Positions 1-64,000 of a stretch of DNA of 64,000 bases are shown here, piece after piece. The stretch is from Candidatus Gastranaerophilaceae bacterium (GTDB lineage: Bacteria; Cyanobacteriota; Vampirovibrionia; Gastranaerophilales; Gastranaerophilaceae), in contig JAZLGV010000132.1 of the NCBI GenBank assembly GCA_045616505.1, positions 3,245-67,244 of the forward strand, written 5' to 3'. Positions within the stretch are counted from its first letter, which is position 1. Each line of letters opens with the position of its first letter. Both the position numbers and the translations under genes were made by a program. The notes beneath the pieces are model-generated. The model was not told the DNA's origin. It ran no database searches and worked only from the letters and a program-made list of their open reading frames with translations.

Positions 1-1
1 T

Positions 2-634
2 AAAAAGAAATTTATTGAATTAATAACTTACGGAGTGGATTATTATTCAAATCCAGAAGATGTATTAACAATTATTTGTCATGAAATTTGCCGTTTGTAT
101 GATATTCCAACTGCAAAAGTTATTGAATTTGATTTAGAAAGTAACCGTTTGAGATTGATAAAACAATTCGTAGATACTTCAAAAGCAGATATGAAAGAGT
201 TTATGGGTATAAAAAAATACGGTTATGAAATTATGAATTTCTGGTTGCCGATTATTAAAAAAGAAGCTCCTAGTGGCGAAGCAAAAAATTATGATTTAAC
301 TGATGAAACCTTCTTACCTAAAAATTTGGTTGAATTTTATAAAGAAATTAATATCCGTTCAAATTTGGGTGTAACAATTGATTCAACAAGTACAAGGAAA
401 CGCTCTTTGTGTTTGTTTAGTAATAAACCTGCTTCTTATTGGGATGATGAGTTGAAATATTTAAAATTGATTGCAAAGAAAATTGCATCATTATTGAAAA
501 ATATTGAAATAAAAAATAAATTGGAAGAAGTACAAACCGATATAGATGCATTAGTTGAAGCTAGTGATAATAAATCAAAAGATGAAATTAAAGCTGACTT
601 GGTAAAAATATTAGCTGGTATAAATGTTGCATAA
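2..634 (+). CDS. GAF-like sensor-domain protein; its 5' end is probably outside the window
   Basis: The reading frame is open from nt 2 up to the window edge, whereas the track ORF begins at GTG 35. The C-terminal half (NIRSNLGVTID...RSLCLFSNKPASYWDDELKYLKLIAKKIASLL) has a GAF-like pattern. The stop is TAA. Confidence 0.5.
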   Translation, partial: KKKFIELITYGVDYYSNPEDVLTIICHEICRLYDIPTAKVIEFDLESNRLRLIKQFVDTSKADMKEFMGIKKYGYEIMNFWLPIIKKEAPSGEAKNYDLTDETFLPKNLVEFYKEINIRSNLGVTIDSTSTRKRSLCLFSNKPASYWDDELKYLKLIAKKIASLLKNIEIKNKLEEVQTDIDALVEASDNKSKDEIKADLVKILAGINVA

Positions 635-650
635 TTTTTTGTCTAAAACA

Positions 651-690
651 TTGTAAAATCGTGTTTTTTAAGTGTTTAGATTTGTAAAAT
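651..690 (+). promoter_or_regulatory. two copies of the TTGTAAAAT promoter-like motif upstream of the 772 gene
   Basis: Exact 9-mers lie at 651-659 and 682-690. TAAAAT is a 5/6 match to a -10 hexamer. Confidence 0.45.
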
Positions 691-771
691 TTGTTTAAAT
701 AAAAATAGCAATTTTTATTTTCAGTTGTTTTATACTAGATGTGTGTAGTATTAGAAGGAAAAGAAAAAAAC

Positions 772-1512
772 ATGAAAATTAGTGCTTTAAATAGTTATTC
801 ACAAGCTTCATTTAAACAAAACAATGTAGCTTCAAAAAATGTTACAACACCTGCTTTTGAAGGTACTCAACATATTGCAAAAGTTTCAGGTAAAAAATTA
901 GCAATGGCTCTTGCAGCAGGTTTAGCAATTGCAACTCCTGCACTTCAAAGTTGTGCTTCAAATCAAGTTCAACCAACAAGAGTTCAAGCTCCAGAAATAC
1001 AAAAAACTCCAATGGAAATAGCTTTAGAAAATGCAGAAAAAGCTGCTCATACACAAGCAAGAGCAGAAGCTCAAGCAAAAGCTGATGCTTTAGCACAAGA
1101 AAAAGCAGACGCTCAAGCTGTAATTGTTGCAGAAAAAAGAGCAAAAATGTATGCAGAAGAAAGAGCAGACGAAAACGCTACTAATTTAGCTACCTCTAAA
1201 GCAAGTGAAATCGCTAAAAAATTAGCTACATATAAAGCACAAGATATTTATAATGAAACAGGTAAACCTGCAACTGTTACTGAAACAGCAACATATACTG
1301 CAACTGCTAATGGCTGGTGTGGTTATTATTCAAGAGAAATTGGAGTAGCAACTGCAAAAGCAACTGTAACTACTGAAAAAGTTGGCGATAATCCAACAGA
1401 AGAAATTACAGAAGGCGCAATTTCTCAAAAAGAAGCAACTCATTATGCAGAATATACAGCTACATCAACTAAAACAGCAACTGCAACAGAAACAGTAACT
1501 GTTGGTGAATAA
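772..1512 (+). CDS. hypothetical Ala/Thr-rich protein with an internal lipoprotein-like signal
   Basis: ATG 772 (MKISALN...) lies downstream of GAAGGA; the track start 739 adds 11 aa. An h-region plus lipobox (LAMALAAGLAIATPALQSC) sits about 45 aa in. AQAKADALAQEKADAQA and TATYTATA low-complexity blocks follow. A terminator lies downstream. Confidence 0.6.
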   Translation: MKISALNSYSQASFKQNNVASKNVTTPAFEGTQHIAKVSGKKLAMALAAGLAIATPALQSCASNQVQPTRVQAPEIQKTPMEIALENAEKAAHTQARAEAQAKADALAQEKADAQAVIVAEKRAKMYAEERADENATNLATSKASEIAKKLATYKAQDIYNETGKPATVTETATYTATANGWCGYYSREIGVATAKATVTTEKVGDNPTEEITEGAISQKEATHYAEYTATSTKTATATETVTVGE

Positions 1513-1544
1513 AAAATTAAATTAGAGTATATTTAAAATAAAAA

Positions 1545-1578
1545 CCCTAATCCGTCAAAACAGATTAGGGTTTCTTTT
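1545..1578 (+). terminator. rho-independent terminator
   Basis: The stem CCCTAATC / GATTAGGG is followed by TTTCTTTT. Confidence 0.8.
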
Positions 1579-1600
1579 ATAATAGATATTTTTTGTTATA

Positions 1601-2017
1601 ATGAATATTATGAAAAATAAGGTTATAAATTTTTGGTTTTCATTGTCCGACAAAATAAGATTTTTATTTGTTGGTGGTTTTAATTTCGCATTTGCTTATT
1701 TTTTGTTTGTTGTAATAACTTTTATTATCGGAAAAGAACATTATCAGCTTGATTTGGTTTTGTCTTGGATTTTATCATCTTTTGTATCTTATACAACTCA
1801 AAAAACTTTGGTATTTTGTACAAAAGGAAATATTATAAAAGAATATCTTAAATGTTTTACAAGCTGGATGGTTAGTTATGCAGTAAATGCGTTGTTGTTA
1901 GAGTTATTTGTTAGTGTTTTAGGTATAAATGTATTTATTTCACAATTTTTTGCGACAGGCATGGCTGCTGTTGTAACTTATATTTTATTTAAGTGTTTTG
2001 CTTTTAAACAAAAATAA
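1601..2017 (+). CDS. GtrA family membrane protein
   Basis: It is 138 aa with 4 predicted TM segments. The N-terminal FLFVGGFNFAFAYFLF motif is typical of GtrA-like proteins. Confidence 0.7.
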   Translation: MNIMKNKVINFWFSLSDKIRFLFVGGFNFAFAYFLFVVITFIIGKEHYQLDLVLSWILSSFVSYTTQKTLVFCTKGNIIKEYLKCFTSWMVSYAVNALLLELFVSVLGINVFISQFFATGMAAVVTYILFKCFAFKQK

Positions 2018-2022
2018 AATTT

Positions 2023-3294
2023 TCAGGCATGTGATGCGAAAATTCCAACTAATTTTTGAATTTTTTTGCTTTCTTTAAGTCTGAATACACATATAAGTGC
2101 AATTAAAACAAATATGAAAAGCATTATAAATAAAGCTAAATATGATTTTGTGTTGTAAATGATAATTCCGTTGATTTTTTGCGAAGGGAATAAATTTAGG
2201 AAAAACCCTGTGATATTTCCTAAAAAACCAACAACTACGTACATTGCAAAAATCATAAAACTTATTGCGGTTGAACTTCCTGTTTTGTTTATATCTTGCA
2301 AATAAGGAACAAGTAATGATGAAATACTTGAACCAAGTGCTAATATACAAAACATCACTGCTATCCAAAAAGTTCTTATATTAAAGATTAGGCAAGCACA
2401 AATGAAGAATAAAATTAGGCAATTTAGAGAACTTACTATTCTTAAAAAAAGAATTTTTTTGTGATAAATTTCTTTGCTCAAAAAGGCAAGAAAAACTCCT
2501 GAAATAGCATACATTGTTGCAGTTATAGACATTATAGTTGCTGCTTTGACAGAACTAAACTGACAAAAATCTTGTAGAAATTTTTTCCCTATAACAGTTT
2601 GTAGAACATAAAAACTTCCATAAATTGCGCATGCATAAGTAATAGTTTTTAAATTTGTGTGATTTTGCAAAACTGTTTTGATAAGTTTGAATTTTTCTTT
2701 TTTAGATTTTGAGTTCTTTTTTTTCTTGTTATCTTTTGCAATAAAGAAATAAAAGCATGAAAAGATTCCTGTAAGAATAGCAATTGCAAATAAAACTTCT
2801 CTCCAGCCATATTTATCAACTAATACGACAAAAGGTGCATTTGCAAAAATTCCACCTAAATATCCTACACAAAGAACAATAGATAAAACAAGTGCATAAT
2901 TTCTTTGAGGGATATTTTCTTTAAGTTCGCTGATTAAACTTAAATAATAAGAAGAAACACCAATTGCAACAAGGGTTCTACTTAAATATAAAAATGGAAG
3001 ATTGCGTGCAAAAGCAAACAAAAAAGAGCCTATAAAAAACATAATAGAGCCGATTTTTATTATTTTTTTGCCACCAAATTTATCTACCCAAAAACCAAGA
3101 AATAATTGAAAAACAGCGTAGATATACATTAATATCGCCCCAAGAGCCGTTATTTGTGCTGCATTTGCGTTAAAATCTATTTGTAAGGTGTCAAAAATCG
3201 CCCCTGGAATTGCAACACGTTGCATGTTTGCAAAAAAGTATAATATTCCTATGATTGCGATTGAAATTGCTTGAATTTTTTGTTTTTTATCCAC
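2023..3294 (-). CDS. MFS transporter
   Basis: It is 423 aa with about 12 hydrophobic segments and a central K-rich loop. GFWVDKFGGKKI matches the MFS loop 2-3 motif. Confidence 0.85.
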   Translation of the reverse strand: MDKKQKIQAISIAIIGILYFFANMQRVAIPGAIFDTLQIDFNANAAQITALGAILMYIYAVFQLFLGFWVDKFGGKKIIKIGSIMFFIGSFLFAFARNLPFLYLSRTLVAIGVSSYYLSLISELKENIPQRNYALVLSIVLCVGYLGGIFANAPFVVLVDKYGWREVLFAIAILTGIFSCFYFFIAKDNKKKKNSKSKKEKFKLIKTVLQNHTNLKTITYACAIYGSFYVLQTVIGKKFLQDFCQFSSVKAATIMSITATMYAISGVFLAFLSKEIYHKKILFLRIVSSLNCLILFFICACLIFNIRTFWIAVMFCILALGSSISSLLVPYLQDINKTGSSTAISFMIFAMYVVVGFLGNITGFFLNLFPSQKINGIIIYNTKSYLALFIMLFIFVLIALICVFRLKESKKIQKLVGIFASHA

Positions 3295-3369
3295 TATCTA
3301 ATTCCTTTTATATTTTTTATTATCAATAGAAATAGGCTTGTGTAAAGTAAAATTTATATAAAGATGCGA

Positions 3370-3410
3370 AAAAAGAGATAAAGGAAAGGCGACGGTTTTA
3401 ACCGTCGCCT
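3370..3410 (-). terminator. rho-independent terminator after dfx
   Basis: The stem AGGCGACGGT / ACCGTCGCCT is followed by a T-rich tract on the minus strand. Confidence 0.75.
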
Positions 3411-3419
3411 TATTTTGTA

Positions 3420-3821
3420 TTATGAACTAAATTCGTTTTTCCAAAGACCGTGGATATTACAATATTCAATCGCACTTAAATCACCTTTATCAAGGCATTT
3501 GAGTTTTAATAGAGGTTCTTCTTTTGGGTTTAAATATTTTCGTTTAATGTATTTTTTATCTTTTGAAATTGCCTCTATAAATTGAATATAGTGTTCATCT
3601 TCCATTGGATGTTCAGTTTCTCCGATTTTTATAAGAATTTCGTTTTCTGTTTTTTCAAAATAAGGAAGATGTTTTTCTTGATTTTCTTTATCTTCAATTG
3701 TTTTTGGAGTAAGCAAAGTCATTTTTTGTCCGCAACAAACAAGTTCTCCTATGCCTGCTAATACAACTTCAATTGTATTTCCACAATTTGGGCATCGGTA
3801 AATTTCCAATTTTTTTGTCAT
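3420..3821 (-). CDS. dfx: desulfoferrodoxin (superoxide reductase, 2Fe class)
   Basis: The N-terminal desulforedoxin Cys motif is CPNCGN...CCG. Centre II residues EHPMEDEHYI and C-N-I-H-G-L-W are present. Confidence 0.9.
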   Translation of the reverse strand: MTKKLEIYRCPNCGNTIEVVLAGIGELVCCGQKMTLLTPKTIEDKENQEKHLPYFEKTENEILIKIGETEHPMEDEHYIQFIEAISKDKKYIKRKYLNPKEEPLLKLKCLDKGDLSAIEYCNIHGLWKNEFSS

Positions 3822-3934
3822 AAATTCCTCCTTTTTTTAAATAAAGATAAGGGTTAATACTACAAAAAACATTACCCAAAAAGCTAATTTCCTTTTGCCT
3901 ACAAAAACATTTTTTGTCATGATAATATATTTTT

Positions 3935-4513
3935 ATGAGTGATTTAGAAAAAAATTTGATAAATATGAAAGATAAATACGAAAAAATCTTTCAAGAACAG
4001 GCAGAATATATTTCAAGCAGAGTTGATGAATTAGACATAAATTCTATTTTAGAAGATATGGAAACAAAACAACGTGAAATTTTTGAAAAACGAAATAAAT
4101 ATTCTTGTGTTGGTTGTGGCGCTTGTTGTAAGCTTGCGATTTCTGAATTTTCTTATGAAGAATTGAAATCAAAAGCAAAAAATGGTGATAATTTTGCAAC
4201 TCAATTTATTTCTATTTTTGTTCCTTATAAGGATATATCAGAAGCTAAAAAGATTTTTCCTGAGTATATTGAACTTTTGGAGGCTCAAAAAGAGAATGAA
4301 AATGTTTATTTTTATCATTGTCCAAAAGTTACACAAAATAACAGATGTCCTGATTATGAAAATAGACCCCAAATTTGCAGAGATTTTCCAGATAATCCGA
4401 TTGCTTTTTTGCCAAAAACTTGTGGGTTTTCTGTGTGGAAACAAGATGTTGAAGAAGATTATATGAAAAATTATGCATCTGTTGAAATTATTGATTATTT
4501 ATTTAATGAATAA
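3935..4513 (+). CDS. YkgJ-family cysteine-cluster protein
   Basis: It has CVGCGACC (CxxCxxCC) followed by HCP...RCPDYENRPQICRDFP. Confidence 0.8.
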   Translation: MSDLEKNLINMKDKYEKIFQEQAEYISSRVDELDINSILEDMETKQREIFEKRNKYSCVGCGACCKLAISEFSYEELKSKAKNGDNFATQFISIFVPYKDISEAKKIFPEYIELLEAQKENENVYFYHCPKVTQNNRCPDYENRPQICRDFPDNPIAFLPKTCGFSVWKQDVEEDYMKNYASVEIIDYLFNE

Positions 4514-4541
4514 TTTGAAAATTTGTTATATAATACAAGCT

Positions 4542-5663
4542 ATGGAAAAGAAAAACATATTAGTTGCATTTGGAACAAGACCAGAAGTTATTAAATTAGC
4601 TCCTGTTATTCTTGAGTTGAGAAAATATCCAGAAAAGTATAATGTGATTGTTTGTAATACGGAACAACAAAAAGAACTTTCTAATCAAACATTATCTTAT
4701 TTCGGTTTGAAAGCAGATGTAAATTTGGATTGTATGCGAGAAAATCAAACTCTTGCAAGTGTTCAAGCTCGTATTTTAAATTCTTTAGACAAGATTTATC
4801 AAGAGCAAAAAATTGATGCGACAATAGTTCAAGGCGATACAATGACAGTTTTAACAAGTTCATTGGTTAGTTTTTATCACAAAATCCCAGTTTTTCATGT
4901 AGAAGCTGGTTTGCGTTCTTATGATATTTTTGAACCTTTCCCTGAAGAAATTATGCGTCAAATGACTTCTCGTGTTGCACAATTACATTTTGCACCGACA
5001 GAAGCAAACAAAAAAGCATTATTAAAAGAAAATATAGAAGAAGAAAAAATTCATGTTACAGGAAATACCGTAATTGATGCTTTATTCTGTTTGTCAGATG
5101 AAACAATGAATAGTGCAAAAGCATTTTTCAATTTTGATTTTGATGAAGAAAAACTTGTGTTGATAACAGTTCACAGACGTGAAAATCACGGTGAAAGAAT
5201 AGATAGAATACTAAAAGCTATTTCAGACTTGGTTGAAAAATATTCAGATCACACATTTGTATTGCCTGTTCACCCAAATCCTAATGTAAAAAATAAAGTT
5301 TATGCAGCTTTAGAAAAATATTCAAATGTTCATTTGATGTCGCCATTAGATTATCCAAATTTGGTGTATTTAATGAAATTAGCAAAACTTGTGCTTACTG
5401 ATTCTGGCGGAATACAAGAAGAAGCACCATCTTTTGGTTGTCCAACTCTTGTAATGCGTTATGAAACAGAACGTCAAGAAGGTGTTGAAGCAGGTGTTTC
5501 AAAACTTGTTGGTGCAGATTATGACAAAATTATTGATGAATGTGAAAAAGTTCTTTCTAAATCAAAAGCAGAAACAAGAAACAAGGCTTTAAATCCTTAC
5601 GGTGACGGCAAATCATCATTGAAAATTGAAAAATTGATTGATGAGTATTTTAAAAATAACTAA
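4542..5663 (+). CDS. wecB: UDP-N-acetylglucosamine 2-epimerase (non-hydrolysing)
   Basis: Motifs AFGTRPEVIKLAPV, HVEAGLRS and TDSGGIQEEAP are present. I prefer ATG 4542 (MEKKNILV) to the track start 4473, which adds a non-homologous 23 aa. Confidence 0.9.
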   Translation: MEKKNILVAFGTRPEVIKLAPVILELRKYPEKYNVIVCNTEQQKELSNQTLSYFGLKADVNLDCMRENQTLASVQARILNSLDKIYQEQKIDATIVQGDTMTVLTSSLVSFYHKIPVFHVEAGLRSYDIFEPFPEEIMRQMTSRVAQLHFAPTEANKKALLKENIEEEKIHVTGNTVIDALFCLSDETMNSAKAFFNFDFDEEKLVLITVHRRENHGERIDRILKAISDLVEKYSDHTFVLPVHPNPNVKNKVYAALEKYSNVHLMSPLDYPNLVYLMKLAKLVLTDSGGIQEEAPSFGCPTLVMRYETERQEGVEAGVSKLVGADYDKIIDECEKVLSKSKAETRNKALNPYGDGKSSLKIEKLIDEYFKNN

Positions 5664-7075
5664 TCAATTATAATTTCTTGTTCATTTTGATAAATAACAT
5701 AGCCAAGATTAGCTTTTGGCGGTTTTTTAAGGTTTTTTGCTTTTGTGTAAATTATTCCAACTTTAGAAGAATTTTTTGCAATAGAGTATTTTTTTGCAAG
5801 TTTTGCACATTCAAAAATGATTTTATCGTTTTCTTTTTGTCCTGCTTCAAGTCGCAAAAGTATGTGAGAGCCTGCACAATTGTGGATATGAAACCATAAA
5901 TCGTTTGGACGTGCTAGTTTTGATACGATATAATCATTTTGTTTGTTATTTTTGCCAATATAAATTTCAAAATTATCAATTATTTGTTTATCTATTTTTG
6001 ATGGTTTTGTTTTTTCAGTTTTTTGGTTTGGTGAAATTTCTTCTTCAATTTCTTTTAGTTTGTCATAGGTATCACATTCTTCTATTGAATATAAAATTTG
6101 TTCAATATTTGTTTTTTCAAGTTCTAGTTCTTGTATCATTTGTGTTGTTTTTTCAAGCGCAACTTTTCCTTTTGTGTAAAGTTTGTAGTAGCGGTTTGCG
6201 TTTTCTTTTAAAGTTTTTGTTTCATCAAGATTTATTTTTAGTGTTTGATTTGTTTCATAATCAAAAATTTCAATATTTTTTGAGTAATCTTCATTGTTGT
6301 AAAGGTTACTCATTATCAAATCACCAAGTTTTCTATAATTTTCAGTTTTTTCTTTTGGTGTTATTTGTCGTTTAATTTTAGAAATGGTTTGTGTAATGTG
6401 TTTTTGTTTTTGGTTTGCTATTTGAAAAATTTTCGATTTTAAATTTTTAATTGTTTTTTCATATTGAAGATTTGCAAAATAATCGTCAATTTGTGAATTG
6501 ATATCCGTTGTTTTAAATATGCTTGAAAGTCCTTTGAAATCTCTTTTTTGTGCTTTTGGTGGGTAGCAATATGGCAAACCTCCAAAGAGTTCTCTTTCTC
6601 TACTTTTTTCTGCTCCAACATTGTGTGCACAACCGATTATCATATTTGTATCGTAGTTGTATAATATGATATTTGAGTGTTTTCCCATTAATTCTATTGC
6701 TAAACAAAGATATATTTTTTCGTTTGTTTCATCATAAGTTTCAAAATAAAATTCTAAAATCCTCTCGCTTTGTGGTTGAACTATTTTTGCAATTTGTGAG
6801 CTTTCTAAATATTTTCTTAGTAGCATGCAAAACATAGGAGGTTTTTGAGGCATTTTAATAAATCTTTTTTCCTCATTTTCCTTTGTCATAAAACAAACAT
6901 GAAACATGCTTGGGTTGATGTTTATGTAAAATTTTCTTGTTTCTCCAAGATTTCTAATAGAGAAAACAAGTTCAGTTCTTGTTGGTTGTTGAATTTTTTG
7001 TATTCTTGAGTTTTTAAGAAAATCAATGTTTTCTTTTAAAAAGTTTTCAAGCAGAATGTAATCAAAGTTATTCAT
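5660..7075 (-). CDS. rqcH: NFACT-family ribosome quality-control protein (RqcH/FbpA-like)
   Basis: It has an NFACT-N-like N-terminus, a central coiled coil and a C-terminal NFACT-R/DUF814 motif (DLWFHIHNCAGSHILL). ATG 7075 overlaps the upstream stop by 8 nt. Confidence 0.85.
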   Translation of the reverse strand: MNNFDYILLENFLKENIDFLKNSRIQKIQQPTRTELVFSIRNLGETRKFYININPSMFHVCFMTKENEEKRFIKMPQKPPMFCMLLRKYLESSQIAKIVQPQSERILEFYFETYDETNEKIYLCLAIELMGKHSNIILYNYDTNMIIGCAHNVGAEKSRERELFGGLPYCYPPKAQKRDFKGLSSIFKTTDINSQIDDYFANLQYEKTIKNLKSKIFQIANQKQKHITQTISKIKRQITPKEKTENYRKLGDLIMSNLYNNEDYSKNIEIFDYETNQTLKINLDETKTLKENANRYYKLYTKGKVALEKTTQMIQELELEKTNIEQILYSIEECDTYDKLKEIEEEISPNQKTEKTKPSKIDKQIIDNFEIYIGKNNKQNDYIVSKLARPNDLWFHIHNCAGSHILLRLEAGQKENDKIIFECAKLAKKYSIAKNSSKVGIIYTKAKNLKKPPKANLGYVIYQNEQEIIID

Positions 7076-9092
7076 TTTCGTTGTTAATTTCTTCTTTAAT
7101 GCCAATTGGTTCGTAGATGTCTATTTCTTCATTTCTACCTTTGACACTAATTCTTCCTGCTTCAAGTACAACAATTTTATCTTTTGCATCTTCATAAGTT
7201 GATTTTGAAATAAGAATATCTTTGCCAACTTTGTTGCAATTAGATTCAAGTCTTGAAGAAACGTTTACTGCATCTCCCATTGCTGTGTAGCTCATTATTT
7301 TTTGAGAACCTGATAGTCCTAAAAGAGCATCACCTGTATTGATACCAATTTTTACATCAAAAATAATTTTTCCTTCTTTTGCGTTTTTAACGGCAAGTTC
7401 GCCGACTCTTTTTTTGATGTCTAAAGCAGTTTTTACTGCCATGTAAGCGTCGTCTTCAGAAGCAAAAGGGTCGCCCCAGTATGCCATAACGCAATCGCCG
7501 ATAAATTTATCAACTGTTCCATTGTTTTCAAAAATAACATTAACTATTACATCAAGCAATTCGTTTAAGTTTGAAACTAATTGTTCAGGATTTGATTTTT
7601 CTGACAATGTAGTAAAGTTTTTAACGTCGCAGAACATTACTGTTATACGTTTTTTAGAACTTTTTAATTCAAGGTTATCTTGATTTTTCATTAATTGAGT
7701 TAGAACTTTTGGAGAAACAAATTTTCCAAACATGTTCATAATTGTTGCTTTTTTAGCAAGTTCTTTTTGAAATCTGTATGTGAAAACTAAAATTGAAGTT
7801 ATTATGAAATAATATAAAGGAGTTGCTAATGGAATCCAAAGTCTTATGTTTGGTGCTGTAAAAGCTAATATACATATTAAAATGTATAGAATAAGAAAAC
7901 AAGCTGAGTTTAAAAAACTGTATGTTGCATTTTTACAAATAAAACCAATGTAAACAAGGATGATACAACCTAATGCTCCAATTGCAAAAGAAGTTATTGG
8001 ATTTAATCTTGTGATGAATTTTCTTGTTCCTTTAGTGTTTATTCTTGAATCATTAATAAAGTTATCAAGAGCAACCGCATTAGCTTCAGGACCTGCAAAA
8101 GTAGGGTTTACAGCACTTGTGTGAATATCTGTTCCTGCTTCTGTACGACCGATAACGACAATTTTATCTTTAAAAACATCTGGTTTTACAGTATTTTTAT
8201 GTATTCCGGCTTTGCTTAAAAATATTTTTGAAATAGGAATATATCTGTAATTTTTTCCTGTTCCATGCCAGCCAATAGCTGTTTCACCATTATTGTTTAT
8301 AGGGATAATTCTGTCTTTGTAATATAGATTATTATTTTTTATAGTTATTTTTCCATCTTCGCCAACGGCTTTCAAAAATCCTGCAAAAGAAAGTGATGGA
8401 ATGTAGAATACTTCACCATTTTTCATTAGTTTAAAAATAGGTTGAGCATTTCTAATTACAGAGTCTGTTCCAACAACTTTGTTTACAACTGCCATTGTTG
8501 CATTTCTTGTGTAAATAGAATGGATTGGAGCATGTGAATAATATGTTATTGCATCGTCCAAATTGTCATCTTCAACATATACATCTAAAGATTTTTTTGT
8601 AGGTATGTAGTTGCTATTTTGAATTTGAGATTTATCTTTTAGTCTTCTTACCAAATATTCAGGGTCATTTAGCGAAGTTGCAAGAACAATGTTGTCATAT
8701 TTTCCAATTTCGTTGGCAAGCTTTCTGTCATTTGCTGGATTTTCATTTAATTCGTTGAAAATAATATCGAAAAGAATTGCTTTTGGTTTGCCTTGTTCTA
8801 TAAAGTTAACAACGTCTGCCCAAACACCTCTTTGCCAAGGGAAAGAACCAAGTCCTAGTTGAGGATGTTTTGCAAGTTCTTTTCTTGAATAATCGTCAAT
8901 TGATACAAGAACGATATCTTTGTCGGCAGGTTTAAAGAAATTGCTAAAAGGACCATTGTCCAATGCAATTTTTGTTCTGGCATCATAAGTCATAAGTTCT
9001 AGTGATTGAAAAACTCCAGTTAGTGAAATAAGTCTTTCAACTACAATTATGAGTACAACAGTGCATGCGATAATTAATAAATTTTTTTTCAT
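7068..9092 (-). CDS. CHASE2-domain class III adenylate/guanylate cyclase
   Basis: It has an N-terminal TM segment, a large extracytoplasmic region, three TM segments, then a cyclase core (TVMFCDVKNFTTLSE, FIGDCVMAYWG, GDAVNVSSRLE). Confidence 0.85.
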   Translation of the reverse strand: MKKNLLIIACTVVLIIVVERLISLTGVFQSLELMTYDARTKIALDNGPFSNFFKPADKDIVLVSIDDYSRKELAKHPQLGLGSFPWQRGVWADVVNFIEQGKPKAILFDIIFNELNENPANDRKLANEIGKYDNIVLATSLNDPEYLVRRLKDKSQIQNSNYIPTKKSLDVYVEDDNLDDAITYYSHAPIHSIYTRNATMAVVNKVVGTDSVIRNAQPIFKLMKNGEVFYIPSLSFAGFLKAVGEDGKITIKNNNLYYKDRIIPINNNGETAIGWHGTGKNYRYIPISKIFLSKAGIHKNTVKPDVFKDKIVVIGRTEAGTDIHTSAVNPTFAGPEANAVALDNFINDSRINTKGTRKFITRLNPITSFAIGALGCIILVYIGFICKNATYSFLNSACFLILYILICILAFTAPNIRLWIPLATPLYYFIITSILVFTYRFQKELAKKATIMNMFGKFVSPKVLTQLMKNQDNLELKSSKKRITVMFCDVKNFTTLSEKSNPEQLVSNLNELLDVIVNVIFENNGTVDKFIGDCVMAYWGDPFASEDDAYMAVKTALDIKKRVGELAVKNAKEGKIIFDVKIGINTGDALLGLSGSQKIMSYTAMGDAVNVSSRLESNCNKVGKDILISKSTYEDAKDKIVVLEAGRISVKGRNEEIDIYEPIGIKEEINNENE

Positions 9093-9160
9093 AAATAACA
9101 AATTTCCTAAAAATAAACTACATAATTTTTTATTATTATGTCATAAAAATAAAATAATTT

Positions 9161-9523
9161 TTAAGAAAGTTCAAGTAATGCTTTTACAGAACGAGCGTTA
9201 TCTTTTACTGATTCAATTTCGCAATTTTTTTCTGTTTCAGAAAGTATTTCAAGGGCTATGACTTTGTTTTCTAAAGCAATAAGATTGTTTATTGTTCCCA
9301 TAGCAACTGTTGTATCAAGGTCATTGATACCTTTTCCGTCTTTTGAAATAATAACAGATAAAGAGTCTTTTGAATTTCTTTCAACAAGAGCTTTTGCTGT
9401 AAGCATTCTAACTTCTGAATCTGCACAATTTGTTCCGATTTCTTCCAAAACGCCAACAGCAGAACTGTCTTCGTGCTTTGATAGTGCATCTATTACATTT
9501 GCAAGTTTTTCGTTATTATCCAT
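9161..9523 (-). CDS. hypothetical small helical (HEAT-like) protein
   Basis: It is a 120-aa ORF that overlaps the upstream ORF by 8 nt. Its helical repeat pattern (VGVLEEIG...SEVRMLTAKALVE) is HEAT-like. Confidence 0.5.
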   Translation of the reverse strand: MDNNEKLANVIDALSKHEDSSAVGVLEEIGTNCADSEVRMLTAKALVERNSKDSLSVIISKDGKGINDLDTTVAMGTINNLIALENKVIALEILSETEKNCEIESVKDNARSVKALLELS

Positions 9524-9986
9524 TGATTATTCCTCTTGATTCAATTAAATTAATCATTTCAGTTCTTAAATCAGTAACATCTCGTCTTACAAGATTTTTT
9601 ACATTATAAGTATTATTTGCTAAATCCATTTTGAAAAATCTTTCAGAAGAATTGAAATTGAAAATAAGTTTAGAATCGTTCAAAAATTCAGTTACATTTC
9701 TCATTCCTTCTCTCATTCTTCTTCCAAAAGAAACAACAGAATCAAATCTGCCTGAAATTTTTTGGTTTAAAGAATTTATTGAACCTAGAACAGTATTGAA
9801 AGCTAATCTTCCTTTTTGAGTGATTTTTTCAGATATTTTTTCTCTCAAACCTACTTTTTTAGCGCTTTCAAAAACATCTGCTGTTATAATGTTTCCTCTG
9901 AAACTTGCTCCAAATGGGTTTGTATGATTTTGTGTTGTTTTTGCTCTAGGAGTAAATACGTTTTGTGAAATTTTATTTATTTGCAT
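9516..9986 (-). CDS. hypothetical protein carrying the shared N-terminal leader
   Basis: It is a 156-aa ORF and the first gene of the operon that ends with the cyclase and rqcH. Its N-terminus is MQINKISQNVF...ASFRGN. Confidence 0.5.
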   Translation of the reverse strand: MQINKISQNVFTPRAKTTQNHTNPFGASFRGNIITADVFESAKKVGLREKISEKITQKGRLAFNTVLGSINSLNQKISGRFDSVVSFGRRMREGMRNVTEFLNDSKLIFNFNSSERFFKMDLANNTYNVKNLVRRDVTDLRTEMINLIESRGIING

Positions 9987-10080
9987 GTAATGCCTTCCTT
10001 TTACTTTGTTATTAAATAACTCAACACTTTTAAGGTATCACAAGCTAATTTCTTTCAAATCGTCTATTTAATGTAGAAAA

Positions 10081-10111
10081 ACAAAAAGCACATTTTGAAA
10101 TGTGCTTTTTT
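10081..10111 (-). terminator. rho-independent terminator after the 4xGntR gene
   Basis: The stem AGCACAT / ATGTGCT is flanked by A and T runs on both sides. Confidence 0.75.
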
Positions 10112-10132
10112 AATTGATTTTTTAATGTTTGT

Positions 10133-11293
10133 TTATTGATAAACTTCAACATATTTTGGATTAACTGCAAGCCATTTAAATGATTGTGCAGATGTGTCAG
10201 GAGTGTCAATAACAAATGTTCCACCATATCTGCCTCTTTCAAATCTTAAATAACCTTCTTCTGCAAGATTATTTAATGCTTTTCTTACTGTGTTTGGGCT
10301 CAAATCCATTAATTTTGATAACGCATCAATTGATGGTAATTTTGAACCGATTGGATAATCGTTTGCGATTATATTTTTTAATTGGTTTTGAGTTTTTTCG
10401 TAGCAATAAAAAGCTGCATCTTTTGCAGGTGCAAATATTAAATCTTCTTTCTTTTGAAGATTAATAGAGTTTGGCATTTTTATTACGGTTGTTCCATATC
10501 TGCCTCTATGTGCAATGATTATTCCTTTTTTAATTAATGCTTTTTGTGCATCGTGTATTGTTTTTATACTTACTTTAAACTCTTTTGAAAGCTCTTCATG
10601 TGCAGGGAATTTATCACCAATTTTTAGATTTTTGATAATATATTTTTCTAAATCTTTTGTTATTTTTTGAACAAGGGTTACATTTTCAATGGAAGTTGAA
10701 GAATTTTCTTCTAAAGAAAAATTATTGTTTTTTATTGTTAAATAAAATTCTTTAGGATTTGATTTGTCATGCTCTAAAATATTTTGCAGACAAAGAGTTT
10801 CTAAAGCTAGTCTTGTTGTGTTTGGAGAAATTCCAATTAAACCAGACAAAACTCTTGAAGATGGCATTTTGTAGCCAATTGGCAAATTATTTGAAATAAT
10901 ATATTGTTTTATAGCATTAACGCAAATATCTTTTTTAGATGTAAGTTTTCTGATGTTTAAATTTTCGCATTTCCAATTTCTAATCATTGTTCCGATGCGT
11001 TGTTTAGATTCAACGTAACCTTTGTCTTCGATGTTTCTTAATGCGTTTTGAATTGTTCCAACGCTTACTCCTAAAAGATAAGCTAATTCTTCTTTTTTAG
11101 GTAGAAGGTCTGTTTCTTTGATTTTTCCACAACTAAAATCTTGTTCAATCCAAGATATAAGCCAGTTTGCAATAACATTTGATTTTGAGTCAAAAATGTT
11201 TTTTAATTCAGGCAAAGGCATTGAAATATCTTTTCTTGAAAGCTTGCGTAATTTAGTTTTATCTAATAATAAATAATTGTTTTCTTTTTCCAT
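10133..11293 (-). CDS. transcriptional regulator with four tandem GntR-type winged-HTH domains
   Basis: Four copies of the GntR HTH pattern are present: LPKKEELAYLLGVSVGTIQNALRNIEDKGYV, MPSSRVLSGLIGISPNTTRLALETL, FPAHEELSKEFKVSIKTIHDAQKALIKKGII..RGRYGTTV and LPSIDALSKLMDLSPNTVRKALNNLAEEGYL..RGRYGGTFV. Confidence 0.8.
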   Translation of the reverse strand: MEKENNYLLLDKTKLRKLSRKDISMPLPELKNIFDSKSNVIANWLISWIEQDFSCGKIKETDLLPKKEELAYLLGVSVGTIQNALRNIEDKGYVESKQRIGTMIRNWKCENLNIRKLTSKKDICVNAIKQYIISNNLPIGYKMPSSRVLSGLIGISPNTTRLALETLCLQNILEHDKSNPKEFYLTIKNNNFSLEENSSTSIENVTLVQKITKDLEKYIIKNLKIGDKFPAHEELSKEFKVSIKTIHDAQKALIKKGIIIAHRGRYGTTVIKMPNSINLQKKEDLIFAPAKDAAFYCYEKTQNQLKNIIANDYPIGSKLPSIDALSKLMDLSPNTVRKALNNLAEEGYLRFERGRYGGTFVIDTPDTSAQSFKWLAVNPKYVEVYQ

Positions 11294-11565
11294 TTTTACC
11301 CTTCACTTCTAATTTAAATTTTCTCTATGCGTTCACGATATAAATTATACCCTTATTGTAAAAAAACAAGCAAGAAAAAATTTGTTATTTGTTTAATGTT
11401 TTGTTACATTATATAAAAAATCACTAATAAATTCATCATTTAAGTATATTAAAAATATAAAATTTTAATAATTTTTGTAACAATGACATGCAAAATTTAG
11501 CAAATTATATTTTTTGGAGTTTTCTCATGGATGTAGTGTTTATAAATTGAAAAGTGGGTGTGATT

Positions 11566-13959
11566 ATGCAAGTATCAAAAATCGCTGGTTTAACTTTTGG
11601 TAATGTCGTTTCTAAACAACAAAATAACAAGGTTCAAAATTATAATACTATTCCATTAAATAATCAGGGCGACATGCTCATAAAATCTAATAACGTAAAA
11701 AATTCAGGTATTAATTTTGAACAAGGTCAAAATTATATAAAAGTTGTTTCTTTTGGTAGTATTCCACAAGCAGCTGAAATTTTTAAACCTGCTATTCAAA
11801 TGCGTGTTCAAGGTGTAAAAAATTTCCAACATAATATGGATCCTGAAAAATTAAAAGATGGCGCAGTTTATGCAATTAACAAACTTGCAAATGGTCTTTG
11901 GAAAGACGGACAAAGTTTAAAATATATGGTAAGCGAAAAAGTTATTAAATTAATTTCTCCTGAAGTTGGTGAAATTGGTAAAGTTCCTTCAGAAATTGCT
12001 CCTTTCCTAATTCCATTATTAAAAGATGATTCGAAAAATTATGAATTTGAATTGTCAAATGTAATTGCAGGAAACACAAAAGGTGCTTCAACAATTGGTT
12101 TAAGAGTAAATTTAATTTATAAAGGTAATTCTCCTGAAGAAGCTCAAGAAGCATTTGATGAAATTTTGAATGATGAACAAGCATCAAAGAAAGCATTTTT
12201 CTATCAAGCACCATCAACAACACGTGATGTATTGAATGAAATTTTGAAATTTGAAGAAAAAGATAATGGTATTGAATCTGCACAAAAAATGGAAAAAGCA
12301 GTTAATTCAATTGTTGATGTTTTAGATAATCCAGAAAACAAAAATATTTTGTTAATTGGTCATTGCAAACCTGATGGTGATACTTTGGGTTGTATTTTAG
12401 GTTTGAAAAATTCATTAGATATGGTTCATCCTGAAAAACATATTGATTGTGCAGTAGATGATGAAGTTACAGGTTTGTTCAGACACAAATTACCTGGTAT
12501 TGATAAAACTGTAAAACATCCTTATTCTCAAGAAAAAATTAACTTATTAACAGAAGAAATAAAAAGAGCAGAAGACAAAGGTGCTCCAGAAGCTATTATT
12601 AATGGTTTAAAAACTTCTTTAGAAAAAGCAACTGATAAAGAATTGTTGTTGGACAGAAATCAAAAATATGATGTAGTTGTATTGATGGATATTCCTACTC
12701 CAACAAGATTTTCAGCAGGTTTTAAAGATTATATTAAAGATGCAAAACAAGCAATCTATATTGATCACCACCCATATAAAGAAGAAGAATGGGATAATGC
12801 AAAAGAATCTACTGGTGTAGATATGAAAAATATTTTTAACAATAGTTTGGCATGGGTTGCAGAACGTGTACCTGCTGCTTGTGAACAAGCTGCAATTATT
12901 GCTTCAAAACTTTCGCCAAAAACAAATCCTTTAAATCCAGATAATACAATTTTGACAATGAATACTGATAAATTTAATGTAGATAAATTAAATGCAGCAG
13001 TTGCAGCATTCGTTACAGGTATTTGGACAGATACAGGCGGATTTGGTAGAACTGCAAATTTAGTACCTGAAGATATTATTGATAAAAATGGTAATCGTGT
13101 ACCAGTTGGAAACCGTCCTAATTTCTTGCCAGAAGGTATTTCAAAATGGATGATGAATTTGACTTCAGGCGCAATTGATAAAAAATGGATGCGTGATAAT
13201 ATTTCTTATGATATCAACGATGAAAAGAAAGATGGTGATATTGAACCTACTGCCAGAGAAAAAATGCTAGAAATAGCAAATAATTTCAAATATGAAAATA
13301 AACAAATCGGTTTAGGTATCGTAAATGCAACTTATGAACAAATGCAAGATGTTTTAGAAATTGCACAACAAAAAGAACCTGAAACAGGATTTTTAGATGT
13401 TCAAAACTCTTTCAAATATTCTGAAGTAATGGGTGATTTTAGAGCTTCTGAACTTCAAAATGGTATGAGTTCAAATTCTAAAAAAGGATTTGATGAATTA
13501 GAAGGTCCTGGACCTTATGATGAAGATAAAATCGCAATATTTATTTGCGAAAACGAACGTAAAGGTGAATTGAATACAGAAGGTAAACGTTCAACTGCAG
13601 ATGCTTTAAGATTTTCTTTCCGTTCAGTAGAAGGTACAACACACGCTGAATTGTTAGCTTCATTATTTAATGGTGGCGGACACGGTGGTGCTGCTGGTGG
13701 TCAAATTAAAGCTGACGGCGTTAGATTAAATACACCTTTGGTTGTCAAAATTAACGGTGAAACAGTTAGAAATAGTGAAAAAATTTACAAAGCATTAGTT
13801 AAAAATTATGATATTATGCATGATTCAAAACTATCTGCTGCTGAAAAAGCATTAAAAAGAACAAATATTGAATTAGTTCAAGATGAAAGTGGTGAACCAT
13901 CTATGAAAATTATAGAAAAATTAGTTCGTGAAATTCGTCACAATGAACCAATTAGATAA
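11566..13959 (+). CDS. DHH/DHHA1-family phosphoesterase (NrnA/GdpP-like catalytic core) with long extensions
   Basis: The DHH motifs are GHCKPDGDTLGC, VVVLMDIP and IDHHP. The DHHA1 motif is GGGHGGAAGG. ATG 11566 (MQVSK) is preferred to GTG 11554. Confidence 0.85.
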   Translation: MQVSKIAGLTFGNVVSKQQNNKVQNYNTIPLNNQGDMLIKSNNVKNSGINFEQGQNYIKVVSFGSIPQAAEIFKPAIQMRVQGVKNFQHNMDPEKLKDGAVYAINKLANGLWKDGQSLKYMVSEKVIKLISPEVGEIGKVPSEIAPFLIPLLKDDSKNYEFELSNVIAGNTKGASTIGLRVNLIYKGNSPEEAQEAFDEILNDEQASKKAFFYQAPSTTRDVLNEILKFEEKDNGIESAQKMEKAVNSIVDVLDNPENKNILLIGHCKPDGDTLGCILGLKNSLDMVHPEKHIDCAVDDEVTGLFRHKLPGIDKTVKHPYSQEKINLLTEEIKRAEDKGAPEAIINGLKTSLEKATDKELLLDRNQKYDVVVLMDIPTPTRFSAGFKDYIKDAKQAIYIDHHPYKEEEWDNAKESTGVDMKNIFNNSLAWVAERVPAACEQAAIIASKLSPKTNPLNPDNTILTMNTDKFNVDKLNAAVAAFVTGIWTDTGGFGRTANLVPEDIIDKNGNRVPVGNRPNFLPEGISKWMMNLTSGAIDKKWMRDNISYDINDEKKDGDIEPTAREKMLEIANNFKYENKQIGLGIVNATYEQMQDVLEIAQQKEPETGFLDVQNSFKYSEVMGDFRASELQNGMSSNSKKGFDELEGPGPYDEDKIAIFICENERKGELNTEGKRSTADALRFSFRSVEGTTHAELLASLFNGGGHGGAAGGQIKADGVRLNTPLVVKINGETVRNSEKIYKALVKNYDIMHDSKLSAAEKALKRTNIELVQDESGEPSMKIIEKLVREIRHNEPIR

Positions 13960-13981
13960 GTTCAAATATTTGAGTAGTAAT

Positions 13982-14018
13982 AAGGCGATTTTTGAATATT
14001 CAAAAATCGCCTTATTTT
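13982..14018 (+). terminator. rho-independent terminator after the DHH gene
   Basis: A long stem AAGGCGATTTTTGAA / TTCAAAAATCGCCTT is followed by ATTTT. Confidence 0.8.
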
Positions 14019-14019
14019 G

Positions 14020-14367
14020 TTATATCGATATATTTTTTAGATGTTTTATTGAAATTTCTGGTTTTAAAATTATTGAAATAGCATCTATTCTAAATTTTTT
14101 AAATTTATGTTCTTGCAAATAGTTAAACGCACCTGTTTTTATGTTGTTAAATTTCGTTTTTGTAATAGCTTCAAGTGGAGAGCCACAAGCCTCTGATGAG
14201 CGGGTTTTAACTTCTATAAATACAATGGTGTTTTTGTCTTGTGCGATAATATCTATTTCACAAGTTCTTGAAAAATGGATATTAGTTTCAAGAATTTTGT
14301 ATCCTTGTTTTTCAAGGTATTCTTTTGCATGGTTTTCACCAATTTTTCCGATTTGTGTGTTTTTCAT
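14020..14367 (-). CDS. yraN: YraN-family (UPF0102) endonuclease-like protein
   Basis: It contains GENHAKEYLEKQGYKILETN...EIDIIA...IVFIEVKTR. ATG 14367 forms a TAATG overlap with the upstream stop. Confidence 0.8.
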   Translation of the reverse strand: MKNTQIGKIGENHAKEYLEKQGYKILETNIHFSRTCEIDIIAQDKNTIVFIEVKTRSSEACGSPLEAITKTKFNNIKTGAFNYLQEHKFKKFRIDAISIILKPEISIKHLKNISI

Positions 14368-15671
14368 TAAAATATCCAAATTCCAATAATTGCAAAGATT
14401 ATCAAGGCTGTATTGTAGTGTAGAAATGTTGGAATACAGGTGTCTGAAATATGATTGTGTTGTCCATCAATATTTAGACCAGCAGTAGGTCCAAGAGTTG
14501 TGTCTGATGCTGGAGAGCCTGCATCTCCAAGTGCAGCTGCAGCTGAAAGTAGAACAACTGTTTCAGCAGTATTAAATCCTAATTTTGCACAAATAGGAAT
14601 GATTAAAACGGCCAAAATAGGTATTGTACCAAAAGAAGTTCCTATTCCGATTGTTATAAAAAGTCCGACAATTAGTATAATAAATGCAGTTATTATTTTG
14701 TCGTGTGGTAAAAGTGGTACAATTGTATTTATCAAATTATCTATACCACCAGTTGTTTTTAAAACTGTAGCAAATCCAGCTGCAACAAGCATTACAAATG
14801 CGATATAACCCATAAGATAAACACCTTCATTTATTAGGTTATCCATTTTAGAATGTTTAACAGCTTTGAAACTGAAAATTATTCCTAAGCCTACAAGTGC
14901 GCCAAGTGGTAATGATTTTGTCCAAATTTGAACTATAAAGGTCATTATTGCTGCAAAAAGTGTAATATAGTGACTTTTGTTAAATTTTTCACATTCGATA
15001 ACTTCTTTTTCAAATTTAATATCTTTGTATTTTCTTGGTTTTCTGTAAGTTATAAATATTGAAATTAAAAGTCCAACTGTCATTCCAAGTCCTAAAATCC
15101 AGTTGTATTTCCATATTTCAGAACGTGCAATTTCCATTCCGTTTGATGTCATGTTATCTGCAATAAGGTTTTGGAAGATTAAGCCGAAACCTGCAGGTAT
15201 AACAATGTAAGGCATTTTTAATCCAAATGCAAGAACGCATGATATAACTCTTCTATCAATATTTAGTGTATTTATGATTGGAATTAATGCAGGAATAATG
15301 ATTGGAATAAAAGCAATGTGAATTGGAATTATATTTTGTGACATCATTGCCATTAGACAAATTATCGCAAGTAAAATATATTTTTTTGAGCCTACAATAT
15401 TGGTTATTTTTTTTGATATCAAATCTGTAAAACCAATATATGTCATCGCAGCAGCGAAAGTTCCAAGTAAAATGTAACTTAATGCTGTTTCAGAATTTCC
15501 GCCCATACCAGAAATAAAAGTATTCATTATATCAGTCAAATTCATTCCTGCTACAAGTCCAGCTATTATTGTAGAAATAAGTATTGAAAGAAGAACATTT
15601 ACTTTGCATACGCAAAGAATACAAAGTGTAAGAATTGAAATAATTGCGGGGTTAAATATTAAATCAGTCAT
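14367..15671 (-). CDS. Na+/H+ antiporter-family (YuiF/NhaC-like) membrane transporter
   Basis: It is a 434-aa polytopic protein. The conserved AAAALGDAGSPASDTTLGPTAG loop is typical of this transporter family. Confidence 0.75.
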   Translation of the reverse strand: MTDLIFNPAIISILTLCILCVCKVNVLLSILISTIIAGLVAGMNLTDIMNTFISGMGGNSETALSYILLGTFAAAMTYIGFTDLISKKITNIVGSKKYILLAIICLMAMMSQNIIPIHIAFIPIIIPALIPIINTLNIDRRVISCVLAFGLKMPYIVIPAGFGLIFQNLIADNMTSNGMEIARSEIWKYNWILGLGMTVGLLISIFITYRKPRKYKDIKFEKEVIECEKFNKSHYITLFAAIMTFIVQIWTKSLPLGALVGLGIIFSFKAVKHSKMDNLINEGVYLMGYIAFVMLVAAGFATVLKTTGGIDNLINTIVPLLPHDKIITAFIILIVGLFITIGIGTSFGTIPILAVLIIPICAKLGFNTAETVVLLSAAAALGDAGSPASDTTLGPTAGLNIDGQHNHISDTCIPTFLHYNTALIIFAIIGIWIF

Positions 15672-16356
15672 TCATTAGTCCTTCACATAAAATAAATCTA
15701 CCTAGAATTTCTACATCACAGTATGTTTTAAGACTATCACAAAAACATTTGTTATCGCAAAAGCCGCCTGAAAGATATATTTTTTTAGGTTTTTTTGCAA
15801 AACTCCAAGCATTGTATGCAATTCCATGTATAAATTTAGAAATGGCATCTTTGGCTTCAATGTCTTTTGAGATATCGTCCATAATCTTTTCAAGTCCAAA
15901 TACACCGCATGTAACAGGGAATTTTTCTTCACAATATTCTAAATCATCAATGTTTACATCATAAAATTTTAAAAGCATTTCAACAGTTGCTCCTGTTGAA
16001 CTTGCACAGGATGTATTCCAATCCATATCTTTAAATTTTCCGTTTTTAAATTTTATCCATTTTACATCACGGCTTCCCATATCTAAAACGGTTGCGTTTT
16101 CTGAAACATGATTTTGAGCACCTTTTGTTAGTGCTACAATTTCGTTTTCATGAAAAATTCCTTTGCCCATGTGTCCGCAAGTGCGTTCATATACAAGATT
16201 TAAGGTTTTTAATTTTTTTGTTGGAATGATAAAAAATGTTTTGTTATCTTTTTCAAAATGTTTTGTTGCAACAGAAAAAATTTCACTATTTTGGTTTAAT
16301 GGTGAGTCGCAAATTATTTTTGAATATGTTGTTCCAGCATCAAGATAAAATTTCAT
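15664..16356 (-). CDS. BcrAD/BadFG/HgdC-type activase ATPase
   Basis: The ASKHA motifs are LDAGTTYSK, VLDMGSRDVKW and YLSGGF. Two Cys (TSCASSTGATVE, VTCGVFG) sit where activators ligate the bridging [4Fe-4S] cluster. Confidence 0.75.
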   Translation of the reverse strand: MKFYLDAGTTYSKIICDSPLNQNSEIFSVATKHFEKDNKTFFIIPTKKLKTLNLVYERTCGHMGKGIFHENEIVALTKGAQNHVSENATVLDMGSRDVKWIKFKNGKFKDMDWNTSCASSTGATVEMLLKFYDVNIDDLEYCEEKFPVTCGVFGLEKIMDDISKDIEAKDAISKFIHGIAYNAWSFAKKPKKIYLSGGFCDNKCFCDSLKTYCDVEILGRFILCEGLMND

Positions 16357-16408
16357 ATAATAATAATAGCATAATAAAATTTAATCAAAATCTAATATTT
16401 AAAATTGG

Positions 16409-17134
16409 TTATCTTAATTTTATAAAAGCTTCGATTTTTGCTTTGATAGAATTAGTTGCGTAATCGTCAATATCAATGTATAAGCCATTGTATTTGTCTG
16501 CTAACATTTTTGCCAATTGAGATTTTGCACAAAATGCTTGTGAATAAAAAACAGTTGGAATTTTCTTTTCAACAAACATTTCAAGTTCAATATCTGCTGG
16601 CACTCCTGCTTCTACGCATCTTGTCCAGCCAAAAATGTGAGTTTCATTAGGAAATAATTCTAATATGCTTAAATCATTTGGTGGAACACCCCAAAAACCG
16701 AATTGAGGTTTGCATTTTATTAAATTAGTTTCTTCTTTTGGAGAAATAATATTTGCTGTAATTTTTTCAATTTTTTCTCTTAATGGTAAATTACTTTCAG
16801 AAATAGGTGTTTGTTTTCTGTTTTTTGTATCTTCAAAAATACTTTCGATAACATTAAAACCTTTTTCTTTTAACACTTTTGCAGTAAACCAACCACTATC
16901 GCATTTGTCTTTGCCAATAGTTGCAACGATAAGGTTAGGTTTAAGAGTTATGGAATTGTTTACGATGTTTTTTATAATTTTGCAATACGCATCAGGCAGA
17001 ATGTTTGTTTCTGCATATCCAAAATCGATGTCTAAATCAATCCATTGTGCATTTGGGTATTTTTGTTTTAATTCCAAGACAATTTTAGGATTAGGGTAAC
17101 CCCAAAATCCAATGACAAAATTTTTGTTAGTCAT
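16409..17134 (-). CDS. small two-lobed Cys-containing protein related to 2-hydroxyacyl-CoA dehydratase/DUF2229 proteins
   Basis: It shows an internal duplication (FVIGFWGYPNP / QFGFWGVPPND). LPDAYCKIIKNI...GKDKCDSGW resembles SPEAICLPYKLI...SPGICRLGE of the DUF2229 protein at 35485. Confidence 0.5.
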   Translation of the reverse strand: MTNKNFVIGFWGYPNPKIVLELKQKYPNAQWIDLDIDFGYAETNILPDAYCKIIKNIVNNSITLKPNLIVATIGKDKCDSGWFTAKVLKEKGFNVIESIFEDTKNRKQTPISESNLPLREKIEKITANIISPKEETNLIKCKPQFGFWGVPPNDLSILELFPNETHIFGWTRCVEAGVPADIELEMFVEKKIPTVFYSQAFCAKSQLAKMLADKYNGLYIDIDDYATNSIKAKIEAFIKLR

Positions 17135-17135
17135 T

Positions 17136-18458
17136 TTATATGATTTCCTTGTATCCTTCAGGATTGTTCAATAAATCGTAATTTATTTCGTTTTCGTTGT
17201 CAGCGATAGCTGCTGCAACAACGGCATCTGAAGTGATGTTTAAAATAGTTCTGAACATATCTGTAAGTTTTTCTAATGCAAATAATAATGCAAAACCTGC
17301 AACAAGTTGTTCAGGACTTAGACCAAGTCCGTTTAATACAAGTGCGATTGTGATTAAACCAGCTCCTGGAATACCAGCAGATGTTGAAGATGCAACAATT
17401 GCCAAGAAACAAATTTGAATAATAACGAATGGTCCAAGATGTATGCCATACATTTGAGCCAAGAAAATTACCGCAACTGTTTGTAATATTGCAGTTCCAT
17501 CCATGTTAAGTGTTGCACCTAGAGGAAGTACAAAACTTGAAATTTTGTGAGAAATACCTCTTTTTTCACAACAAGCAATAGTTAAAGGTAATGTTGCTGA
17601 TGAACTTGCTGTTCCGAATGCAACCATCATTGCTTCTGCCATTGCAGTATAAAGCATAATAACAGGAACTTTTGAAAATACTTTTAAGAATACTGGATAA
17701 ACAACAAAGAATTGAATTGCAAAACCTATTGCCAGTACCAGTAAATATTTAGATATACTATGGAATACGTCAATACCAAAACTTGAAATAGCGGTTGCAG
17801 TTAATGCAAATACCCCTGGAGCTGCAAAATACATTATCCAATCGGTAACTTTCATTGTCGCAGCAAATACTGATTCAAAGAATGAAACGACAGGTCTGTT
17901 GATTTCACCTACTTTTGCAAGTGCAACGGCAAAGATTAAAGCAAATACAATTATCGGTATCATTTCGCCTTTTGCAACTGATTCAAGAGGGTTTTTAGGT
18001 ATGAAGTTCAAGCAAATATTTAACATATTTCCTTTTTGAGCTTCAATTGTGCTTGCAACTTTGTGTTGAACTTCAATAGCAGATGCAGAATTGATGTATT
18101 GAGTTGCACCATCTCCTGGTCTGAATGCTAAAGCTAAAGTTGCACCAATTGTAACGGCTATAACAGTTATTATACCGTAGTACAATATCATTTTTGTGCC
18201 GTATTTCCCAAGTTGTTTGTTATCCCCAACACTTGTAATACCGATTATTATTGCTGATATTACCAATGGAATAACAACCATTTGAATTAATCTAATAAAT
18301 AATTGACCAATGAAAACTAAAATATTTGATACCAAAGCGCTTTGATGGCTATGTAAAAAGATACCTACGAAGATACCAGCTATTAATCCGAAGAAAATAT
18401 GCCAGTTTCTTTTAAGTCCTAAACCAAGTGCAATAAGTATCTGCATATGTATTTTCAT
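17136..18458 (-). CDS. dicarboxylate/amino acid:cation symporter (DAACS family)
   Basis: Motifs MVVIPLVISAIIIGI, SSSATLPLT and NMDGTA are present in a 440-aa polytopic protein. Confidence 0.85.
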   Translation of the reverse strand: MKIHMQILIALGLGLKRNWHIFFGLIAGIFVGIFLHSHQSALVSNILVFIGQLFIRLIQMVVIPLVISAIIIGITSVGDNKQLGKYGTKMILYYGIITVIAVTIGATLALAFRPGDGATQYINSASAIEVQHKVASTIEAQKGNMLNICLNFIPKNPLESVAKGEMIPIIVFALIFAVALAKVGEINRPVVSFFESVFAATMKVTDWIMYFAAPGVFALTATAISSFGIDVFHSISKYLLVLAIGFAIQFFVVYPVFLKVFSKVPVIMLYTAMAEAMMVAFGTASSSATLPLTIACCEKRGISHKISSFVLPLGATLNMDGTAILQTVAVIFLAQMYGIHLGPFVIIQICFLAIVASSTSAGIPGAGLITIALVLNGLGLSPEQLVAGFALLFALEKLTDMFRTILNITSDAVVAAAIADNENEINYDLLNNPEGYKEII

Positions 18459-18555
18459 AAATAAAATCCTCTTTATTGTATTAATTCTAAAAATCTTTTA
18501 AATTTTACTACTTAAATCCTAAAATTTCAACATGTTTACAAATTATTTGAGTTTT

Positions 18556-20223
18556 TTAATATTTATAATTGATTTGACATGTTGTAATTGGTTGAGTGTA
18601 TTCAGCCTTGTTTATTGAATGGCTATCAACAATTACAGACGGTGGCATAATATAACCTTTGTAGTGTGCTTTACTCATTCGGTTAAAAAATTTATCTAGC
18701 CATTCTGTTTTTAATTCTTTTGAAATATTATTTTTTTCTTCATAAAAGAATTTTTCTTTTAGCATTTGTGAATAAGTTTGATTTTTTTCTTCTATTCTCC
18801 AAATTATTTCATCTAAAAATTCATAAGGCATAAGAGCTTCTTCTGCTTGTAATGGTTTTCCTGTTTTAGGATTTATTGCAAGTTCTGCTCCTGGTTTTTT
18901 TAAAATAATTGATTCAGGAATAGCATTTTTTTCTTCTCTGTTTTCGTTCATCCATCTTGCAAGCGCAAAAAGTTTTGTTTTTGTAACATCGCTGATTGGG
19001 GCAAAACCACCAGACATATCACCGTTTATCGTCGCATAACCCATGTAAAATTCTGATTTGTCACTTGTTGCAATTGGAATTGAAGATGCAAATTCGTTTG
19101 AAAGCCCAAAAAGAATTGTTGCTCTTGTTCTTGCTTGAATATTATCTTGTGCATAAGATTTTTCTAATTTTGCATTTTTAAAATGTTTTGAAGTATCTTC
19201 TATTAAAGGTTCTACGGCTTCGTTAAAAGGTTTTATCAAGTCTGCAATAGGAATTGTTGAAAAACCTATTCCTAAATTTTTTGCAAGTGTTTCCGCATCA
19301 GTTTTACTTTCACTGCTTGTGATTTTTGATGGCATACTTACCCCAAAAACATTTTCTTTTCCAAGTGCATCAGCTAGAATTACTGCACAAACTGTTGAAT
19401 CAAGTCCACCTGAAAGTCCTAAAATTGCTCTTTTAAGTCCACACGTTTTGAAATAACTGCGTGTTGCTTGGATTATTGTTTTGTATGTTCTTTCTAAATC
19501 ATTTGAATAATCAGTTGAAAAATTTTCTTTTTCGGCGGTTTTTTCAGAGCCTTTTGGAAGTGGGTTTATTTCTCCGCCTTGTTCTAAATTAGTTACTAAA
19601 ATATCTTCTTCAAAAGATTTTGCTCTTGCGATAACTTCACCTTTTTCGTTATAAATCCTGCTTGCTCCGTCATAAGAAAAATTATCAATAGCACCAACTT
19701 GATTTACGTAAATCAATGGTTTTTTATAGATTTGAGCAACTGTTAGTAATGTTTCGTTTCGTTCAAATTCAGCACCTGTTCTTGATAGAGTAGGAGTTAG
19801 GTTGATTATTGCATCTGTTTTTTCAATGTTTTCAAATGAAGAAAAAGAAATTAAATAATTTTTTCCATAAATTTCAACTATATTATCTGTTTCATCTTCC
19901 AAAATTATTTTTTTAATTTTTTTGTCTTGAATTATTGCATAAGTAGAAGTAAAATAGTCGTTTTCTTCTTTTATGTAACTTAAAATAACAGTTTTTGATG
20001 ATGTTTTTTGAGTAATTTTTTTTAGTGCTTCTTCGTTTTGTTTTACGATGAAAGGAAATCTTTCTATAACATCTTCTATGTGAGAACCTGTAAGAGCTAA
20101 ATGAGGAAAGATGATTATACTATTATCCTTTGCTTTTTCTATTATTTCAATTATTTTTTGTGCGTTTTTTTCAACAGCGCAGGGTATTGTACTAATTTGT
20201 GCAAGAATAATGTCATTATTCAT
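18556..20223 (-). CDS. nadE: NAD+ synthetase with an N-terminal CN-hydrolase-like domain
   Basis: The PP-loop motif GLSGGLDSTVCA and the C-terminal synthetase region are intact. The N-terminal domain aligns to the glutaminase domain but appears to lack the catalytic Glu and Cys. Confidence 0.9.
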   Translation of the reverse strand: MNNDIILAQISTIPCAVEKNAQKIIEIIEKAKDNSIIIFPHLALTGSHIEDVIERFPFIVKQNEEALKKITQKTSSKTVILSYIKEENDYFTSTYAIIQDKKIKKIILEDETDNIVEIYGKNYLISFSSFENIEKTDAIINLTPTLSRTGAEFERNETLLTVAQIYKKPLIYVNQVGAIDNFSYDGASRIYNEKGEVIARAKSFEEDILVTNLEQGGEINPLPKGSEKTAEKENFSTDYSNDLERTYKTIIQATRSYFKTCGLKRAILGLSGGLDSTVCAVILADALGKENVFGVSMPSKITSSESKTDAETLAKNLGIGFSTIPIADLIKPFNEAVEPLIEDTSKHFKNAKLEKSYAQDNIQARTRATILFGLSNEFASSIPIATSDKSEFYMGYATINGDMSGGFAPISDVTKTKLFALARWMNENREEKNAIPESIILKKPGAELAINPKTGKPLQAEEALMPYEFLDEIIWRIEEKNQTYSQMLKEKFFYEEKNNISKELKTEWLDKFFNRMSKAHYKGYIMPPSVIVDSHSINKAEYTQPITTCQINYKY

Positions 20224-21598
20224 TTTCTTTTATCCTTCTTTCAAGTTCTGATAATGAATTGTTTAATTCTGGTTTTAATTTTCTGTTATCTCTAATTTTT
20301 TCGTAATGAAAAAGTATTGTAGGGTGTTGTTTTTTAAAGAATGTAGCTATTTCTTTGTAACTTAAATCTAAAATTTCTCTAGCAAGATATATTGCTAATT
20401 GTCTAGGGTAAGAAATGCTTTGTTGTCTTGAAGAACTTTGCAATTCTTTTAATGTTACATTGAATTTTTCACAGATAATATCTGTTATAGTTTCGATAGT
20501 GATTTCTTTGTGTGATGAATTAATATTCAAAATCTCTGTTGCATTTGCAACATCGATTTTTGTATTCATTAAATTAGCATAGGCATTTAACTTGTTGTAA
20601 GCACCTTCAAGTTCTCTAACATTCTTTTTAAAATTAGTAGCAATAAGTGAAATTACGTCGTCTTGTAAAGTAAAATTATCTAAAATTGCCATATTTTTTA
20701 GAATTTTTGTACGAGTTTCAAAATCAGGTGGTGTTATTTCAAGTGTAAGTCCTCTTTCAAAACGTGATACAAGTCTTTCTGGGAGTGTAGGAATTTCTTT
20801 TGGAGGTCTATCTGATGCAATTACAATTTGTTTTGATTTGTTGTAAAGAGCGTCAAAAGTTTGGAAAAACGCATCAATAGATTTTCCTTTTGATTCTAAA
20901 AATTGAATGTCATCAACTAATAAAATATCTACGTTACTATATCTTCTTCTGAATTTGTCCATGTTTAATGTTCTGTCAGTAGTTTTTTGGTTTGCGTTTA
21001 AGATATAGTCATTTACATATTCTTCAGTTTTTACATATTTTACTTTTAGTTTTGGATTATTAAAAATTACATAATGTCCAATTGCTTGTAGCAAGTGGGT
21101 TTTTCCAAGACCTGAATTTCCGTATATAAAAAGTGGATTGTATTTTTGAGCTGGATTTTTTGCAACTTGTTGTGCTGCTTTAAATACAATTTCACTATTT
21201 GGACCTACTACGAAATTTTCAAATTTGAATTTTAAATTTAAATTTGTTGAACGCATTGTAGAAAGGCTATCTGGAAGAGCATCAGCTTTTGCTTTTTCGA
21301 TTTTTCTTTTTTCTTTTTGTTCTTCTTTTTCAAATTTTTCTTTTAATTTTTCATCATAAATAATTTCATATTTGATAAAATCGTTTAAATTTTTTTTAAA
21401 AGTTTTAATAATATCGCTGTTTTGATTTTTAATAAATTGTCTAGCGATAGAATGACCTGTTAAAAGGGTAAAAACACCATTTTCATAACTAATTGGTACA
21501 AGTGGTTTTATCCAAGGTTCAAAAGTAGATTCAGGAACTATTGATTTTAGTTCCTCTTTCACTTCTTCCCAAATTTGTTTAACTTCCGAAATTTCCAT
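20216..21598 (-). CDS. dnaA: chromosomal replication initiator DnaA
   Basis: It has Walker A GNSGLGKTHLLQAIG, Walker B LLVDDIQFL and the domain IV HTH region (SISYPRQLAIYLAREI). ATG 21598 (MEISEVKQIWE) is preferred. Confidence 0.95.
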   Translation of the reverse strand: MEISEVKQIWEEVKEELKSIVPESTFEPWIKPLVPISYENGVFTLLTGHSIARQFIKNQNSDIIKTFKKNLNDFIKYEIIYDEKLKEKFEKEEQKEKRKIEKAKADALPDSLSTMRSTNLNLKFKFENFVVGPNSEIVFKAAQQVAKNPAQKYNPLFIYGNSGLGKTHLLQAIGHYVIFNNPKLKVKYVKTEEYVNDYILNANQKTTDRTLNMDKFRRRYSNVDILLVDDIQFLESKGKSIDAFFQTFDALYNKSKQIVIASDRPPKEIPTLPERLVSRFERGLTLEITPPDFETRTKILKNMAILDNFTLQDDVISLIATNFKKNVRELEGAYNKLNAYANLMNTKIDVANATEILNINSSHKEITIETITDIICEKFNVTLKELQSSSRQQSISYPRQLAIYLAREILDLSYKEIATFFKKQHPTILFHYEKIRDNRKLKPELNNSLSELERRIKENE

Positions 21599-21631
21599 GC
21601 TTTTTATTCTACAACAAAAAAGCATGACTTT

Positions 21632-22990
21632 TTATTTTTTGTTTTTGCTTGAACGTTCACGAACGGAAATTCTAATCGGAGTTCCAAAAAATCCAAAAGC
21701 TTCTCTTAATTTGTTTTCAATATATCTTTTGTAATGGTCTTTTAAAAGGTCGCCATTATTTGTGAATAAAACAAATGTTGGTGGTTTTGTGTTTATTTGT
21801 GATGAATATAATATTTTTAATCTTTTATTTTTAACTGTTGAAGGTGGATTCATTGCGTAGGCTTCGTTTATAACTTTGTTTAAGATGCCTGTTGCAACTC
21901 TTTTTGAAGCTTGTTCATATACTTCAACTGCTTTGTCAAAAATTTGTGTAATTCTTTGTTTTGTTAATGCACTTATATATATTTTTGGAGCAAAACTTAA
22001 AAATGGGATGTCTTGTTCTAGTTTTTTATTGAATTTGTTTAATGTGTTTGATTGTTTTTCTTCTACTAAATCCCATTTGTTTACTGCAATAACAATACCT
22101 TTGCCTGCTTCAATGATTGTAGATGCGATTTTTTTATCTTGGTCTGCAAGTCCTTCTTTTGCATCGATTACTAAAATTGCTATATCACAATCTTTGATAG
22201 CTCTTATTGCTCTATCAACTGCAAACATTTCTACGCCAAAATCAACTTTTGATTTTTTTCTGATTCCTGCGGTATCAACTAAAATAAATTCTTGGTCTTT
22301 GTAAGTTATATATGAGTCTATACTATCTCTTGTTGTTCCTGAAACATCTGAAACAATAACTCTTTCTTTTTCTAAAAGAGCATTTACAATAGATGATTTA
22401 CCTGCATTAGGTCGTCCGACAATTGCAATTCTGATTTTGTCTTCTTCTTCTGTTTCTTCGTCTTGTTCAAAATCTTCTGTAACTAAATCAAGCAAATCAC
22501 CAACTCCACCTGAACCGTGAAGAGCTGAAATTGCAATAGGTTCTCCGATTGCAAGTGAATAGAAATCTGCAATCATAGTATTGTGTTGATTGTGTGAATC
22601 AATCTTGTTTACTGCTAAAAATACAGGCTTTTTAGTTCTTCTTAAAATGTTTGCAATATCTTCATCTGATGGTTGAACTCCGTCTTTGCCATCAACAAGG
22701 AATATAATTTTATCTGCTTCATCACAAGCAATTTGTGCTTGGTCATAGATTGAAAGCATTATTTCATCTTCATCCCCTGGAATTATACCGCCTGTATCAA
22801 TTACAGTAAAATTTTTGTGTTGCCATTCAACATCAAAATAAATTCTATCTCTTGTAACTCCTGGCATGTCATCGACAATAGATTGTCTTGTTCCGACAAG
22901 CCTGTTTACAAATGTAGATTTGCCTACATTTGGACGTCCTACTATTGCAACTATTGGTTTTCTTTTCATGGTTTTAATTATATCATGCAA
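21632..22990 (-). CDS. der: ribosome-associated GTPase Der (EngA)
   Basis: It has two G domains (GRPNVGKST / GRPNAGKSS, DTGG / DTAG, NKID / NKWD) and a KH-like C-terminus. An alternative start lies at 22969. Confidence 0.95.
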   Translation of the reverse strand: MHDIIKTMKRKPIVAIVGRPNVGKSTFVNRLVGTRQSIVDDMPGVTRDRIYFDVEWQHKNFTVIDTGGIIPGDEDEIMLSIYDQAQIACDEADKIIFLVDGKDGVQPSDEDIANILRRTKKPVFLAVNKIDSHNQHNTMIADFYSLAIGEPIAISALHGSGGVGDLLDLVTEDFEQDEETEEEDKIRIAIVGRPNAGKSSIVNALLEKERVIVSDVSGTTRDSIDSYITYKDQEFILVDTAGIRKKSKVDFGVEMFAVDRAIRAIKDCDIAILVIDAKEGLADQDKKIASTIIEAGKGIVIAVNKWDLVEEKQSNTLNKFNKKLEQDIPFLSFAPKIYISALTKQRITQIFDKAVEVYEQASKRVATGILNKVINEAYAMNPPSTVKNKRLKILYSSQINTKPPTFVLFTNNGDLLKDHYKRYIENKLREAFGFFGTPIRISVRERSSKNKK

Positions 22991-23083
22991 AAATTCATAT
23001 TAAAATAATATAAAAATATCAAGTTTTAATTATTATTTATATTATAATTATCTACATTGTAAGAGTGAAAAGAGGAGTTTATT

Positions 23084-23872
23084 ATGATTCATAGTTCTGC
23101 AATTATTGATAAATCTGCACAAATAGCAGAAGATGTAGAAATCGGACCAAATGTCATTATTGGTAAAAATGTTATTTTAAAAAGTGGTGTAAAAGTTTTA
23201 GGTAATGCTTATATCGAATGTGCTGAAGTTGGCGAAGGAACAATTATCAATCCATTCGCATCAGTTGGTACTGCACCTCAAGATTTAGGCTACAAAGGTG
23301 AAGATACAAAAGTTATTATCGGAAAAAATTGTTTGATAAAAGAAAATGTAACTATAAACAGAGCCGCTGCTTGTGGTGATTTTACAACAAGAGTTGGTGA
23401 TAAATGTTTATTAATGGTAGGCGCACACGTTGCTCATAACTGTATTTTGGAAGACGAAGTAATTATGGCAAACTTGGCTACAATCGGTGGTCATTGTCAA
23501 GTTGGTTATGGTGCATTTATTGGAGGTATGAGTGTTTTCCATCAAAACGTTAGAATTGGTAAAATGTCTATCGTAAGTGGTTTTTCTGCTGCAAGACAAG
23601 ATATCCTTCCATATAGTAAAGCTGACGGAAGACCTGCTTATCCAAATGGTTTAAATGTTGTAGGTATGAAACGTAGAGGTATTTCTCAAGAAGATAGAAC
23701 AATTTTAAATAGAGCATATAAAATTCTTGTTTCTCCTGAATATAATACAACTCAAGCAGTTGAAAAAGTAATTGCAGAAGTTGAAAAGAATAAATATGTA
23801 GATGAAGTAATTGAATTTATCAAATCTTCAAAAAGAGGTGTATCTCTAAAACGTACAAAACAAGCATTATAA
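23084..23872 (+). CDS. lpxA: acyl-ACP--UDP-N-acetylglucosamine O-acyltransferase
   Basis: It has left-handed beta-helix hexapeptide repeats followed by an LpxA C-terminal helical domain (NxVGMKRRG). The SD AGAGGAG lies upstream. Confidence 0.9.
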   Translation: MIHSSAIIDKSAQIAEDVEIGPNVIIGKNVILKSGVKVLGNAYIECAEVGEGTIINPFASVGTAPQDLGYKGEDTKVIIGKNCLIKENVTINRAAACGDFTTRVGDKCLLMVGAHVAHNCILEDEVIMANLATIGGHCQVGYGAFIGGMSVFHQNVRIGKMSIVSGFSAARQDILPYSKADGRPAYPNGLNVVGMKRRGISQEDRTILNRAYKILVSPEYNTTQAVEKVIAEVEKNKYVDEVIEFIKSSKRGVSLKRTKQAL

Positions 23873-23891
23873 TAAATATTAAGGAGAAAAA

Positions 23892-24995
23892 ATGAAAGAT
23901 ATTTGGGAAAAATATGCTTCTGTACTTGTAGATTATTCTGTTGATGTTCAAAAAGGTGATTTGACAGTTATCAGAGCAACAGGTCCAGATGCAGAACCAT
24001 TGGTGAAAGCTGTATATAAAAGAGTTTTAGAAAAAGGCGGAAATCCAGTTGTAAGAACTTCAATTTGTGATTTATCTGATATTTATATTAAATACGCATC
24101 AGATGAACAATTAGAATTTATTGACCCAATGTTAGAACTTGAATATCAAAAAGTTGATAAATATATTTCTATTGGCGCACCTTTGAATTTAAAATCAATG
24201 GCAAGAGCAAATAAGGAAAAATTAGCAAAACGTTCAGCTGCTACAAGAAGTTTATCTGAACTTTTGTTATCTCGTTCTGCAAAAGGTGAAGCTGCGTGGG
24301 TTATCGCTGATGTTCCAACAAATGCTTTGGCTCAAGAAGCAAAAATGTCATTAGATGAGTATTCTGAATTTTTGTTTAATGCGTGTTTTTTGAATTTGGA
24401 TAATCCTGTTGAAAGACTTAAAAAAATGGATGAAGAACAAACAAAATACGCAAATTATTTAGATAAATGTTCAAAAATCAGAATTGTTGGAGAAAAAACA
24501 GATATTACATTTAATACAAAAGGTAGAAAATGGATAAGCTGCGCAGGTAAAAATAATTATCCTGACGGCGAAGTTTTCACATCTCCGGTTGAAGATAGTG
24601 CCGAAGGCGAAATCTATTTTGATTTTCCAGCAATATATAGAGGAAATGAAGCTTCTAAAATTCATTTAAAACTTGAAAAAGGAAAAGTTGTAGAAGCTCA
24701 TGCAGAAAAAGGCGAAGAATTTTTACTTTCAATGTTAGATTTAGATGAAGGTGCAAGATTTGTCGGTGAAATTGCAATCGGTACAAATGAGATGGTACAA
24801 GATATAACAGGAAATATTTTGTTCGATGAAAAAATTGGCGGCGCAATTCACATGGCATGTGGTGCTTCTTATCCTGAAACAGGTGGAAAAAACGTATCAG
24901 GCTTACATTGGGATATTATCAAGAATATGAAAAATGGTGGAAAAATTTACGCCGATGATAAATTGATTTATGAAAATGGAAAATTCTTGATATAG
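23892..24995 (+). CDS. M29-family aminopeptidase (AmpS/PepS-like)
   Basis: N-terminal WEKYASVLVDYSV..KGD, DGEVFTSPVE and HMACG motifs are present. The SD AAGGAG lies upstream. Confidence 0.85.
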   Translation: MKDIWEKYASVLVDYSVDVQKGDLTVIRATGPDAEPLVKAVYKRVLEKGGNPVVRTSICDLSDIYIKYASDEQLEFIDPMLELEYQKVDKYISIGAPLNLKSMARANKEKLAKRSAATRSLSELLLSRSAKGEAAWVIADVPTNALAQEAKMSLDEYSEFLFNACFLNLDNPVERLKKMDEEQTKYANYLDKCSKIRIVGEKTDITFNTKGRKWISCAGKNNYPDGEVFTSPVEDSAEGEIYFDFPAIYRGNEASKIHLKLEKGKVVEAHAEKGEEFLLSMLDLDEGARFVGEIAIGTNEMVQDITGNILFDEKIGGAIHMACGASYPETGGKNVSGLHWDIIKNMKNGGKIYADDKLIYENGKFLI

Positions 24996-25017
24996 ATGTT
25001 TTAAATAGTGTTTAAAA

Positions 25018-25051
25018 GGGTCTGCGAATTTTATTCGCAGACCCTTTTTTT
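25018..25051 (+). terminator. rho-independent terminator after the M29 aminopeptidase gene
   Basis: The stem GGGTCTGCGAA / TTCGCAGACCC is followed by a run of seven T. Confidence 0.9.
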
Positions 25052-25056
25052 ATTTT

Positions 25057-25074
25057 ATAGACCAGATGGTCTAT
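25057..25074. promoter_or_regulatory. perfect 18-bp palindrome (candidate operator)
   Basis: ATAGACCAGATGGTCTAT lies immediately after the terminator at 25018-25051 and upstream of the AMIN-protein gene. Confidence 0.35.
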
Positions 25075-25192
25075 GAAAATTTTAAAAACTTAAATCTTAG
25101 GATTGATGTCATAGTGTGAAAAAAAATATATAGTTAGAATGTCAATAGGGAGAAGTTGAGTAATTAACTAACAGGAGTAAAAGTTTTTTAAA

Positions 25193-26344
25193 ATGTTGAT
25201 GAGTATGAAAAAGATTTTATTATTAGGAATAGCATGTATCGCACTTACTTGTGGAAAGGTTTTTGCAACAGAAAATGTTTTGCAAGCAATTCAAATCACA
25301 GGTGTTAAAGATAGTTATGATGTTATTTTAAAATCTGATGACGTAGCAGAAATCAAAAAAACTGTTCAAGCTCCAAACAAAATGATTATTCTTTTAAATG
25401 GTATTAGAGCTTCAAAAACAATTAATACAATTTATAACAATACTTCTTCTGTTGATAGTGTTGTTGTAGAACCAGTAACAGATGAATCTGTTAAAATTTT
25501 CATTCAAGCAGCAAATGTTCAAAATGCAAATATTCAATTTGATTCATTAAAAACTCCTTTAGGTGTTTTAAATAATTCACAAACTAATGAGCAAAAAGCT
25601 GCAAGTGAAATTTTATTGAGCGGACCTGTAACTTCATTTAGACCAATTGTAAAAGACGAAGAAGACGAAATTGATAGTTATTCATTGTCATCACTTATTT
25701 CTTATGTAAAAGGTTTGTTTGATGAAGACAAAGCAAGTTGGGCAATGACAATCGGTTTGCTTTTAGTATTGCTTTCAAGCATTGTGAAATTGAAAAAAAT
25801 GCAAAGTTCAGCTGCTAATAGAACATTGAGTCTAGGTGGTAATTTGCAACAACGTGAAATTGATATGTATCGTTCAAGAGTAAGAGAAGGTTTATCTCAA
25901 AATACGCAAGAATCATATAATCAAAATACGCAAAAACCTTCTTATAATGAACAAGCTTATGTTCCTCAAATGAGAGATGCTTCAAAATCAAATTATGGAT
26001 TGAAAACTTATCAAAACAGCACAAAAAGTCCATATATGACTCCAGAAGTTTCTCGTCCAAGATTGAATAACAACGCTTTTTCAACACCTGTAAAAACACC
26101 AGCAGCAGCTCCAAATGCTTTGCAACAAGCTGCTCAAGAAATTATCAAAAGAAATTCTGCAGCCAAAATGCAACAAGCTGCTACAAAAACTGTTTCAAAA
26201 CCAATTTCAGGTGCAAAATCAGCTCGTATTGATAGTATGAAATTTTTAGAAGATATTACAAAAATCTATGAAAATAGTGGTAGAGCAGATTTAGCACAAG
26301 GGTTGAAAAGTAATTATCAAAAAGCCAAAGCAGGCTTGAAATAA
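25193..26344 (+). CDS. AMIN-domain membrane-anchored protein with a Q/N/S-rich tail
   Basis: It has a Sec signal (KKILLLGIACIALTCGKVFA), an AMIN-like beta domain (IQITGVKDSYDVILKSDD...MIILLNGI...VKIFIQ), one TM segment and a low-complexity tail. Confidence 0.6.
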   Translation: MLMSMKKILLLGIACIALTCGKVFATENVLQAIQITGVKDSYDVILKSDDVAEIKKTVQAPNKMIILLNGIRASKTINTIYNNTSSVDSVVVEPVTDESVKIFIQAANVQNANIQFDSLKTPLGVLNNSQTNEQKAASEILLSGPVTSFRPIVKDEEDEIDSYSLSSLISYVKGLFDEDKASWAMTIGLLLVLLSSIVKLKKMQSSAANRTLSLGGNLQQREIDMYRSRVREGLSQNTQESYNQNTQKPSYNEQAYVPQMRDASKSNYGLKTYQNSTKSPYMTPEVSRPRLNNNAFSTPVKTPAAAPNALQQAAQEIIKRNSAAKMQQAATKTVSKPISGAKSARIDSMKFLEDITKIYENSGRADLAQGLKSNYQKAKAGLK

Positions 26345-26378
26345 AAGTTTTATTTTAAATATACTCAACATATTACGC

Positions 26379-26405
26379 GGGGGCTTATCAAGTCTCCTTT
26401 TTTTT
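26379..26405 (+). terminator. probable rho-independent terminator
   Basis: The stem GGGGGC / GTCTCC includes two G-U pairs and is followed by a run of eight T. Confidence 0.55.
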
Positions 26406-26485
26406 GCTTTTTTATTTAATTTAAATTTTTTATATTCATGATAAAATTATTAAGTAAATAATTTTAGTAATAAAAGGAATTGATA

Positions 26486-27985
26486 ATGGAAAAGAAAACA
26501 GAAACATTAACTCCAAAAGAAACAATAAGACAAGGCAGAATACAAAAACTTACAGAACTTGCTGATAAAGGCATTTGCCCATATCCATATACATTTGACA
26601 AAACAGCAGATGCACAAGAATTGCAAGACAAATATAAAGATTTAGCAGCAGGAGAAGAAACACAAGATGTTTATTCTGTCGCTGGTAGAATTATGGCAAT
26701 GAGAAACACAGGTATGTTTATCGATTTGCAAGATTCTTCAGGAAAAATTCAAATTTTCTGTCATAAAGAAAATATGCCAATAGAAATGGTAAAAATGTTA
26801 AAACTTGTAGATATTGGTGATATTGTTGGTTTTACAGGTACAATAAGAAGAACTCCACGTGGTGAGTTGTCAATCAAAGCTACAACTTATACTCTTCTTT
26901 CAAAAGCGTTATTATCATTACCTGAAAAATTCCATGGTTTGACAGACGTAGAAACAAAATACAGACAAAGATATGTTGATTTAATTGTAAATAAAGAAAC
27001 AAGAGATACTTTCAAAAAAAGAAGTTTGATTATTTCAAAAATAAGAGAGTTTTTGGCAAACAAAGGATATTTGGAAGTTGAAACTCCAATCTTGCAAACA
27101 GTTGCATCAGGTGCAAACGCAAGACCTTTCACAACACACCATAATGCTTTAGATATGGGCATGACAATGAGAATTGCTCTTGAACTATATTTGAAAAGAT
27201 TAATTGTTGGTGGTGTTTCTGAAAGAGTTTATGAAATCGGTAAATGTTTTAGAAATGAAGGTATAGATACAAGACATAATCCAGAATTTACTATGATAGA
27301 ACTTTATCAAGCTTATGCAGACTACAATGATATGATGGAATTGACAGAAAATATGGTTGCATTCGTAGCTCAAGAAGTTTTAGGAACAACAAAAATTAAA
27401 TATGGTGAAAATGAAATTGATTTAACTCCACCTTGGGATAGAAAAACTATGTTAGGTGCAGTACAAGAATATACAGGCTTAGACTTTAACGAATGTTTTA
27501 CAGCAGAAGAAGCTCGCAAAATGGCTGATTCAGTTGGTGTTCATGTTGAAGAAGATGATTGTTGGGGCAAAGTTATTGATAAAGTATTTGAAGAAAAAGT
27601 TGAACCTCATTTAATTCAACCAATTCACATTACTGATTATCCATTGGAAATTTCTCCATTAGCAAAAGTTCACAGAGATAATCCAAGATTAACAGAAAGA
27701 TTTGAAACACGTGTTAATGGTTGGGAAATTGCAAACGCATTCTCTGAACTTACAGATCCAATCGATCAAAGAAGCAGATTTGAAGCTCAAGCAAGAGAAA
27801 AAGCAAACGGTGATGAAGAAGCTATGGAACTTGATGATGACTTTATCGAAGCATTAGAATATGGTATGCCTCCAACAGGTGGTATGGGTATGGGAATTGA
27901 TAGATTAGTAATGTTGCTTACTGATTCTCAAACAATTCGTGATGTAATCGCATTCCCAACTATGAAAAAATTAGAAAATAATTAA
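26486..27985 (+). CDS. lysS: lysine--tRNA ligase, class II
   Basis: It has the OB-fold N-domain, class II motif 2 (FRNEGIDTRHNPEFTMIE) and motif 3 (GMGMGIDRLVMLL). Confidence 0.95.
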   Translation: MEKKTETLTPKETIRQGRIQKLTELADKGICPYPYTFDKTADAQELQDKYKDLAAGEETQDVYSVAGRIMAMRNTGMFIDLQDSSGKIQIFCHKENMPIEMVKMLKLVDIGDIVGFTGTIRRTPRGELSIKATTYTLLSKALLSLPEKFHGLTDVETKYRQRYVDLIVNKETRDTFKKRSLIISKIREFLANKGYLEVETPILQTVASGANARPFTTHHNALDMGMTMRIALELYLKRLIVGGVSERVYEIGKCFRNEGIDTRHNPEFTMIELYQAYADYNDMMELTENMVAFVAQEVLGTTKIKYGENEIDLTPPWDRKTMLGAVQEYTGLDFNECFTAEEARKMADSVGVHVEEDDCWGKVIDKVFEEKVEPHLIQPIHITDYPLEISPLAKVHRDNPRLTERFETRVNGWEIANAFSELTDPIDQRSRFEAQAREKANGDEEAMELDDDFIEALEYGMPPTGGMGMGIDRLVMLLTDSQTIRDVIAFPTMKKLENN

Positions 27986-27995
27986 GGTTTAAAAA

Positions 27996-28826
27996 ATGGC
28001 AAAAAAAATAACTAAAAAATCTGAACCAAAAACAAATTCACAAAAATCAACACCAGTAGCATCAAAATCAACACAAGCAACAAAGGTGTTAGAACCAACA
28101 AAAAAAATAATAGCCAAGAATTTGATAAAAATTTATGGCGATAGAAGTGTTGTAAACGATGTTTCTTTTGAAGTTAATAAAGGCGAAGTTGTTTGTTTGC
28201 TAGGACCAAATGGTGCTGGTAAAACAACAACATTTTATATGGTAGTTGGTTTGGTGAAACCAAATAGTGGACAAATTTTCTTGAATGATGATGATATTTC
28301 GCTATGGCCAATGAATATAAGAGCAAAAGCTGGTGTAGGATATCTTCCTCAAGAAGCATCTATTTTTAGAAAATTGTCAGTAGAAGATAATATCAAACTG
28401 GTTCTTGAAATGAACGATAAACTTACTGTAAATGAAAAAGCTAAAAAATTAGAAGAATTGTTGGACGAATTCGGCGTAGCAAAATTAAGAAAAGCGTCTG
28501 CAGTTTCTCTATCAGGTGGTGAAAGAAGACGCGTAGAACTTGCAAGAGCATTAGCTGCTAGTCCTGATTTTATTTTGTTAGACGAACCATTTACAGGTAT
28601 TGACCCTATCGCTATCGGAGAAATTAAAGATAATATTAAAAAATTGTCTTCTGATAAAGGCTTGGGTGTTTTAATTACAGACCACAATCCAAAGGCAACT
28701 TTGTCAATTACAGATAGAGCATACGTAATTTTTGACGGTAAAATAAAAATTCAAGGTAAAAGTTCTGATGTTGCAGTTGATCCTGTTGCAAAAGAATTCT
28801 ATTTAGGAAAGGATTTCAAATTATAA
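27996..28826 (+). CDS. lptB: LPS export ABC transporter ATP-binding protein
   Basis: It has Walker A GPNGAGKTT, signature LSGGERRR and Walker B ILLDEP. An LptF/G permease gene follows directly. It carries a 40-aa K/S/T-rich N-terminal extension. Confidence 0.9.
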   Translation: MAKKITKKSEPKTNSQKSTPVASKSTQATKVLEPTKKIIAKNLIKIYGDRSVVNDVSFEVNKGEVVCLLGPNGAGKTTTFYMVVGLVKPNSGQIFLNDDDISLWPMNIRAKAGVGYLPQEASIFRKLSVEDNIKLVLEMNDKLTVNEKAKKLEELLDEFGVAKLRKASAVSLSGGERRRVELARALAASPDFILLDEPFTGIDPIAIGEIKDNIKKLSSDKGLGVLITDHNPKATLSITDRAYVIFDGKIKIQGKSSDVAVDPVAKEFYLGKDFKL

Positions 28827-29938
28827 TGGAATTTCTTTCAAAGATAAAAATTTATGATAAATATATCTTTAAACAAGTTGTAGCATCAACATTTGGTGCT
28901 GTATTTTTGTTTACTGTTATTTGGATTGCTCCTGAAATGTTGCTGAATGTTATTCGTGCAGTTATGGAAGGTGAATATTCCGTAAAAACTGGGCTTTTGG
29001 TTATTGCTTATGAATTACCAAATATTTTAGGAAAAGGGCTTCCTGTCGGTTTGTTATTAGGTTCTTTATTTACATTTGATAAATTGAGTAAAGATTCTGA
29101 ATTAACAATTTTTAGAGCAACAGGTTTGTCTTTTAAAAGAATTATTGCTCCTGTTTTGGCTTTCAGTATGTTGGTTACTGTTTTTTGTTTTGTAATGTAT
29201 GATCAATTAATTCCATATTCTTCTAATAAATTAAAAATAATCAAAAAAGAAAATTGGTATTCTCAATATATTTACACACAAAAAGATGATGCTGGAAAAC
29301 CAACTCAAACGGTTATTTCAACATTTAATAAAGACAATATAATTGATGTAATAGTGCTTGATTTTTCTAATAAAAAATATAAAGATTTACATGCACTTTC
29401 AAAAATTTATAGAGCAAATCGTGCAATCGTTAAAAAAGATAATTGGCAATTGAACGATGTTACTGTTTATGAAATAACAGAAAACGGAATTTTTGAAAAT
29501 ATTGCTTATAAAAAGAAAGTAGATATTTTAGCGGGCGAATCTGGTAAAAATGCTTATAAATTAATGACCTATTCTGAAAAAAGGGATAGAGAAATGTCAA
29601 ATACTGATTTGTTATCTTATTTGCTGTTATTGAAGAAAGAAGGTCTTGAAGAAGAACATAATTTAATGTTGAATAAATTTTATCAAAGATTTGCTCATCC
29701 ATTTGTTTGTATTTTGTTAGCGATAATGGGTTGTTTGCTTGGTTTTAGTAAACCAAGAGAACAAAGACTTATTGGATTTACAATAGCAATTGGTGCAATT
29801 TTCTTGTATTATATAACATTGCCATTTTTTGATTTGTTGGCTGAAAAAGGAGTTTTACCTCCATTTATAACGGCTTTGACTTCGCCTGTTTTCTTTGCGG
29901 CTTGTATTTATTGGTTTTATAAATCAAAGGATTTGTAA
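28826..29938 (+). CDS. LptF/LptG-family (YjgP/YjgQ) permease
   Basis: It has three TM segments, a large periplasmic domain, then three more TM segments. Its start forms a TAATG overlap with the lptB stop. Confidence 0.85.
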   Translation: MEFLSKIKIYDKYIFKQVVASTFGAVFLFTVIWIAPEMLLNVIRAVMEGEYSVKTGLLVIAYELPNILGKGLPVGLLLGSLFTFDKLSKDSELTIFRATGLSFKRIIAPVLAFSMLVTVFCFVMYDQLIPYSSNKLKIIKKENWYSQYIYTQKDDAGKPTQTVISTFNKDNIIDVIVLDFSNKKYKDLHALSKIYRANRAIVKKDNWQLNDVTVYEITENGIFENIAYKKKVDILAGESGKNAYKLMTYSEKRDREMSNTDLLSYLLLLKKEGLEEEHNLMLNKFYQRFAHPFVCILLAIMGCLLGFSKPREQRLIGFTIAIGAIFLYYITLPFFDLLAEKGVLPPFITALTSPVFFAACIYWFYKSKDL

Positions 29939-29941
29939 TTA

Positions 29942-30742
29942 ATGAAAAAATTTGGAATTGTTTTAACATTAACACTAATAATGCTTGTTTCTTGTGCTTG
30001 TGTTTTTTCGCCCATAAAACTTGATTATAATGATGGTGTTTATCATGTTGTGTTAGATGGAAAATATTTTGCAAAGAAAATACATTTTGTTGCAAGCGAA
30101 AGTCTTATTTCAAATGAAGAAGCACATAAAAAATATAAATCTAAATTAACAATGAATACAGGGTTTTTCGACCCTAAAAATCAAAAGACAATTTCTTATA
30201 TAGTAGAAGGGCAAAGTGACACAGCAGTTGATCCGTTATTAAATGAAAATTTATTAGAAAATCCGATATTAAGACAAAATTTGGATAAAATTATAAATAG
30301 AACAGAATTTAGGGTTGTTGAATGTGATAACAAATATCGTTATGAAATAGTTCCGCATAAAACTCCAGTTGAGTTTGGTTGTTCAATTCAAACTTCTGCG
30401 CAAGGTGGCCCAGAAATATTACCAGAATTGCGTATGGAAGAAGAATTTTTTGTTGTAAGAGATGAACAAGGTAATGTTATAAGAGAATCAATTTCGGCAT
30501 TACATAGATGTGCAAGAACAATAATTGGTTTAAAAGACGGAAATGTTCATCTTTTAATATTTACAAATTCTCATCCTTTAACCTTGCCAGAAGTAAAAAC
30601 ATATTGTGAAAATTTAGGTTTAGAGCGTGCAATGGGTTTTGATGGTGGAAGTTCTACATCTTTTATTTATAAAGATATAAATGTTACTTCTACAAAAAGT
30701 GTTGCAGGTCGTAAGTTAAAATCTTTTATGATAATTAAATAA
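29942..30742 (+). CDS. phosphodiester glycosidase family lipoprotein (NAGPA/DUF2233-like)
   Basis: It has a lipoprotein signal (LIMLVSCA), NTGFFD and the RTIIGLKDG...LGLERAMGFDGGSSTS motifs. Confidence 0.75.
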   Translation: MKKFGIVLTLTLIMLVSCACVFSPIKLDYNDGVYHVVLDGKYFAKKIHFVASESLISNEEAHKKYKSKLTMNTGFFDPKNQKTISYIVEGQSDTAVDPLLNENLLENPILRQNLDKIINRTEFRVVECDNKYRYEIVPHKTPVEFGCSIQTSAQGGPEILPELRMEEEFFVVRDEQGNVIRESISALHRCARTIIGLKDGNVHLLIFTNSHPLTLPEVKTYCENLGLERAMGFDGGSSTSFIYKDINVTSTKSVAGRKLKSFMIIK

Positions 30743-30768
30743 GTTTATTTGGTTAAGTTTTGTAAAAT

Positions 30769-30903
30769 AGTAATATGATTTGGTCAATTTTTAACTTTGA
30801 GGTTCATTAAAAAAGCATAAGATAAATTGATTAAAATTAAATTACAATATACCAAATAAACCAAAAAATAACCAACCTTGACCTCCACAGAGGTCTTTTT
30901 TTT
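30769..30903 (+). ncRNA. candidate small RNA, or a long 3' UTR of the phosphodiester glycosidase gene
   Basis: A TTGTAAAAT promoter-like motif at 30760-30768 is followed about 110 nt later by a strong terminator. The body contains ACCAAATAAACCAAAAAATAACCAACC. Confidence 0.25.
30880..30903 (+). terminator. rho-independent terminator
   Basis: The stem GACCTC / GAGGTC has a 4-nt loop and is followed by a run of nine T. Confidence 0.75.
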
Positions 30904-30911
30904 GCGTTATT

Positions 30912-32324
30912 TTATTTGTTTGGGTTAGTCATATTAGATTTTTTCATTCTATTAAGTCTAGCTTTATTTTTGGCTTTGTTCCACATAAAGTAAACTGGTA
31001 AACCCGCAACTGTGATTAGTAAACCAGGTAATGTGTATGTAGGTTTAAATACAGCTAAACAACCAATAATGTATGTTGCAATTACAATAAATGTTATTGC
31101 ATAGAAACTTTTTATTCTTAATTTTTGTTCTTCTTTTGGGAATTTTTTTCTGTAAATGAAAATACCAATCATTGTGATTACATAGAAAATTAAAGAAGCG
31201 AAAATTACAAAATCAAGTAGTTGTGTGTAATTTCCCCATAAAATTAACAATGCAATCCAAGCACATTGGAACCACAAAGAATTAACGGGTACTTTTGTTT
31301 TTCTGTTTATTATTGCTAAAAATCTAAAGAATAGTTTGTCTTTTGCCATTTTGTAATAAACTCTAGCACCTGCTAAAACCATACCATTTGCAGCTCCAAA
31401 AGCTGAAATCATAATGATAACTGCAATAATTTTTTTACCGATTGTTCCAAACATTTCACCAATAGAAACGGCTGCAACGATATCTCCAGGAGCATTTTGA
31501 ATTGCAGAAATTGGAGTTGATACAACATAAATAATATTAACTAAAATGTATAGTAGAATAACTGCACCTACACCAATTTTTAGAGCTTTTTTAACATTTT
31601 TTTCAGGTTCTTTGATTTCACCTGCAACGAATGTAATGTTGTTCCAACTTATTGACGCAAATAAAGCTCCAACTGTTGCTGTTGATATTTTTGCTATATC
31701 AGACATGTGAAAAGTTATTGTAGATGGTGCAAAGTTTGCTGTAATAATATCCCAGTTCATTCCAAAGAATATACCGCAGAAGATTATTCCGATGATACCT
31801 AAAACTTTTGTAACTGTGAAAATGTTTTGTGTAATAATACCGGCTTCAACACCACGAGAATTGATGTATGTAAGAACAAAAATAGTGATTATACCGAATA
31901 ATTGTTGATATGATAAATGTAATGCTCCATATTGGAATATCATATTGCCGTCTGCTAAAAATGGAATAAGCAAGCTGGCAAATTTGATAAATGCAACACA
32001 AATTGCGGCAATTGTACCTGATTGAATAACTAAAAATGTTGTCCAACCGAATAAAAATGCCAATTTGTCGTTGAAGATTTTTTTCAAGTACATGTATTGA
32101 CCACCTTCATCAGGGATGTTAGTGGCAAGTTCTCCATAAGCAACAGCACCGCAGTATGATACGAAACCTGCTAAAATCCAAACTAAAAGTAGTAAAAAAG
32201 CACTTCCAACTTGTCTTGAAATGTCAGCAGATACTAAAAATATTCCACTACCAATCATTGAACCTGCAACTATTGAAATAGAGTCAGGTAAGGTTAATGT
32301 CCTTTTTAAATCGTTATCACACAT
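30912..32324 (-). CDS. APC-superfamily amino acid permease
   Basis: It has 12 TM segments and the GSGIF motif near TM1. ATG 32324 is preceded by GAGAGGA at 8 nt spacing, and the track start 32375 adds 17 aa. Confidence 0.85.
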   Translation of the reverse strand: MCDNDLKRTLTLPDSISIVAGSMIGSGIFLVSADISRQVGSAFLLLLVWILAGFVSYCGAVAYGELATNIPDEGGQYMYLKKIFNDKLAFLFGWTTFLVIQSGTIAAICVAFIKFASLLIPFLADGNMIFQYGALHLSYQQLFGIITIFVLTYINSRGVEAGIITQNIFTVTKVLGIIGIIFCGIFFGMNWDIITANFAPSTITFHMSDIAKISTATVGALFASISWNNITFVAGEIKEPEKNVKKALKIGVGAVILLYILVNIIYVVSTPISAIQNAPGDIVAAVSIGEMFGTIGKKIIAVIIMISAFGAANGMVLAGARVYYKMAKDKLFFRFLAIINRKTKVPVNSLWFQCAWIALLILWGNYTQLLDFVIFASLIFYVITMIGIFIYRKKFPKEEQKLRIKSFYAITFIVIATYIIGCLAVFKPTYTLPGLLITVAGLPVYFMWNKAKNKARLNRMKKSNMTNPNK

Positions 32325-32431
32325 TCGGCAAAATCCTCTCGTATTTATCAAAAGCGATAAAGTAAACTGTCGCATGCATATTTCAACTGTGAAAAAAATA
32401 ATGCTATTTAAGCATGCTAGTAAAGTTTAAC

Positions 32432-32469
32432 CTAAAAAAAAATTATTGTAAATAAAACGTAACAATAAT
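32432..32469 (-). terminator. probable terminator after the usp gene
   Basis: The stem ATTATTGT / ACAATAAT has a 12-nt loop and is followed by a T run on the minus strand. Confidence 0.5.
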
Positions 32470-32473
32470 TTTA

Positions 32474-33337
32474 CTATAAAGGTTGTTTATTAACGACTAA
32501 AACATCACAAGTTACATTTTCAATTACTCTTTTGCTAACAGAGCCAATTAATAATTTAGAAAGGTTATTTTTTGATTGTGCGCCAAGTACGATTAAATCA
32601 ATGTTTTCAGACTTACAAAAATTTATTATTTCATAAGCCGGATTTCCTGTTAGTATAACTTCTTGGTTTATTTTTATTTTATCGTCGAAAAGGTTTTTAA
32701 GTTTGTTTAAAGATTTTATCGCATGTATTTTTTGTGCTTTTTCAATAGAGTCAAGCCAATTTTTATCCAAAGAAATGTCGTAAGGTAAAAAATCGTTTTT
32801 TTCAATTACTGTAAGAATGTAAATTTCTTTGCCGGTTGTGTCAAAGTGGTCAAGAAAAATTTTTGCAGCATGTAATGATGTGTGTGAACCATCTGTTGTA
32901 ATTAGAATTTTTTTGCTAGAAGTTTCTTTTTTGCTTACAAAACAAGCAGTTGGAGAATTTGCAATGATTTGTCTTGAAACTGAACCTAACCATTTTTCTA
33001 TTCCTTTTTTTCCGTTGCTACCAAAAACAACCAAATCATAATCGCTGCTTGAAATTTGTTCAAGTATCATATCGCTTGCAGCGCCTAAAGATTTAATTTT
33101 ATTTGTTACAGTAAAATTTAATTCTTGTACTTTTTTTTCTGCAAAAATAAGTACGCTTTCTGCTATATTTTCATAAATTTGTGAATAATTAGAGGTGTCA
33201 ATATTCATTGATATTGGCAAAAAATTCCAATCAATAACACAAATAATATCAACATTTGCGTGTTTTGTATATGCAGATAAATTTTTTATTGAATTAAAGC
33301 TGATTTCAGAGCCATCTGTGCAAAATAAAATGTTCAT
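32474..33337 (-). CDS. tandem universal stress protein (2x Usp domain)
   Basis: It has two Usp-like halves, each ending with G..G......LGSVS...V......PVLVV-type motifs (VVFGSNGKKGIEKWLGSVSRQI; IVLGAQSKNNLSKLLIGSVSKRVIENVTCDVLVV). Confidence 0.8.
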   Translation of the reverse strand: MNILFCTDGSEISFNSIKNLSAYTKHANVDIICVIDWNFLPISMNIDTSNYSQIYENIAESVLIFAEKKVQELNFTVTNKIKSLGAASDMILEQISSSDYDLVVFGSNGKKGIEKWLGSVSRQIIANSPTACFVSKKETSSKKILITTDGSHTSLHAAKIFLDHFDTTGKEIYILTVIEKNDFLPYDISLDKNWLDSIEKAQKIHAIKSLNKLKNLFDDKIKINQEVILTGNPAYEIINFCKSENIDLIVLGAQSKNNLSKLLIGSVSKRVIENVTCDVLVVNKQPL

Positions 33338-33461
33338 TTTTCCCTCAAAATTATTTTTAGTGATAATTTATTGATAACAAACATTAAAAAAAATAACATT
33401 GTCTAATAATCTAAATTTTTTTGCTATAATATAACTTGAATATTAGTTTTATGGATTTAGC

Positions 33462-34049
33462 ATGCAATCAAAATTAGAAATTAATCTTCGTGAATATAAA
33501 GAATTGATAGAAACTATTGCAAAAGTAGAGTATCAAAAGCTTTCTGTGGGTCACATGGTAGAGTATTTGGAATTGGTAAATATCGGTACTCAAACTTTGT
33601 ATAATCTTTTTAAGGATTCTGACGTTTCACAATTTAATAATTCTTATCTTTCAACTGCTATAAAATGGGCGATAAGAAACGAAATCAGACGCAGATATAA
33701 ATGGTATTCTTATAGAAATCAACCTTCAGCAGAAGACCATGAAGATTTAAGAGCAGCAGTTTATAAAACAATTTTATCAATCGACGAAATGGCTGAGGCT
33801 GAAACCCCTACTCAAATAAAAGATTCTTGTAAAACTCCTGAAGAAATATTAGAGTTTGTAGAACTTAAATCTGAGGTGACTGAAGCAATAAAAAAATTAC
33901 CACAAAGAGAAAGAGAACTTATCGAAAGTAAATTCTTTAAAGATAAAAAATTGAAAGATCTTTCTGTTGAATTTAATCTTTCTCAATCAAGGGTTTCAAG
34001 AATTATACAAGCAGGGTTGAATAAAATAAAAAAAGAACTTAATGGGTAA
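33462..34049 (+). CDS. sigma-70 family RNA polymerase sigma factor (group 3, FliA/SigD-like)
   Basis: The region 2-like segment is YLSTAIKWAIRNEIRR. The region 4 HTH is LPQRERELIESKFFKDKKLKDLSVEFNLSQSRVSRIIQAGLNKIKK. Confidence 0.75.
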   Translation: MQSKLEINLREYKELIETIAKVEYQKLSVGHMVEYLELVNIGTQTLYNLFKDSDVSQFNNSYLSTAIKWAIRNEIRRRYKWYSYRNQPSAEDHEDLRAAVYKTILSIDEMAEAETPTQIKDSCKTPEEILEFVELKSEVTEAIKKLPQRERELIESKFFKDKKLKDLSVEFNLSQSRVSRIIQAGLNKIKKELNG

Positions 34050-34061
34050 ATAGAGGATTAT

Positions 34062-35495
34062 ATGACAAAATTAATTTTTGAAAAAAGTAATGGTGTAGAT
34101 GGGATAAACATTACTGATGGGGATGTGGAACTTAATTGTATCGATAAAAAATTTCAAAGAAATAAATCGTTAAATCTTCCACAAATGTCAGAACTTGAAG
34201 TTTTAAGACATTATAAAGAACTTTCAGACAAAAACTTTTGCATAGAAAAGGGTTTTTATCCTTTAGGCTCTTGCACGATGAAATATAATCCCAAAGTGAA
34301 TGAAATGTTAGCTTCTCTTGATGGTTTCACTGAACTTCATCCATTGAATGAAGATAGTGATTGTCAGGGTTCTATTGAACTTATGTATAAACTTCAAGAA
34401 GCTTTGAAAGTTATAACAGGAATGGATGCGATTTCTTTGCAACCTGCTGCAGGTGCACATGGTGAACTTTCAGGCATGATGGTTATAAAAAAATATTTTG
34501 AAGTTAATGGTGAATTAACAAGAAAAAAAGTTATTATTCCTGATTCAGCACACGGTACAAATCCAGCAAGTGCAAGTATGTGTGGTTTTGAAATTGTAGA
34601 AGTTAAATCAAACGAAAAAGGTTTGGTTGATGTAGAATCTTTGAAATCTGTTTTGGATAAAGATGTTGCTGCTATTATGATGACAAACCCAAATACATTA
34701 GGACTTTTTGAAGAAAATATTTTAGAAATTTCAAAATTAATGCACGATAACGGCTCTTTGTTATATTATGACGGAGCTAATTTTAATGCAATTATGGGTT
34801 ATACAAATCCAAAATTGATGGGATTTGATGTTGTGCATTTGAATTTGCATAAAACATTCTCAACTCCACACGGTGGTGGCGGCCCAGGTGCAGGCCCAAT
34901 CGGTGTTGTTGAAAAATTAAAAGATTATTTGCCTGTTCCTGTTGCTGATTTTGACGGCGAAAAATATTTTATGAGCTATGATTTTAAACATTCAATAGGA
35001 AAAGTTAGAAATTTTTATGGCAATTTTGGTGTTTTGGTCAGAGCTTATGCATATATTTTAATGCTTGGTAAAAATTTGAAAAAAGTAAGCGAAGATGCAG
35101 TTTTAAACGCAAATTATTTGAAAGAAAAATTAAAAGGCAGATATGATTTACCTTATGATTATCCTTGTATGCATGAATTTGTTCTTTCAGGTGAAAGACA
35201 AAAAGAACAAGGTGTTTCAACTCTTTGGATTGCAAAAAGATTGATGGATGAAAATACTCATCCACCAACAGTTTATTTCCCATTGATTGTTCATGAAGCA
35301 TTGATGATTGAACCAACTGAGTCTGAAAATAAAGAAAGATTAGATGAGTATGTTTCTGTTATGATTAAAATAGCAGATGAGATTGAACGTGATTCATCAA
35401 TAGCGTTAAATTCTCCTATGACTGCTCCAGTTAAAAAGATTGATGAAACTTTAGCCGCTAGAAAAACTGATTTGAGATATAAAAATGAAGAATAA
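34062..35495 (+). CDS. gcvPB: glycine dehydrogenase (aminomethyl-transferring) subunit 2
   Basis: It has SELEVLRHY and the PLP-lysine region HLNLHKTFSTPHGGGGPGAGP. Confidence 0.95.
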   Translation: MTKLIFEKSNGVDGINITDGDVELNCIDKKFQRNKSLNLPQMSELEVLRHYKELSDKNFCIEKGFYPLGSCTMKYNPKVNEMLASLDGFTELHPLNEDSDCQGSIELMYKLQEALKVITGMDAISLQPAAGAHGELSGMMVIKKYFEVNGELTRKKVIIPDSAHGTNPASASMCGFEIVEVKSNEKGLVDVESLKSVLDKDVAAIMMTNPNTLGLFEENILEISKLMHDNGSLLYYDGANFNAIMGYTNPKLMGFDVVHLNLHKTFSTPHGGGGPGAGPIGVVEKLKDYLPVPVADFDGEKYFMSYDFKHSIGKVRNFYGNFGVLVRAYAYILMLGKNLKKVSEDAVLNANYLKEKLKGRYDLPYDYPCMHEFVLSGERQKEQGVSTLWIAKRLMDENTHPPTVYFPLIVHEALMIEPTESENKERLDEYVSVMIKIADEIERDSSIALNSPMTAPVKKIDETLAARKTDLRYKNEE

Positions 35496-36639
35496 TAAAA
35501 AAGAAACAGAAAAAAAAATAAAAGTAGCATTTCCTCACATGGGAACAATTTCTATCGCTTGGGCGTTAGCATTAAAAAGAATAGGTATAGAACCTTTTAT
35601 TCCGCCATATACGAATAAAAGAACTCTTTCTTTGGGTACAAAAAATTCACCCGAAGCTATTTGTCTTCCATACAAATTGATTTTAGGAAATTTTATTGAA
35701 GCTATTGAAGGCGGTGCAGATTATGTTGCAATGATTACCTCTCCAGGGATTTGCAGACTTGGCGAATATGGTAATAATATTCAAAAAACTTTGGAAGATT
35801 TAGGCTATGAAGCAAACTATATTGAATTATCTTTGTATGATGGTATAAAAGGTTTGATTGACTTTTTAAAAAGATTAACTGGTCATAAAAATTATATTAT
35901 GATTACAAAATCAATAAATATGGTAATTCAAGCTATTTTTGCACTTGATGAAATGGAAACAACTCTTTCATATTATCGTGCAAGAGAAATTAAATTCGGT
36001 GAAGCAGAAAGAAGATTTAAAAAAGGTTTGAAATTGATTGAATCTTCAAATAATTCAAGAGAATTAAAAAAGAATAAAAAATTAGCAATTGAAGAAATTA
36101 AAAAAACAAAAATAGACAAAGATAGAGATGTTTTGCATGTTGATTTAACAGGCGAAATATTTGTTGTTTTGGATTATTTCTCAAATCAAAATATCGAAAG
36201 AGAATTAGGAAAAATGGGCGTAGAAACAAGAAGAAGCCTTACTGTTGGTGGTTTTCTGCGTGATGCCATTATTCCAAAGATTTTGAAAAAAGGTGAAACT
36301 CATTTAGAAAGAGCATTTAGAATGGCAAAACCTTATCTTATGAGAGATATTGGTGGTGATTCTTTAGAATGTGTGTCTGATGTTGCTTATGCAGAACAAA
36401 AAGGAAAAGATGGTATTATCCATATAAGTCCGTTTACTTGTATGCCTGAAATTATGTCGCAAAATATATTTCCAAAAATGAGAGAAAATTGTAATATTCC
36501 ACTTCTTAGTCTGATTATGGATGAACAAACAGGTAAAGCAGGTTATATAACAAGATTGGAAGCATTTGTAGATTTGATGCGTAGAAAAAAAAGAAAAGAA
36601 GAAGCAGAAAAGAAAAAATTAGCAAAAACTTCTAAATAG
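35485..36639 (+). CDS. acyl-CoA dehydratase activase-related protein (DUF2229-like)
   Basis: The N-terminus is KVAFPHMGTISIAWALALKRIGIEPF, and SPEAICLPYKLILGN and SPFTCMPE motifs are present. It overlaps gcvPB by 11 nt. Confidence 0.65.
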   Translation: MKNNKKETEKKIKVAFPHMGTISIAWALALKRIGIEPFIPPYTNKRTLSLGTKNSPEAICLPYKLILGNFIEAIEGGADYVAMITSPGICRLGEYGNNIQKTLEDLGYEANYIELSLYDGIKGLIDFLKRLTGHKNYIMITKSINMVIQAIFALDEMETTLSYYRAREIKFGEAERRFKKGLKLIESSNNSRELKKNKKLAIEEIKKTKIDKDRDVLHVDLTGEIFVVLDYFSNQNIERELGKMGVETRRSLTVGGFLRDAIIPKILKKGETHLERAFRMAKPYLMRDIGGDSLECVSDVAYAEQKGKDGIIHISPFTCMPEIMSQNIFPKMRENCNIPLLSLIMDEQTGKAGYITRLEAFVDLMRRKKRKEEAEKKKLAKTSK

Positions 36640-36647
36640 GTGATAAT

Positions 36648-37559
36648 ATGATTAAATATTTTAAAAAGGCTTTTCAAATTACAAATGAAAATTTGGTTTT
36701 AACTGTGCCTTTTATTCTTTTTTTATTAACAATATTGATTTATGTTGGGTTAGCTCATACGTTGATAAGAAGTTTTGCTACGTTGTTGATTTATTTAGCA
36801 ACAATTTTTGCAATGATAGTTGCATTTCTTGCAGGTTGGCTTTATATGGTGCAACAAGCTATTGAGCTTGATAAAATTGATATTCCAATTGAAGATAAAT
36901 CAAAAGCATCAATGGATTTATTAAGAGTTTTTCCTTCTGGTGTGGGTGAATATTTTTTATCTTTCGCTGGTGGTGTTATTTTTTATGTGTTTTTAGCAAT
37001 TGTAATTACTATTGTGGTTTATGGGATAGGTATTCATTTTATTGGAAAAATGGATTTTTCTTTATCTGATTATTCGGCAGCATTAAAAAATACTCAAAAT
37101 ATGAAAGCATTTCTTCATTCTATGTCAAGAGCTGATATGGTAAAACTTAATTGCTGGCATGTTTTGGTTTTTGCAGCATCAACTGTATTTTCTTTTTTAA
37201 CAACATTTTGGACATGTGCAGTAATTAACAAGAATAAAAATCCTTTTTATGCTCTTTGGGTATCTCAAAAATTTATTTTCAAGAATTTCTTGAATGTTGT
37301 AATTTTTTATATACTTATAAATTCTATTTATTTTGTAGTTTCTACAGCAAATTCAATTTCCGCAATAAATCCGATATTATCATTTGTCGCAACAATTGCG
37401 TATTTTTATATTTTTGTATATTTAGTTGTGTTAGTATATCTATATTACGATAGTGAAAAATTAGAAAATACAACTATATTAAAAGAGCAAGAAATTGAAC
37501 AAAAACCCGAAACAGAAAATAATAGCGATAGTGGGTCCGACAGCATCGGGCAAGACTAA
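36648..37559 (+). CDS. hypothetical polytopic membrane protein
   Basis: It is 303 aa with at least six hydrophobic segments and an acidic Ser-rich tail. The SD AGGTGA lies upstream. Confidence 0.5.
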   Translation: MIKYFKKAFQITNENLVLTVPFILFLLTILIYVGLAHTLIRSFATLLIYLATIFAMIVAFLAGWLYMVQQAIELDKIDIPIEDKSKASMDLLRVFPSGVGEYFLSFAGGVIFYVFLAIVITIVVYGIGIHFIGKMDFSLSDYSAALKNTQNMKAFLHSMSRADMVKLNCWHVLVFAASTVFSFLTTFWTCAVINKNKNPFYALWVSQKFIFKNFLNVVIFYILINSIYFVVSTANSISAINPILSFVATIAYFYIFVYLVVLVYLYYDSEKLENTTILKEQEIEQKPETENNSDSGSDSIGQD

Positions 37560-45958: not shown

Positions 45959-46738
45959 ATGGATAGTTTGTTAACAGCAATAGCAAAAATGTTTCCTGCT
46001 TTTGATGCAAATTTTGCAGCAGGATTTATTGTTTTTTCCCGTTTTTTAGGCTTTGTTTGTTTTGCTCCCGTTTTTTGTCGAAAAGATTTTCCTATGATTG
46101 CAAAAATAGGTTTTGTTTTTTTGACGACTATTATGATAGTTTGTATTTTAAAACCTTCTGCTCCACCAATGGGAAATGATATAATTGTTCCAATTGTGTT
46201 AAATTCAGCGGTAGGTGCGATGCTTGGGTTTATGGCAAGGTTAATTTTGATTGCTGTAGATGCAGGCGGAGATATGATTAATATGCAAATGGGGTTATCT
46301 TCTGCGATGGTTTTAGACCCAACTTCTCAAAAACAAGTGTCTTTGATGGAAAATATTTTTTCACTTTTAGGTGTTTTGATTTTTATAAATGTTGGTGGTA
46401 TTTATTGGCTTTTTAATGCTTTTATGAGAAGTTTCGATGTGTTTCCTTTATATGCGATGTCAATTCCTTTGATGGACATTGTTAATTTTGATTATTTACT
46501 TAAAATGACATCTAATGTGTTGTTTATGGGGTTACAAATAGCGTCACCAATTTTGCTTGCAACATTAGGACAAGATATTATTCTTGGTACGATTTCAAAA
46601 ACAGCTCCTCAAGTAAACGTATTTCAATTGAGTTTCTTATTTAAACCTGTTTTTGGCGCAGCAATTATGATTTGGATTATGCCAATGATGGTAAATGTTA
46701 TAACTGAATATTTTATGTCTTTTTCAAGAATTTTTTAA
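45959..46738 (+). CDS. fliR: flagellar export gate protein FliR
   Basis: It is a 259-aa polytopic protein. FSRFLGFVCFAPVF and GGDMINMQMGLS are typical of FliR/SctT. Confidence 0.9.
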   Translation: MDSLLTAIAKMFPAFDANFAAGFIVFSRFLGFVCFAPVFCRKDFPMIAKIGFVFLTTIMIVCILKPSAPPMGNDIIVPIVLNSAVGAMLGFMARLILIAVDAGGDMINMQMGLSSAMVLDPTSQKQVSLMENIFSLLGVLIFINVGGIYWLFNAFMRSFDVFPLYAMSIPLMDIVNFDYLLKMTSNVLFMGLQIASPILLATLGQDIILGTISKTAPQVNVFQLSFLFKPVFGAAIMIWIMPMMVNVITEYFMSFSRIF

Positions 46739-46754
46739 ATGGTTTTTGTTTAAT

Positions 46755-46796
46755 AAAAAAAGAAGTCGGATGTATTAAACATCCGACTTCTTTTTC
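46755..46796. terminator. bidirectional terminator between fliR and rpsT
   Basis: The stem AGAAGTCGGATG / CATCCGACTTCT has an A run upstream and a T run downstream, and it lies between convergent genes. Confidence 0.85.
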
Positions 46797-46809
46797 AAAT
46801 AATATTTGC

Positions 46810-47079
46810 TTATTTGTTAGCTAATTTGTTCAAAGCAATTACAAGTCTTGATTTTTTTCTTGCAGCTGTGTTTTTGTGTAAAATACCTTTTGAAACAGCT
46901 TTATCGCAAAGTTGGTAAACTTTTGAAACTGCTGCTGCTAAAGCATTTTTGTCATCACTTTCTGCGATTGCAAGTGCTTTTTTGATTGCTGTTTTAATAG
47001 AAGATTTGAAAGAGATGTTTCTTTCAGCATTTCTTTCTGCAATCAAGATTCTTTTTTTTGAAGATTTAATATTAGCCAT
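46810..47079 (-). CDS. rpsT: 30S ribosomal protein S20
   Basis: The N-terminus is MANIKSSKKRILIAERNAERN, and it is 89 aa and basic. Confidence 0.95.
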   Translation of the reverse strand: MANIKSSKKRILIAERNAERNISFKSSIKTAIKKALAIAESDDKNALAAAVSKVYQLCDKAVSKGILHKNTAARKKSRLVIALNKLANK

Positions 47080-47214
47080 TTATTTTTCCTTTCCAATTTC
47101 TTCCTCGGGATTAATGACTTCCCGATTAAATCGGATGATAGTGAGTTCTTTGATTGTAATACAAATTTTATTTTTATGCAACATGTTTTTTGTTTTTTGT
47201 ATTAAAATCAAATT

Positions 47215-47934
47215 ATGATAAATCTTTTTGTTACAGGTTCAAATTCTAATTCTGGAGTTTCTTTTATAACTGCAGGACTTGCAATAACTATGCAAAGTTT
47301 AGGTTATCAGTCTGCGGTGTATAAGCCAGTTGATATTGGCGCAAAAGAAAAGCAAGGTTTTGTTCAATCTGTTGATTTGGCTTATGTGAAAAATCTTGAT
47401 CCATATATAAAAACTGCTTTTTCTTATTCATTTAAAAGTTTAGCTGCACCTGTTATTTCTGCAGAAAGTGAAAATGTTGTAATTTCAAAAGATATTTTAA
47501 AAAAGGATTTTGATAATCTTTCAAAAGAAGCAGATTGTGTTTTACTTGAAGGAACACAAGGTGTTATGACTCCTTTAGGTGTTGATTTTTTGGAAGCTGA
47601 TTTGGTTTCTTTTTTTAATACTCCATTGCTGCTTGTTGTAAAACCTGTTTATGGTGCAATAAATCAAACTTTATTGACATTAGATTATCTTTATAAAAAA
47701 GGAATTTCTGTAAGAGGTATTATTATCAACAATAGTCTTGATGAAACTGATAAGACAGAATTGAAAAATTTTCCACGACTTGTTGAAGAATATTCAAATT
47801 CAAAAATTTTGGGAATTATACAAGATTTTTCTTATATGCCAAAAATTGATCCGAATAATTTAATTACGCATATTCTAAATGGTATTGATATAGAAAGTGT
47901 ATTTGATATTGAAATAACAAAATTAAAACTTTAA
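47215..47934 (+). CDS. bioD: dethiobiotin synthase-like protein with a degenerate P-loop
   Basis: The BioD-like layout is FVTG......, YKPV, LLEGTQG and GAINQTLLT. The P-loop reads GSNSNSGVS instead of GTDTxVGKT. Confidence 0.7.
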   Translation: MINLFVTGSNSNSGVSFITAGLAITMQSLGYQSAVYKPVDIGAKEKQGFVQSVDLAYVKNLDPYIKTAFSYSFKSLAAPVISAESENVVISKDILKKDFDNLSKEADCVLLEGTQGVMTPLGVDFLEADLVSFFNTPLLLVVKPVYGAINQTLLTLDYLYKKGISVRGIIINNSLDETDKTELKNFPRLVEEYSNSKILGIIQDFSYMPKIDPNNLITHILNGIDIESVFDIEITKLKL

Positions 47935-47959
47935 GTATTTTTGTTATACAATTAAATTT

Positions 47960-49306
47960 ATGAAAAGAGCTTATATTGAAACACTTGGTTGTCAGATGAA
48001 TAAATCTGATACCGAAAAAATGTATGGAATGTTGGAAACGCTTGGCTATGAAGAAGTGCCAGAACCAAAGTGTGCAGAAGATGCAGATTTGTTGATAATC
48101 AACACTTGTTCAATCCGTCAGCTTTCAGAAGATAAAGCGTTTAGTCGTATTGGAACATGGGGACAATGGAAAAAATCTAACCCTGAGTTGAAAATAGTTT
48201 TTTGTGGATGCGTTGCTCAAGAAAAAGGTGAAAAAATCTTTAAAAGAGCGCATTATGTTGATTTGGTTATGGGGACTCATGATATTAATAACTTCCCTGA
48301 ATTAATCAAAAGAATTGAAAATGGTGAAAAAGTTTGTGCTGATGGTGAAACTCCAATTCCAGAAGGTGATTTTAAGCCAAAAAGAGCAAAAAGTGTAAAT
48401 GCATGGATTACAATTACAGAAGGTTGTGATAATTTTTGCACATATTGTATTGTTCCTTATACAAGAGGCAGAGAACGTTCAAAAACACCTGAAGCAATTT
48501 TCAAGGAAGCTAAAGAAGCATTAGCTGCAGGATTTAAAGAAATAACTTTATTAGGTCAAAATGTTGATAGTTATGGTAAAGGTTTAAAACCTTTGTCAAA
48601 TGGAAAAAGACCGACTCTTGCATATTTATTGAAAGAATTAAACAAAATCAAAGGTAAATTTAGAATAAGATTTACAACTTCTTATCCGTCAGATATAACT
48701 GAAGAACTTATAGATACGGTTGTTGCAAGTGATAAAGTATGTGAGTGTTTTCATATTCCAATGCAATCAGGTTCTTCTGAAGTTTTGAAAAAAATGAACA
48801 GAAGATATACAAAAGACGAATATTTTGAAATTGTAAAAAATATAAGAACAAAAGTTCCTGATGTTGCAATAACAAGTGATTTTATTGCAGGTTTCCCAGG
48901 GGAAACAAATAGTCAATTTGAAGAAACACTTTCTGCTATGAGAGAGTTGGAACTTGATTATTCAAACACAGCGGCTTATTCTCCAAGAGGAAAAACTATT
49001 GCTGCAAAATGGGAAAATTTATTTTTATCAGAAGAAGTTAAAGAAGATAGATTGATGCGTTTGAATAATCAAAATAAAGATAACTGTTTAGCTTCAAACA
49101 AAAAATATTTGGATAGAGAACTTGAAGTTTTAATCGAAAGTTTTGAAAATCATAAAGGAAAAAATATTATTACAGGTAGAACTCGTAATAATAAAATTGT
49201 TCACATTCCATACGATGAAGATTTAACAGGTCAATTTGTGATTGCAAAAATCGTTGCCGTAAAAACTTGGTATTTGAATGGTGAATTTGTTTCAATTGTA
49301 AAATAA
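47960..49306 (+). CDS. miaB: tRNA-2-methylthio-N6-dimethylallyladenosine synthase
   Basis: It has the UPF0004 Cys triad (GCQMN...NTCSIR...GCVAQ), the radical SAM CDNFCTYC motif and a TRAM C-terminus. Confidence 0.95.
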   Translation: MKRAYIETLGCQMNKSDTEKMYGMLETLGYEEVPEPKCAEDADLLIINTCSIRQLSEDKAFSRIGTWGQWKKSNPELKIVFCGCVAQEKGEKIFKRAHYVDLVMGTHDINNFPELIKRIENGEKVCADGETPIPEGDFKPKRAKSVNAWITITEGCDNFCTYCIVPYTRGRERSKTPEAIFKEAKEALAAGFKEITLLGQNVDSYGKGLKPLSNGKRPTLAYLLKELNKIKGKFRIRFTTSYPSDITEELIDTVVASDKVCECFHIPMQSGSSEVLKKMNRRYTKDEYFEIVKNIRTKVPDVAITSDFIAGFPGETNSQFEETLSAMRELELDYSNTAAYSPRGKTIAAKWENLFLSEEVKEDRLMRLNNQNKDNCLASNKKYLDRELEVLIESFENHKGKNIITGRTRNNKIVHIPYDEDLTGQFVIAKIVAVKTWYLNGEFVSIVK

Positions 49307-49392
49307 ATTTAACATGTTCTAAAGAAAATTAATTTTCATCCGACAAAATAAATGAAGTGTGATTTGAGAAGATTAAAGAAAGGATTATGTTA

Positions 49393-49956
49393 ATGGTAAA
49401 TAGTATCAGTGGCAATGGTGGTAAAAATGCTTATGTAAATACTCCAGAGTATCAACAAATAAAAGCAGAGCATCCAGATGCTGTTTTTAATTTTGATGCA
49501 GAAACAGGTAAATTGACATGGACAGAAAAATCAGGTGGTTTTTTAAATAAAAGTTCAACAAGTGGATCTGTGTATGTGGACGTTTCGCCATCGGAAGAAG
49601 ATATGCTTGCCCAAATTGGAAAAGATATGGATGCTATGTCTTTGGAAAAATACATTGATGCAGGCTTTGTAGCTAAAAAAGGAAACGGAAATTATTACGA
49701 AGTCGATTTGAAAAAAATGCAAGAAGTATTAGGAAAAGACGTTACTTTGGCTGATGTGAAAGAAATGTTTGGACTTGCAGATGGTGCTTTAGTTGCAGCA
49801 AATAATAATATTTATTTTGAAGATGCTCCGTATGATAACAAAGGTCAGTATGCAGGCAGAAGTTTAGATGATGCAAATATTGCTGATGTTGTACACGGAA
49901 ACGGTAAAATAAAAATTCCTGCAAAAGATATGTTTAAAACAAATGGTTTTAAATAA
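49393..49956 (+). CDS. hypothetical protein (polar N-terminus, no signal peptide)
   Basis: ATG 49393 (MVNSISGNGG...) lies 8 nt after AAAGGA, whereas ATG 49387 is too close to the SD. A terminator follows. Confidence 0.5.
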   Translation: MVNSISGNGGKNAYVNTPEYQQIKAEHPDAVFNFDAETGKLTWTEKSGGFLNKSSTSGSVYVDVSPSEEDMLAQIGKDMDAMSLEKYIDAGFVAKKGNGNYYEVDLKKMQEVLGKDVTLADVKEMFGLADGALVAANNNIYFEDAPYDNKGQYAGRSLDDANIADVVHGNGKIKIPAKDMFKTNGFK

Positions 49957-49975
49957 TAAGAATTTTAATTATAGA

Positions 49976-50010
49976 CGGCTTGCATAAATATTTATGCAAG
50001 CCGTTTTTTA
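49976..50010 (+). terminator. rho-independent terminator
   Basis: The stem ACGGCTTGCATAAAT / ATTTATGCAAGCCGT is followed by a run of six T. Confidence 0.85.
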
Positions 50011-50053
50011 ATGTGATATAATTTAGTGGTAAAAATATAAGGGGGATTTTAAA

Positions 50054-50293
50054 ATGGCAGATGAGGGAAAAATGTTAGCAACTGTTCCAAGAAGTGATAC
50101 AGAAAGAATGCAAATCGCAGTAAAAGAATTTAAAGGCAGAAGCTATTTAGATATGAGAATTTTTTACACAACTGATGAAGGCGAAACTTGGCTTCCTACA
50201 AAAAAAGGTGTAACTTGTTCTCCTGAAAATTTAGAAATTTTACGTGATGCAATAGATGAAGCTATAAAAGAATTTTCTACTCCGGAAGAATAG
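50054..50293 (+). CDS. PC4/YdbC-like small ssDNA-binding protein
   Basis: It is 79 aa. The pattern ...ERMQIAVKEFKGRSYLDMRIFY...WLPTKKGVT resembles the bacterial PC4-like fold. The SD AAGGGGG lies upstream. Confidence 0.55.
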   Translation: MADEGKMLATVPRSDTERMQIAVKEFKGRSYLDMRIFYTTDEGETWLPTKKGVTCSPENLEILRDAIDEAIKEFSTPEE

Positions 50294-50299
50294 TGGAGT

Positions 50300-52519
50300 T
50301 TGATTTTGCCAAAATATGCACTCGCACTTGTAAATATTAAAGGGCTGGGTGTAAAAACATTCAGCTATTTAATACCTGACGAAATGAAAGACGAAATTCA
50401 AGTTGGTCAGGCAATTCTTGTGCCCTTTGGCAGACAAGGGTTGATAAACGCCTTTTGTGTAGGGTTTAGCGATTATTTGCCTGAAGAAATTAAGGCAAAA
50501 AAAATCAATAAAATTTTAGATAAAACTCCGTTGTTTTCATTAGAATATTTAAAATTGTTGGAATGGGTCGCAAATTATTATATTTGCGACTTTGTTACTG
50601 TTTTAAATACTGCTATTCCGATGAAATTAATTGAAAAATGTTCAAAAACAGAAAAAAGTATTGAATATTTGAGTAGTGAAAACACAACAAAACGACAAAA
50701 AGAAATTCTTGAGTTGCTAAAAGAAAAAGGCAAGATGTCTTTGATAGAGTTTGAGCGTTTTGCAAAGACAACAAGAACAACGGTAATGAAACTTGCAGAT
50801 GCGGGTTGTGTAAAACTTATAGATGAAGAGATTTATAGAAATCCTTTAGAAATTTTTGCAGACCAAAAAGTTGAACCTTTGTATGATTTGAATGAAGAAC
50901 AAACAAAAGTTTATAATGAAATAAATAAACAAATAAAAAGTAAAACAAGAAAAAATGAACCTCTTTTGTTGTATGGTGTTACAGCATCTGGGAAAACGGA
51001 AGTTTATTTTAAACTCATAAAAGATACTATAGATAGTGGTAAAAATGTTTTGTTTTTAGCACCTGAAATCGCACTTGCTTCTCAATTAACAAAGCGATTA
51101 GCTCGAAAATTCGGGATTAATGATGTTGCTATTTGGCATAGTAGTATTTCTGACGGTGAAAGATATGACGTTTGGCAAAAATTATATAAAAATGAGATAA
51201 AAATTTTAGCAGGTGCACGTTCAGCTGTTTTTGCTCCTTTGAAAAATATCGGTTTAATTATTATTGATGAAGAGCACGAAAATGCTTATAAACAAACAAC
51301 TCCAGCTCCAAGGTATGATGCACGAAAAGTAGCTAGAAAATTGGCAGAATTTCATAATTGTCCATTGATATTAGGAAGTGCAACTCCTGATATAGAAAGT
51401 TATTATAGAGCTTCAAATATGAAACTTTTATCTGAAATGCCACATAGATTTAATAACGCTCCTGTTGCACAAACTTCTGTTATAAATATGCAAAATCATT
51501 CTCGCCAAGCATATAGAGGGGTTATTTCTATTCCTTTGCAAACTGCAATTAAAGAAACTCTTGAAAAAGGTCAGCAAGTAATTTTATTGATTAATAGACG
51601 AGGTTATTCAACAACCACTCAATGTCAGGCATGTGGACATGTTATTGAATGTGAAAATTGCTCTATTCCAATGATTTGGCATAGTGACGGAATGCAATTA
51701 AAATGCCATTATTGTGGAAGAACAAAATCTTTTCCAGAAATTTGTCCAAAATGTGGAAGTAACGCATTAAAAAATTCTGGAACAGGTACTCAAAAAATTG
51801 AAATTTTAATAAAAGAACTTTTTACTGATGCAAGAATAGAACGTATTGATAGTGATATTTTGCAGAAAAAAACTGCACATATAGAACTTTTAAATCGTTT
51901 TCAATCAGGTGAAATTGATATTTTAATTGGTACTCAAATGATTGCAAAAGGTCTTGATAATCCAAACGTAACTTTAGTTGGCGTTATTTCAGCAGACGCA
52001 AGTTTTAATTTGCCTGATTATAGAGCATCAGAAAGAGGTTTTCAATTATTGACGCAGGTTGCAGGTCGTTCAGGTCGTGGAAAATTTTTGGGTAGTGTGA
52101 TTTTCCAAACATATAATCCAGATTTTTATGCGATAGAAAGCGCAAAAGCTCAAGATTATAAAACTTTTTATGGTACAGAAATAGCTGCAAGAGAAGAATT
52201 TGATTATCCGCCGTTTTCGCAAGTTATAAGGCTCGTTTTGAGTTCAGAAAATGAGTTTAGAGCTGAAAAATCTGCTCAGGAAATTGCATATAGATTGTGT
52301 TCAATTATTGAAAAACAAGGAGTGTCAGAACGTTTAATTGTTTTAGGGCCATCTGCTTGTGTGATTGAAAGAATACAAAATAAGCATCGTTTCCAAATAA
52401 TTATAAAAAATAAAATGGACGAAAAAGGTCACATGTTTATTTCAAAATTTATGCAACGTATAACGATGCCAAAAGATATAAAACTTACTATTGATGTCGA
52501 TCCAATAGATATTCTTTAA
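50300..52519 (+). CDS. priA: primosomal protein N' (replication restart helicase PriA)
   Basis: It has Walker A GVTASGKTE, DEEH, the Cys-rich zinc region (CQACGHVIECENCSIPM...CHYCG...CPKCGS) and helicase motifs. The start is TTG. Confidence 0.95.
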   Translation: MILPKYALALVNIKGLGVKTFSYLIPDEMKDEIQVGQAILVPFGRQGLINAFCVGFSDYLPEEIKAKKINKILDKTPLFSLEYLKLLEWVANYYICDFVTVLNTAIPMKLIEKCSKTEKSIEYLSSENTTKRQKEILELLKEKGKMSLIEFERFAKTTRTTVMKLADAGCVKLIDEEIYRNPLEIFADQKVEPLYDLNEEQTKVYNEINKQIKSKTRKNEPLLLYGVTASGKTEVYFKLIKDTIDSGKNVLFLAPEIALASQLTKRLARKFGINDVAIWHSSISDGERYDVWQKLYKNEIKILAGARSAVFAPLKNIGLIIIDEEHENAYKQTTPAPRYDARKVARKLAEFHNCPLILGSATPDIESYYRASNMKLLSEMPHRFNNAPVAQTSVINMQNHSRQAYRGVISIPLQTAIKETLEKGQQVILLINRRGYSTTTQCQACGHVIECENCSIPMIWHSDGMQLKCHYCGRTKSFPEICPKCGSNALKNSGTGTQKIEILIKELFTDARIERIDSDILQKKTAHIELLNRFQSGEIDILIGTQMIAKGLDNPNVTLVGVISADASFNLPDYRASERGFQLLTQVAGRSGRGKFLGSVIFQTYNPDFYAIESAKAQDYKTFYGTEIAAREEFDYPPFSQVIRLVLSSENEFRAEKSAQEIAYRLCSIIEKQGVSERLIVLGPSACVIERIQNKHRFQIIIKNKMDEKGHMFISKFMQRITMPKDIKLTIDVDPIDIL

Positions 52520-52598
52520 TATTTCTGTTTTTTGTTTATTGTCTTACTTTACATCGTCTTTGGCTTAATTTATTATTGATGTTAGGAGAGAATTAAAT

Positions 52599-54506
52599 TT
52601 GAAATATAAAATTATTAATGGTGCTGTCGATATTGATGGTGATAGCATTTTAAGTCAAATAAATATAGAGATAAAAAATAAAGAAAAAATCGCTATTATC
52701 GGACGAAATGGCGCAGGTAAAACAACTTTGTTGAAAGCCTTGATTGATAATGATTTGTTATCAGAAGGTAGTGGCGAAGAAAAATTTTGCGTAATTAAAG
52801 AAGATAAGCCCGTTTTAGGGTATTTGAAACAAGTTGAATTTGAAGATGAATCAATTTCAATGCTTGATGAAATTTTAAAAATTTATAAACCGATTATTGA
52901 TTTAGAAGCTAAAATAAATAGGCTTTTAGAGCAAATGCAACACGATAAAACAAATAAATCGGCTGAAGAATATTCAAAAGCAATTGAACGATTTGAAATG
53001 CTTGATGGGTATTCTTATAAAAAAGAATACGAAGTTGCAATAAGAAAATTTGGGTTTTCAGAAGAAGATAAACAAAAGAAAATAGGTGAATTTTCAGGTG
53101 GACAAAGGTCAAAAATTGCATTTATTAAATTGTTGTTGAGTAAACCAGATATTTTATTTTTAGATGAGCCTACTAACCATTTAGATTTAGTAACTATTGA
53201 GTGGTTAGAAAAATTTTTAAAATCTTATCCAAAATCTATTGTGATTGTTTCACATGACCGTATGTTTTTAAATAAAATCGTAAATAAAGTTTATGAGATT
53301 GAATATGGCGAAACTACTGAATATATTGGAAATTATTCGGCTTTTGAAAAACATAAGAAAGCAAATTATGAAAAACAATTGAAAGATTATACATACCAGC
53401 AAGCAGAGATAAAAAGATTAAACAGAATTGTCGATAGGTTTAAATTTAAGCCAACAAAAGCAAAAATGGCAATGTCAAAACTTAAACAAGTTGAAAGAAT
53501 GGTAAAAATAGAAGAGCCGAACAGGTATGATTTAACGACTTTTAAAACTAATTTTTCTGTTGATAAAAAAAGTGGAAGAGAAGTTATTTCTGCACAAAAT
53601 TTAAAAATTGGCTATGATAAACCATTGCAAACAATTAATTTTACGCTTGAACGTGACCAAAGGCTTGCCGTAATTGGTGCTAATGGGATTGGTAAATCAA
53701 CTTTGTTAAAAACTTTTGTCGGTGCTATCGAGAAATTGGACGGCACATTCAAATTTGGTCATAATGTAGAAATAGGTTATTTTGACCAACAATTGGCATT
53801 GGTAAATTCTGAAAAAACAATTTTTGAGGATTTTTGTGATGAATTTCCGCAGTATGATGACACGCAAGTTAGAAATTCTCTTGCTGCATTTATGTTTTAT
53901 GGTGATGATGTTTTCAAAAAAATAAATATGCTTTCAGGTGGTGAAAAAGTAAGACTTGCTTTGTGTAAAATTTTGAAAAAAGGTCCGAATTTGCTTATTT
54001 TAGATGAACCGACAAATCACATGGATATTATTGGAAAAGAAAGTCTTGAAAACTTGTTAAATGTATATGATGGAACAATTTTAGTTGTGTCGCATGATAG
54101 GTATTTTGTAAATAAAGTGGCAGATAGTTTGCTTGTTTTGAGTCAAAATGGAGCAGATTATTTTAAAGGCACTTATGAAGAATATTTAGAAAAATTTGAA
54201 AATGAAGATGAAATTTTTGTTACGGTGGACAAAAATTCAAATAAAAAAGTAGAAAAGAAACCAAACGAAAGCGTGATTTTGAGAAAAGAACGCAAAGCAA
54301 ATGAAAAAAGAGCAAAAATTTTGGAACGTGAAATTACAAGTTTGGAAAATAAAGTAAAAGAATTAAACGAACAATTGCTAGACGAAAATGTTTATACAGA
54401 TTATGTCAAAGCAGGTGAAATTCAATCGCAAATAGATTTAGCGAACGAAGAAATTAATGCAAAATTTGAAGAATGGGAAAATCTTCAAACACTTTTAGAG
54501 GTTTAG
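52599..54506 (+). CDS. ABC-F family ATPase (translation-factor type)
   Basis: It has two ABC cassettes (GRNGAGKTT / GANGIGKST, LSGGQRSK / LSGGEKVR), an inter-domain linker and a C-terminal coiled coil, with no TM segments. Confidence 0.9.
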   Translation: MKYKIINGAVDIDGDSILSQINIEIKNKEKIAIIGRNGAGKTTLLKALIDNDLLSEGSGEEKFCVIKEDKPVLGYLKQVEFEDESISMLDEILKIYKPIIDLEAKINRLLEQMQHDKTNKSAEEYSKAIERFEMLDGYSYKKEYEVAIRKFGFSEEDKQKKIGEFSGGQRSKIAFIKLLLSKPDILFLDEPTNHLDLVTIEWLEKFLKSYPKSIVIVSHDRMFLNKIVNKVYEIEYGETTEYIGNYSAFEKHKKANYEKQLKDYTYQQAEIKRLNRIVDRFKFKPTKAKMAMSKLKQVERMVKIEEPNRYDLTTFKTNFSVDKKSGREVISAQNLKIGYDKPLQTINFTLERDQRLAVIGANGIGKSTLLKTFVGAIEKLDGTFKFGHNVEIGYFDQQLALVNSEKTIFEDFCDEFPQYDDTQVRNSLAAFMFYGDDVFKKINMLSGGEKVRLALCKILKKGPNLLILDEPTNHMDIIGKESLENLLNVYDGTILVVSHDRYFVNKVADSLLVLSQNGADYFKGTYEEYLEKFENEDEIFVTVDKNSNKKVEKKPNESVILRKERKANEKRAKILEREITSLENKVKELNEQLLDENVYTDYVKAGEIQSQIDLANEEINAKFEEWENLQTLLEV

Positions 54507-54513
54507 TCAAAAT

Positions 54514-54723
54514 TTATTTTAGTAATAAATAGGCATCTAGTTCAAAAAAGTTTGCTATTTGTTCTATTTTATCTATTGTTATGTTTATTCTTCCTTTTTC
54601 AAGTCTGGAAATATATGAATTATCAACACCCAAAATTAAAGATAGTTCTTCTCTACTTATTTTTTTCTTTATTCTAAGTTTTTCAATATTCTGTGCTAAT
54701 TTGTTTCTGCTTTCTTGACTCAT
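54514..54723 (-). CDS. XRE-family helix-turn-helix protein
   Basis: It is 69 aa with LAQNIEKLRIKKKISREELSLILGVDNSYISRLEKG. Confidence 0.8.
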   Translation of the reverse strand: MSQESRNKLAQNIEKLRIKKKISREELSLILGVDNSYISRLEKGRINITIDKIEQIANFFELDAYLLLK

Positions 54724-54816
54724 ATTCCAATTATTTATATAATGTTGTATTATTAACAGGAATACCAGTCCAGTTGAAAGAGCTGTTTTAATGTTTATTG
54801 GAAAAAATAAAAAATA

Positions 54817-56907
54817 TTAGAATTTTATTTTTGCAGAGATTGTACCTTTAGCTTTTTTAGTATCAAGGTTATATGAAATATTTCCTTCAACAGTTGTGTT
54901 TTCTTTTTCAAAACCAAAACTTGAAGTTAATTCTGTTTCGTCTTTGATTGTTTCGTCAAACAAATTGATTGCTATTTGTTCTTTTTCTTGTTCAACACCA
55001 AGTTTTGCAAAGATATTTGCATCGTTGATTTTGTAGTTTGCTCCAATTTCTGCGTTATATCCTGAATGTTCAAAATGTGGGGTGTGAGAATAAAAACCGC
55101 TTGCATTTGCTGTTAAATTAAGATTTTCTGTAGGATTGTAATTTAATTTTGAAGCTCCTTTGAAATTAATTCCAGCAGCAAGGTTGTGTCCTGTTATCGA
55201 TTGGTCATATTCTTTTTGATTTAAGTCTAAAGGCATTCCAACGCTTAATTGATTTGTAAAATCTAATTTATCGTTTTTAAACTCTGCTTCAACACCGACT
55301 TCATCGGTAATTCTTAAATCACCGTCTGTAATAAACATTCTTGCTTTACTATTTGCAGCTCCATTTCCTTGAATTCCAACACTGCCAAGTACAGAGAATT
55401 TTGTATTTTCTGTTTCAGCAATTTGTTTTTTGTCTGTTGCATTTGCATTTATTGCTGCATAATATTGAGTCATTTTTGAATCTATTATTGCAGATATAGT
55501 TGAATCTGCATTTAGTGTTACAGAATTTGTTCCTTTATTAATTTGTTTTGTTAAATCCGCATCTAAACCAATAGAAGTTGCTTTATCAAATGATTTTGTA
55601 TTTTCAGATATTTTTAATTCTGCTGAATAGCTACCTTGATTAATAATTGAACTTCCATTTGCAGTATTTTCTTCTTTGGTTTTAGTTAAATTAATTCCTT
55701 TTGTTGAAATTGTCAAAGAATTGTCATCTTTTATATTTGTTTTATCAAATAAATTTGTTTTGTCTGTGCTTGATTTATCTAGTTTTTCACCAAACGCAGC
55801 TTCTTCTGTATAAAGAATTTTTTTGAAAGAACCTTCGTTACTTTTTAATCCTAAATATCCTTTAGAAGTGAAATTGTTGTCTTCTTTAGAGATTTGTTTG
55901 TAGGCATCTTCAATGTTATCTGCTTCATAAACTTGGCTTTTTTCGTAGTTGTTCCAAACGTATTTGTCACCAACTTTGTATAAAAGTGTTGCATGACCCA
56001 TTGCTTTATTATTTGTTTCTTGTAAACCTGATATAACAGTTGCAGGTATTTCTGATTCTGTAAGCATATCTGCAACAAGTCCATGCATTGTTTCACAAAT
56101 TGCACCTTTTACTTCTTCTGTGAAATCAGCATTTACAAATTGCATTAATTTTTCTGGGTTTGTACCTTCTATTCCAGAATAGTCCAAATCATAGTCATAA
56201 TTTTCGCTAAAATCTGCCAACATACTATCGACTAAAGTTCCGATATATTCAGGATTATCTTTGTTTTTAGTCATAGAGTCGATGGTTTTTTGATAAACTT
56301 TATCGGCTGAACCTGAAAGTTTTGCACAATCTTCTATATCTGAAAAATTGGCAATTTCCATATCATCAATGATTTTGTTAAGTTTTTCTTTGTTTTTTTC
56401 AGTGTCCTTTTTGAAATTTTCATTTTTTTCTTCTAAACTTTCGATATCCATTTTTGTGAAAGTCATTGTTGTTGTGAGCTTTGACAAACTTAGTTTAGTT
56501 TTGGCATAAGGGACAGTATTTGGTTTCATTTTTTCTAATTTTTCATTAAGTTCTTTATATTCTTTTTTTAATTCCTCCATTTCAGAATTTAATTTATCTA
56601 TTTCTTGTTGATACATTTCTGGATTTTTTTCATACTTTTCGATGTCTGCTTTTAGTTGCATTGCTTCGCTATAAGTTTTTGTGTCCATACTTCTTTTTTC
56701 AAAATCGAAAGGAGAAAATTCGTTTTCATTTTTTGGGAGTTCAACTATTTCTTTTTGTGTATTATTAGTATCTGTTTTTTCATCAGAAAAAACAGATGTA
56801 CCATTTTGATAACTGTATTCGTCATCAAAATTTATTTGGCTATTTGTATTTTCGCCAAATTGTATATTATTTTCAAATTTTGAATTTGTAATTTTTATTG
56901 AATTCAT
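54817..56907 (-). CDS. signal-less protein with a coiled coil, a transglutaminase-like Cys-His core and a C-terminal beta-barrel
   Basis: GAICETMHG...GHATLLYKVGDKYVWNNYE has papain/transglutaminase-like spacing. The last ~260 aa are alternating beta strands ending GTISAKIKF (terminal Phe). An in-frame stop lies just upstream of the start. Confidence 0.7.
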   Translation of the reverse strand: MNSIKITNSKFENNIQFGENTNSQINFDDEYSYQNGTSVFSDEKTDTNNTQKEIVELPKNENEFSPFDFEKRSMDTKTYSEAMQLKADIEKYEKNPEMYQQEIDKLNSEMEELKKEYKELNEKLEKMKPNTVPYAKTKLSLSKLTTTMTFTKMDIESLEEKNENFKKDTEKNKEKLNKIIDDMEIANFSDIEDCAKLSGSADKVYQKTIDSMTKNKDNPEYIGTLVDSMLADFSENYDYDLDYSGIEGTNPEKLMQFVNADFTEEVKGAICETMHGLVADMLTESEIPATVISGLQETNNKAMGHATLLYKVGDKYVWNNYEKSQVYEADNIEDAYKQISKEDNNFTSKGYLGLKSNEGSFKKILYTEEAAFGEKLDKSSTDKTNLFDKTNIKDDNSLTISTKGINLTKTKEENTANGSSIINQGSYSAELKISENTKSFDKATSIGLDADLTKQINKGTNSVTLNADSTISAIIDSKMTQYYAAINANATDKKQIAETENTKFSVLGSVGIQGNGAANSKARMFITDGDLRITDEVGVEAEFKNDKLDFTNQLSVGMPLDLNQKEYDQSITGHNLAAGINFKGASKLNYNPTENLNLTANASGFYSHTPHFEHSGYNAEIGANYKINDANIFAKLGVEQEKEQIAINLFDETIKDETELTSSFGFEKENTTVEGNISYNLDTKKAKGTISAKIKF

Positions 56908-56978
56908 ATAACACACCTAACATAGTTATATTTATAACTTCGTCATAAATACAAAAAACTTAAGTGCATGAATTAGTT

Positions 56979-56987
56979 ATTTTACAA
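56979..56987 (-). promoter_or_regulatory. TTGTAAAAT promoter-like motif upstream of the 696-aa beta-barrel gene
   Basis: The exact 9-mer lies on the minus strand 72 nt upstream of ATG 56907. Confidence 0.45.
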
Positions 56988-56997
56988 ATTGTAAACT

Positions 56998-58014
56998 TTA
57001 TTCCATTTCTTTTATGTATAATTCTTCTAGCAAAATATAGATAGCCATTGCAATAGGTGGTGCAAATAACACTCCTAAAACTCCAGCATATTTTGCTCCG
57101 ATGAATAATGCTAAGAAAATTATTATTTGGTGTAAATTTAAAAATTTGCTATATACATAAGGTCTTACAATATGGTTTTCAATGAAATGTGATATTGTAA
57201 ATAAAACAGTAACGATAATAAGTGTTTTAATTCCAAATGAATAAGTTGCGATTAAACAAATTATTAAAGAAACGCCTGAACCTACAACAGGAATCATTGC
57301 CATAATACCAGCAATAAGTCCTAGAATAATAGCATAATCAATTTTGAATAATAATAAGCCCAATGTCATTGTTATCCAAACACTTGCGCAAACTACTGTT
57401 TGAGCCATTATATAACCACTTAATTTTTCTGAAATGTTATCTATAATTGTTTTGGTTTTATCTCTCATTTCTTTAGGGAAAAGTTTTAAGATATTTTCTT
57501 TTATAATTTTGTCATCAAGAATTAGGAAGAATATAAAAATAATTCCTGTGAAAACATATAAGAATATAGAACTTAAACTTTCGATAAAAGTTAATAAATT
57601 GTCAATTACTCCAGAACTAGAATTTGCAAAATCTGTAAGTAGTGTACCTGTTTTAAAATTTGTCATTCCAAGTGATTTTGTAAATGCAAGGCTGTTTAGT
57701 TTGTTGTCTAAATTAGTTATGTAAGTAGGGAATTCTTTTGCAAATTCCGTAATTTCGTAAGCTCCTAAAATGAGTATTGGTAAAACACATAGAGCAATAA
57801 TTAAAATTGTTCCAAGTAAAACAATGACAGTTGCCCAAGTTCTGCTTATTTTTTTGCTTAATTTATCTACTAATGGATTTAGAGAACAAGCAAATACTAT
57901 TGATATAAAAAATGTAAAAGCAATATCAATATTTTTATAAATAAAAAGTATGAATAATGCTGCAAGAATTATAAAGTAAAAAGTTTTTTTATCTAATTTG
58001 TTTAAAATATTCAT
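56998..58014 (-). CDS. AI-2E family (PerM/UPF0118) transporter
   Basis: It is 338 aa with about 8 TM segments. The C-terminal IVRPYVYSKFLNLHQIIIFLALFIGAKYAGVLGVLFAPP matches the family signature. Confidence 0.85.
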   Translation of the reverse strand: MNILNKLDKKTFYFIILAALFILFIYKNIDIAFTFFISIVFACSLNPLVDKLSKKISRTWATVIVLLGTILIIALCVLPILILGAYEITEFAKEFPTYITNLDNKLNSLAFTKSLGMTNFKTGTLLTDFANSSSGVIDNLLTFIESLSSIFLYVFTGIIFIFFLILDDKIIKENILKLFPKEMRDKTKTIIDNISEKLSGYIMAQTVVCASVWITMTLGLLLFKIDYAIILGLIAGIMAMIPVVGSGVSLIICLIATYSFGIKTLIIVTVLFTISHFIENHIVRPYVYSKFLNLHQIIIFLALFIGAKYAGVLGVLFAPPIAMAIYILLEELYIKEME

Positions 58015-58166
58015 TAATACCCTCGTTTCTTTTTTATTATTATATCAAATATATGAGTATAATATATTTTTTTATATAAATATTAAGGGGGTGAATAGAA
58101 AATCAAAAAAGATATAGGATAAGTTTTGTTTTATTATTTTTCTGCGAAAAATAGTAATAAAATTGA

Positions 58167-59234
58167 TTAACGAGAAAGAATAGACAAACCATGAGAATCA
58201 TAGCTTCCTGTTTTCACTATGTTTTTGTTTGTTGCTATTCTGTTTATTGTTCTTAAAACATTTATAAATTCTTCTTGTGTTAGATTTTTAAATTCAGGAC
58301 GACCGCTATATGATTGGTAATAACCTTCAATAAATGCGGTATCTTGTGATGTTTTTTGCAAATATGTGTTAAACAATGTTTCATAATAATCTTCGTATGT
58401 TGTTTTTAAATTTTTCTTTTCAACGTATCTTGCAGGGTGTGCAATTCCGACAATACCTTTTTTACTTAGTAAATCGATTGCACTTTCAAATGTTCTATAT
58501 GAATAATTCCATTTATCGCTTTTGTCTTTTTTATAAAAAATGGAATTAAGTTCAGGGTCATAAGGATCTATTCCCCAGCATAAAACGTGTATTGAAACAG
58601 GGCTATATGTGTTAGGATTAATGTATTCAGAAAAAACTTCTATTCCCAACATAACTTTTACATTTTTATATTTTTCAGGATTTGCTTGTAATAGTTCGAC
58701 AATTTTTTTAGCACCTTCGGTTGTGTTGTGATCAGTTATTGCTATATATACTGTGTTTCCTGTCGCTTGAGCAACCGAAACAGCTTTATTTAGCAATAAT
58801 TGTTGTGACAAATATCCATCAGATGCAAGTGTGTGTATGTGAAGATTTGCTCTAAAATTTTTTGTTTTAGAAGAATAAATTATTGGATTATTAGTATTTT
58901 TTCTAATAAATTCTTTTATTTCTGAAGGAGTAAGGATAGATGCCATTCTATCTATAGTAAAATTAGGGTTTTGGGAATTAGTTATAATAGTTTCTTTATA
59001 TGCACGATCTTTAATAAAGAAATTTGAGAAATTATTAGCTGGTTGTTGGTTTTCTTTTTCTTTTAGTAATTTTTTTTGTTGTTCAATGTTTTTTTTGTAT
59101 TCTGTGGTTTGTTCAGCAGATAAAGTTTGTTGTTTAACCGCCTTTTGAGCCTCATTTTCTGGAGGTTTTACCATTAAGATTGTTCCAACAACAGCAATTA
59201 TTAATATAGTAATTAAAATATCTCTATTTTTCAT
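58167..59234 (-). CDS. membrane-anchored PHP-domain phosphoesterase
   Basis: It has an N-terminal TM segment, then PHP motifs ANLHIHTLASDG, AITDHNT and GIAHP. Confidence 0.8.
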   Translation of the reverse strand: MKNRDILITILIIAVVGTILMVKPPENEAQKAVKQQTLSAEQTTEYKKNIEQQKKLLKEKENQQPANNFSNFFIKDRAYKETIITNSQNPNFTIDRMASILTPSEIKEFIRKNTNNPIIYSSKTKNFRANLHIHTLASDGYLSQQLLLNKAVSVAQATGNTVYIAITDHNTTEGAKKIVELLQANPEKYKNVKVMLGIEVFSEYINPNTYSPVSIHVLCWGIDPYDPELNSIFYKKDKSDKWNYSYRTFESAIDLLSKKGIVGIAHPARYVEKKNLKTTYEDYYETLFNTYLQKTSQDTAFIEGYYQSYSGRPEFKNLTQEEFINVLRTINRIATNKNIVKTGSYDSHGLSILSR

Positions 59235-59265
59235 TTCTATATTTTAGCATAAATTTTTTATTATG

Positions 59266-60711
59266 TTATTTGATGAATATTTTTTTTGATGAAAAAATAA
59301 AAAAGATAGTTATTATCGTTGCAATTATTTCAGATATATTAAGAGGAATATTAAATCCCATTTCTGCATTAAGTATGAAAGAAAGTGTTACAAACATAAA
59401 AAATATTGCAGGGATAAGTGTTATCCAAAAATTCTTATTCTTTTTATATAGAAAAACAGTTGCACATAAGAATGTCGGAATAGTAATAAGTTGGTTGAAG
59501 AATGTGAAATATCTCCATAAAAAGCCAAATGTTTTTACTTCCATTTTTGCCCAAGCAATAATTAAAATCATAACTATAGTGATTGGGATAATGATTATTA
59601 ATCTGTTTTTTACTTCTTTTTGAGAAAGGTTTAAATATTCTGCGATAATCATTCTTAAACCTCTTAACGCTGTATCTCCAGATGTTATTGGAAGAACAAT
59701 AACTGCGATAGTTACAATAAATGTTAGAAAAGTCGGAACAAAGTTGTCGGCTATAATATTTATTACACTTGATGTCCCAATACGACCTAGAGGTACAAGG
59801 TTGTTTGAATAAACATGCATTGCTCCTGCTGCCCAAATCATTGCAATTACTGATTCTATACACATCATTCCGTAAAAGATATATCTTCCATCATGTTCTG
59901 TTTTTATTGTTCTTGAAATAATTGTGGATTGAGTTGAATGAAAACCTGAAAGTAAACCACAGCTAACTGTCATAAAAAACATCGGAACTAATGGTAAATG
60001 TTTTGGATGTATGTTTAGGTTATGAATATCAAGTTCTTGCAAGGTTATTCCGTGAGTAAAAAATCCGATAAAAACGAAACCAGTTCCAAGTATTAGCAAA
60101 GCACATAAAAACGGATAATATTTTCCTATGATTTTATCAATAGGAAAAATTGTTGCAATAACAAAATATAGTAAGATTGTGATATACAAAATATCCATTA
60201 TCGGATTGCTAAATGTTAAATTTGTTTGGTGCAAAAATCTTTCTGCAACCAAATCTCCTGATGAAAATACAAAAACAGAAGAAACTAATAGTAGCAATAT
60301 TCCAATAATAACAGTAAAAGCTTTGAACATTTTTTGTCCAAGGTATTTTTTGATTAATCCTGTAATTTGTAATCCTTTATTTTTGACAGATAACATTCCT
60401 GCAAAATAATCGTGTACTCCGCCCATAAAAACACAGCCTAGAGGTATAAGAATAAATGCTATTGGCCCGAATAAAATACCTTGGATAGCTCCTAAAATTG
60501 GTCCTATTCCTGCGATATTTAAAAGTTGTATTAAAGCGTTTTTTTGTTTTGGAAGTGGAACGTAATCAAAACCATCGTTGTTTGTGATTGCTGGCGTTTC
60601 TTCATTAGATGGTTCAAATTGTTTTACAACATATTGTGAATAGAAAATGTAACCAAATAATAAAATTAAAAGCCCAATACAAAAAGTAATCATTTTTTCC
60701 CTGTAAATCAA
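59266..60711 (-). CDS. cstA: carbon starvation protein CstA family transporter
   Basis: It has LLNIAGIGPILGAIQGILFGPIAF and GGVHDYF motifs and is polytopic. An alternative start lies at 60693. Confidence 0.9.
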   Translation of the reverse strand: MIYREKMITFCIGLLILLFGYIFYSQYVVKQFEPSNEETPAITNNDGFDYVPLPKQKNALIQLLNIAGIGPILGAIQGILFGPIAFILIPLGCVFMGGVHDYFAGMLSVKNKGLQITGLIKKYLGQKMFKAFTVIIGILLLLVSSVFVFSSGDLVAERFLHQTNLTFSNPIMDILYITILLYFVIATIFPIDKIIGKYYPFLCALLILGTGFVFIGFFTHGITLQELDIHNLNIHPKHLPLVPMFFMTVSCGLLSGFHSTQSTIISRTIKTEHDGRYIFYGMMCIESVIAMIWAAGAMHVYSNNLVPLGRIGTSSVINIIADNFVPTFLTFIVTIAVIVLPITSGDTALRGLRMIIAEYLNLSQKEVKNRLIIIIPITIVMILIIAWAKMEVKTFGFLWRYFTFFNQLITIPTFLCATVFLYKKNKNFWITLIPAIFFMFVTLSFILNAEMGFNIPLNISEIIATIITIFFIFSSKKIFIK

Positions 60712-60770
60712 AATCCCACATTAAAATTTTAGCACGTAATAAATTTTTTAATGAGAAATATTATTAAAAT

Positions 60771-61709
60771 TTATATTTTTTGCCAAATTATTGTATTAGT
60801 TTGGTCTTTAGTGAAGTAGGGTTTGAAACCACAATTTTTTATAATTTCTGGAATTTGTCCTTTGACATCTTGAGTTTGGTGAATTTCATCACTTCCGATT
60901 ACAAAAAGCCCGTTTTTGTTTAGTTTTGAATATATTGATTTGATAATTGGTGTTAAATCTTTTTTAAGGTCATTAGAACTTTTCAAATTTCTTTCTATTA
61001 AATTATCAGAAATAATATTTGTTACGTGATACATAGCATTTCTAAAGAAAATTACATCATAGTCATTGTTTTTATCAATTTTATCTAAATCTGCAATATT
61101 TCCTTTTTGGAATTTACAGTTTTCTATTAGTTCAGGTTTGATTTTAAAATATTTTGTTTCGGTCGGGCATGCAATAGTTGTTTTCATCACAAATCTATCC
61201 CAAAATGGAATTTTAGCTTCTTTTTTAGATATTTCATTAACATTTTGCGTGAATAAATCTTTGTAATGAGCTTGTTCTGGTGAAAGATTGATAGTTTTAT
61301 TTATTAAAAAATTATCTTTAAAACAATCACGTGAATTTATTTTTTCAAAATCTTTTGGGCGTTTGTTTGCATAAATGGAGAATATTCCTTTTTCTGCTTT
61401 TTTTAAACAGTTTTCACTTAAATCTACTCCTGTGATTGAAATTTTGTTTTTCAAATCTTTGAAAGTCATGGCAAGAGAATATGTTTCTTCTCCTGTTGAG
61501 CATGCTGCGTCTAATATTTTTATATTTTTATTTTGTGGTAATTTTTTTAAGAAGTTTTTTACGATTTCAATGGGTTCTATATCTCTGAAAAAGCATGTTT
61601 CATTTATCAGAAGCGTATTTTTTTGAATACTTTTTGATATGGTGTCAGAACCTAAATAACTTTTAAAATTTGGTTTAGTATTATAATTTTGACAGCTGTT
61701 TATTTGCAT
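60771..61709 (-). CDS. CheR-type SAM-dependent methyltransferase
   Basis: It has INETCFFRD, ILDAACSTGEETYSLAM, DVIFFRNAMYH and NGLFVIGSDE. No other che genes are nearby. Confidence 0.8.
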   Translation of the reverse strand: MQINSCQNYNTKPNFKSYLGSDTISKSIQKNTLLINETCFFRDIEPIEIVKNFLKKLPQNKNIKILDAACSTGEETYSLAMTFKDLKNKISITGVDLSENCLKKAEKGIFSIYANKRPKDFEKINSRDCFKDNFLINKTINLSPEQAHYKDLFTQNVNEISKKEAKIPFWDRFVMKTTIACPTETKYFKIKPELIENCKFQKGNIADLDKIDKNNDYDVIFFRNAMYHVTNIISDNLIERNLKSSNDLKKDLTPIIKSIYSKLNKNGLFVIGSDEIHQTQDVKGQIPEIIKNCGFKPYFTKDQTNTIIWQKI

Positions 61710-61779
61710 AATTTTCTAATAAATGTGATTAGAAAAAATTGCGTAATTTTTTTCTAATATTAAAAATTTTTAATAAAAT

Positions 61780-62910
61780 TTATGCGTAAGCGATTTTTCC
61801 TAAGATAACTCTTTTGTCTGCACCTGTGCAACATGGTAAATTGTTTGGAATACCGTAATAAGTGCAGTAACCAAGTAGAGCAAAAGCCATTACTTCTTTA
61901 TAATTATTAGAAATGCCGTAATCTTCGTGTGTTTTTATTTGAACATGTTTTGGCAAATATGTTCTTAAGTATTTTAAAATTTGTGGGTTATAAGCACCAC
62001 CACCACCAACGATTATTTCATCGATAGAAACATTTGGATATACAAATCTTTCATAAGCATCTGCGATGGTTTTTGCTGTAAGCGCCGTTAGGGTTGCTAT
62101 AATATCTCTTTCATCTTGTGGTGCAAGTTTTAGAGCATTTTCAATATATTTTGGTGAAAAATATTCTCTTCCTGTTGTTTTTGGTGGATTAATAAAATAA
62201 TATTCATCTTCGCACAAAAGATTTAACCAATTTTGGTTGATTTGTCCTGAGTCTGCTATTTCTCCGTCTTTGTCATAAGGTTGACCGAAAAATTTGTTGC
62301 AGCAGTAATCAATCATTATGTTGCCACAACCTGTGTCAAAACCAAAGGTGTCATACATAGGGGAAACAATTGTGCAATTTGAAATTCCACCGATGTTTTG
62401 TATCGCAACTCCTTTATTGAGTGGTTTAAACCATTTTTCATCAGCAAAACAAACTAATGGCGCACCATTTCCACCTTGTGCAATATCTGCTTCTCTAAAA
62501 TTTGAAATGGTCATGCATCCTGTATTTTGTGCAATAACAGAAGAATCACCAATTTGAAGTGTGCTTTTAAAATTTATATTTTCTATTTTTTCATCAAACG
62601 GATAATGATAAACTGTTTGTCCGTGAGAAGCTATCATGTCAGGTTTTCCGTGTCTTTTAATCATTTCGTTTGCAGCATCTGCAAAACATTTACCGATGAT
62701 AAAATTCATTTGGCAAAGTTCTTTTAATGTTGCTTCTTGAGCGAAGAAATCAAATATTTTATCTCGAACAAATTTTGGATAAGGAAAATTAAGTCCGTCT
62801 AAAAGTGTGCAAGATAAATCTGGATTAACTTTACACAATCCGACATCAATTGAGTCGCATGAAGTTCCTGACATTAAACCTATTATTAATTTGCTTTCTT
62901 TTTCGTTCAT
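61780..62910 (-). CDS. anmK: anhydro-N-acetylmuramic acid kinase
   Basis: It has IGLMSGTSCDSIDV, NIGGISN and GGGAYNP motifs. ATG 62910 is preferred to the TTG at 62928. Confidence 0.9.
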   Translation of the reverse strand: MNEKESKLIIGLMSGTSCDSIDVGLCKVNPDLSCTLLDGLNFPYPKFVRDKIFDFFAQEATLKELCQMNFIIGKCFADAANEMIKRHGKPDMIASHGQTVYHYPFDEKIENINFKSTLQIGDSSVIAQNTGCMTISNFREADIAQGGNGAPLVCFADEKWFKPLNKGVAIQNIGGISNCTIVSPMYDTFGFDTGCGNIMIDYCCNKFFGQPYDKDGEIADSGQINQNWLNLLCEDEYYFINPPKTTGREYFSPKYIENALKLAPQDERDIIATLTALTAKTIADAYERFVYPNVSIDEIIVGGGGAYNPQILKYLRTYLPKHVQIKTHEDYGISNNYKEVMAFALLGYCTYYGIPNNLPCCTGADKRVILGKIAYA

Positions 62911-62956
62911 ATAAAAATAATACAACAAAGAACATCTACCATAAAGGTAAATGTTC
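62911..62956 (-). terminator. terminator/attenuator-like hairpin abutting the anmK start codon
   Basis: On the minus strand, GAACATTTACC / GGTAGATGTTC pairs at 10 of 11 positions. It is followed by TTTGTTGTATTATTTTT and then the anmK ATG. Confidence 0.5.
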
Positions 62957-63149
62957 CGTTATCCCCAAATCTGTTTTCCCAATAATTTTTTTTGATTTTT
63001 TAATAATTGTACTTTTTAAATTTCTAAATTTTTAAAATTTTAAATCTTTTTTAGTTCCCAAGCAATTTTAATCTTTATTATCTCTCCACACTTTCCCAAG
63101 TTGGCTTAGCCATCACTCCTTCCGGTTTGTCTATTAATCTCTTCCCTAT
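62957..63149 (-). ncRNA. candidate GGA-rich small transcript or 5' leader containing an 11-codon (33-codon if extended) sORF
   Basis: A TTGTAA-N16-TAGAAT promoter-like pair lies at 63184-63157 on the minus strand. The core is locally GC/purine-rich with nine GGA triplets, and a terminator-like hairpin lies at 62911-62956. The sORF ATG at 63113 follows GGAAGGAG. Confidence 0.3.
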
Positions 63150-63287
63150 GTTTATTATTCTAGTACTCAAAGTTTTCATTACAAGTAACAAAAATAAAAA
63201 TAATTTTTACAAAGGCTTGAATTAATCATTATTGTTGAACAAAATTAAAATTTACAAATTTAATTAAGCAAATTTAATGAATTTACG

Positions 63288-63331
63288 TTAAAAACAGCTA
63301 AAATTTTATTTGACAAATAAAATTTTAGCTG
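63288..63331 (-). terminator. rho-independent terminator after the 63373-63681 ORF
   Basis: A perfect 17-bp inverted repeat CAGCTAAAATTTTATTT / AAATAAAATTTTAGCTG is followed by TTTTT on the minus strand. Confidence 0.8.

Positions 63332-64000: not shown

Follow-up and report, generated by a model that had tools for sequence, protein, structure and literature searches.

The leader candidates in the window

The analysed window, a stretch of 64,000 nt, derives from an uncultured member of the Gastranaerophilales (non-photosynthetic Cyanobacteria/Melainabacteria) with a G+C content of ~30%. Seven of its proteins had been listed in the original prediction as carriers of one shared N-terminal leader, and all seven N-termini were found in the window exactly as quoted and at the starts given for them. 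The relevant features are:

772..864 (+), leader of ORF 772-1512: MKISALNSYSQASFKQNN, with a second P-x-F-x-G element (TPAFEG) after it
892..954 (+), signal-peptide-like or membrane segment inside ORF 772-1512: KK-LAMALAAGLAIATPA-LQSC, residues 41-61
9161..9523 (-), weak HEAT-repeat protein of 120 aa, overlapping and co-oriented with the family A1 gene (Pfam HEAT_2 E = 0.0099, which does not reach the curated cut-off)
9888..9986 (-), leader of ORF 9516-9986, family A1: MQINKISQNVF...NHTNPFGASFRGN
11566..11616 (+), possible, weak leader of a protein with DHH/DHHA1 domains: MQVSKIAGLTFGNVVSK
42885..42932 (-), N-terminus of the 1523-aa ORF 38361-42932: MTDKKINKITFSNKYD; as a leader not statistically supported
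43129..46738 (+), export-gate operon of fliN-like, fliO, fliP, fliQ and fliR genes (Pfam FliMN_C, FliO, FliP, Bac_export_3, Bac_export_1)
49393..49452 (+), degenerate look-alike with the start block alone, the Phe element missing: MVNSISGNGGKNAYVNTPEY
56848..56907 (-), N-terminus of ORF 54817-56907: MNSIKITNSKFENNIQFGEN; as a leader not statistically supported
61650..61709 (-), leader of the CheR-like methyltransferase ORF 60771-61709: MQINSCQNYNTKPNFKSYLG

Each leader was scored by leave-one-family-out HMM analysis, i.e., with models built from the other families, against ~8,000 internal-Met or out-of-frame control peptides, the best of which reached 8.7 bits. The seed families of the model were picked by eye. 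The motif M-x-[IV]-[NS]-x-[IVL]-x(3-12)-[NS]-F-[KRG]-[GSA] is statistically supported in the proteins starting at 772 (+), 9986 (-) and 61709 (-), with leave-one-out scores of 12.0, 11.5 and 11.7 bits, respectively; in the iterated model, 772 and 61709 scored 24.7 and 28.3 bits. The tag spans ~11-20 residues, its constants being I/V at position 2-3, I/V/L three residues further on, and Phe followed by K/R/G and then G/S/A, with a spacer between the two blocks that is variable and rich in N/S/Q/T/K. It is N/S-rich with a hydrophobic period of three.

For the 772 protein, the start was preferred over an upstream ATG at 739 because of a Shine-Dalgarno-like box (GAAGGAAAAG) upstream of it. The lipoprotein-type signal reported behind this leader is real as a sequence feature; it is Gly/Ala-rich, like the segments of other carriers, and the codon listing of ORF 772-1512 contains no alternative start codon directly before it. 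Family A1 is present in genomes of 71 species, and its leader is the most conserved part (M1, I3, N23, P24, F25, F29 and G31 are invariant), with 11 of the 14 invariant columns falling in the first 40 residues. A second Phe element near residue 29 is found in A1-type leaders alone, and the A1 N-terminus is unstructured in a low-confidence predicted structure. The HEAT-repeat gene is a conserved partner that follows A1 in 66 of 67 loci, and its product is a candidate binder or chaperone. The 61709 protein has a Pfam CheR SAM domain from residue 36 and lacks the Pfam CheR_N domain.

The remaining four listed N-termini did not rise above background in this scoring. The DHH/DHHA1 leader at 11566 scored 1.0 bit, with a resemblance to the subtype of MAISPVSAVTFGN and MISSVSRVSFGD, while 49393, whose start resembles MINSVSGVNFRG of family 32, reached 3.0 bits (6.6 bits with a later model). 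The N-termini at 56907 (0 bits) and 42932 (3.8 bits) have SVFSDE in common and are indistinguishable from the AT-rich background. No Pfam family was found in the 1523-aa ORF. The protein starting at 56907 has no Sec signal, and its C-terminus is beta-strand-rich and ends in ...ISAKIKF; the proposed barrel-like C-terminus with its final Phe is plausible by eye, but neither a structure nor a profile matched it. A claimed lack of acidic residues does not hold generally (MEIKSISEKIF, MIQKVQMGEPNF), and the suggested link with an upstream box, TTGTAAAAT, was not supported: this box is not enriched in the window (9 sites against 6.2 expected), and the best-supported carriers lack it upstream.

The motif in related genomes

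Comparison was extended to 2 Mb of DNA from related genomes. A converged iterative HMM search reached 16 of 547 N-terminal families and none of the 474 internal-Met families (8,591 peptides), and the tag is found at the head of roughly 3% of otherwise unrelated protein families in Gastranaerophilales genomes. These carrier families, at least 16 in the 2 Mb, include a 5'-nucleotidase-fold enzyme, GGDEF, CheR-like and HNH proteins, an AAA+ ATPase and small membrane proteins. Leave-one-out scores of seven families were 11.5-18.8 bits. A model trained on five families recovered six further families at ≥8 bits and no controls (p = 0.02), and in a hold-out of loci fetched later, 2/196 were recovered against 0/1031 controls (p = 0.025). 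Later families from loci fetched independently repeat the same pattern (MINSVSNVSFRG, MEIKNSYNKQNFNG, MAISPVSAVTFGN), and a subtype x-[VL]-[ST]-F-G-[ND] was also seen (MAISPVSAVTFGN, MISSVSRVSFGD).

The start block M[KQRNE][IV] is found at ~8% of true N-termini compared with 3.5% of internal Met positions. At true N-termini it occurs together with the F block 9.5 times against 2.9 expected, and the two blocks with no acidic residue ahead of the F block were counted at 8.1/493 N-termini and 0/1705 internal Met positions. The leader start codons are credible, with a Shine-Dalgarno-like box 8-17 nt upstream of 17 of the 22 leader ATGs examined in the window and in relatives (background, 64% of first ATGs and 13% of internal ATGs).

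The tag could not be matched to a known signal class in the original prediction, and no curated signal family in Pfam or NCBIfam matches it. Among individual profiles, Pfam ESPR (PF13018) gave no match to the leaders and Flg_bb_rod none even at E ≤10. A search of the 19-position leader profile against 1.8 billion proteins returned nothing at the reporting threshold, a blank that is expected for so short a profile and carries no information.

Selection, disorder and carrier domains

Across the 5'-nucleotidase-like family (62 orthologues, 49-100% identity), the F15 column is as invariant as the catalytic D27, H29 and N31, and the I/V positions are conserved to ~50% identity; Phe is often followed by E, Q, S or G. 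The conserved I, S, V, N, F and K of the leaders are encoded by synonymous codons, which places selection at the level of the protein. A lineage-specific N-terminal tag on unrelated proteins, beyond what AT-rich codon bias would give, is supported by this codon usage, by conservation among orthologues, by confinement to the N-terminus, by the predicted disorder beside a confident fold and by the lack of a match among curated signal families. Gastranaerophilales genomes are shown to carry a lineage-specific N-terminal short linear motif.

In the AlphaFold2 model of the 5'-nucleotidase-like protein (mean pLDDT 92.7, pTM 0.89), residues 1-15 fall below a pLDDT of 50 and the leader is predicted to be non-helical. 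The tag is under purifying selection yet, as modelled, lies outside the downstream fold, a combination that marks short linear motifs recognised by another protein. From its conservation, its disorder and its constant place at the extreme N-terminus we infer that a single shared machine reads it in trans.

The tagged 5'-nucleotidase-like enzyme has the UshA/CD73/NadN fold (Foldseek E = 3e-27; PDB NadN E = 4e-4) and no Sec signal, the tag sitting where relatives have theirs. To our knowledge, the characterised members of this fold are extracytoplasmic. The fold matches include a cross-link-derived model of Bacillus YunD with SpoVS, which suggests that cytoplasmic members exist. Other carrier domains are GGDEF, CheR-like methyltransferase, HNH and AAA+, and possibly GNAT and DHH. 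Of the 19-22 carriers, about 7 contain a hydrophobic segment that is flanked by Lys/Arg and lies 15-110 residues after the tag, three with a signal-peptidase or lipobox-like site; signal-peptide-like segments are seen in 772 (…KK-LAMALAAGLAIATPA-LQSC), the AAA+ family (…ALIASC) and family 614 (…LAVPLAATVLAMSPMASSA-K). Such a segment is wholly absent from most carriers. In enzymes, the tag stops 4-5 residues ahead of the first domain strand (e.g., FKSAKVNILATSDNHG).

Possible readers of the tag and known systems

An isolated fliN-O-P-Q-R operon like that of the window is found in 80 related metagenome loci, and the flagellar-type III export gate is a candidate reader of the tag. [quoted passage not shown] The analogy with flagellar and type III substrates drawn originally is a reasonable conjecture, and our best guess, given clearly less than even odds, is that the tag is an export signal for this gate. 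The machine would be FliPQR/FlhAB with FliN/FliI, which the lineage keeps even where complete flagella have disappeared. The I/V residues at positions 2-6 would correspond to the "hydrophobic N-terminal signal" that rod and hook subunits have in Salmonella and the Phe element to their FlhB-docking gate-recognition motif (FlgD 36-FLTLL-40), and tagged proteins such as the 5'-nucleotidase-fold enzyme would be threaded unfolded out of the cytoplasm.

Pointers towards export are the apparent parallel of these two elements with the two early-subunit signals (PMC8983047), the NadN-type fold of an enzyme lacking a Sec signal, the operon within the window and the retention of only export genes in most of the order (PMC4040986; bioRxiv 10.64898/2026.04.24.720558). 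Against it stand carriers that are normally cytoplasmic (GGDEF, CheR-like methyltransferase, HNH, AAA+ ATPase), the hint from YunD/SpoVS of cytoplasmic 5'-nucleotidase-fold members, the missing Flg_bb_rod match and the spacing, Phe usually following the I/V pair by 5-12 residues compared with at least 19 in Salmonella (PMC8983047). The segments behind the tag also point to a Sec substrate, or to a membrane protein whose N-terminal tail is cytoplasmic, more than to a type III substrate. Tagged genes were not enriched beside fliP above ordinary synteny.

A close rival, which we regard as only slightly less likely, is that the tag stays in the cytoplasm and serves docking or degradation, its binder being a common hub, adaptor or protease such as the HEAT-repeat protein beside A1, a polar or C-ring scaffold, or ClpXP/ClpS/FtsH. 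Binding of this kind would bring signalling enzymes and the cytoplasmic tails of small membrane proteins to one place or under common regulation. The carrier domains, including the possible GNAT and DHH, are typical of cytoplasmic signalling or nucleic-acid enzymes, and the K/R-rich flanks N-terminal to the hydrophobic segment in seven carriers place the tag in the cytoplasm by the positive-inside rule. Conservation despite disorder is the classic linear-motif signature, A1 as the family with the strongest leader is the one paired with the HEAT-like protein, and repeated F-x-G elements (e.g., SVVSFGRR) in A1 and other N-terminal regions suggest multivalent docking. However, docking motifs are not bound to residue 1, whereas no internal-Met match was obtained for this motif; the HEAT assignment falls below the Pfam cut-off, both the barrel-like protein at 56907 and the carrier with the 5'-nucleotidase fold resemble exported proteins, and a degron on ~3% of families would be unusual.

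It is improbable that the leaders have no shared function, many M-K-I-N-S starts arising from an AT-rich genome with selection for unstructured, A-rich 5' coding sequence and the Phe elements being family-specific features that are merely alike. The general enrichment of the start block at true N-termini, the four of seven listed cases not above background, the choice of seed families by eye and the modest p values of the independent sets (~0.02-0.03) would be in keeping with this, but the two blocks co-occur three-fold above independence, no match arose among the 8,591 internal-Met peptides, which have the same composition, the later families fit the pattern (MINSVSNVSFRG, MEIKNSYNKQNFNG, MAISPVSAVTFGN), and at ~50% identity the Phe is invariant and the I/V kept, with synonymous codons, despite the disorder. 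More improbable still is a Sec accessory (an ESPR-like extension modulating signal-peptide targeting) or a cleaved pro-peptide, the latter cut at F-[KR] by a lineage-specific protease, possibly exposing an N-terminal Phe as N-degron. The segments in 772, the AAA+ family and family 614 and the tag's end just before the first domain strand (FKSAKVNILATSDNHG) speak for it, and F followed by K or R would be a good ClpS ligand. Most carriers have no hydrophobic segment at all, though, ESPR does not match, no candidate protease was seen, and the E, Q, S or G often following Phe in orthologues agrees poorly with a fixed cleavage site or an N-degron.

Of the known systems, early flagellar subunits of Salmonella combine a hydrophobic N-terminal signal with a gate-recognition motif docking at FlhB_C, spaced by a minimum of 19 and optimally 24-30 residues (PMC8983047). 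[quoted passage not shown] They differ in the wider spacing and in cargo, as the tagged proteins are not axial flagellar proteins and some have membrane segments. Injectisome type III effectors (Yop, Hop) are similar in that the first 15-25 residues of unrelated enzymes are polar, disordered and rich in Ser/Asn/Thr/Gln, typically aliphatic at position 3-4 and poor in acidic residues, and the tag start MKISALNS resembles the YopE start, MKISSFIS. Their signals are not conserved in sequence, in contrast to the invariant Phe element; several leaders contain acidic residues and no injectisome-specific genes were seen.

The ESPR of type V secreted proteins is likewise a conserved N-terminal extension before a signal peptide, and in 3-7 tag carriers a signal-like segment follows the tag, but most carriers have no signal peptide, none are autotransporters, and the motif is different. 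Encapsulation peptides of microcompartments and cargo-loading peptides of encapsulins, which are read by the shell protein, are also short terminal elements on unrelated enzymes, apart from or abutting the catalytic domain, but these are amphipathic helices with acidic residues. LPXTG, PEP-CTERM, the T9SS C-terminal domain, Tat twin-arginine and YSIRK are, like the tag, short and lineage-restricted on unrelated proteins, and such a tag on tens of proteins per genome implies one dedicated recognition machine. These sorting tags are C-terminal or lie inside a hydrophobic signal peptide and none was matched in NCBIfam or Pfam. The present tag resembles an address or recognition signal of a class not yet described.

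Leader support in the window and in related genomes

The lineage set of 2.06 Mb comprised the window (G+C content ~30%), 71 loci anchored on the family of the ORF at 9516-9986 (-), here termed A1, and 80 metagenome loci anchored on FliP, and the ORFs called in it were clustered into 773 families. Species-representative genomes were scanned for A1 and 71 carried it, almost all of them under the label Gastranaerophilales, Melainabacteria or "Cyanobacteria bacterium"; the nearest relative (93% identity) belongs to a horse-faeces MAG. Named homologues of the window protein were found only in "Candidatus Gastranaerophilales" MAGs, and the window is accordingly placed in an uncultured, non-photosynthetic lineage of gut Cyanobacteria. 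Controls consisted of every ATG-initiated 45-residue peptide within genes or in other frames, with the same genome composition, and the seed families for the leader profiles were picked by eye.

The original prediction described a short polar N-terminal leader, or tag, on seven ORFs of the window, and all seven N-termini are present where it placed them. Their start codons are credible: a Shine-Dalgarno-like box lies 8-17 nt upstream of 17 of the 22 leader ATGs (window and relatives together), compared with 64% for first ATGs and 13% for internal ones in the same data, and the first residues of the leaders are unchanged among orthologues. The underlying phenomenon is real and wider than was first seen, although the proposed similarity of all seven leaders is solid for three of them only, being weak for two and unsupported for two.

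ORFs proposed to carry the leader, with leave-one-family-out profile scores
772 (+): start of tagged ORF, 12.0 bits
9516-9986 (-): A1, 11.5 bits
11566-13959 (+): DHH/DHHA1 protein, 1.0 bits
38361-42932 (-): large coiled-coil-rich protein, 3.8 bits
49393 (+): start of ORF, 3.0 bits
54817-56907 (-): large coiled-coil-rich protein, 0 bits
60771-61709 (-): CheR-like methyltransferase, 11.7 bits

The solid carriers (772, 9986 and 61709) score above the top control peptide (8.7 bits), as do four families of other genomes (11.7-18.8 bits), while the other four ORFs are indistinguishable from background in this test. The suggestion that the leaders contain no acidic residues fails as a general rule. 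It was correct that they match no known signal class, as Pfam and NCBIfam give no N-terminal signal in the seven proteins; the only domains recognised were DHH/DHHA1 (11566-13959) and the CheR-type SAM domain (60771-61709), which begins at residue 36.

Of 547 N-terminal families, 16 were retrieved by an iterative profile search run to convergence, which picked up none of the 8,591 internal-Met peptides (474 families). A profile trained on five families retrieved six more at 8 bits or above with no controls (p = 0.02), and a hold-out on later-fetched loci gave 2/196 against 0/1031 (p = 0.025). Co-occurrence of the start block and the Phe block among true N-termini was 9.5, compared with 2.9 expected were they independent. 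Significance on the independent sets is modest and the seeds were chosen by eye, yet the direction was the same in every test. Searching 1.84 billion proteins with a leader-only profile (33 sequences, 19 positions) gave no matches, an uninformative null that was to be expected because a leader scores ~25 bits at most, and a database search with a padded leader alignment yielded only seven word-sharing candidates and no match. A degenerate DNA pattern for the leader, which occurs four times in A1 loci, has a chance rate of 0.01 per 64 kb of AT-rich DNA; it was not applied to the metagenome collection, as thousands of random matches would be expected there.

A proposed link between the tag and the upstream DNA box TTGTAAAAT did not hold. 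The box, which looks like a -35-type promoter element, is not enriched overall in the window (nine sites compared with 6.2 ± 2.6 expected: 651, 682, 23379, 30760, 37998, 42987, 49296, 55254 and 56979). It is absent upstream of A1, the 5'-nucleotidase-like, the CheR-like and other core carriers, and in other genomes the tagged genes with the best support lack it upstream as well. Five of the nine precede 772 (twice), 42932, 49393 and 56907.

Conservation and predicted structure of the leader

The tag is specific to this lineage and to N-termini, is under selection, is disordered and occurs on unrelated proteins. Its consensus in the alignments is Met, a nearly invariant I/V at position 2-3, usually N/S, and I/V/L(C) three residues on, followed by a variable N/S/Q/T/K/Y-rich spacer and then [P/V/L]-[NS]-F-[KRG…]-[GSA], with the motif Phe at residue 8-20 in most carriers. 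In some leaders (A1, 772 and an AAA+ family) a further P-x-F-x-G element lies near residue 29; in A1 this second element reads SFKGNII.

Eleven of the 14 invariant columns of A1 fall within its first 40 residues. In 62 orthologues (49-100% identity) of a tagged 566-aa enzyme, F15 of the leader never varies, nor do the metallophosphoesterase catalytic residues, and the I/V pair is retained in all orthologues. Conserved leader residues are encoded by differing synonymous codons among genomes, so that the constraint acts on the peptide and not on RNA; with no Rfam match in the window either, an RNA-level explanation was ruled out.

The AlphaFold2 model of the 566-aa enzyme has a mean pLDDT of 92.7 and a pTM of 0.89, with residues 1-15 below 50 and the domain behind the leader above 90. 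The model of A1 (pLDDT 55, pTM 0.19) is readable only as indicating an unstructured N-terminus. Conservation resembling that of an active site, in a segment predicted not to pack on its own protein, gives the leader the look of a linear motif bound by another protein.

Carriers and their gene neighbourhoods

Tagged proteins and families
566-aa enzyme: two-domain UshA/CD73/NadN 5'-nucleotidase fold (Foldseek E = 3e-27), NadN by sequence
GGDEF cyclase, HNH protein and AAA+ ATPase: tagged families
60771-61709 (window): CheR-like methyltransferase
Possible GNAT: tagged
Many proteins of 97-375 aa without family: tagged

Singleton (accessory) families are not over-represented among the carriers (11/19 compared with 402/599, p = 0.46). 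About seven carriers have a hydrophobic segment with Lys/Arg flanks 15-110 residues behind the tag.

Places with post-tag hydrophobic segments
Window 892-954
L070 7095-8615
L099 1271-2020
L091 12285-12707
L035 2073-2612
L093 2177-3283
(L labels denote related-genome loci)

These segments are rich in Gly/Ala (0.38 vs 0.15 in other hydrophobic segments, p = 5e-5, n = 7), which is unusual for a 30%-GC genome, and Lys-rich stretches precede them. A lipoprotein-type signal had been proposed behind the 772 leader, and the segment there does end in LQSC; that of the AAA+ family ends in IASC, and in one further family SSA-K follows the segment. Only moderate hydrophobicity, known from membrane proteins that type III systems secrete, was considered for the segments but found no support (mean 1.97 vs 2.11, p = 0.4).

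A1 overlaps a 120-aa gene with weak likeness to HEAT repeats (9161-9523 (-)), and the pair (window 9161-9986 (-)) is conserved in 66 of 67 A1 loci. Between this pair and an isocitrate/isopropylmalate-dehydrogenase-like gene lies a variable slot, often holding another tagged gene; its contents are a tagged 5'-nucleotidase-like gene (seven loci), other tagged genes, a glycosyltransferase or an MFS gene, or it is empty. Directly downstream of the pair in the window is the gene of a CHASE2 sensor-adenylate/guanylate cyclase fusion (7068-9101 (-)), and members of this family come after the pair at several further loci (L001, L004, L060). A 386-aa protein with about four GntR-type winged-helix repeats and no effector domain (10133-11293 (-)) is kept directly upstream of A1 in five loci (the window, L001, L047, L057 and L060).

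The large coiled-coil-rich proteins of 38361-42932 and 54817-56907 have in common the hexapeptide SVFSDE (window 42822-42839 (-) and 56779-56796 (-)), ~32-43 residues from both starts, and a BLASTP E of 0.034 with each other; each gene has TTGTAAAAT 60-80 nt upstream. The two may constitute a small separate group. The C-terminal ~280 of the 696 aa of 54817-56907 (54817-55650 (-)), proposed to be a beta-barrel, show alternating beta-strand patterns but have no profile or solved-structure match. This ORF is without a signal peptide, and its C-terminus (...GTISAKIKF) is like that of an outer-membrane beta-barrel with C-terminal Phe.

Candidate roles of the tag and comparison with known signals

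The presence of the tag on ~3% of protein families suggests a dedicated recognition machine, and we infer a single shared reader. Tentatively, the tag may be an export signal for a flagellar-type III gate, marking proteins for export through a retained gate of this type. The 5'-nucleotidase-fold carrier bears the tag at the place of its relatives' signal peptide, and characterised UshA/CD73/NadN-type members are known as periplasmic or ecto-enzymes. Gastranaerophilales were observed in 2014 to be mostly without complete flagella but to have export genes (PMC4040986), and these have been "postulated to be involved in extracellular secretion" (bioRxiv 10.64898/2026.04.24.720558, 2026). Window 43129-46738 holds a fliN-like, fliO, fliP, fliQ, fliR operon (FliMN_C, FliO, FliP, FliQ and FliR matches); FlhA, FlhB and FliI have no counterpart in the window. 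The operon is isolated, without adjoining flhB/flhA, both in the window and around 8300-12400 of loci L072-L151. Its fliN-like product has 388 aa, FliQ, at 162-165 aa, has roughly double the length of the 74-position Pfam FliQ profile (Bac_export_3), whose match covers residues 4-75 only, and many relatives have a ~115-aa ORF with a signal peptide between fliQ and fliR.

Against export stands the spacing of the two elements of the tag, far closer than the 19 residues which are the minimum gap between the two signals in Salmonella (PMC8983047). Several carriers are also typical cytoplasmic enzymes, and those with membrane segments look like proteins with the N-tail inside the cell. A cytoplasmic docking or degradation tag, whose reader would be a scaffold, a protease or the HEAT-like product encoded beside A1, would account better for the signalling enzymes and the N-in membrane proteins but worse for the strict N-terminal position and the exported-looking carriers; we consider it somewhat unlikely, ranking export first with this reading as a close rival. 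That the leaders have no common function is improbable; matches to the leader are confined to true starts. Less probable again is a Sec-associated extension or a cleaved pro-peptide. The leaders have no hydrophobic window, whereas Sec, lipoprotein and Tat signals have a positively charged n-region and, in the first ~30 residues, a hydrophobic core 7-20 residues long (with twin Arg in Tat). The tag was accordingly rejected as a Sec, Tat, lipoprotein or prepilin signal, as it lacks this core and other proteins of the window have normal signal peptides (e.g., 25193 and 29942).

Uncultured relatives of Cyanobacteria, the Gastranaerophilales are widespread in the gut, and their cell biology is almost unexplored. 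Most gut members have lost motility and kept the flagellar type III gate. It is conceivable, if rather doubtful, that the tag is the address label of this flagellum-derived exporter on perhaps 50-100 client proteins per 2-Mb genome. Clients would include the 5'-nucleotidase-fold enzyme, nucleases, nucleotide-signalling enzymes and small membrane-active proteins. A "relic flagellum" secretion system of a human-gut lineage would then have its first list of substrates, together with a sequence-defined signal; were the machine the flagellar export gate, the secretion role proposed for reduced flagella in this lineage would gain a testable substrate list and a simple reporter assay. As a docking or degradation signal the tag would be an N-terminal linear motif that organises nucleotide-signalling enzymes across the proteome, of which bacteria offer few examples. 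Under both readings the motif is already of use for flagging functionally linked "hypothetical" proteins of these genomes and correcting their start-codon annotation.

Literature searches returned no description of a relevant N-terminal signal in Gastranaerophilales or Melainabacteria, and the leader peptides alone match nothing in Pfam or NCBIfam even at E ≤10, including ESPR, YSIRK and all curated classes. ESPR (PF13018), which requires a Sec signal peptide directly behind it and a type V secreted protein, was rejected on its unmatched profile (E ≤10) and because a signal-like segment occurs in a minority of carriers and 15-110 residues downstream. Type IV prepilins (class III) have a short basic leader to Gly, F/M-x-x-x-E and a ~20-residue hydrophobic helix, whereas the tag is polar after F-[KR]-G (e.g., SFKGNIITADVFE and FKSAKVNILATSD), and the prepilin models of NCBIfam do not match the leaders. 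Pfam Flg_bb_rod, the N-terminal domain of flagellar axial proteins (signature N-x-x-T-x-G-[FY]-[KR]), was dismissed on an empty hmmscan of the leader peptides at E ≤10, the likeness to the local rod protein being by eye only (leader NYNTKPNFKS, rod NYNTYGYKS). Microcompartment encapsulation peptides form an amphipathic alpha-helix of ~18 residues and are accompanied by shell genes; AlphaFold2 predicts no helix for residues 1-17 of the tagged 5'-nucleotidase-like protein.

In Salmonella, unchaperoned rod/hook subunits carry small non-polar residues 3-7 positions from the N-terminus (2-SIAV-5 in FlgD) and a second signal, the Phe-containing gate-recognition motif 36-FLTLL-40, which docks at FlhB (PMC8983047). 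The tag has both ingredients of such early flagellar subunits, non-polar residues near the N-terminus and a Phe motif, and agrees with them in its extreme N-terminal location, unstructured segment, non-polar residues within positions 3-7 and the presence of export-gate genes in its genome. It differs in spacing, as F-x-x-x-hydrophobic is expected at least 19-30 residues from the N-terminal signal and a second element near residue 29 is found only in A1-type leaders. Terminal recognition tags as such are already known, and the tag is a new form of these.

Follow-up and report, generated by a model that had tools for sequence, protein, structure and literature searches.

How an outer-membrane β-barrel protein could reach the periplasm without a signal peptide is the question raised by a gene in a 64,000-nucleotide stretch of DNA (hereafter, the window) from a Gastranaerophilales-type (Melainabacteria) gut bacterium of about 29% GC. 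To our knowledge, all characterised bacterial outer-membrane β-barrels cross the inner membrane via Sec with a cleavable signal peptide, and we know of no bacterial pathway that delivers a signal-less β-barrel to the periplasm. The original prediction described a transglutaminase-like core joined to an outer-membrane-type barrel in a protein lacking a signal peptide. This observation proved to be real as a whole: the gene, the barrel, the motif, and the N-terminus were all confirmed.

Results

Gene, start region, and family

The features of the gene are summarized in Table 1. The AGGTG sequence lies 6 nt from the ATG, and a GTG at 56916 is an alternative start that adds three residues. The in-frame stop proposed just upstream of the start was present, and the 90-nt spacer upstream of the gene contains further in-frame stops. 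A promoter and terminator scan gave a signal no different from that of shuffled sequence. An upstream extension in orthologues had been named as a point to check; none was found, and in seven related loci a stop lies 1–26 codons upstream of the start (1–25 codons in L002–L006 and L009, and 26 in L015). In addition, the start region (56739–57067) was identical and gap-free in contigs of an independent gut-metagenome run. A frameshift or wrong start that hides a normal signal peptide has nothing in its favour except that outer-membrane proteins are generally expected to carry one. Such an artefact is extremely improbable and effectively refuted by the several spacer stops, the good Shine-Dalgarno sequence before the ATG, the agreement of the independent sample, the stops at the seven other loci, and the finding that about 75 independent representatives of the family are signal-less.

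Table 1 Features of the gene and its product, with positions in the window.
Feature	Position	Strand	Evidence or remark
Complete gene, 696 aa plus stop codon	54817..56907	-	Stop codon 54817-54819; intact ORF from ATG
Shine-Dalgarno AGGTG (56914-56918), overlapping in-frame upstream stop TAG (56917-56919)	56914..56919	-	Sequence reading
Disordered N-terminal region, residues 1-69, S/T/N/I-rich, no h-region	56701..56907	-	pLDDT <50 in both models; Kyte-Doolittle
Residues 24-43, QINFDDEYSYQNGTSVFSDE, local version of the family N-terminal motifs	56779..56838	-	N-terminal alignment, motif scan
K/E-rich long helices 76-94, 98-125, and 132-182 (residues 76-182), coiled-coil-like stalk	56362..56682	-	AlphaFold2 secondary structure
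Helical subdomain (NKxNPE, YD motifs) and transglutaminase-like α/β core, residues 186-364	55816..56352	-	Pfam (sub-threshold), model
Cys271 codon, predicted nucleophile	56095..56097	-	Invariant, 61/61
His305 codon, predicted general base	55993..55995	-	Invariant, 61/61
Asn320 codon, predicted third triad member	55948..55950	-	Asn 48/61, Asp 13/61
Ordered linker, residues 365-396, motif EEAAFGEKLDK	55720..55815	-	pLDDT at least 90
Outer-membrane-type β-barrel, residues 397-696	54820..55719	-	AlphaFold2, Foldseek, alternating hydrophobicity, connection lengths
C-terminal BAM-type β-signal KGTISAKIKF, residues 687-696, followed by the stop codon	54820..54849	-	Sequence and family comparison

Among the best relatives of the protein, P0001 was a 100% self-match and the orthologues P0002 and P0003 were 75–78% identical. 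An exhaustive search yielded about 126 cluster representatives (79 at E < 1e-30), all from metagenome assemblies; none of them is named or has a Pfam domain. When the alignment A2 and P0006 served as queries in word-index homology searches, only 6–10 unnamed proteins and no further annotation were obtained. Scans of JGI metagenomes, for which A2 and the alignment A3 were too divergent as seeds, found relatives neither of the family nor of a 1523-aa ORF of the window (see below). The protein belongs to an uncharacterised family centred on Gastranaerophilales, the non-photosynthetic Cyanobacteriota of animal guts.

Overall structure and the C-terminal barrel

The structure of the protein was predicted by AlphaFold2 using an alignment of 61 sequences (pLDDT 89.1, pTM 0.82). 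The model consists of a disordered region (residues 1–69), helices (76–259), an α/β core (271–364), an ordered linker (365–396), and a barrel (397–695); its pTM shows that the enzyme module, linker, and barrel are predicted as one rigid unit. The K/E coiled coil that had been expected ahead of the enzyme core appeared as the long helices 98–125 and 132–182. This segment is an insertion in the subfamily of the window protein and a few other members, is largely missing from P0006–P0008, and gave only coiled-coil noise matches in Pfam and NCBIfam. The linker motif EEAAFGEKLDK is the most conserved of the family: E369, A371, F372, G373, K375, D377, and K378 are invariant among close relatives, G373 and D377 are conserved at 90% or more among the 61 sequences, and the linker length is nearly constant (35–40).

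The predicted C-terminal barrel was recovered with high confidence. Its strands are antiparallel, and DSSP counted 15 of them when 397–414 is taken as one strand, or 16 if 397–401 and 404–414 form a hairpin. Across the family, at least 90% of one strand face is hydrophobic. The barrel connections alternate between constant and variable lengths, as expected for such a barrel with a periplasmic C-terminus. Full-length models were used as Foldseek queries in two PDB searches and one viral search. Against PDB, 240 matches were obtained at E ≤ 1e-3, the best 50 of which were all outer-membrane barrels; among the matches listed, CdiB, FhaC, TamA, and OmpG ranked at the top and FapF was also present. 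The FhaC match had an rmsd of 5.5–5.6 Å over 320–344 columns.

The BAM β-signal read at the C-terminus (...TISAKIKF) was likewise substantiated, since its alternating hydrophobicity is kept family-wide and such a signal ends almost all family members. In 77 full-length relatives, the last residue was hydrophobic in 92% and Phe in 56%, and positions −3, −5, −7, and −9 were hydrophobic in 71, 84, 88, and 86%, respectively, versus 10–23% at even positions. The C-terminal ~300 residues were thus shown, at the level of the model, to be a BAM-type outer-membrane β-barrel with a canonical C-terminal β-signal.

The best structural matches, the Omp85 barrels FhaC, CdiB, TamA, and BamA, have about 16 strands, including short seam strands, and rely on a C-terminal β-signal, which resembles the window protein as modelled. 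Unlike Omp85 proteins, the family has no POTRA domain and no VRGY/loop-6 motif, and the identity was only 7–12%. No POTRA or Omp85 Pfam match was found in 61 members even at E ≤ 1, and the loop-6 motif [VI]RG[YF] occurred in only 2 of 77 members, at unrelated positions and by chance. The Omp85 match is a generic barrel likeness, not a specific family relationship. Type V autotransporters (Va) and Hop-type interrupted barrels (Vf) also combine a functional module and a barrel in one polypeptide; all type V proteins, as far as we know, carry Sec signal peptides. The autotransporter-like layout claimed for the window protein held as a loose analogy (module, then barrel), but the strands number 15–16 rather than 12, the passenger is helical and α/β rather than a β-helix, and no Pfam match to the autotransporter β-domain (PF03797) was found at E ≤ 1. 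Hence, although the order of the modules and the ranking of FhaC, CdiB, and TamA would suit a classical type Va autotransporter or a two-partner-secretion/Omp85 transporter, the strand number, the lack of these domains and of the VRGY motif, and the missing signal peptide make this assignment highly improbable.

The order of stalk and barrel is the same as in FapF and in OmpM/SlpA (SLH), the latter from the same broad lineage as the window protein. In diderm Terrabacteria, SlpA has an SLH domain and a helical stalk N-terminal to its outer-membrane barrel (PMC9388160). In contrast to OmpM/SlpA, the window protein has neither an SLH domain (no Pfam match in the family) nor a signal peptide, and an enzyme module lies between its stalk and barrel.

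Transglutaminase-like module

The Cys/His pair noted in the original prediction was fully conserved, and position 320 is occupied by Asn or Asp (Table 1). In the window protein, the catalytic motif reads GAICETMHG...GHATLLYKVGDKYVWNNYE. In the AlphaFold2 model, Cys271 is located at the N-terminus of helix 271–284, and His305 and Asn320 are on the adjacent strands 301–312 and 315–320. The same arrangement, in which Cys begins a helix while the His and Asp/Asn residues lie on neighbouring strands, characterizes the transglutaminase-like superfamily (PF01841; papain clan; including BTLCP/LapG, PF06035), and the family motifs G-x-x-C...(G)IPA-x-x-x-x-G and H-A-x-x-x-Y...Y-x-x-N/D are similar to the transglutaminase core signature.

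The assignment to this fold accordingly stood in motif and topology, but the Pfam score was sub-threshold: Transglut_core (PF01841) gave 15.7 bits for the whole protein and 18.8 bits for the isolated domain, spanning profile positions 5–103 of 108, against a gathering cutoff of 23. It was the only recurrent Pfam family among the members (5 of 27, best E 4e-5); OMP_b-brl, MipA, and DUF2490 matched weakly in single members each, and Peptidase_C93 in one. With sequence profiles, PDB gave no match to the family as a whole and no more than chance matches to the enzyme domain. In the full-length fold searches, barrels occupied all 50 ranks listed, and the transglutaminase-like fold is a putative one. 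Unlike PF01841 members, the module falls below the gathering threshold, has no PDB sequence match, and is fused to an outer-membrane barrel. Judged by sequence and model, the ~180 residues before the barrel probably constitute a transglutaminase-like module of the papain clan that is divergent but keeps the triad Cys271-His305-Asn/Asp320 intact.

N-terminus and the missing signal peptide

The absence of a signal peptide was borne out not only for the window protein, in whose N-terminus the maximum 12-residue Kyte-Doolittle mean is at most 0.07, but also for the family: no signal peptide or hydrophobic h-region was detected in ~75 of 77 full-length representatives. Transmembrane helices were not found either. 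The exceptions are two distant relatives of the same architecture, P0115 and P0119, which have classical signal peptides; that of P0119 ends precisely at the boundary (LPTxY) at which P0106, P0107, P0098, and P0120, all signal-less, begin. Classical signal peptides are also present in BamA and Skp (L014) and in BcsC and GH8 (L015), encoded on contigs with family members. A Sec signal peptide is thus missing from the family except in rare distant relatives, one of which carries it at this mature boundary. A possible precedent, the "porin candidates without signal peptide" of Thermotoga (PMC3387000), proved not to be one.

The family N-terminal motifs consist of an amphipathic strand ending in ...Y-x-N-E...N-G, followed by S[IV][FW]. 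Such a strand could mimic the Hop (Vf) arrangement, in which it would be the first barrel strand and the helices and enzyme would form a giant first extracellular loop displayed on the surface. Consistent with this, about 45 of 69 representatives have a transmembrane-strand-like motif (phi-x-phi-x-phi-x-Y-x-N-E) at the N-terminus, the uninterrupted DSSP strands number 15 if 397–414 counts as one, and parity with a periplasmic C-terminus puts the N-terminal end of strand 397–414 at the same side as the hypervariable loops. However, the KG break at 402–403 is compatible with a hairpin and hence a normal barrel of 16 strands, the window protein has a degenerate form of the motif, AlphaFold2 leaves residues 1–69 unstructured (though the query N-terminus is poorly aligned), and P0119 and the minimal members P0098, P0106, P0107, and P0120 lack such a strand and begin directly with the enzyme module. 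We consider an interrupted barrel unlikely.

A second possibility is that the 69-residue disordered, S/T/N/I-rich N-terminus acts as a type III signal for flagellar export, with periplasmic release at the rod stage and BAM insertion near the flagellar base. Besides the missing signal peptide, the neighbourhood offers some support: a fliN-like gene and fliO, fliP, fliQ, and fliR lie 8 kb from the gene, the adjoining signal-less 1523-aa ORF shares SVFSDE with the window protein at the same N-terminal position, and in L006 the homologue has flgB- and flgC-like ORFs at a distance of about 2 kb. Nevertheless, linkage to flagellar genes is not conserved across loci, and a disordered N-terminus is missing from the minimal members of the family. 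The shared SVFSDE is a weak match (pairwise E 0.18), and S[IV][FW], restricted to one family subgroup and the 1523-aa ORF, is not enriched as a general N-terminal signal (0.0014 in ORF N-termini vs 0.0007 overall, six matches only). We know of no β-barrel that uses this route, and flagellar export is very unlikely here. Across 10 independent contexts, no conserved partner or secretion gene was found beside the family gene. A 1447-aa N-terminally anchored protein encoded upstream of the homologues in L002 and L005, unrelated to the 1523-aa ORF, was considered as TamB/AsmA-like and rejected (no Pfam support at E ≤ 1).

Finally, the protein may not be exported at all, being cytoplasmic or freed only by lysis or in vesicles, with a barrel that is soluble, oligomeric, or membrane-attacking. 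The family-wide lack of signal peptides and the absence of transmembrane helices would agree with this, and bulk surveys report many predicted barrels of Terrabacteria without a detectable signal peptide, which they leave unexplained (PMC10629564). On the other hand, the classical β-signal is conserved, the hydrophobic strand face is maintained, the fold matches listed are outer-membrane barrels only, the same architecture occurs in signal-peptide-bearing relatives, and the gene stands among housekeeping genes with no adjoining immunity or lysis gene. A lack of export is thus quite unlikely.

Discussion

We consider it somewhat probable that the family combines a transglutaminase-like enzyme with a BAM-type barrel and crosses the inner membrane without a cleavable N-terminal signal peptide. 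If the barrel has 16 strands and its C-terminus is periplasmic, the enzyme module would sit at the periplasmic mouth of the barrel, and from the model it is more likely to be periplasmic than a secreted passenger. There it may have cysteine-peptidase or transamidase activity towards a substrate of the envelope, candidates being a peptide of peptidoglycan, a protein in transit through the barrel, or the AAFG linker of the protein itself, while the K/E helices of this subfamily would form a periplasmic stalk. The conserved AAFG of the linker may recall the di-alanine cleavage site of LapG; LapG/BTLCP proteases are Sec-exported, soluble, and periplasmic, whereas this family has no signal peptide. 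If the protein crosses the inner membrane independently of a cleavable signal peptide, the best candidate for its recognition element would be the disordered N-terminus, in which short motifs are conserved.

A more far-reaching reading is tentative and, in our judgement, rather doubtful: that this BAM-type barrel family has dispensed with the Sec signal peptide and uses an unrecognised Melainabacteria route, with a periplasm-facing transglutaminase-like enzyme as cargo. Such a route might rely, for example, on the motifs in the disordered N-terminus, on the export gate of the flagellum, or on a machine yet to be recognised, and the cargo enzyme may process or cross-link envelope components.

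The family thus comprises about 126 clusters with strong conservation of the catalytic residues and the β-signal and a high-confidence barrel model, yet has no signal peptide, although BamA, Skp, and BcsC encoded on the same contigs as family members have one. The signal-peptide question is directly testable, because the signal peptide of P0119 ends at the point where signal-less members begin. The family provides a concrete, tractable example of the signal-less Terrabacteria barrels noted in surveys (PMC10629564). A ~16-strand barrel with a transglutaminase-like enzyme docked to it, as modelled here, would be a new architecture, found in a gut lineage that is uncultured and about whose envelope very little is known. 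If the proposed reading is true, it would imply an unrecognised inner-membrane route for an outer-membrane protein in Melainabacteria.

Gene and family of the target protein

The target gene was uninterrupted and had the sequence AGGTG six bases 5′ of its ATG. The original prediction that no signal peptide was hidden upstream was borne out: a TAG codon directly preceded the alternative GTG start, more in-frame stops lay in the 90 nt that separate the target from the AI-2E transporter gene upstream, and contigs of an independent gut-metagenome run covered window positions 56739–57067 with 0–2 substitutions and no gaps. This gap-free cover ruled out an assembly error in the start region. A strain of run X3 carried an in-frame 9-nt insertion (window ~56004–56017) that fell into the variable loop immediately ahead of His305 (LQETNNKAMG region), a spot that also varied in length among orthologues.

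A word-index homology search returned only eight unnamed relatives without Pfam domains. Among species-representative genomes, relatives occurred in one MAG from horse faeces (75% identical) and in five MAGs of 'Candidatus Gastranaerophilales', and the runs containing the target sequence were gut or faecal metagenomes. The GC content of the window was ~29%. An exhaustive profile search yielded 126 representatives at 50% clustering, 107 of them with E ≤ 1e-10 and 79 with E ≤ 1e-30; the majority were 580–750 aa long and matched end to end. The family is known from metagenome-assembled sequences, and all evidence on it is computational. No names, Pfam domains or publications concerning it were found in homology and literature searches.

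The neighbourhood of the family gene varied by species (features in the table below). The order AI-2E transporter, target, ABC-F was shared by the window and one other locus (L001), genes for an EF-hand protein and for a histidine phosphatase occurred near the family gene in three loci (L003, L004, and L006), L002 and L005 had a 1447-aa anchored protein upstream, and unrelated housekeeping genes were seen in other loci. No dedicated secretion partner was apparent across the compared neighbourhoods, and no paralogue of the target was found in the window or related loci. The EF-hand (calcium-binding) gene was the divergent upstream neighbour in its three MAGs; its 185-aa product had no signal peptide. 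In L002 and L005, both Gastranaerophilales MAGs, the gene directly upstream on the same strand encoded the 1447-aa protein, which carried a membrane anchor at its N-terminus; this protein had no Pfam match even at E ≤ 1 and was unrelated to the 1523-aa ORF of the window. An XRE-type helix-turn-helix (HTH) gene followed the target on the same strand, and a similar gene lay ~4.6 kb from the family homologue in L012/L013; no functional link to the target was established.

Locations of the features discussed (window, other loci, and target residues)
Feature	Location	Strand	Description
Target gene	window 54817–56907	−	696-codon ORF
XRE-type HTH gene	window 54514–54723	−	69 aa, immediately downstream of target
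fliN-like (FliN/FliM_C-domain), then FliO, FliP, FliQ, FliR	window 43129–46738	+	Pfam
1523-aa ORF	window 38361–42932	−	no signal peptide, no Pfam match
M[QKN]I[NS]-start ORF	window 9516–9986	−	
M[QKN]I[NS]-start ORF	window 60771–61709	−	
M[QKN]I[NS]-start ORF	window 739–1512	+	
M[QKN]I[NS]-start ORF	L002 14505–15935		
M[QKN]I[NS]-start ORF	L003 6191–6805	−	
1447-aa anchored protein	L002 2844–7187; L005 1754–6097		
EF-hand protein	L003 6867–7424	−	equivalents in L004 and L006
P0115	L010 3043–4998		distant relative with classical signal peptide
P0119	L016 760–2190		distant relative
Disordered segment	residues 1–69		AlphaFold2 (61 sequences)
K/E-rich helices	residues 76–94, 98–125, 132–182		AlphaFold2 (61 sequences)
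Conserved helical subdomain	residues 188–259		AlphaFold2 (61 sequences)
Alpha/beta core	residues 271–364		AlphaFold2 (61 sequences)
Ordered linker	residues 365–396		AlphaFold2 (61 sequences)
Continuous antiparallel meander	residues 397–695		AlphaFold2 (61 sequences)

Predicted barrel and enzyme module

AlphaFold2 gave a mediocre model from eight sequences (pLDDT 66.8) and reached a pLDDT of 89.1 and a pTM of 0.82 with 61 family sequences. The K/E coiled coil proposed from the sequence corresponded to three modelled helices. The proposed C-terminal outer-membrane-type barrel was modelled as an antiparallel meander, and outer-membrane barrels alone were found among the 50 Foldseek matches listed against the PDB (CdiB, FhaC, TamA, OmpG, porins, TonB-dependent transporters, and LptD). 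FhaC aligned with an rmsd of 5.5–5.6 Å over 320–344 columns, and the target-normalised TM-score with OmpG was 0.57–0.58. A fold search of a viral library likewise returned barrels. Each strand had one face at least 90% hydrophobic family-wide, and the C-terminal BAM-type β-signal originally noted in the target was kept throughout the family. Length-invariant and variable connections alternated, and relatives had up to 170 additional residues in the one at 476–479; such alternation agrees with a barrel whose C-terminus is periplasmic and whose extracellular loops vary. DSSP counted 15 strands, or 16 if 397–401 and 404–414 form a hairpin across a Lys-Gly break. The latter seems more likely, since known bacterial barrels are even-stranded. 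That the barrel is closed, how many strands it has, and where the enzyme module sits are inferences. Conserved polar barrel residues (GD-R at 529–532, N552/S555/G557/D561, and S445/G447/D449) suggest a functional lumen or a surface where the linker docks.

The transglutaminase-like core stood in its catalytic residues and layout, but not as an assigned Pfam domain. Transglut_core scored 15.7 bits with the whole protein and 18.8 bits with the isolated domain (profile positions 5–103 of 108) versus a cutoff of 23. No other Pfam family recurred in the family: Transglut_core matched 3 of 61 members at E < 0.01 and, with the domain searched alone, 5 of 27 sequences (best E 4e-5). Across 61 diverse sequences, Cys271, His305, Y316, and A335 were invariant, and position 320 was Asn in 48 and Asp in 13. 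In the model, Cys271 is the first residue of a helix, with His305 and Asn320 on strands next to each other, which is the papain/transglutaminase arrangement. Sequence-profile searches of solved structures matched neither the family nor the enzyme domain. On these results, we regard the module as a divergent cysteine enzyme of the transglutaminase-like kind, probably active, and not as a certified PF01841 member. Conservation in the family peaked at the motif EEAAFGEKLDK of the rigid linker, which was almost fixed in length and may serve structurally as a clamp or plug. LapG substrates are cleaved at a di-alanine site, and by analogy one might speculate that the motif is an autoprocessing site.

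Absence of the signal peptide

Among 77 full-length representatives, P0115 alone had a clear N-terminal hydrophobic segment, P0095 being doubtful. Stops lay 1–25 codons upstream of the start in six loci (L002–L006 and L009); in L015 the distance was 26 codons. The absence noted for the target extended across the family, P0115 and P0119 excepted. The lineage is diderm, and BamA (POTRA plus Omp85) and Skp were encoded on one contig with a family member. Classical signal peptides were present on BamA and Skp of the contig of P0048, on BcsC-like and GH8 proteins adjoining P0107, and on several window proteins; the absence is a property of the family rather than of the lineage.

The most informative comparison was within a subgroup of short members. 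P0119 begins with a classical signal peptide followed by the mature chain, MKLIIITIIISLSNVVYSQS|LPTNYSSY, and the signal-less P0107 and P0106 begin MA|LPTTYNEF and MAD|LPQTYSD, with P0098 and P0120 alike. The signal-less members thus begin exactly at the expected mature start of their Sec-processed relative. P0115 carries its signal peptide before the enzyme module on a 55% GC contig, and P0119 lies on a 30% GC contig, beside an ankyrin-repeat gene. The architecture thus exists outside Gastranaerophilales with normal Sec targeting. The comparison supports an extracytoplasmic ancestry and function of the architecture, and it shows that the signal-less lineages lost the signal peptide, rather than that the search overlooked it.

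Most Gastranaerophilales members have a Lys-rich start and then an amphipathic, strand-like phi-x-phi-x-phi-x-Y-x-N-E...phi-x-N-G motif; in a second subgroup, phi-x-phi-N-G/P occurs near residues 5–15 and xS[IV][FW] at residues 31–39. The window protein has degenerate copies of both, QINFDDEYSYQNGTSVFSDE, and both fall inside the disordered region. Export or assembly may use them for recognition. If the barrel were interrupted, the motifs would be its first strand, but minimal members without the motifs speak against this and against an essential structural role. Several otherwise unrelated ORFs start M[QKN]I[NS]... and have, in their first ~30 residues, a motif resembling P-x-F-[KR]-[GQS]; one of them is a CheR-type methyltransferase that bears this stretch as an N-terminal extension. 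The resemblance may reflect an N-terminal tag specific to the lineage or chance.

Proposed export and function

We propose that the target crosses the inner membrane by an unknown non-classical route. The only signal-peptide-independent exporter visible nearby was the flagellar export gate, whose cluster with switch genes confirms a flagellated organism. Carriage by this gate seems improbable: SVFSDE is common to the target and the adjacent signal-less 1523-aa ORF at the same N-terminal position, but the match is weak (pairwise E 0.18), no linkage was kept across the compared loci, and minimal members have no disordered N-terminus. The 1523-aa ORF, divergent to the export-gate genes, contains an HExxH-like motif (HEAGH) and, in its middle part, hydrophobic segments rich in Gly/Ala. 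A JGI metagenome scan detected no relatives of this ORF, whose product might be secreted as an effector or toxin-like protein.

Once the protein has crossed by the non-classical route, the BAM machinery that the lineage possesses would insert its barrel, and 16 strands would place the enzyme module at the periplasmic mouth. As a peptidase or transamidase, the enzyme would have peptidoglycan peptides, a barrel-transiting protein, or its own linker as its substrate.

The target would work as an outer-membrane protein that carries an enzyme. Autotransporters, Omp85/TpsB transporters, and SLH-anchored OmpM/SlpA connectors (PMC9388160) are similar to it, but it belongs to none of these groups. The autotransporter-like layout originally suggested is no more than a loose analogy, and the target is neither a classical autotransporter nor an Omp85/TpsB transporter, as no autotransporter domain, VRGY motif, POTRA or Omp85 domain was detectable in the family. 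A large survey found fewer Terrabacteria barrels with detectable signal peptides and gave no cause (PMC10629564); the present family is a sharply defined case of such barrels. What appears new is the architecture itself, as predicted from sequence and model, and what is surprising is the export problem that it would pose.
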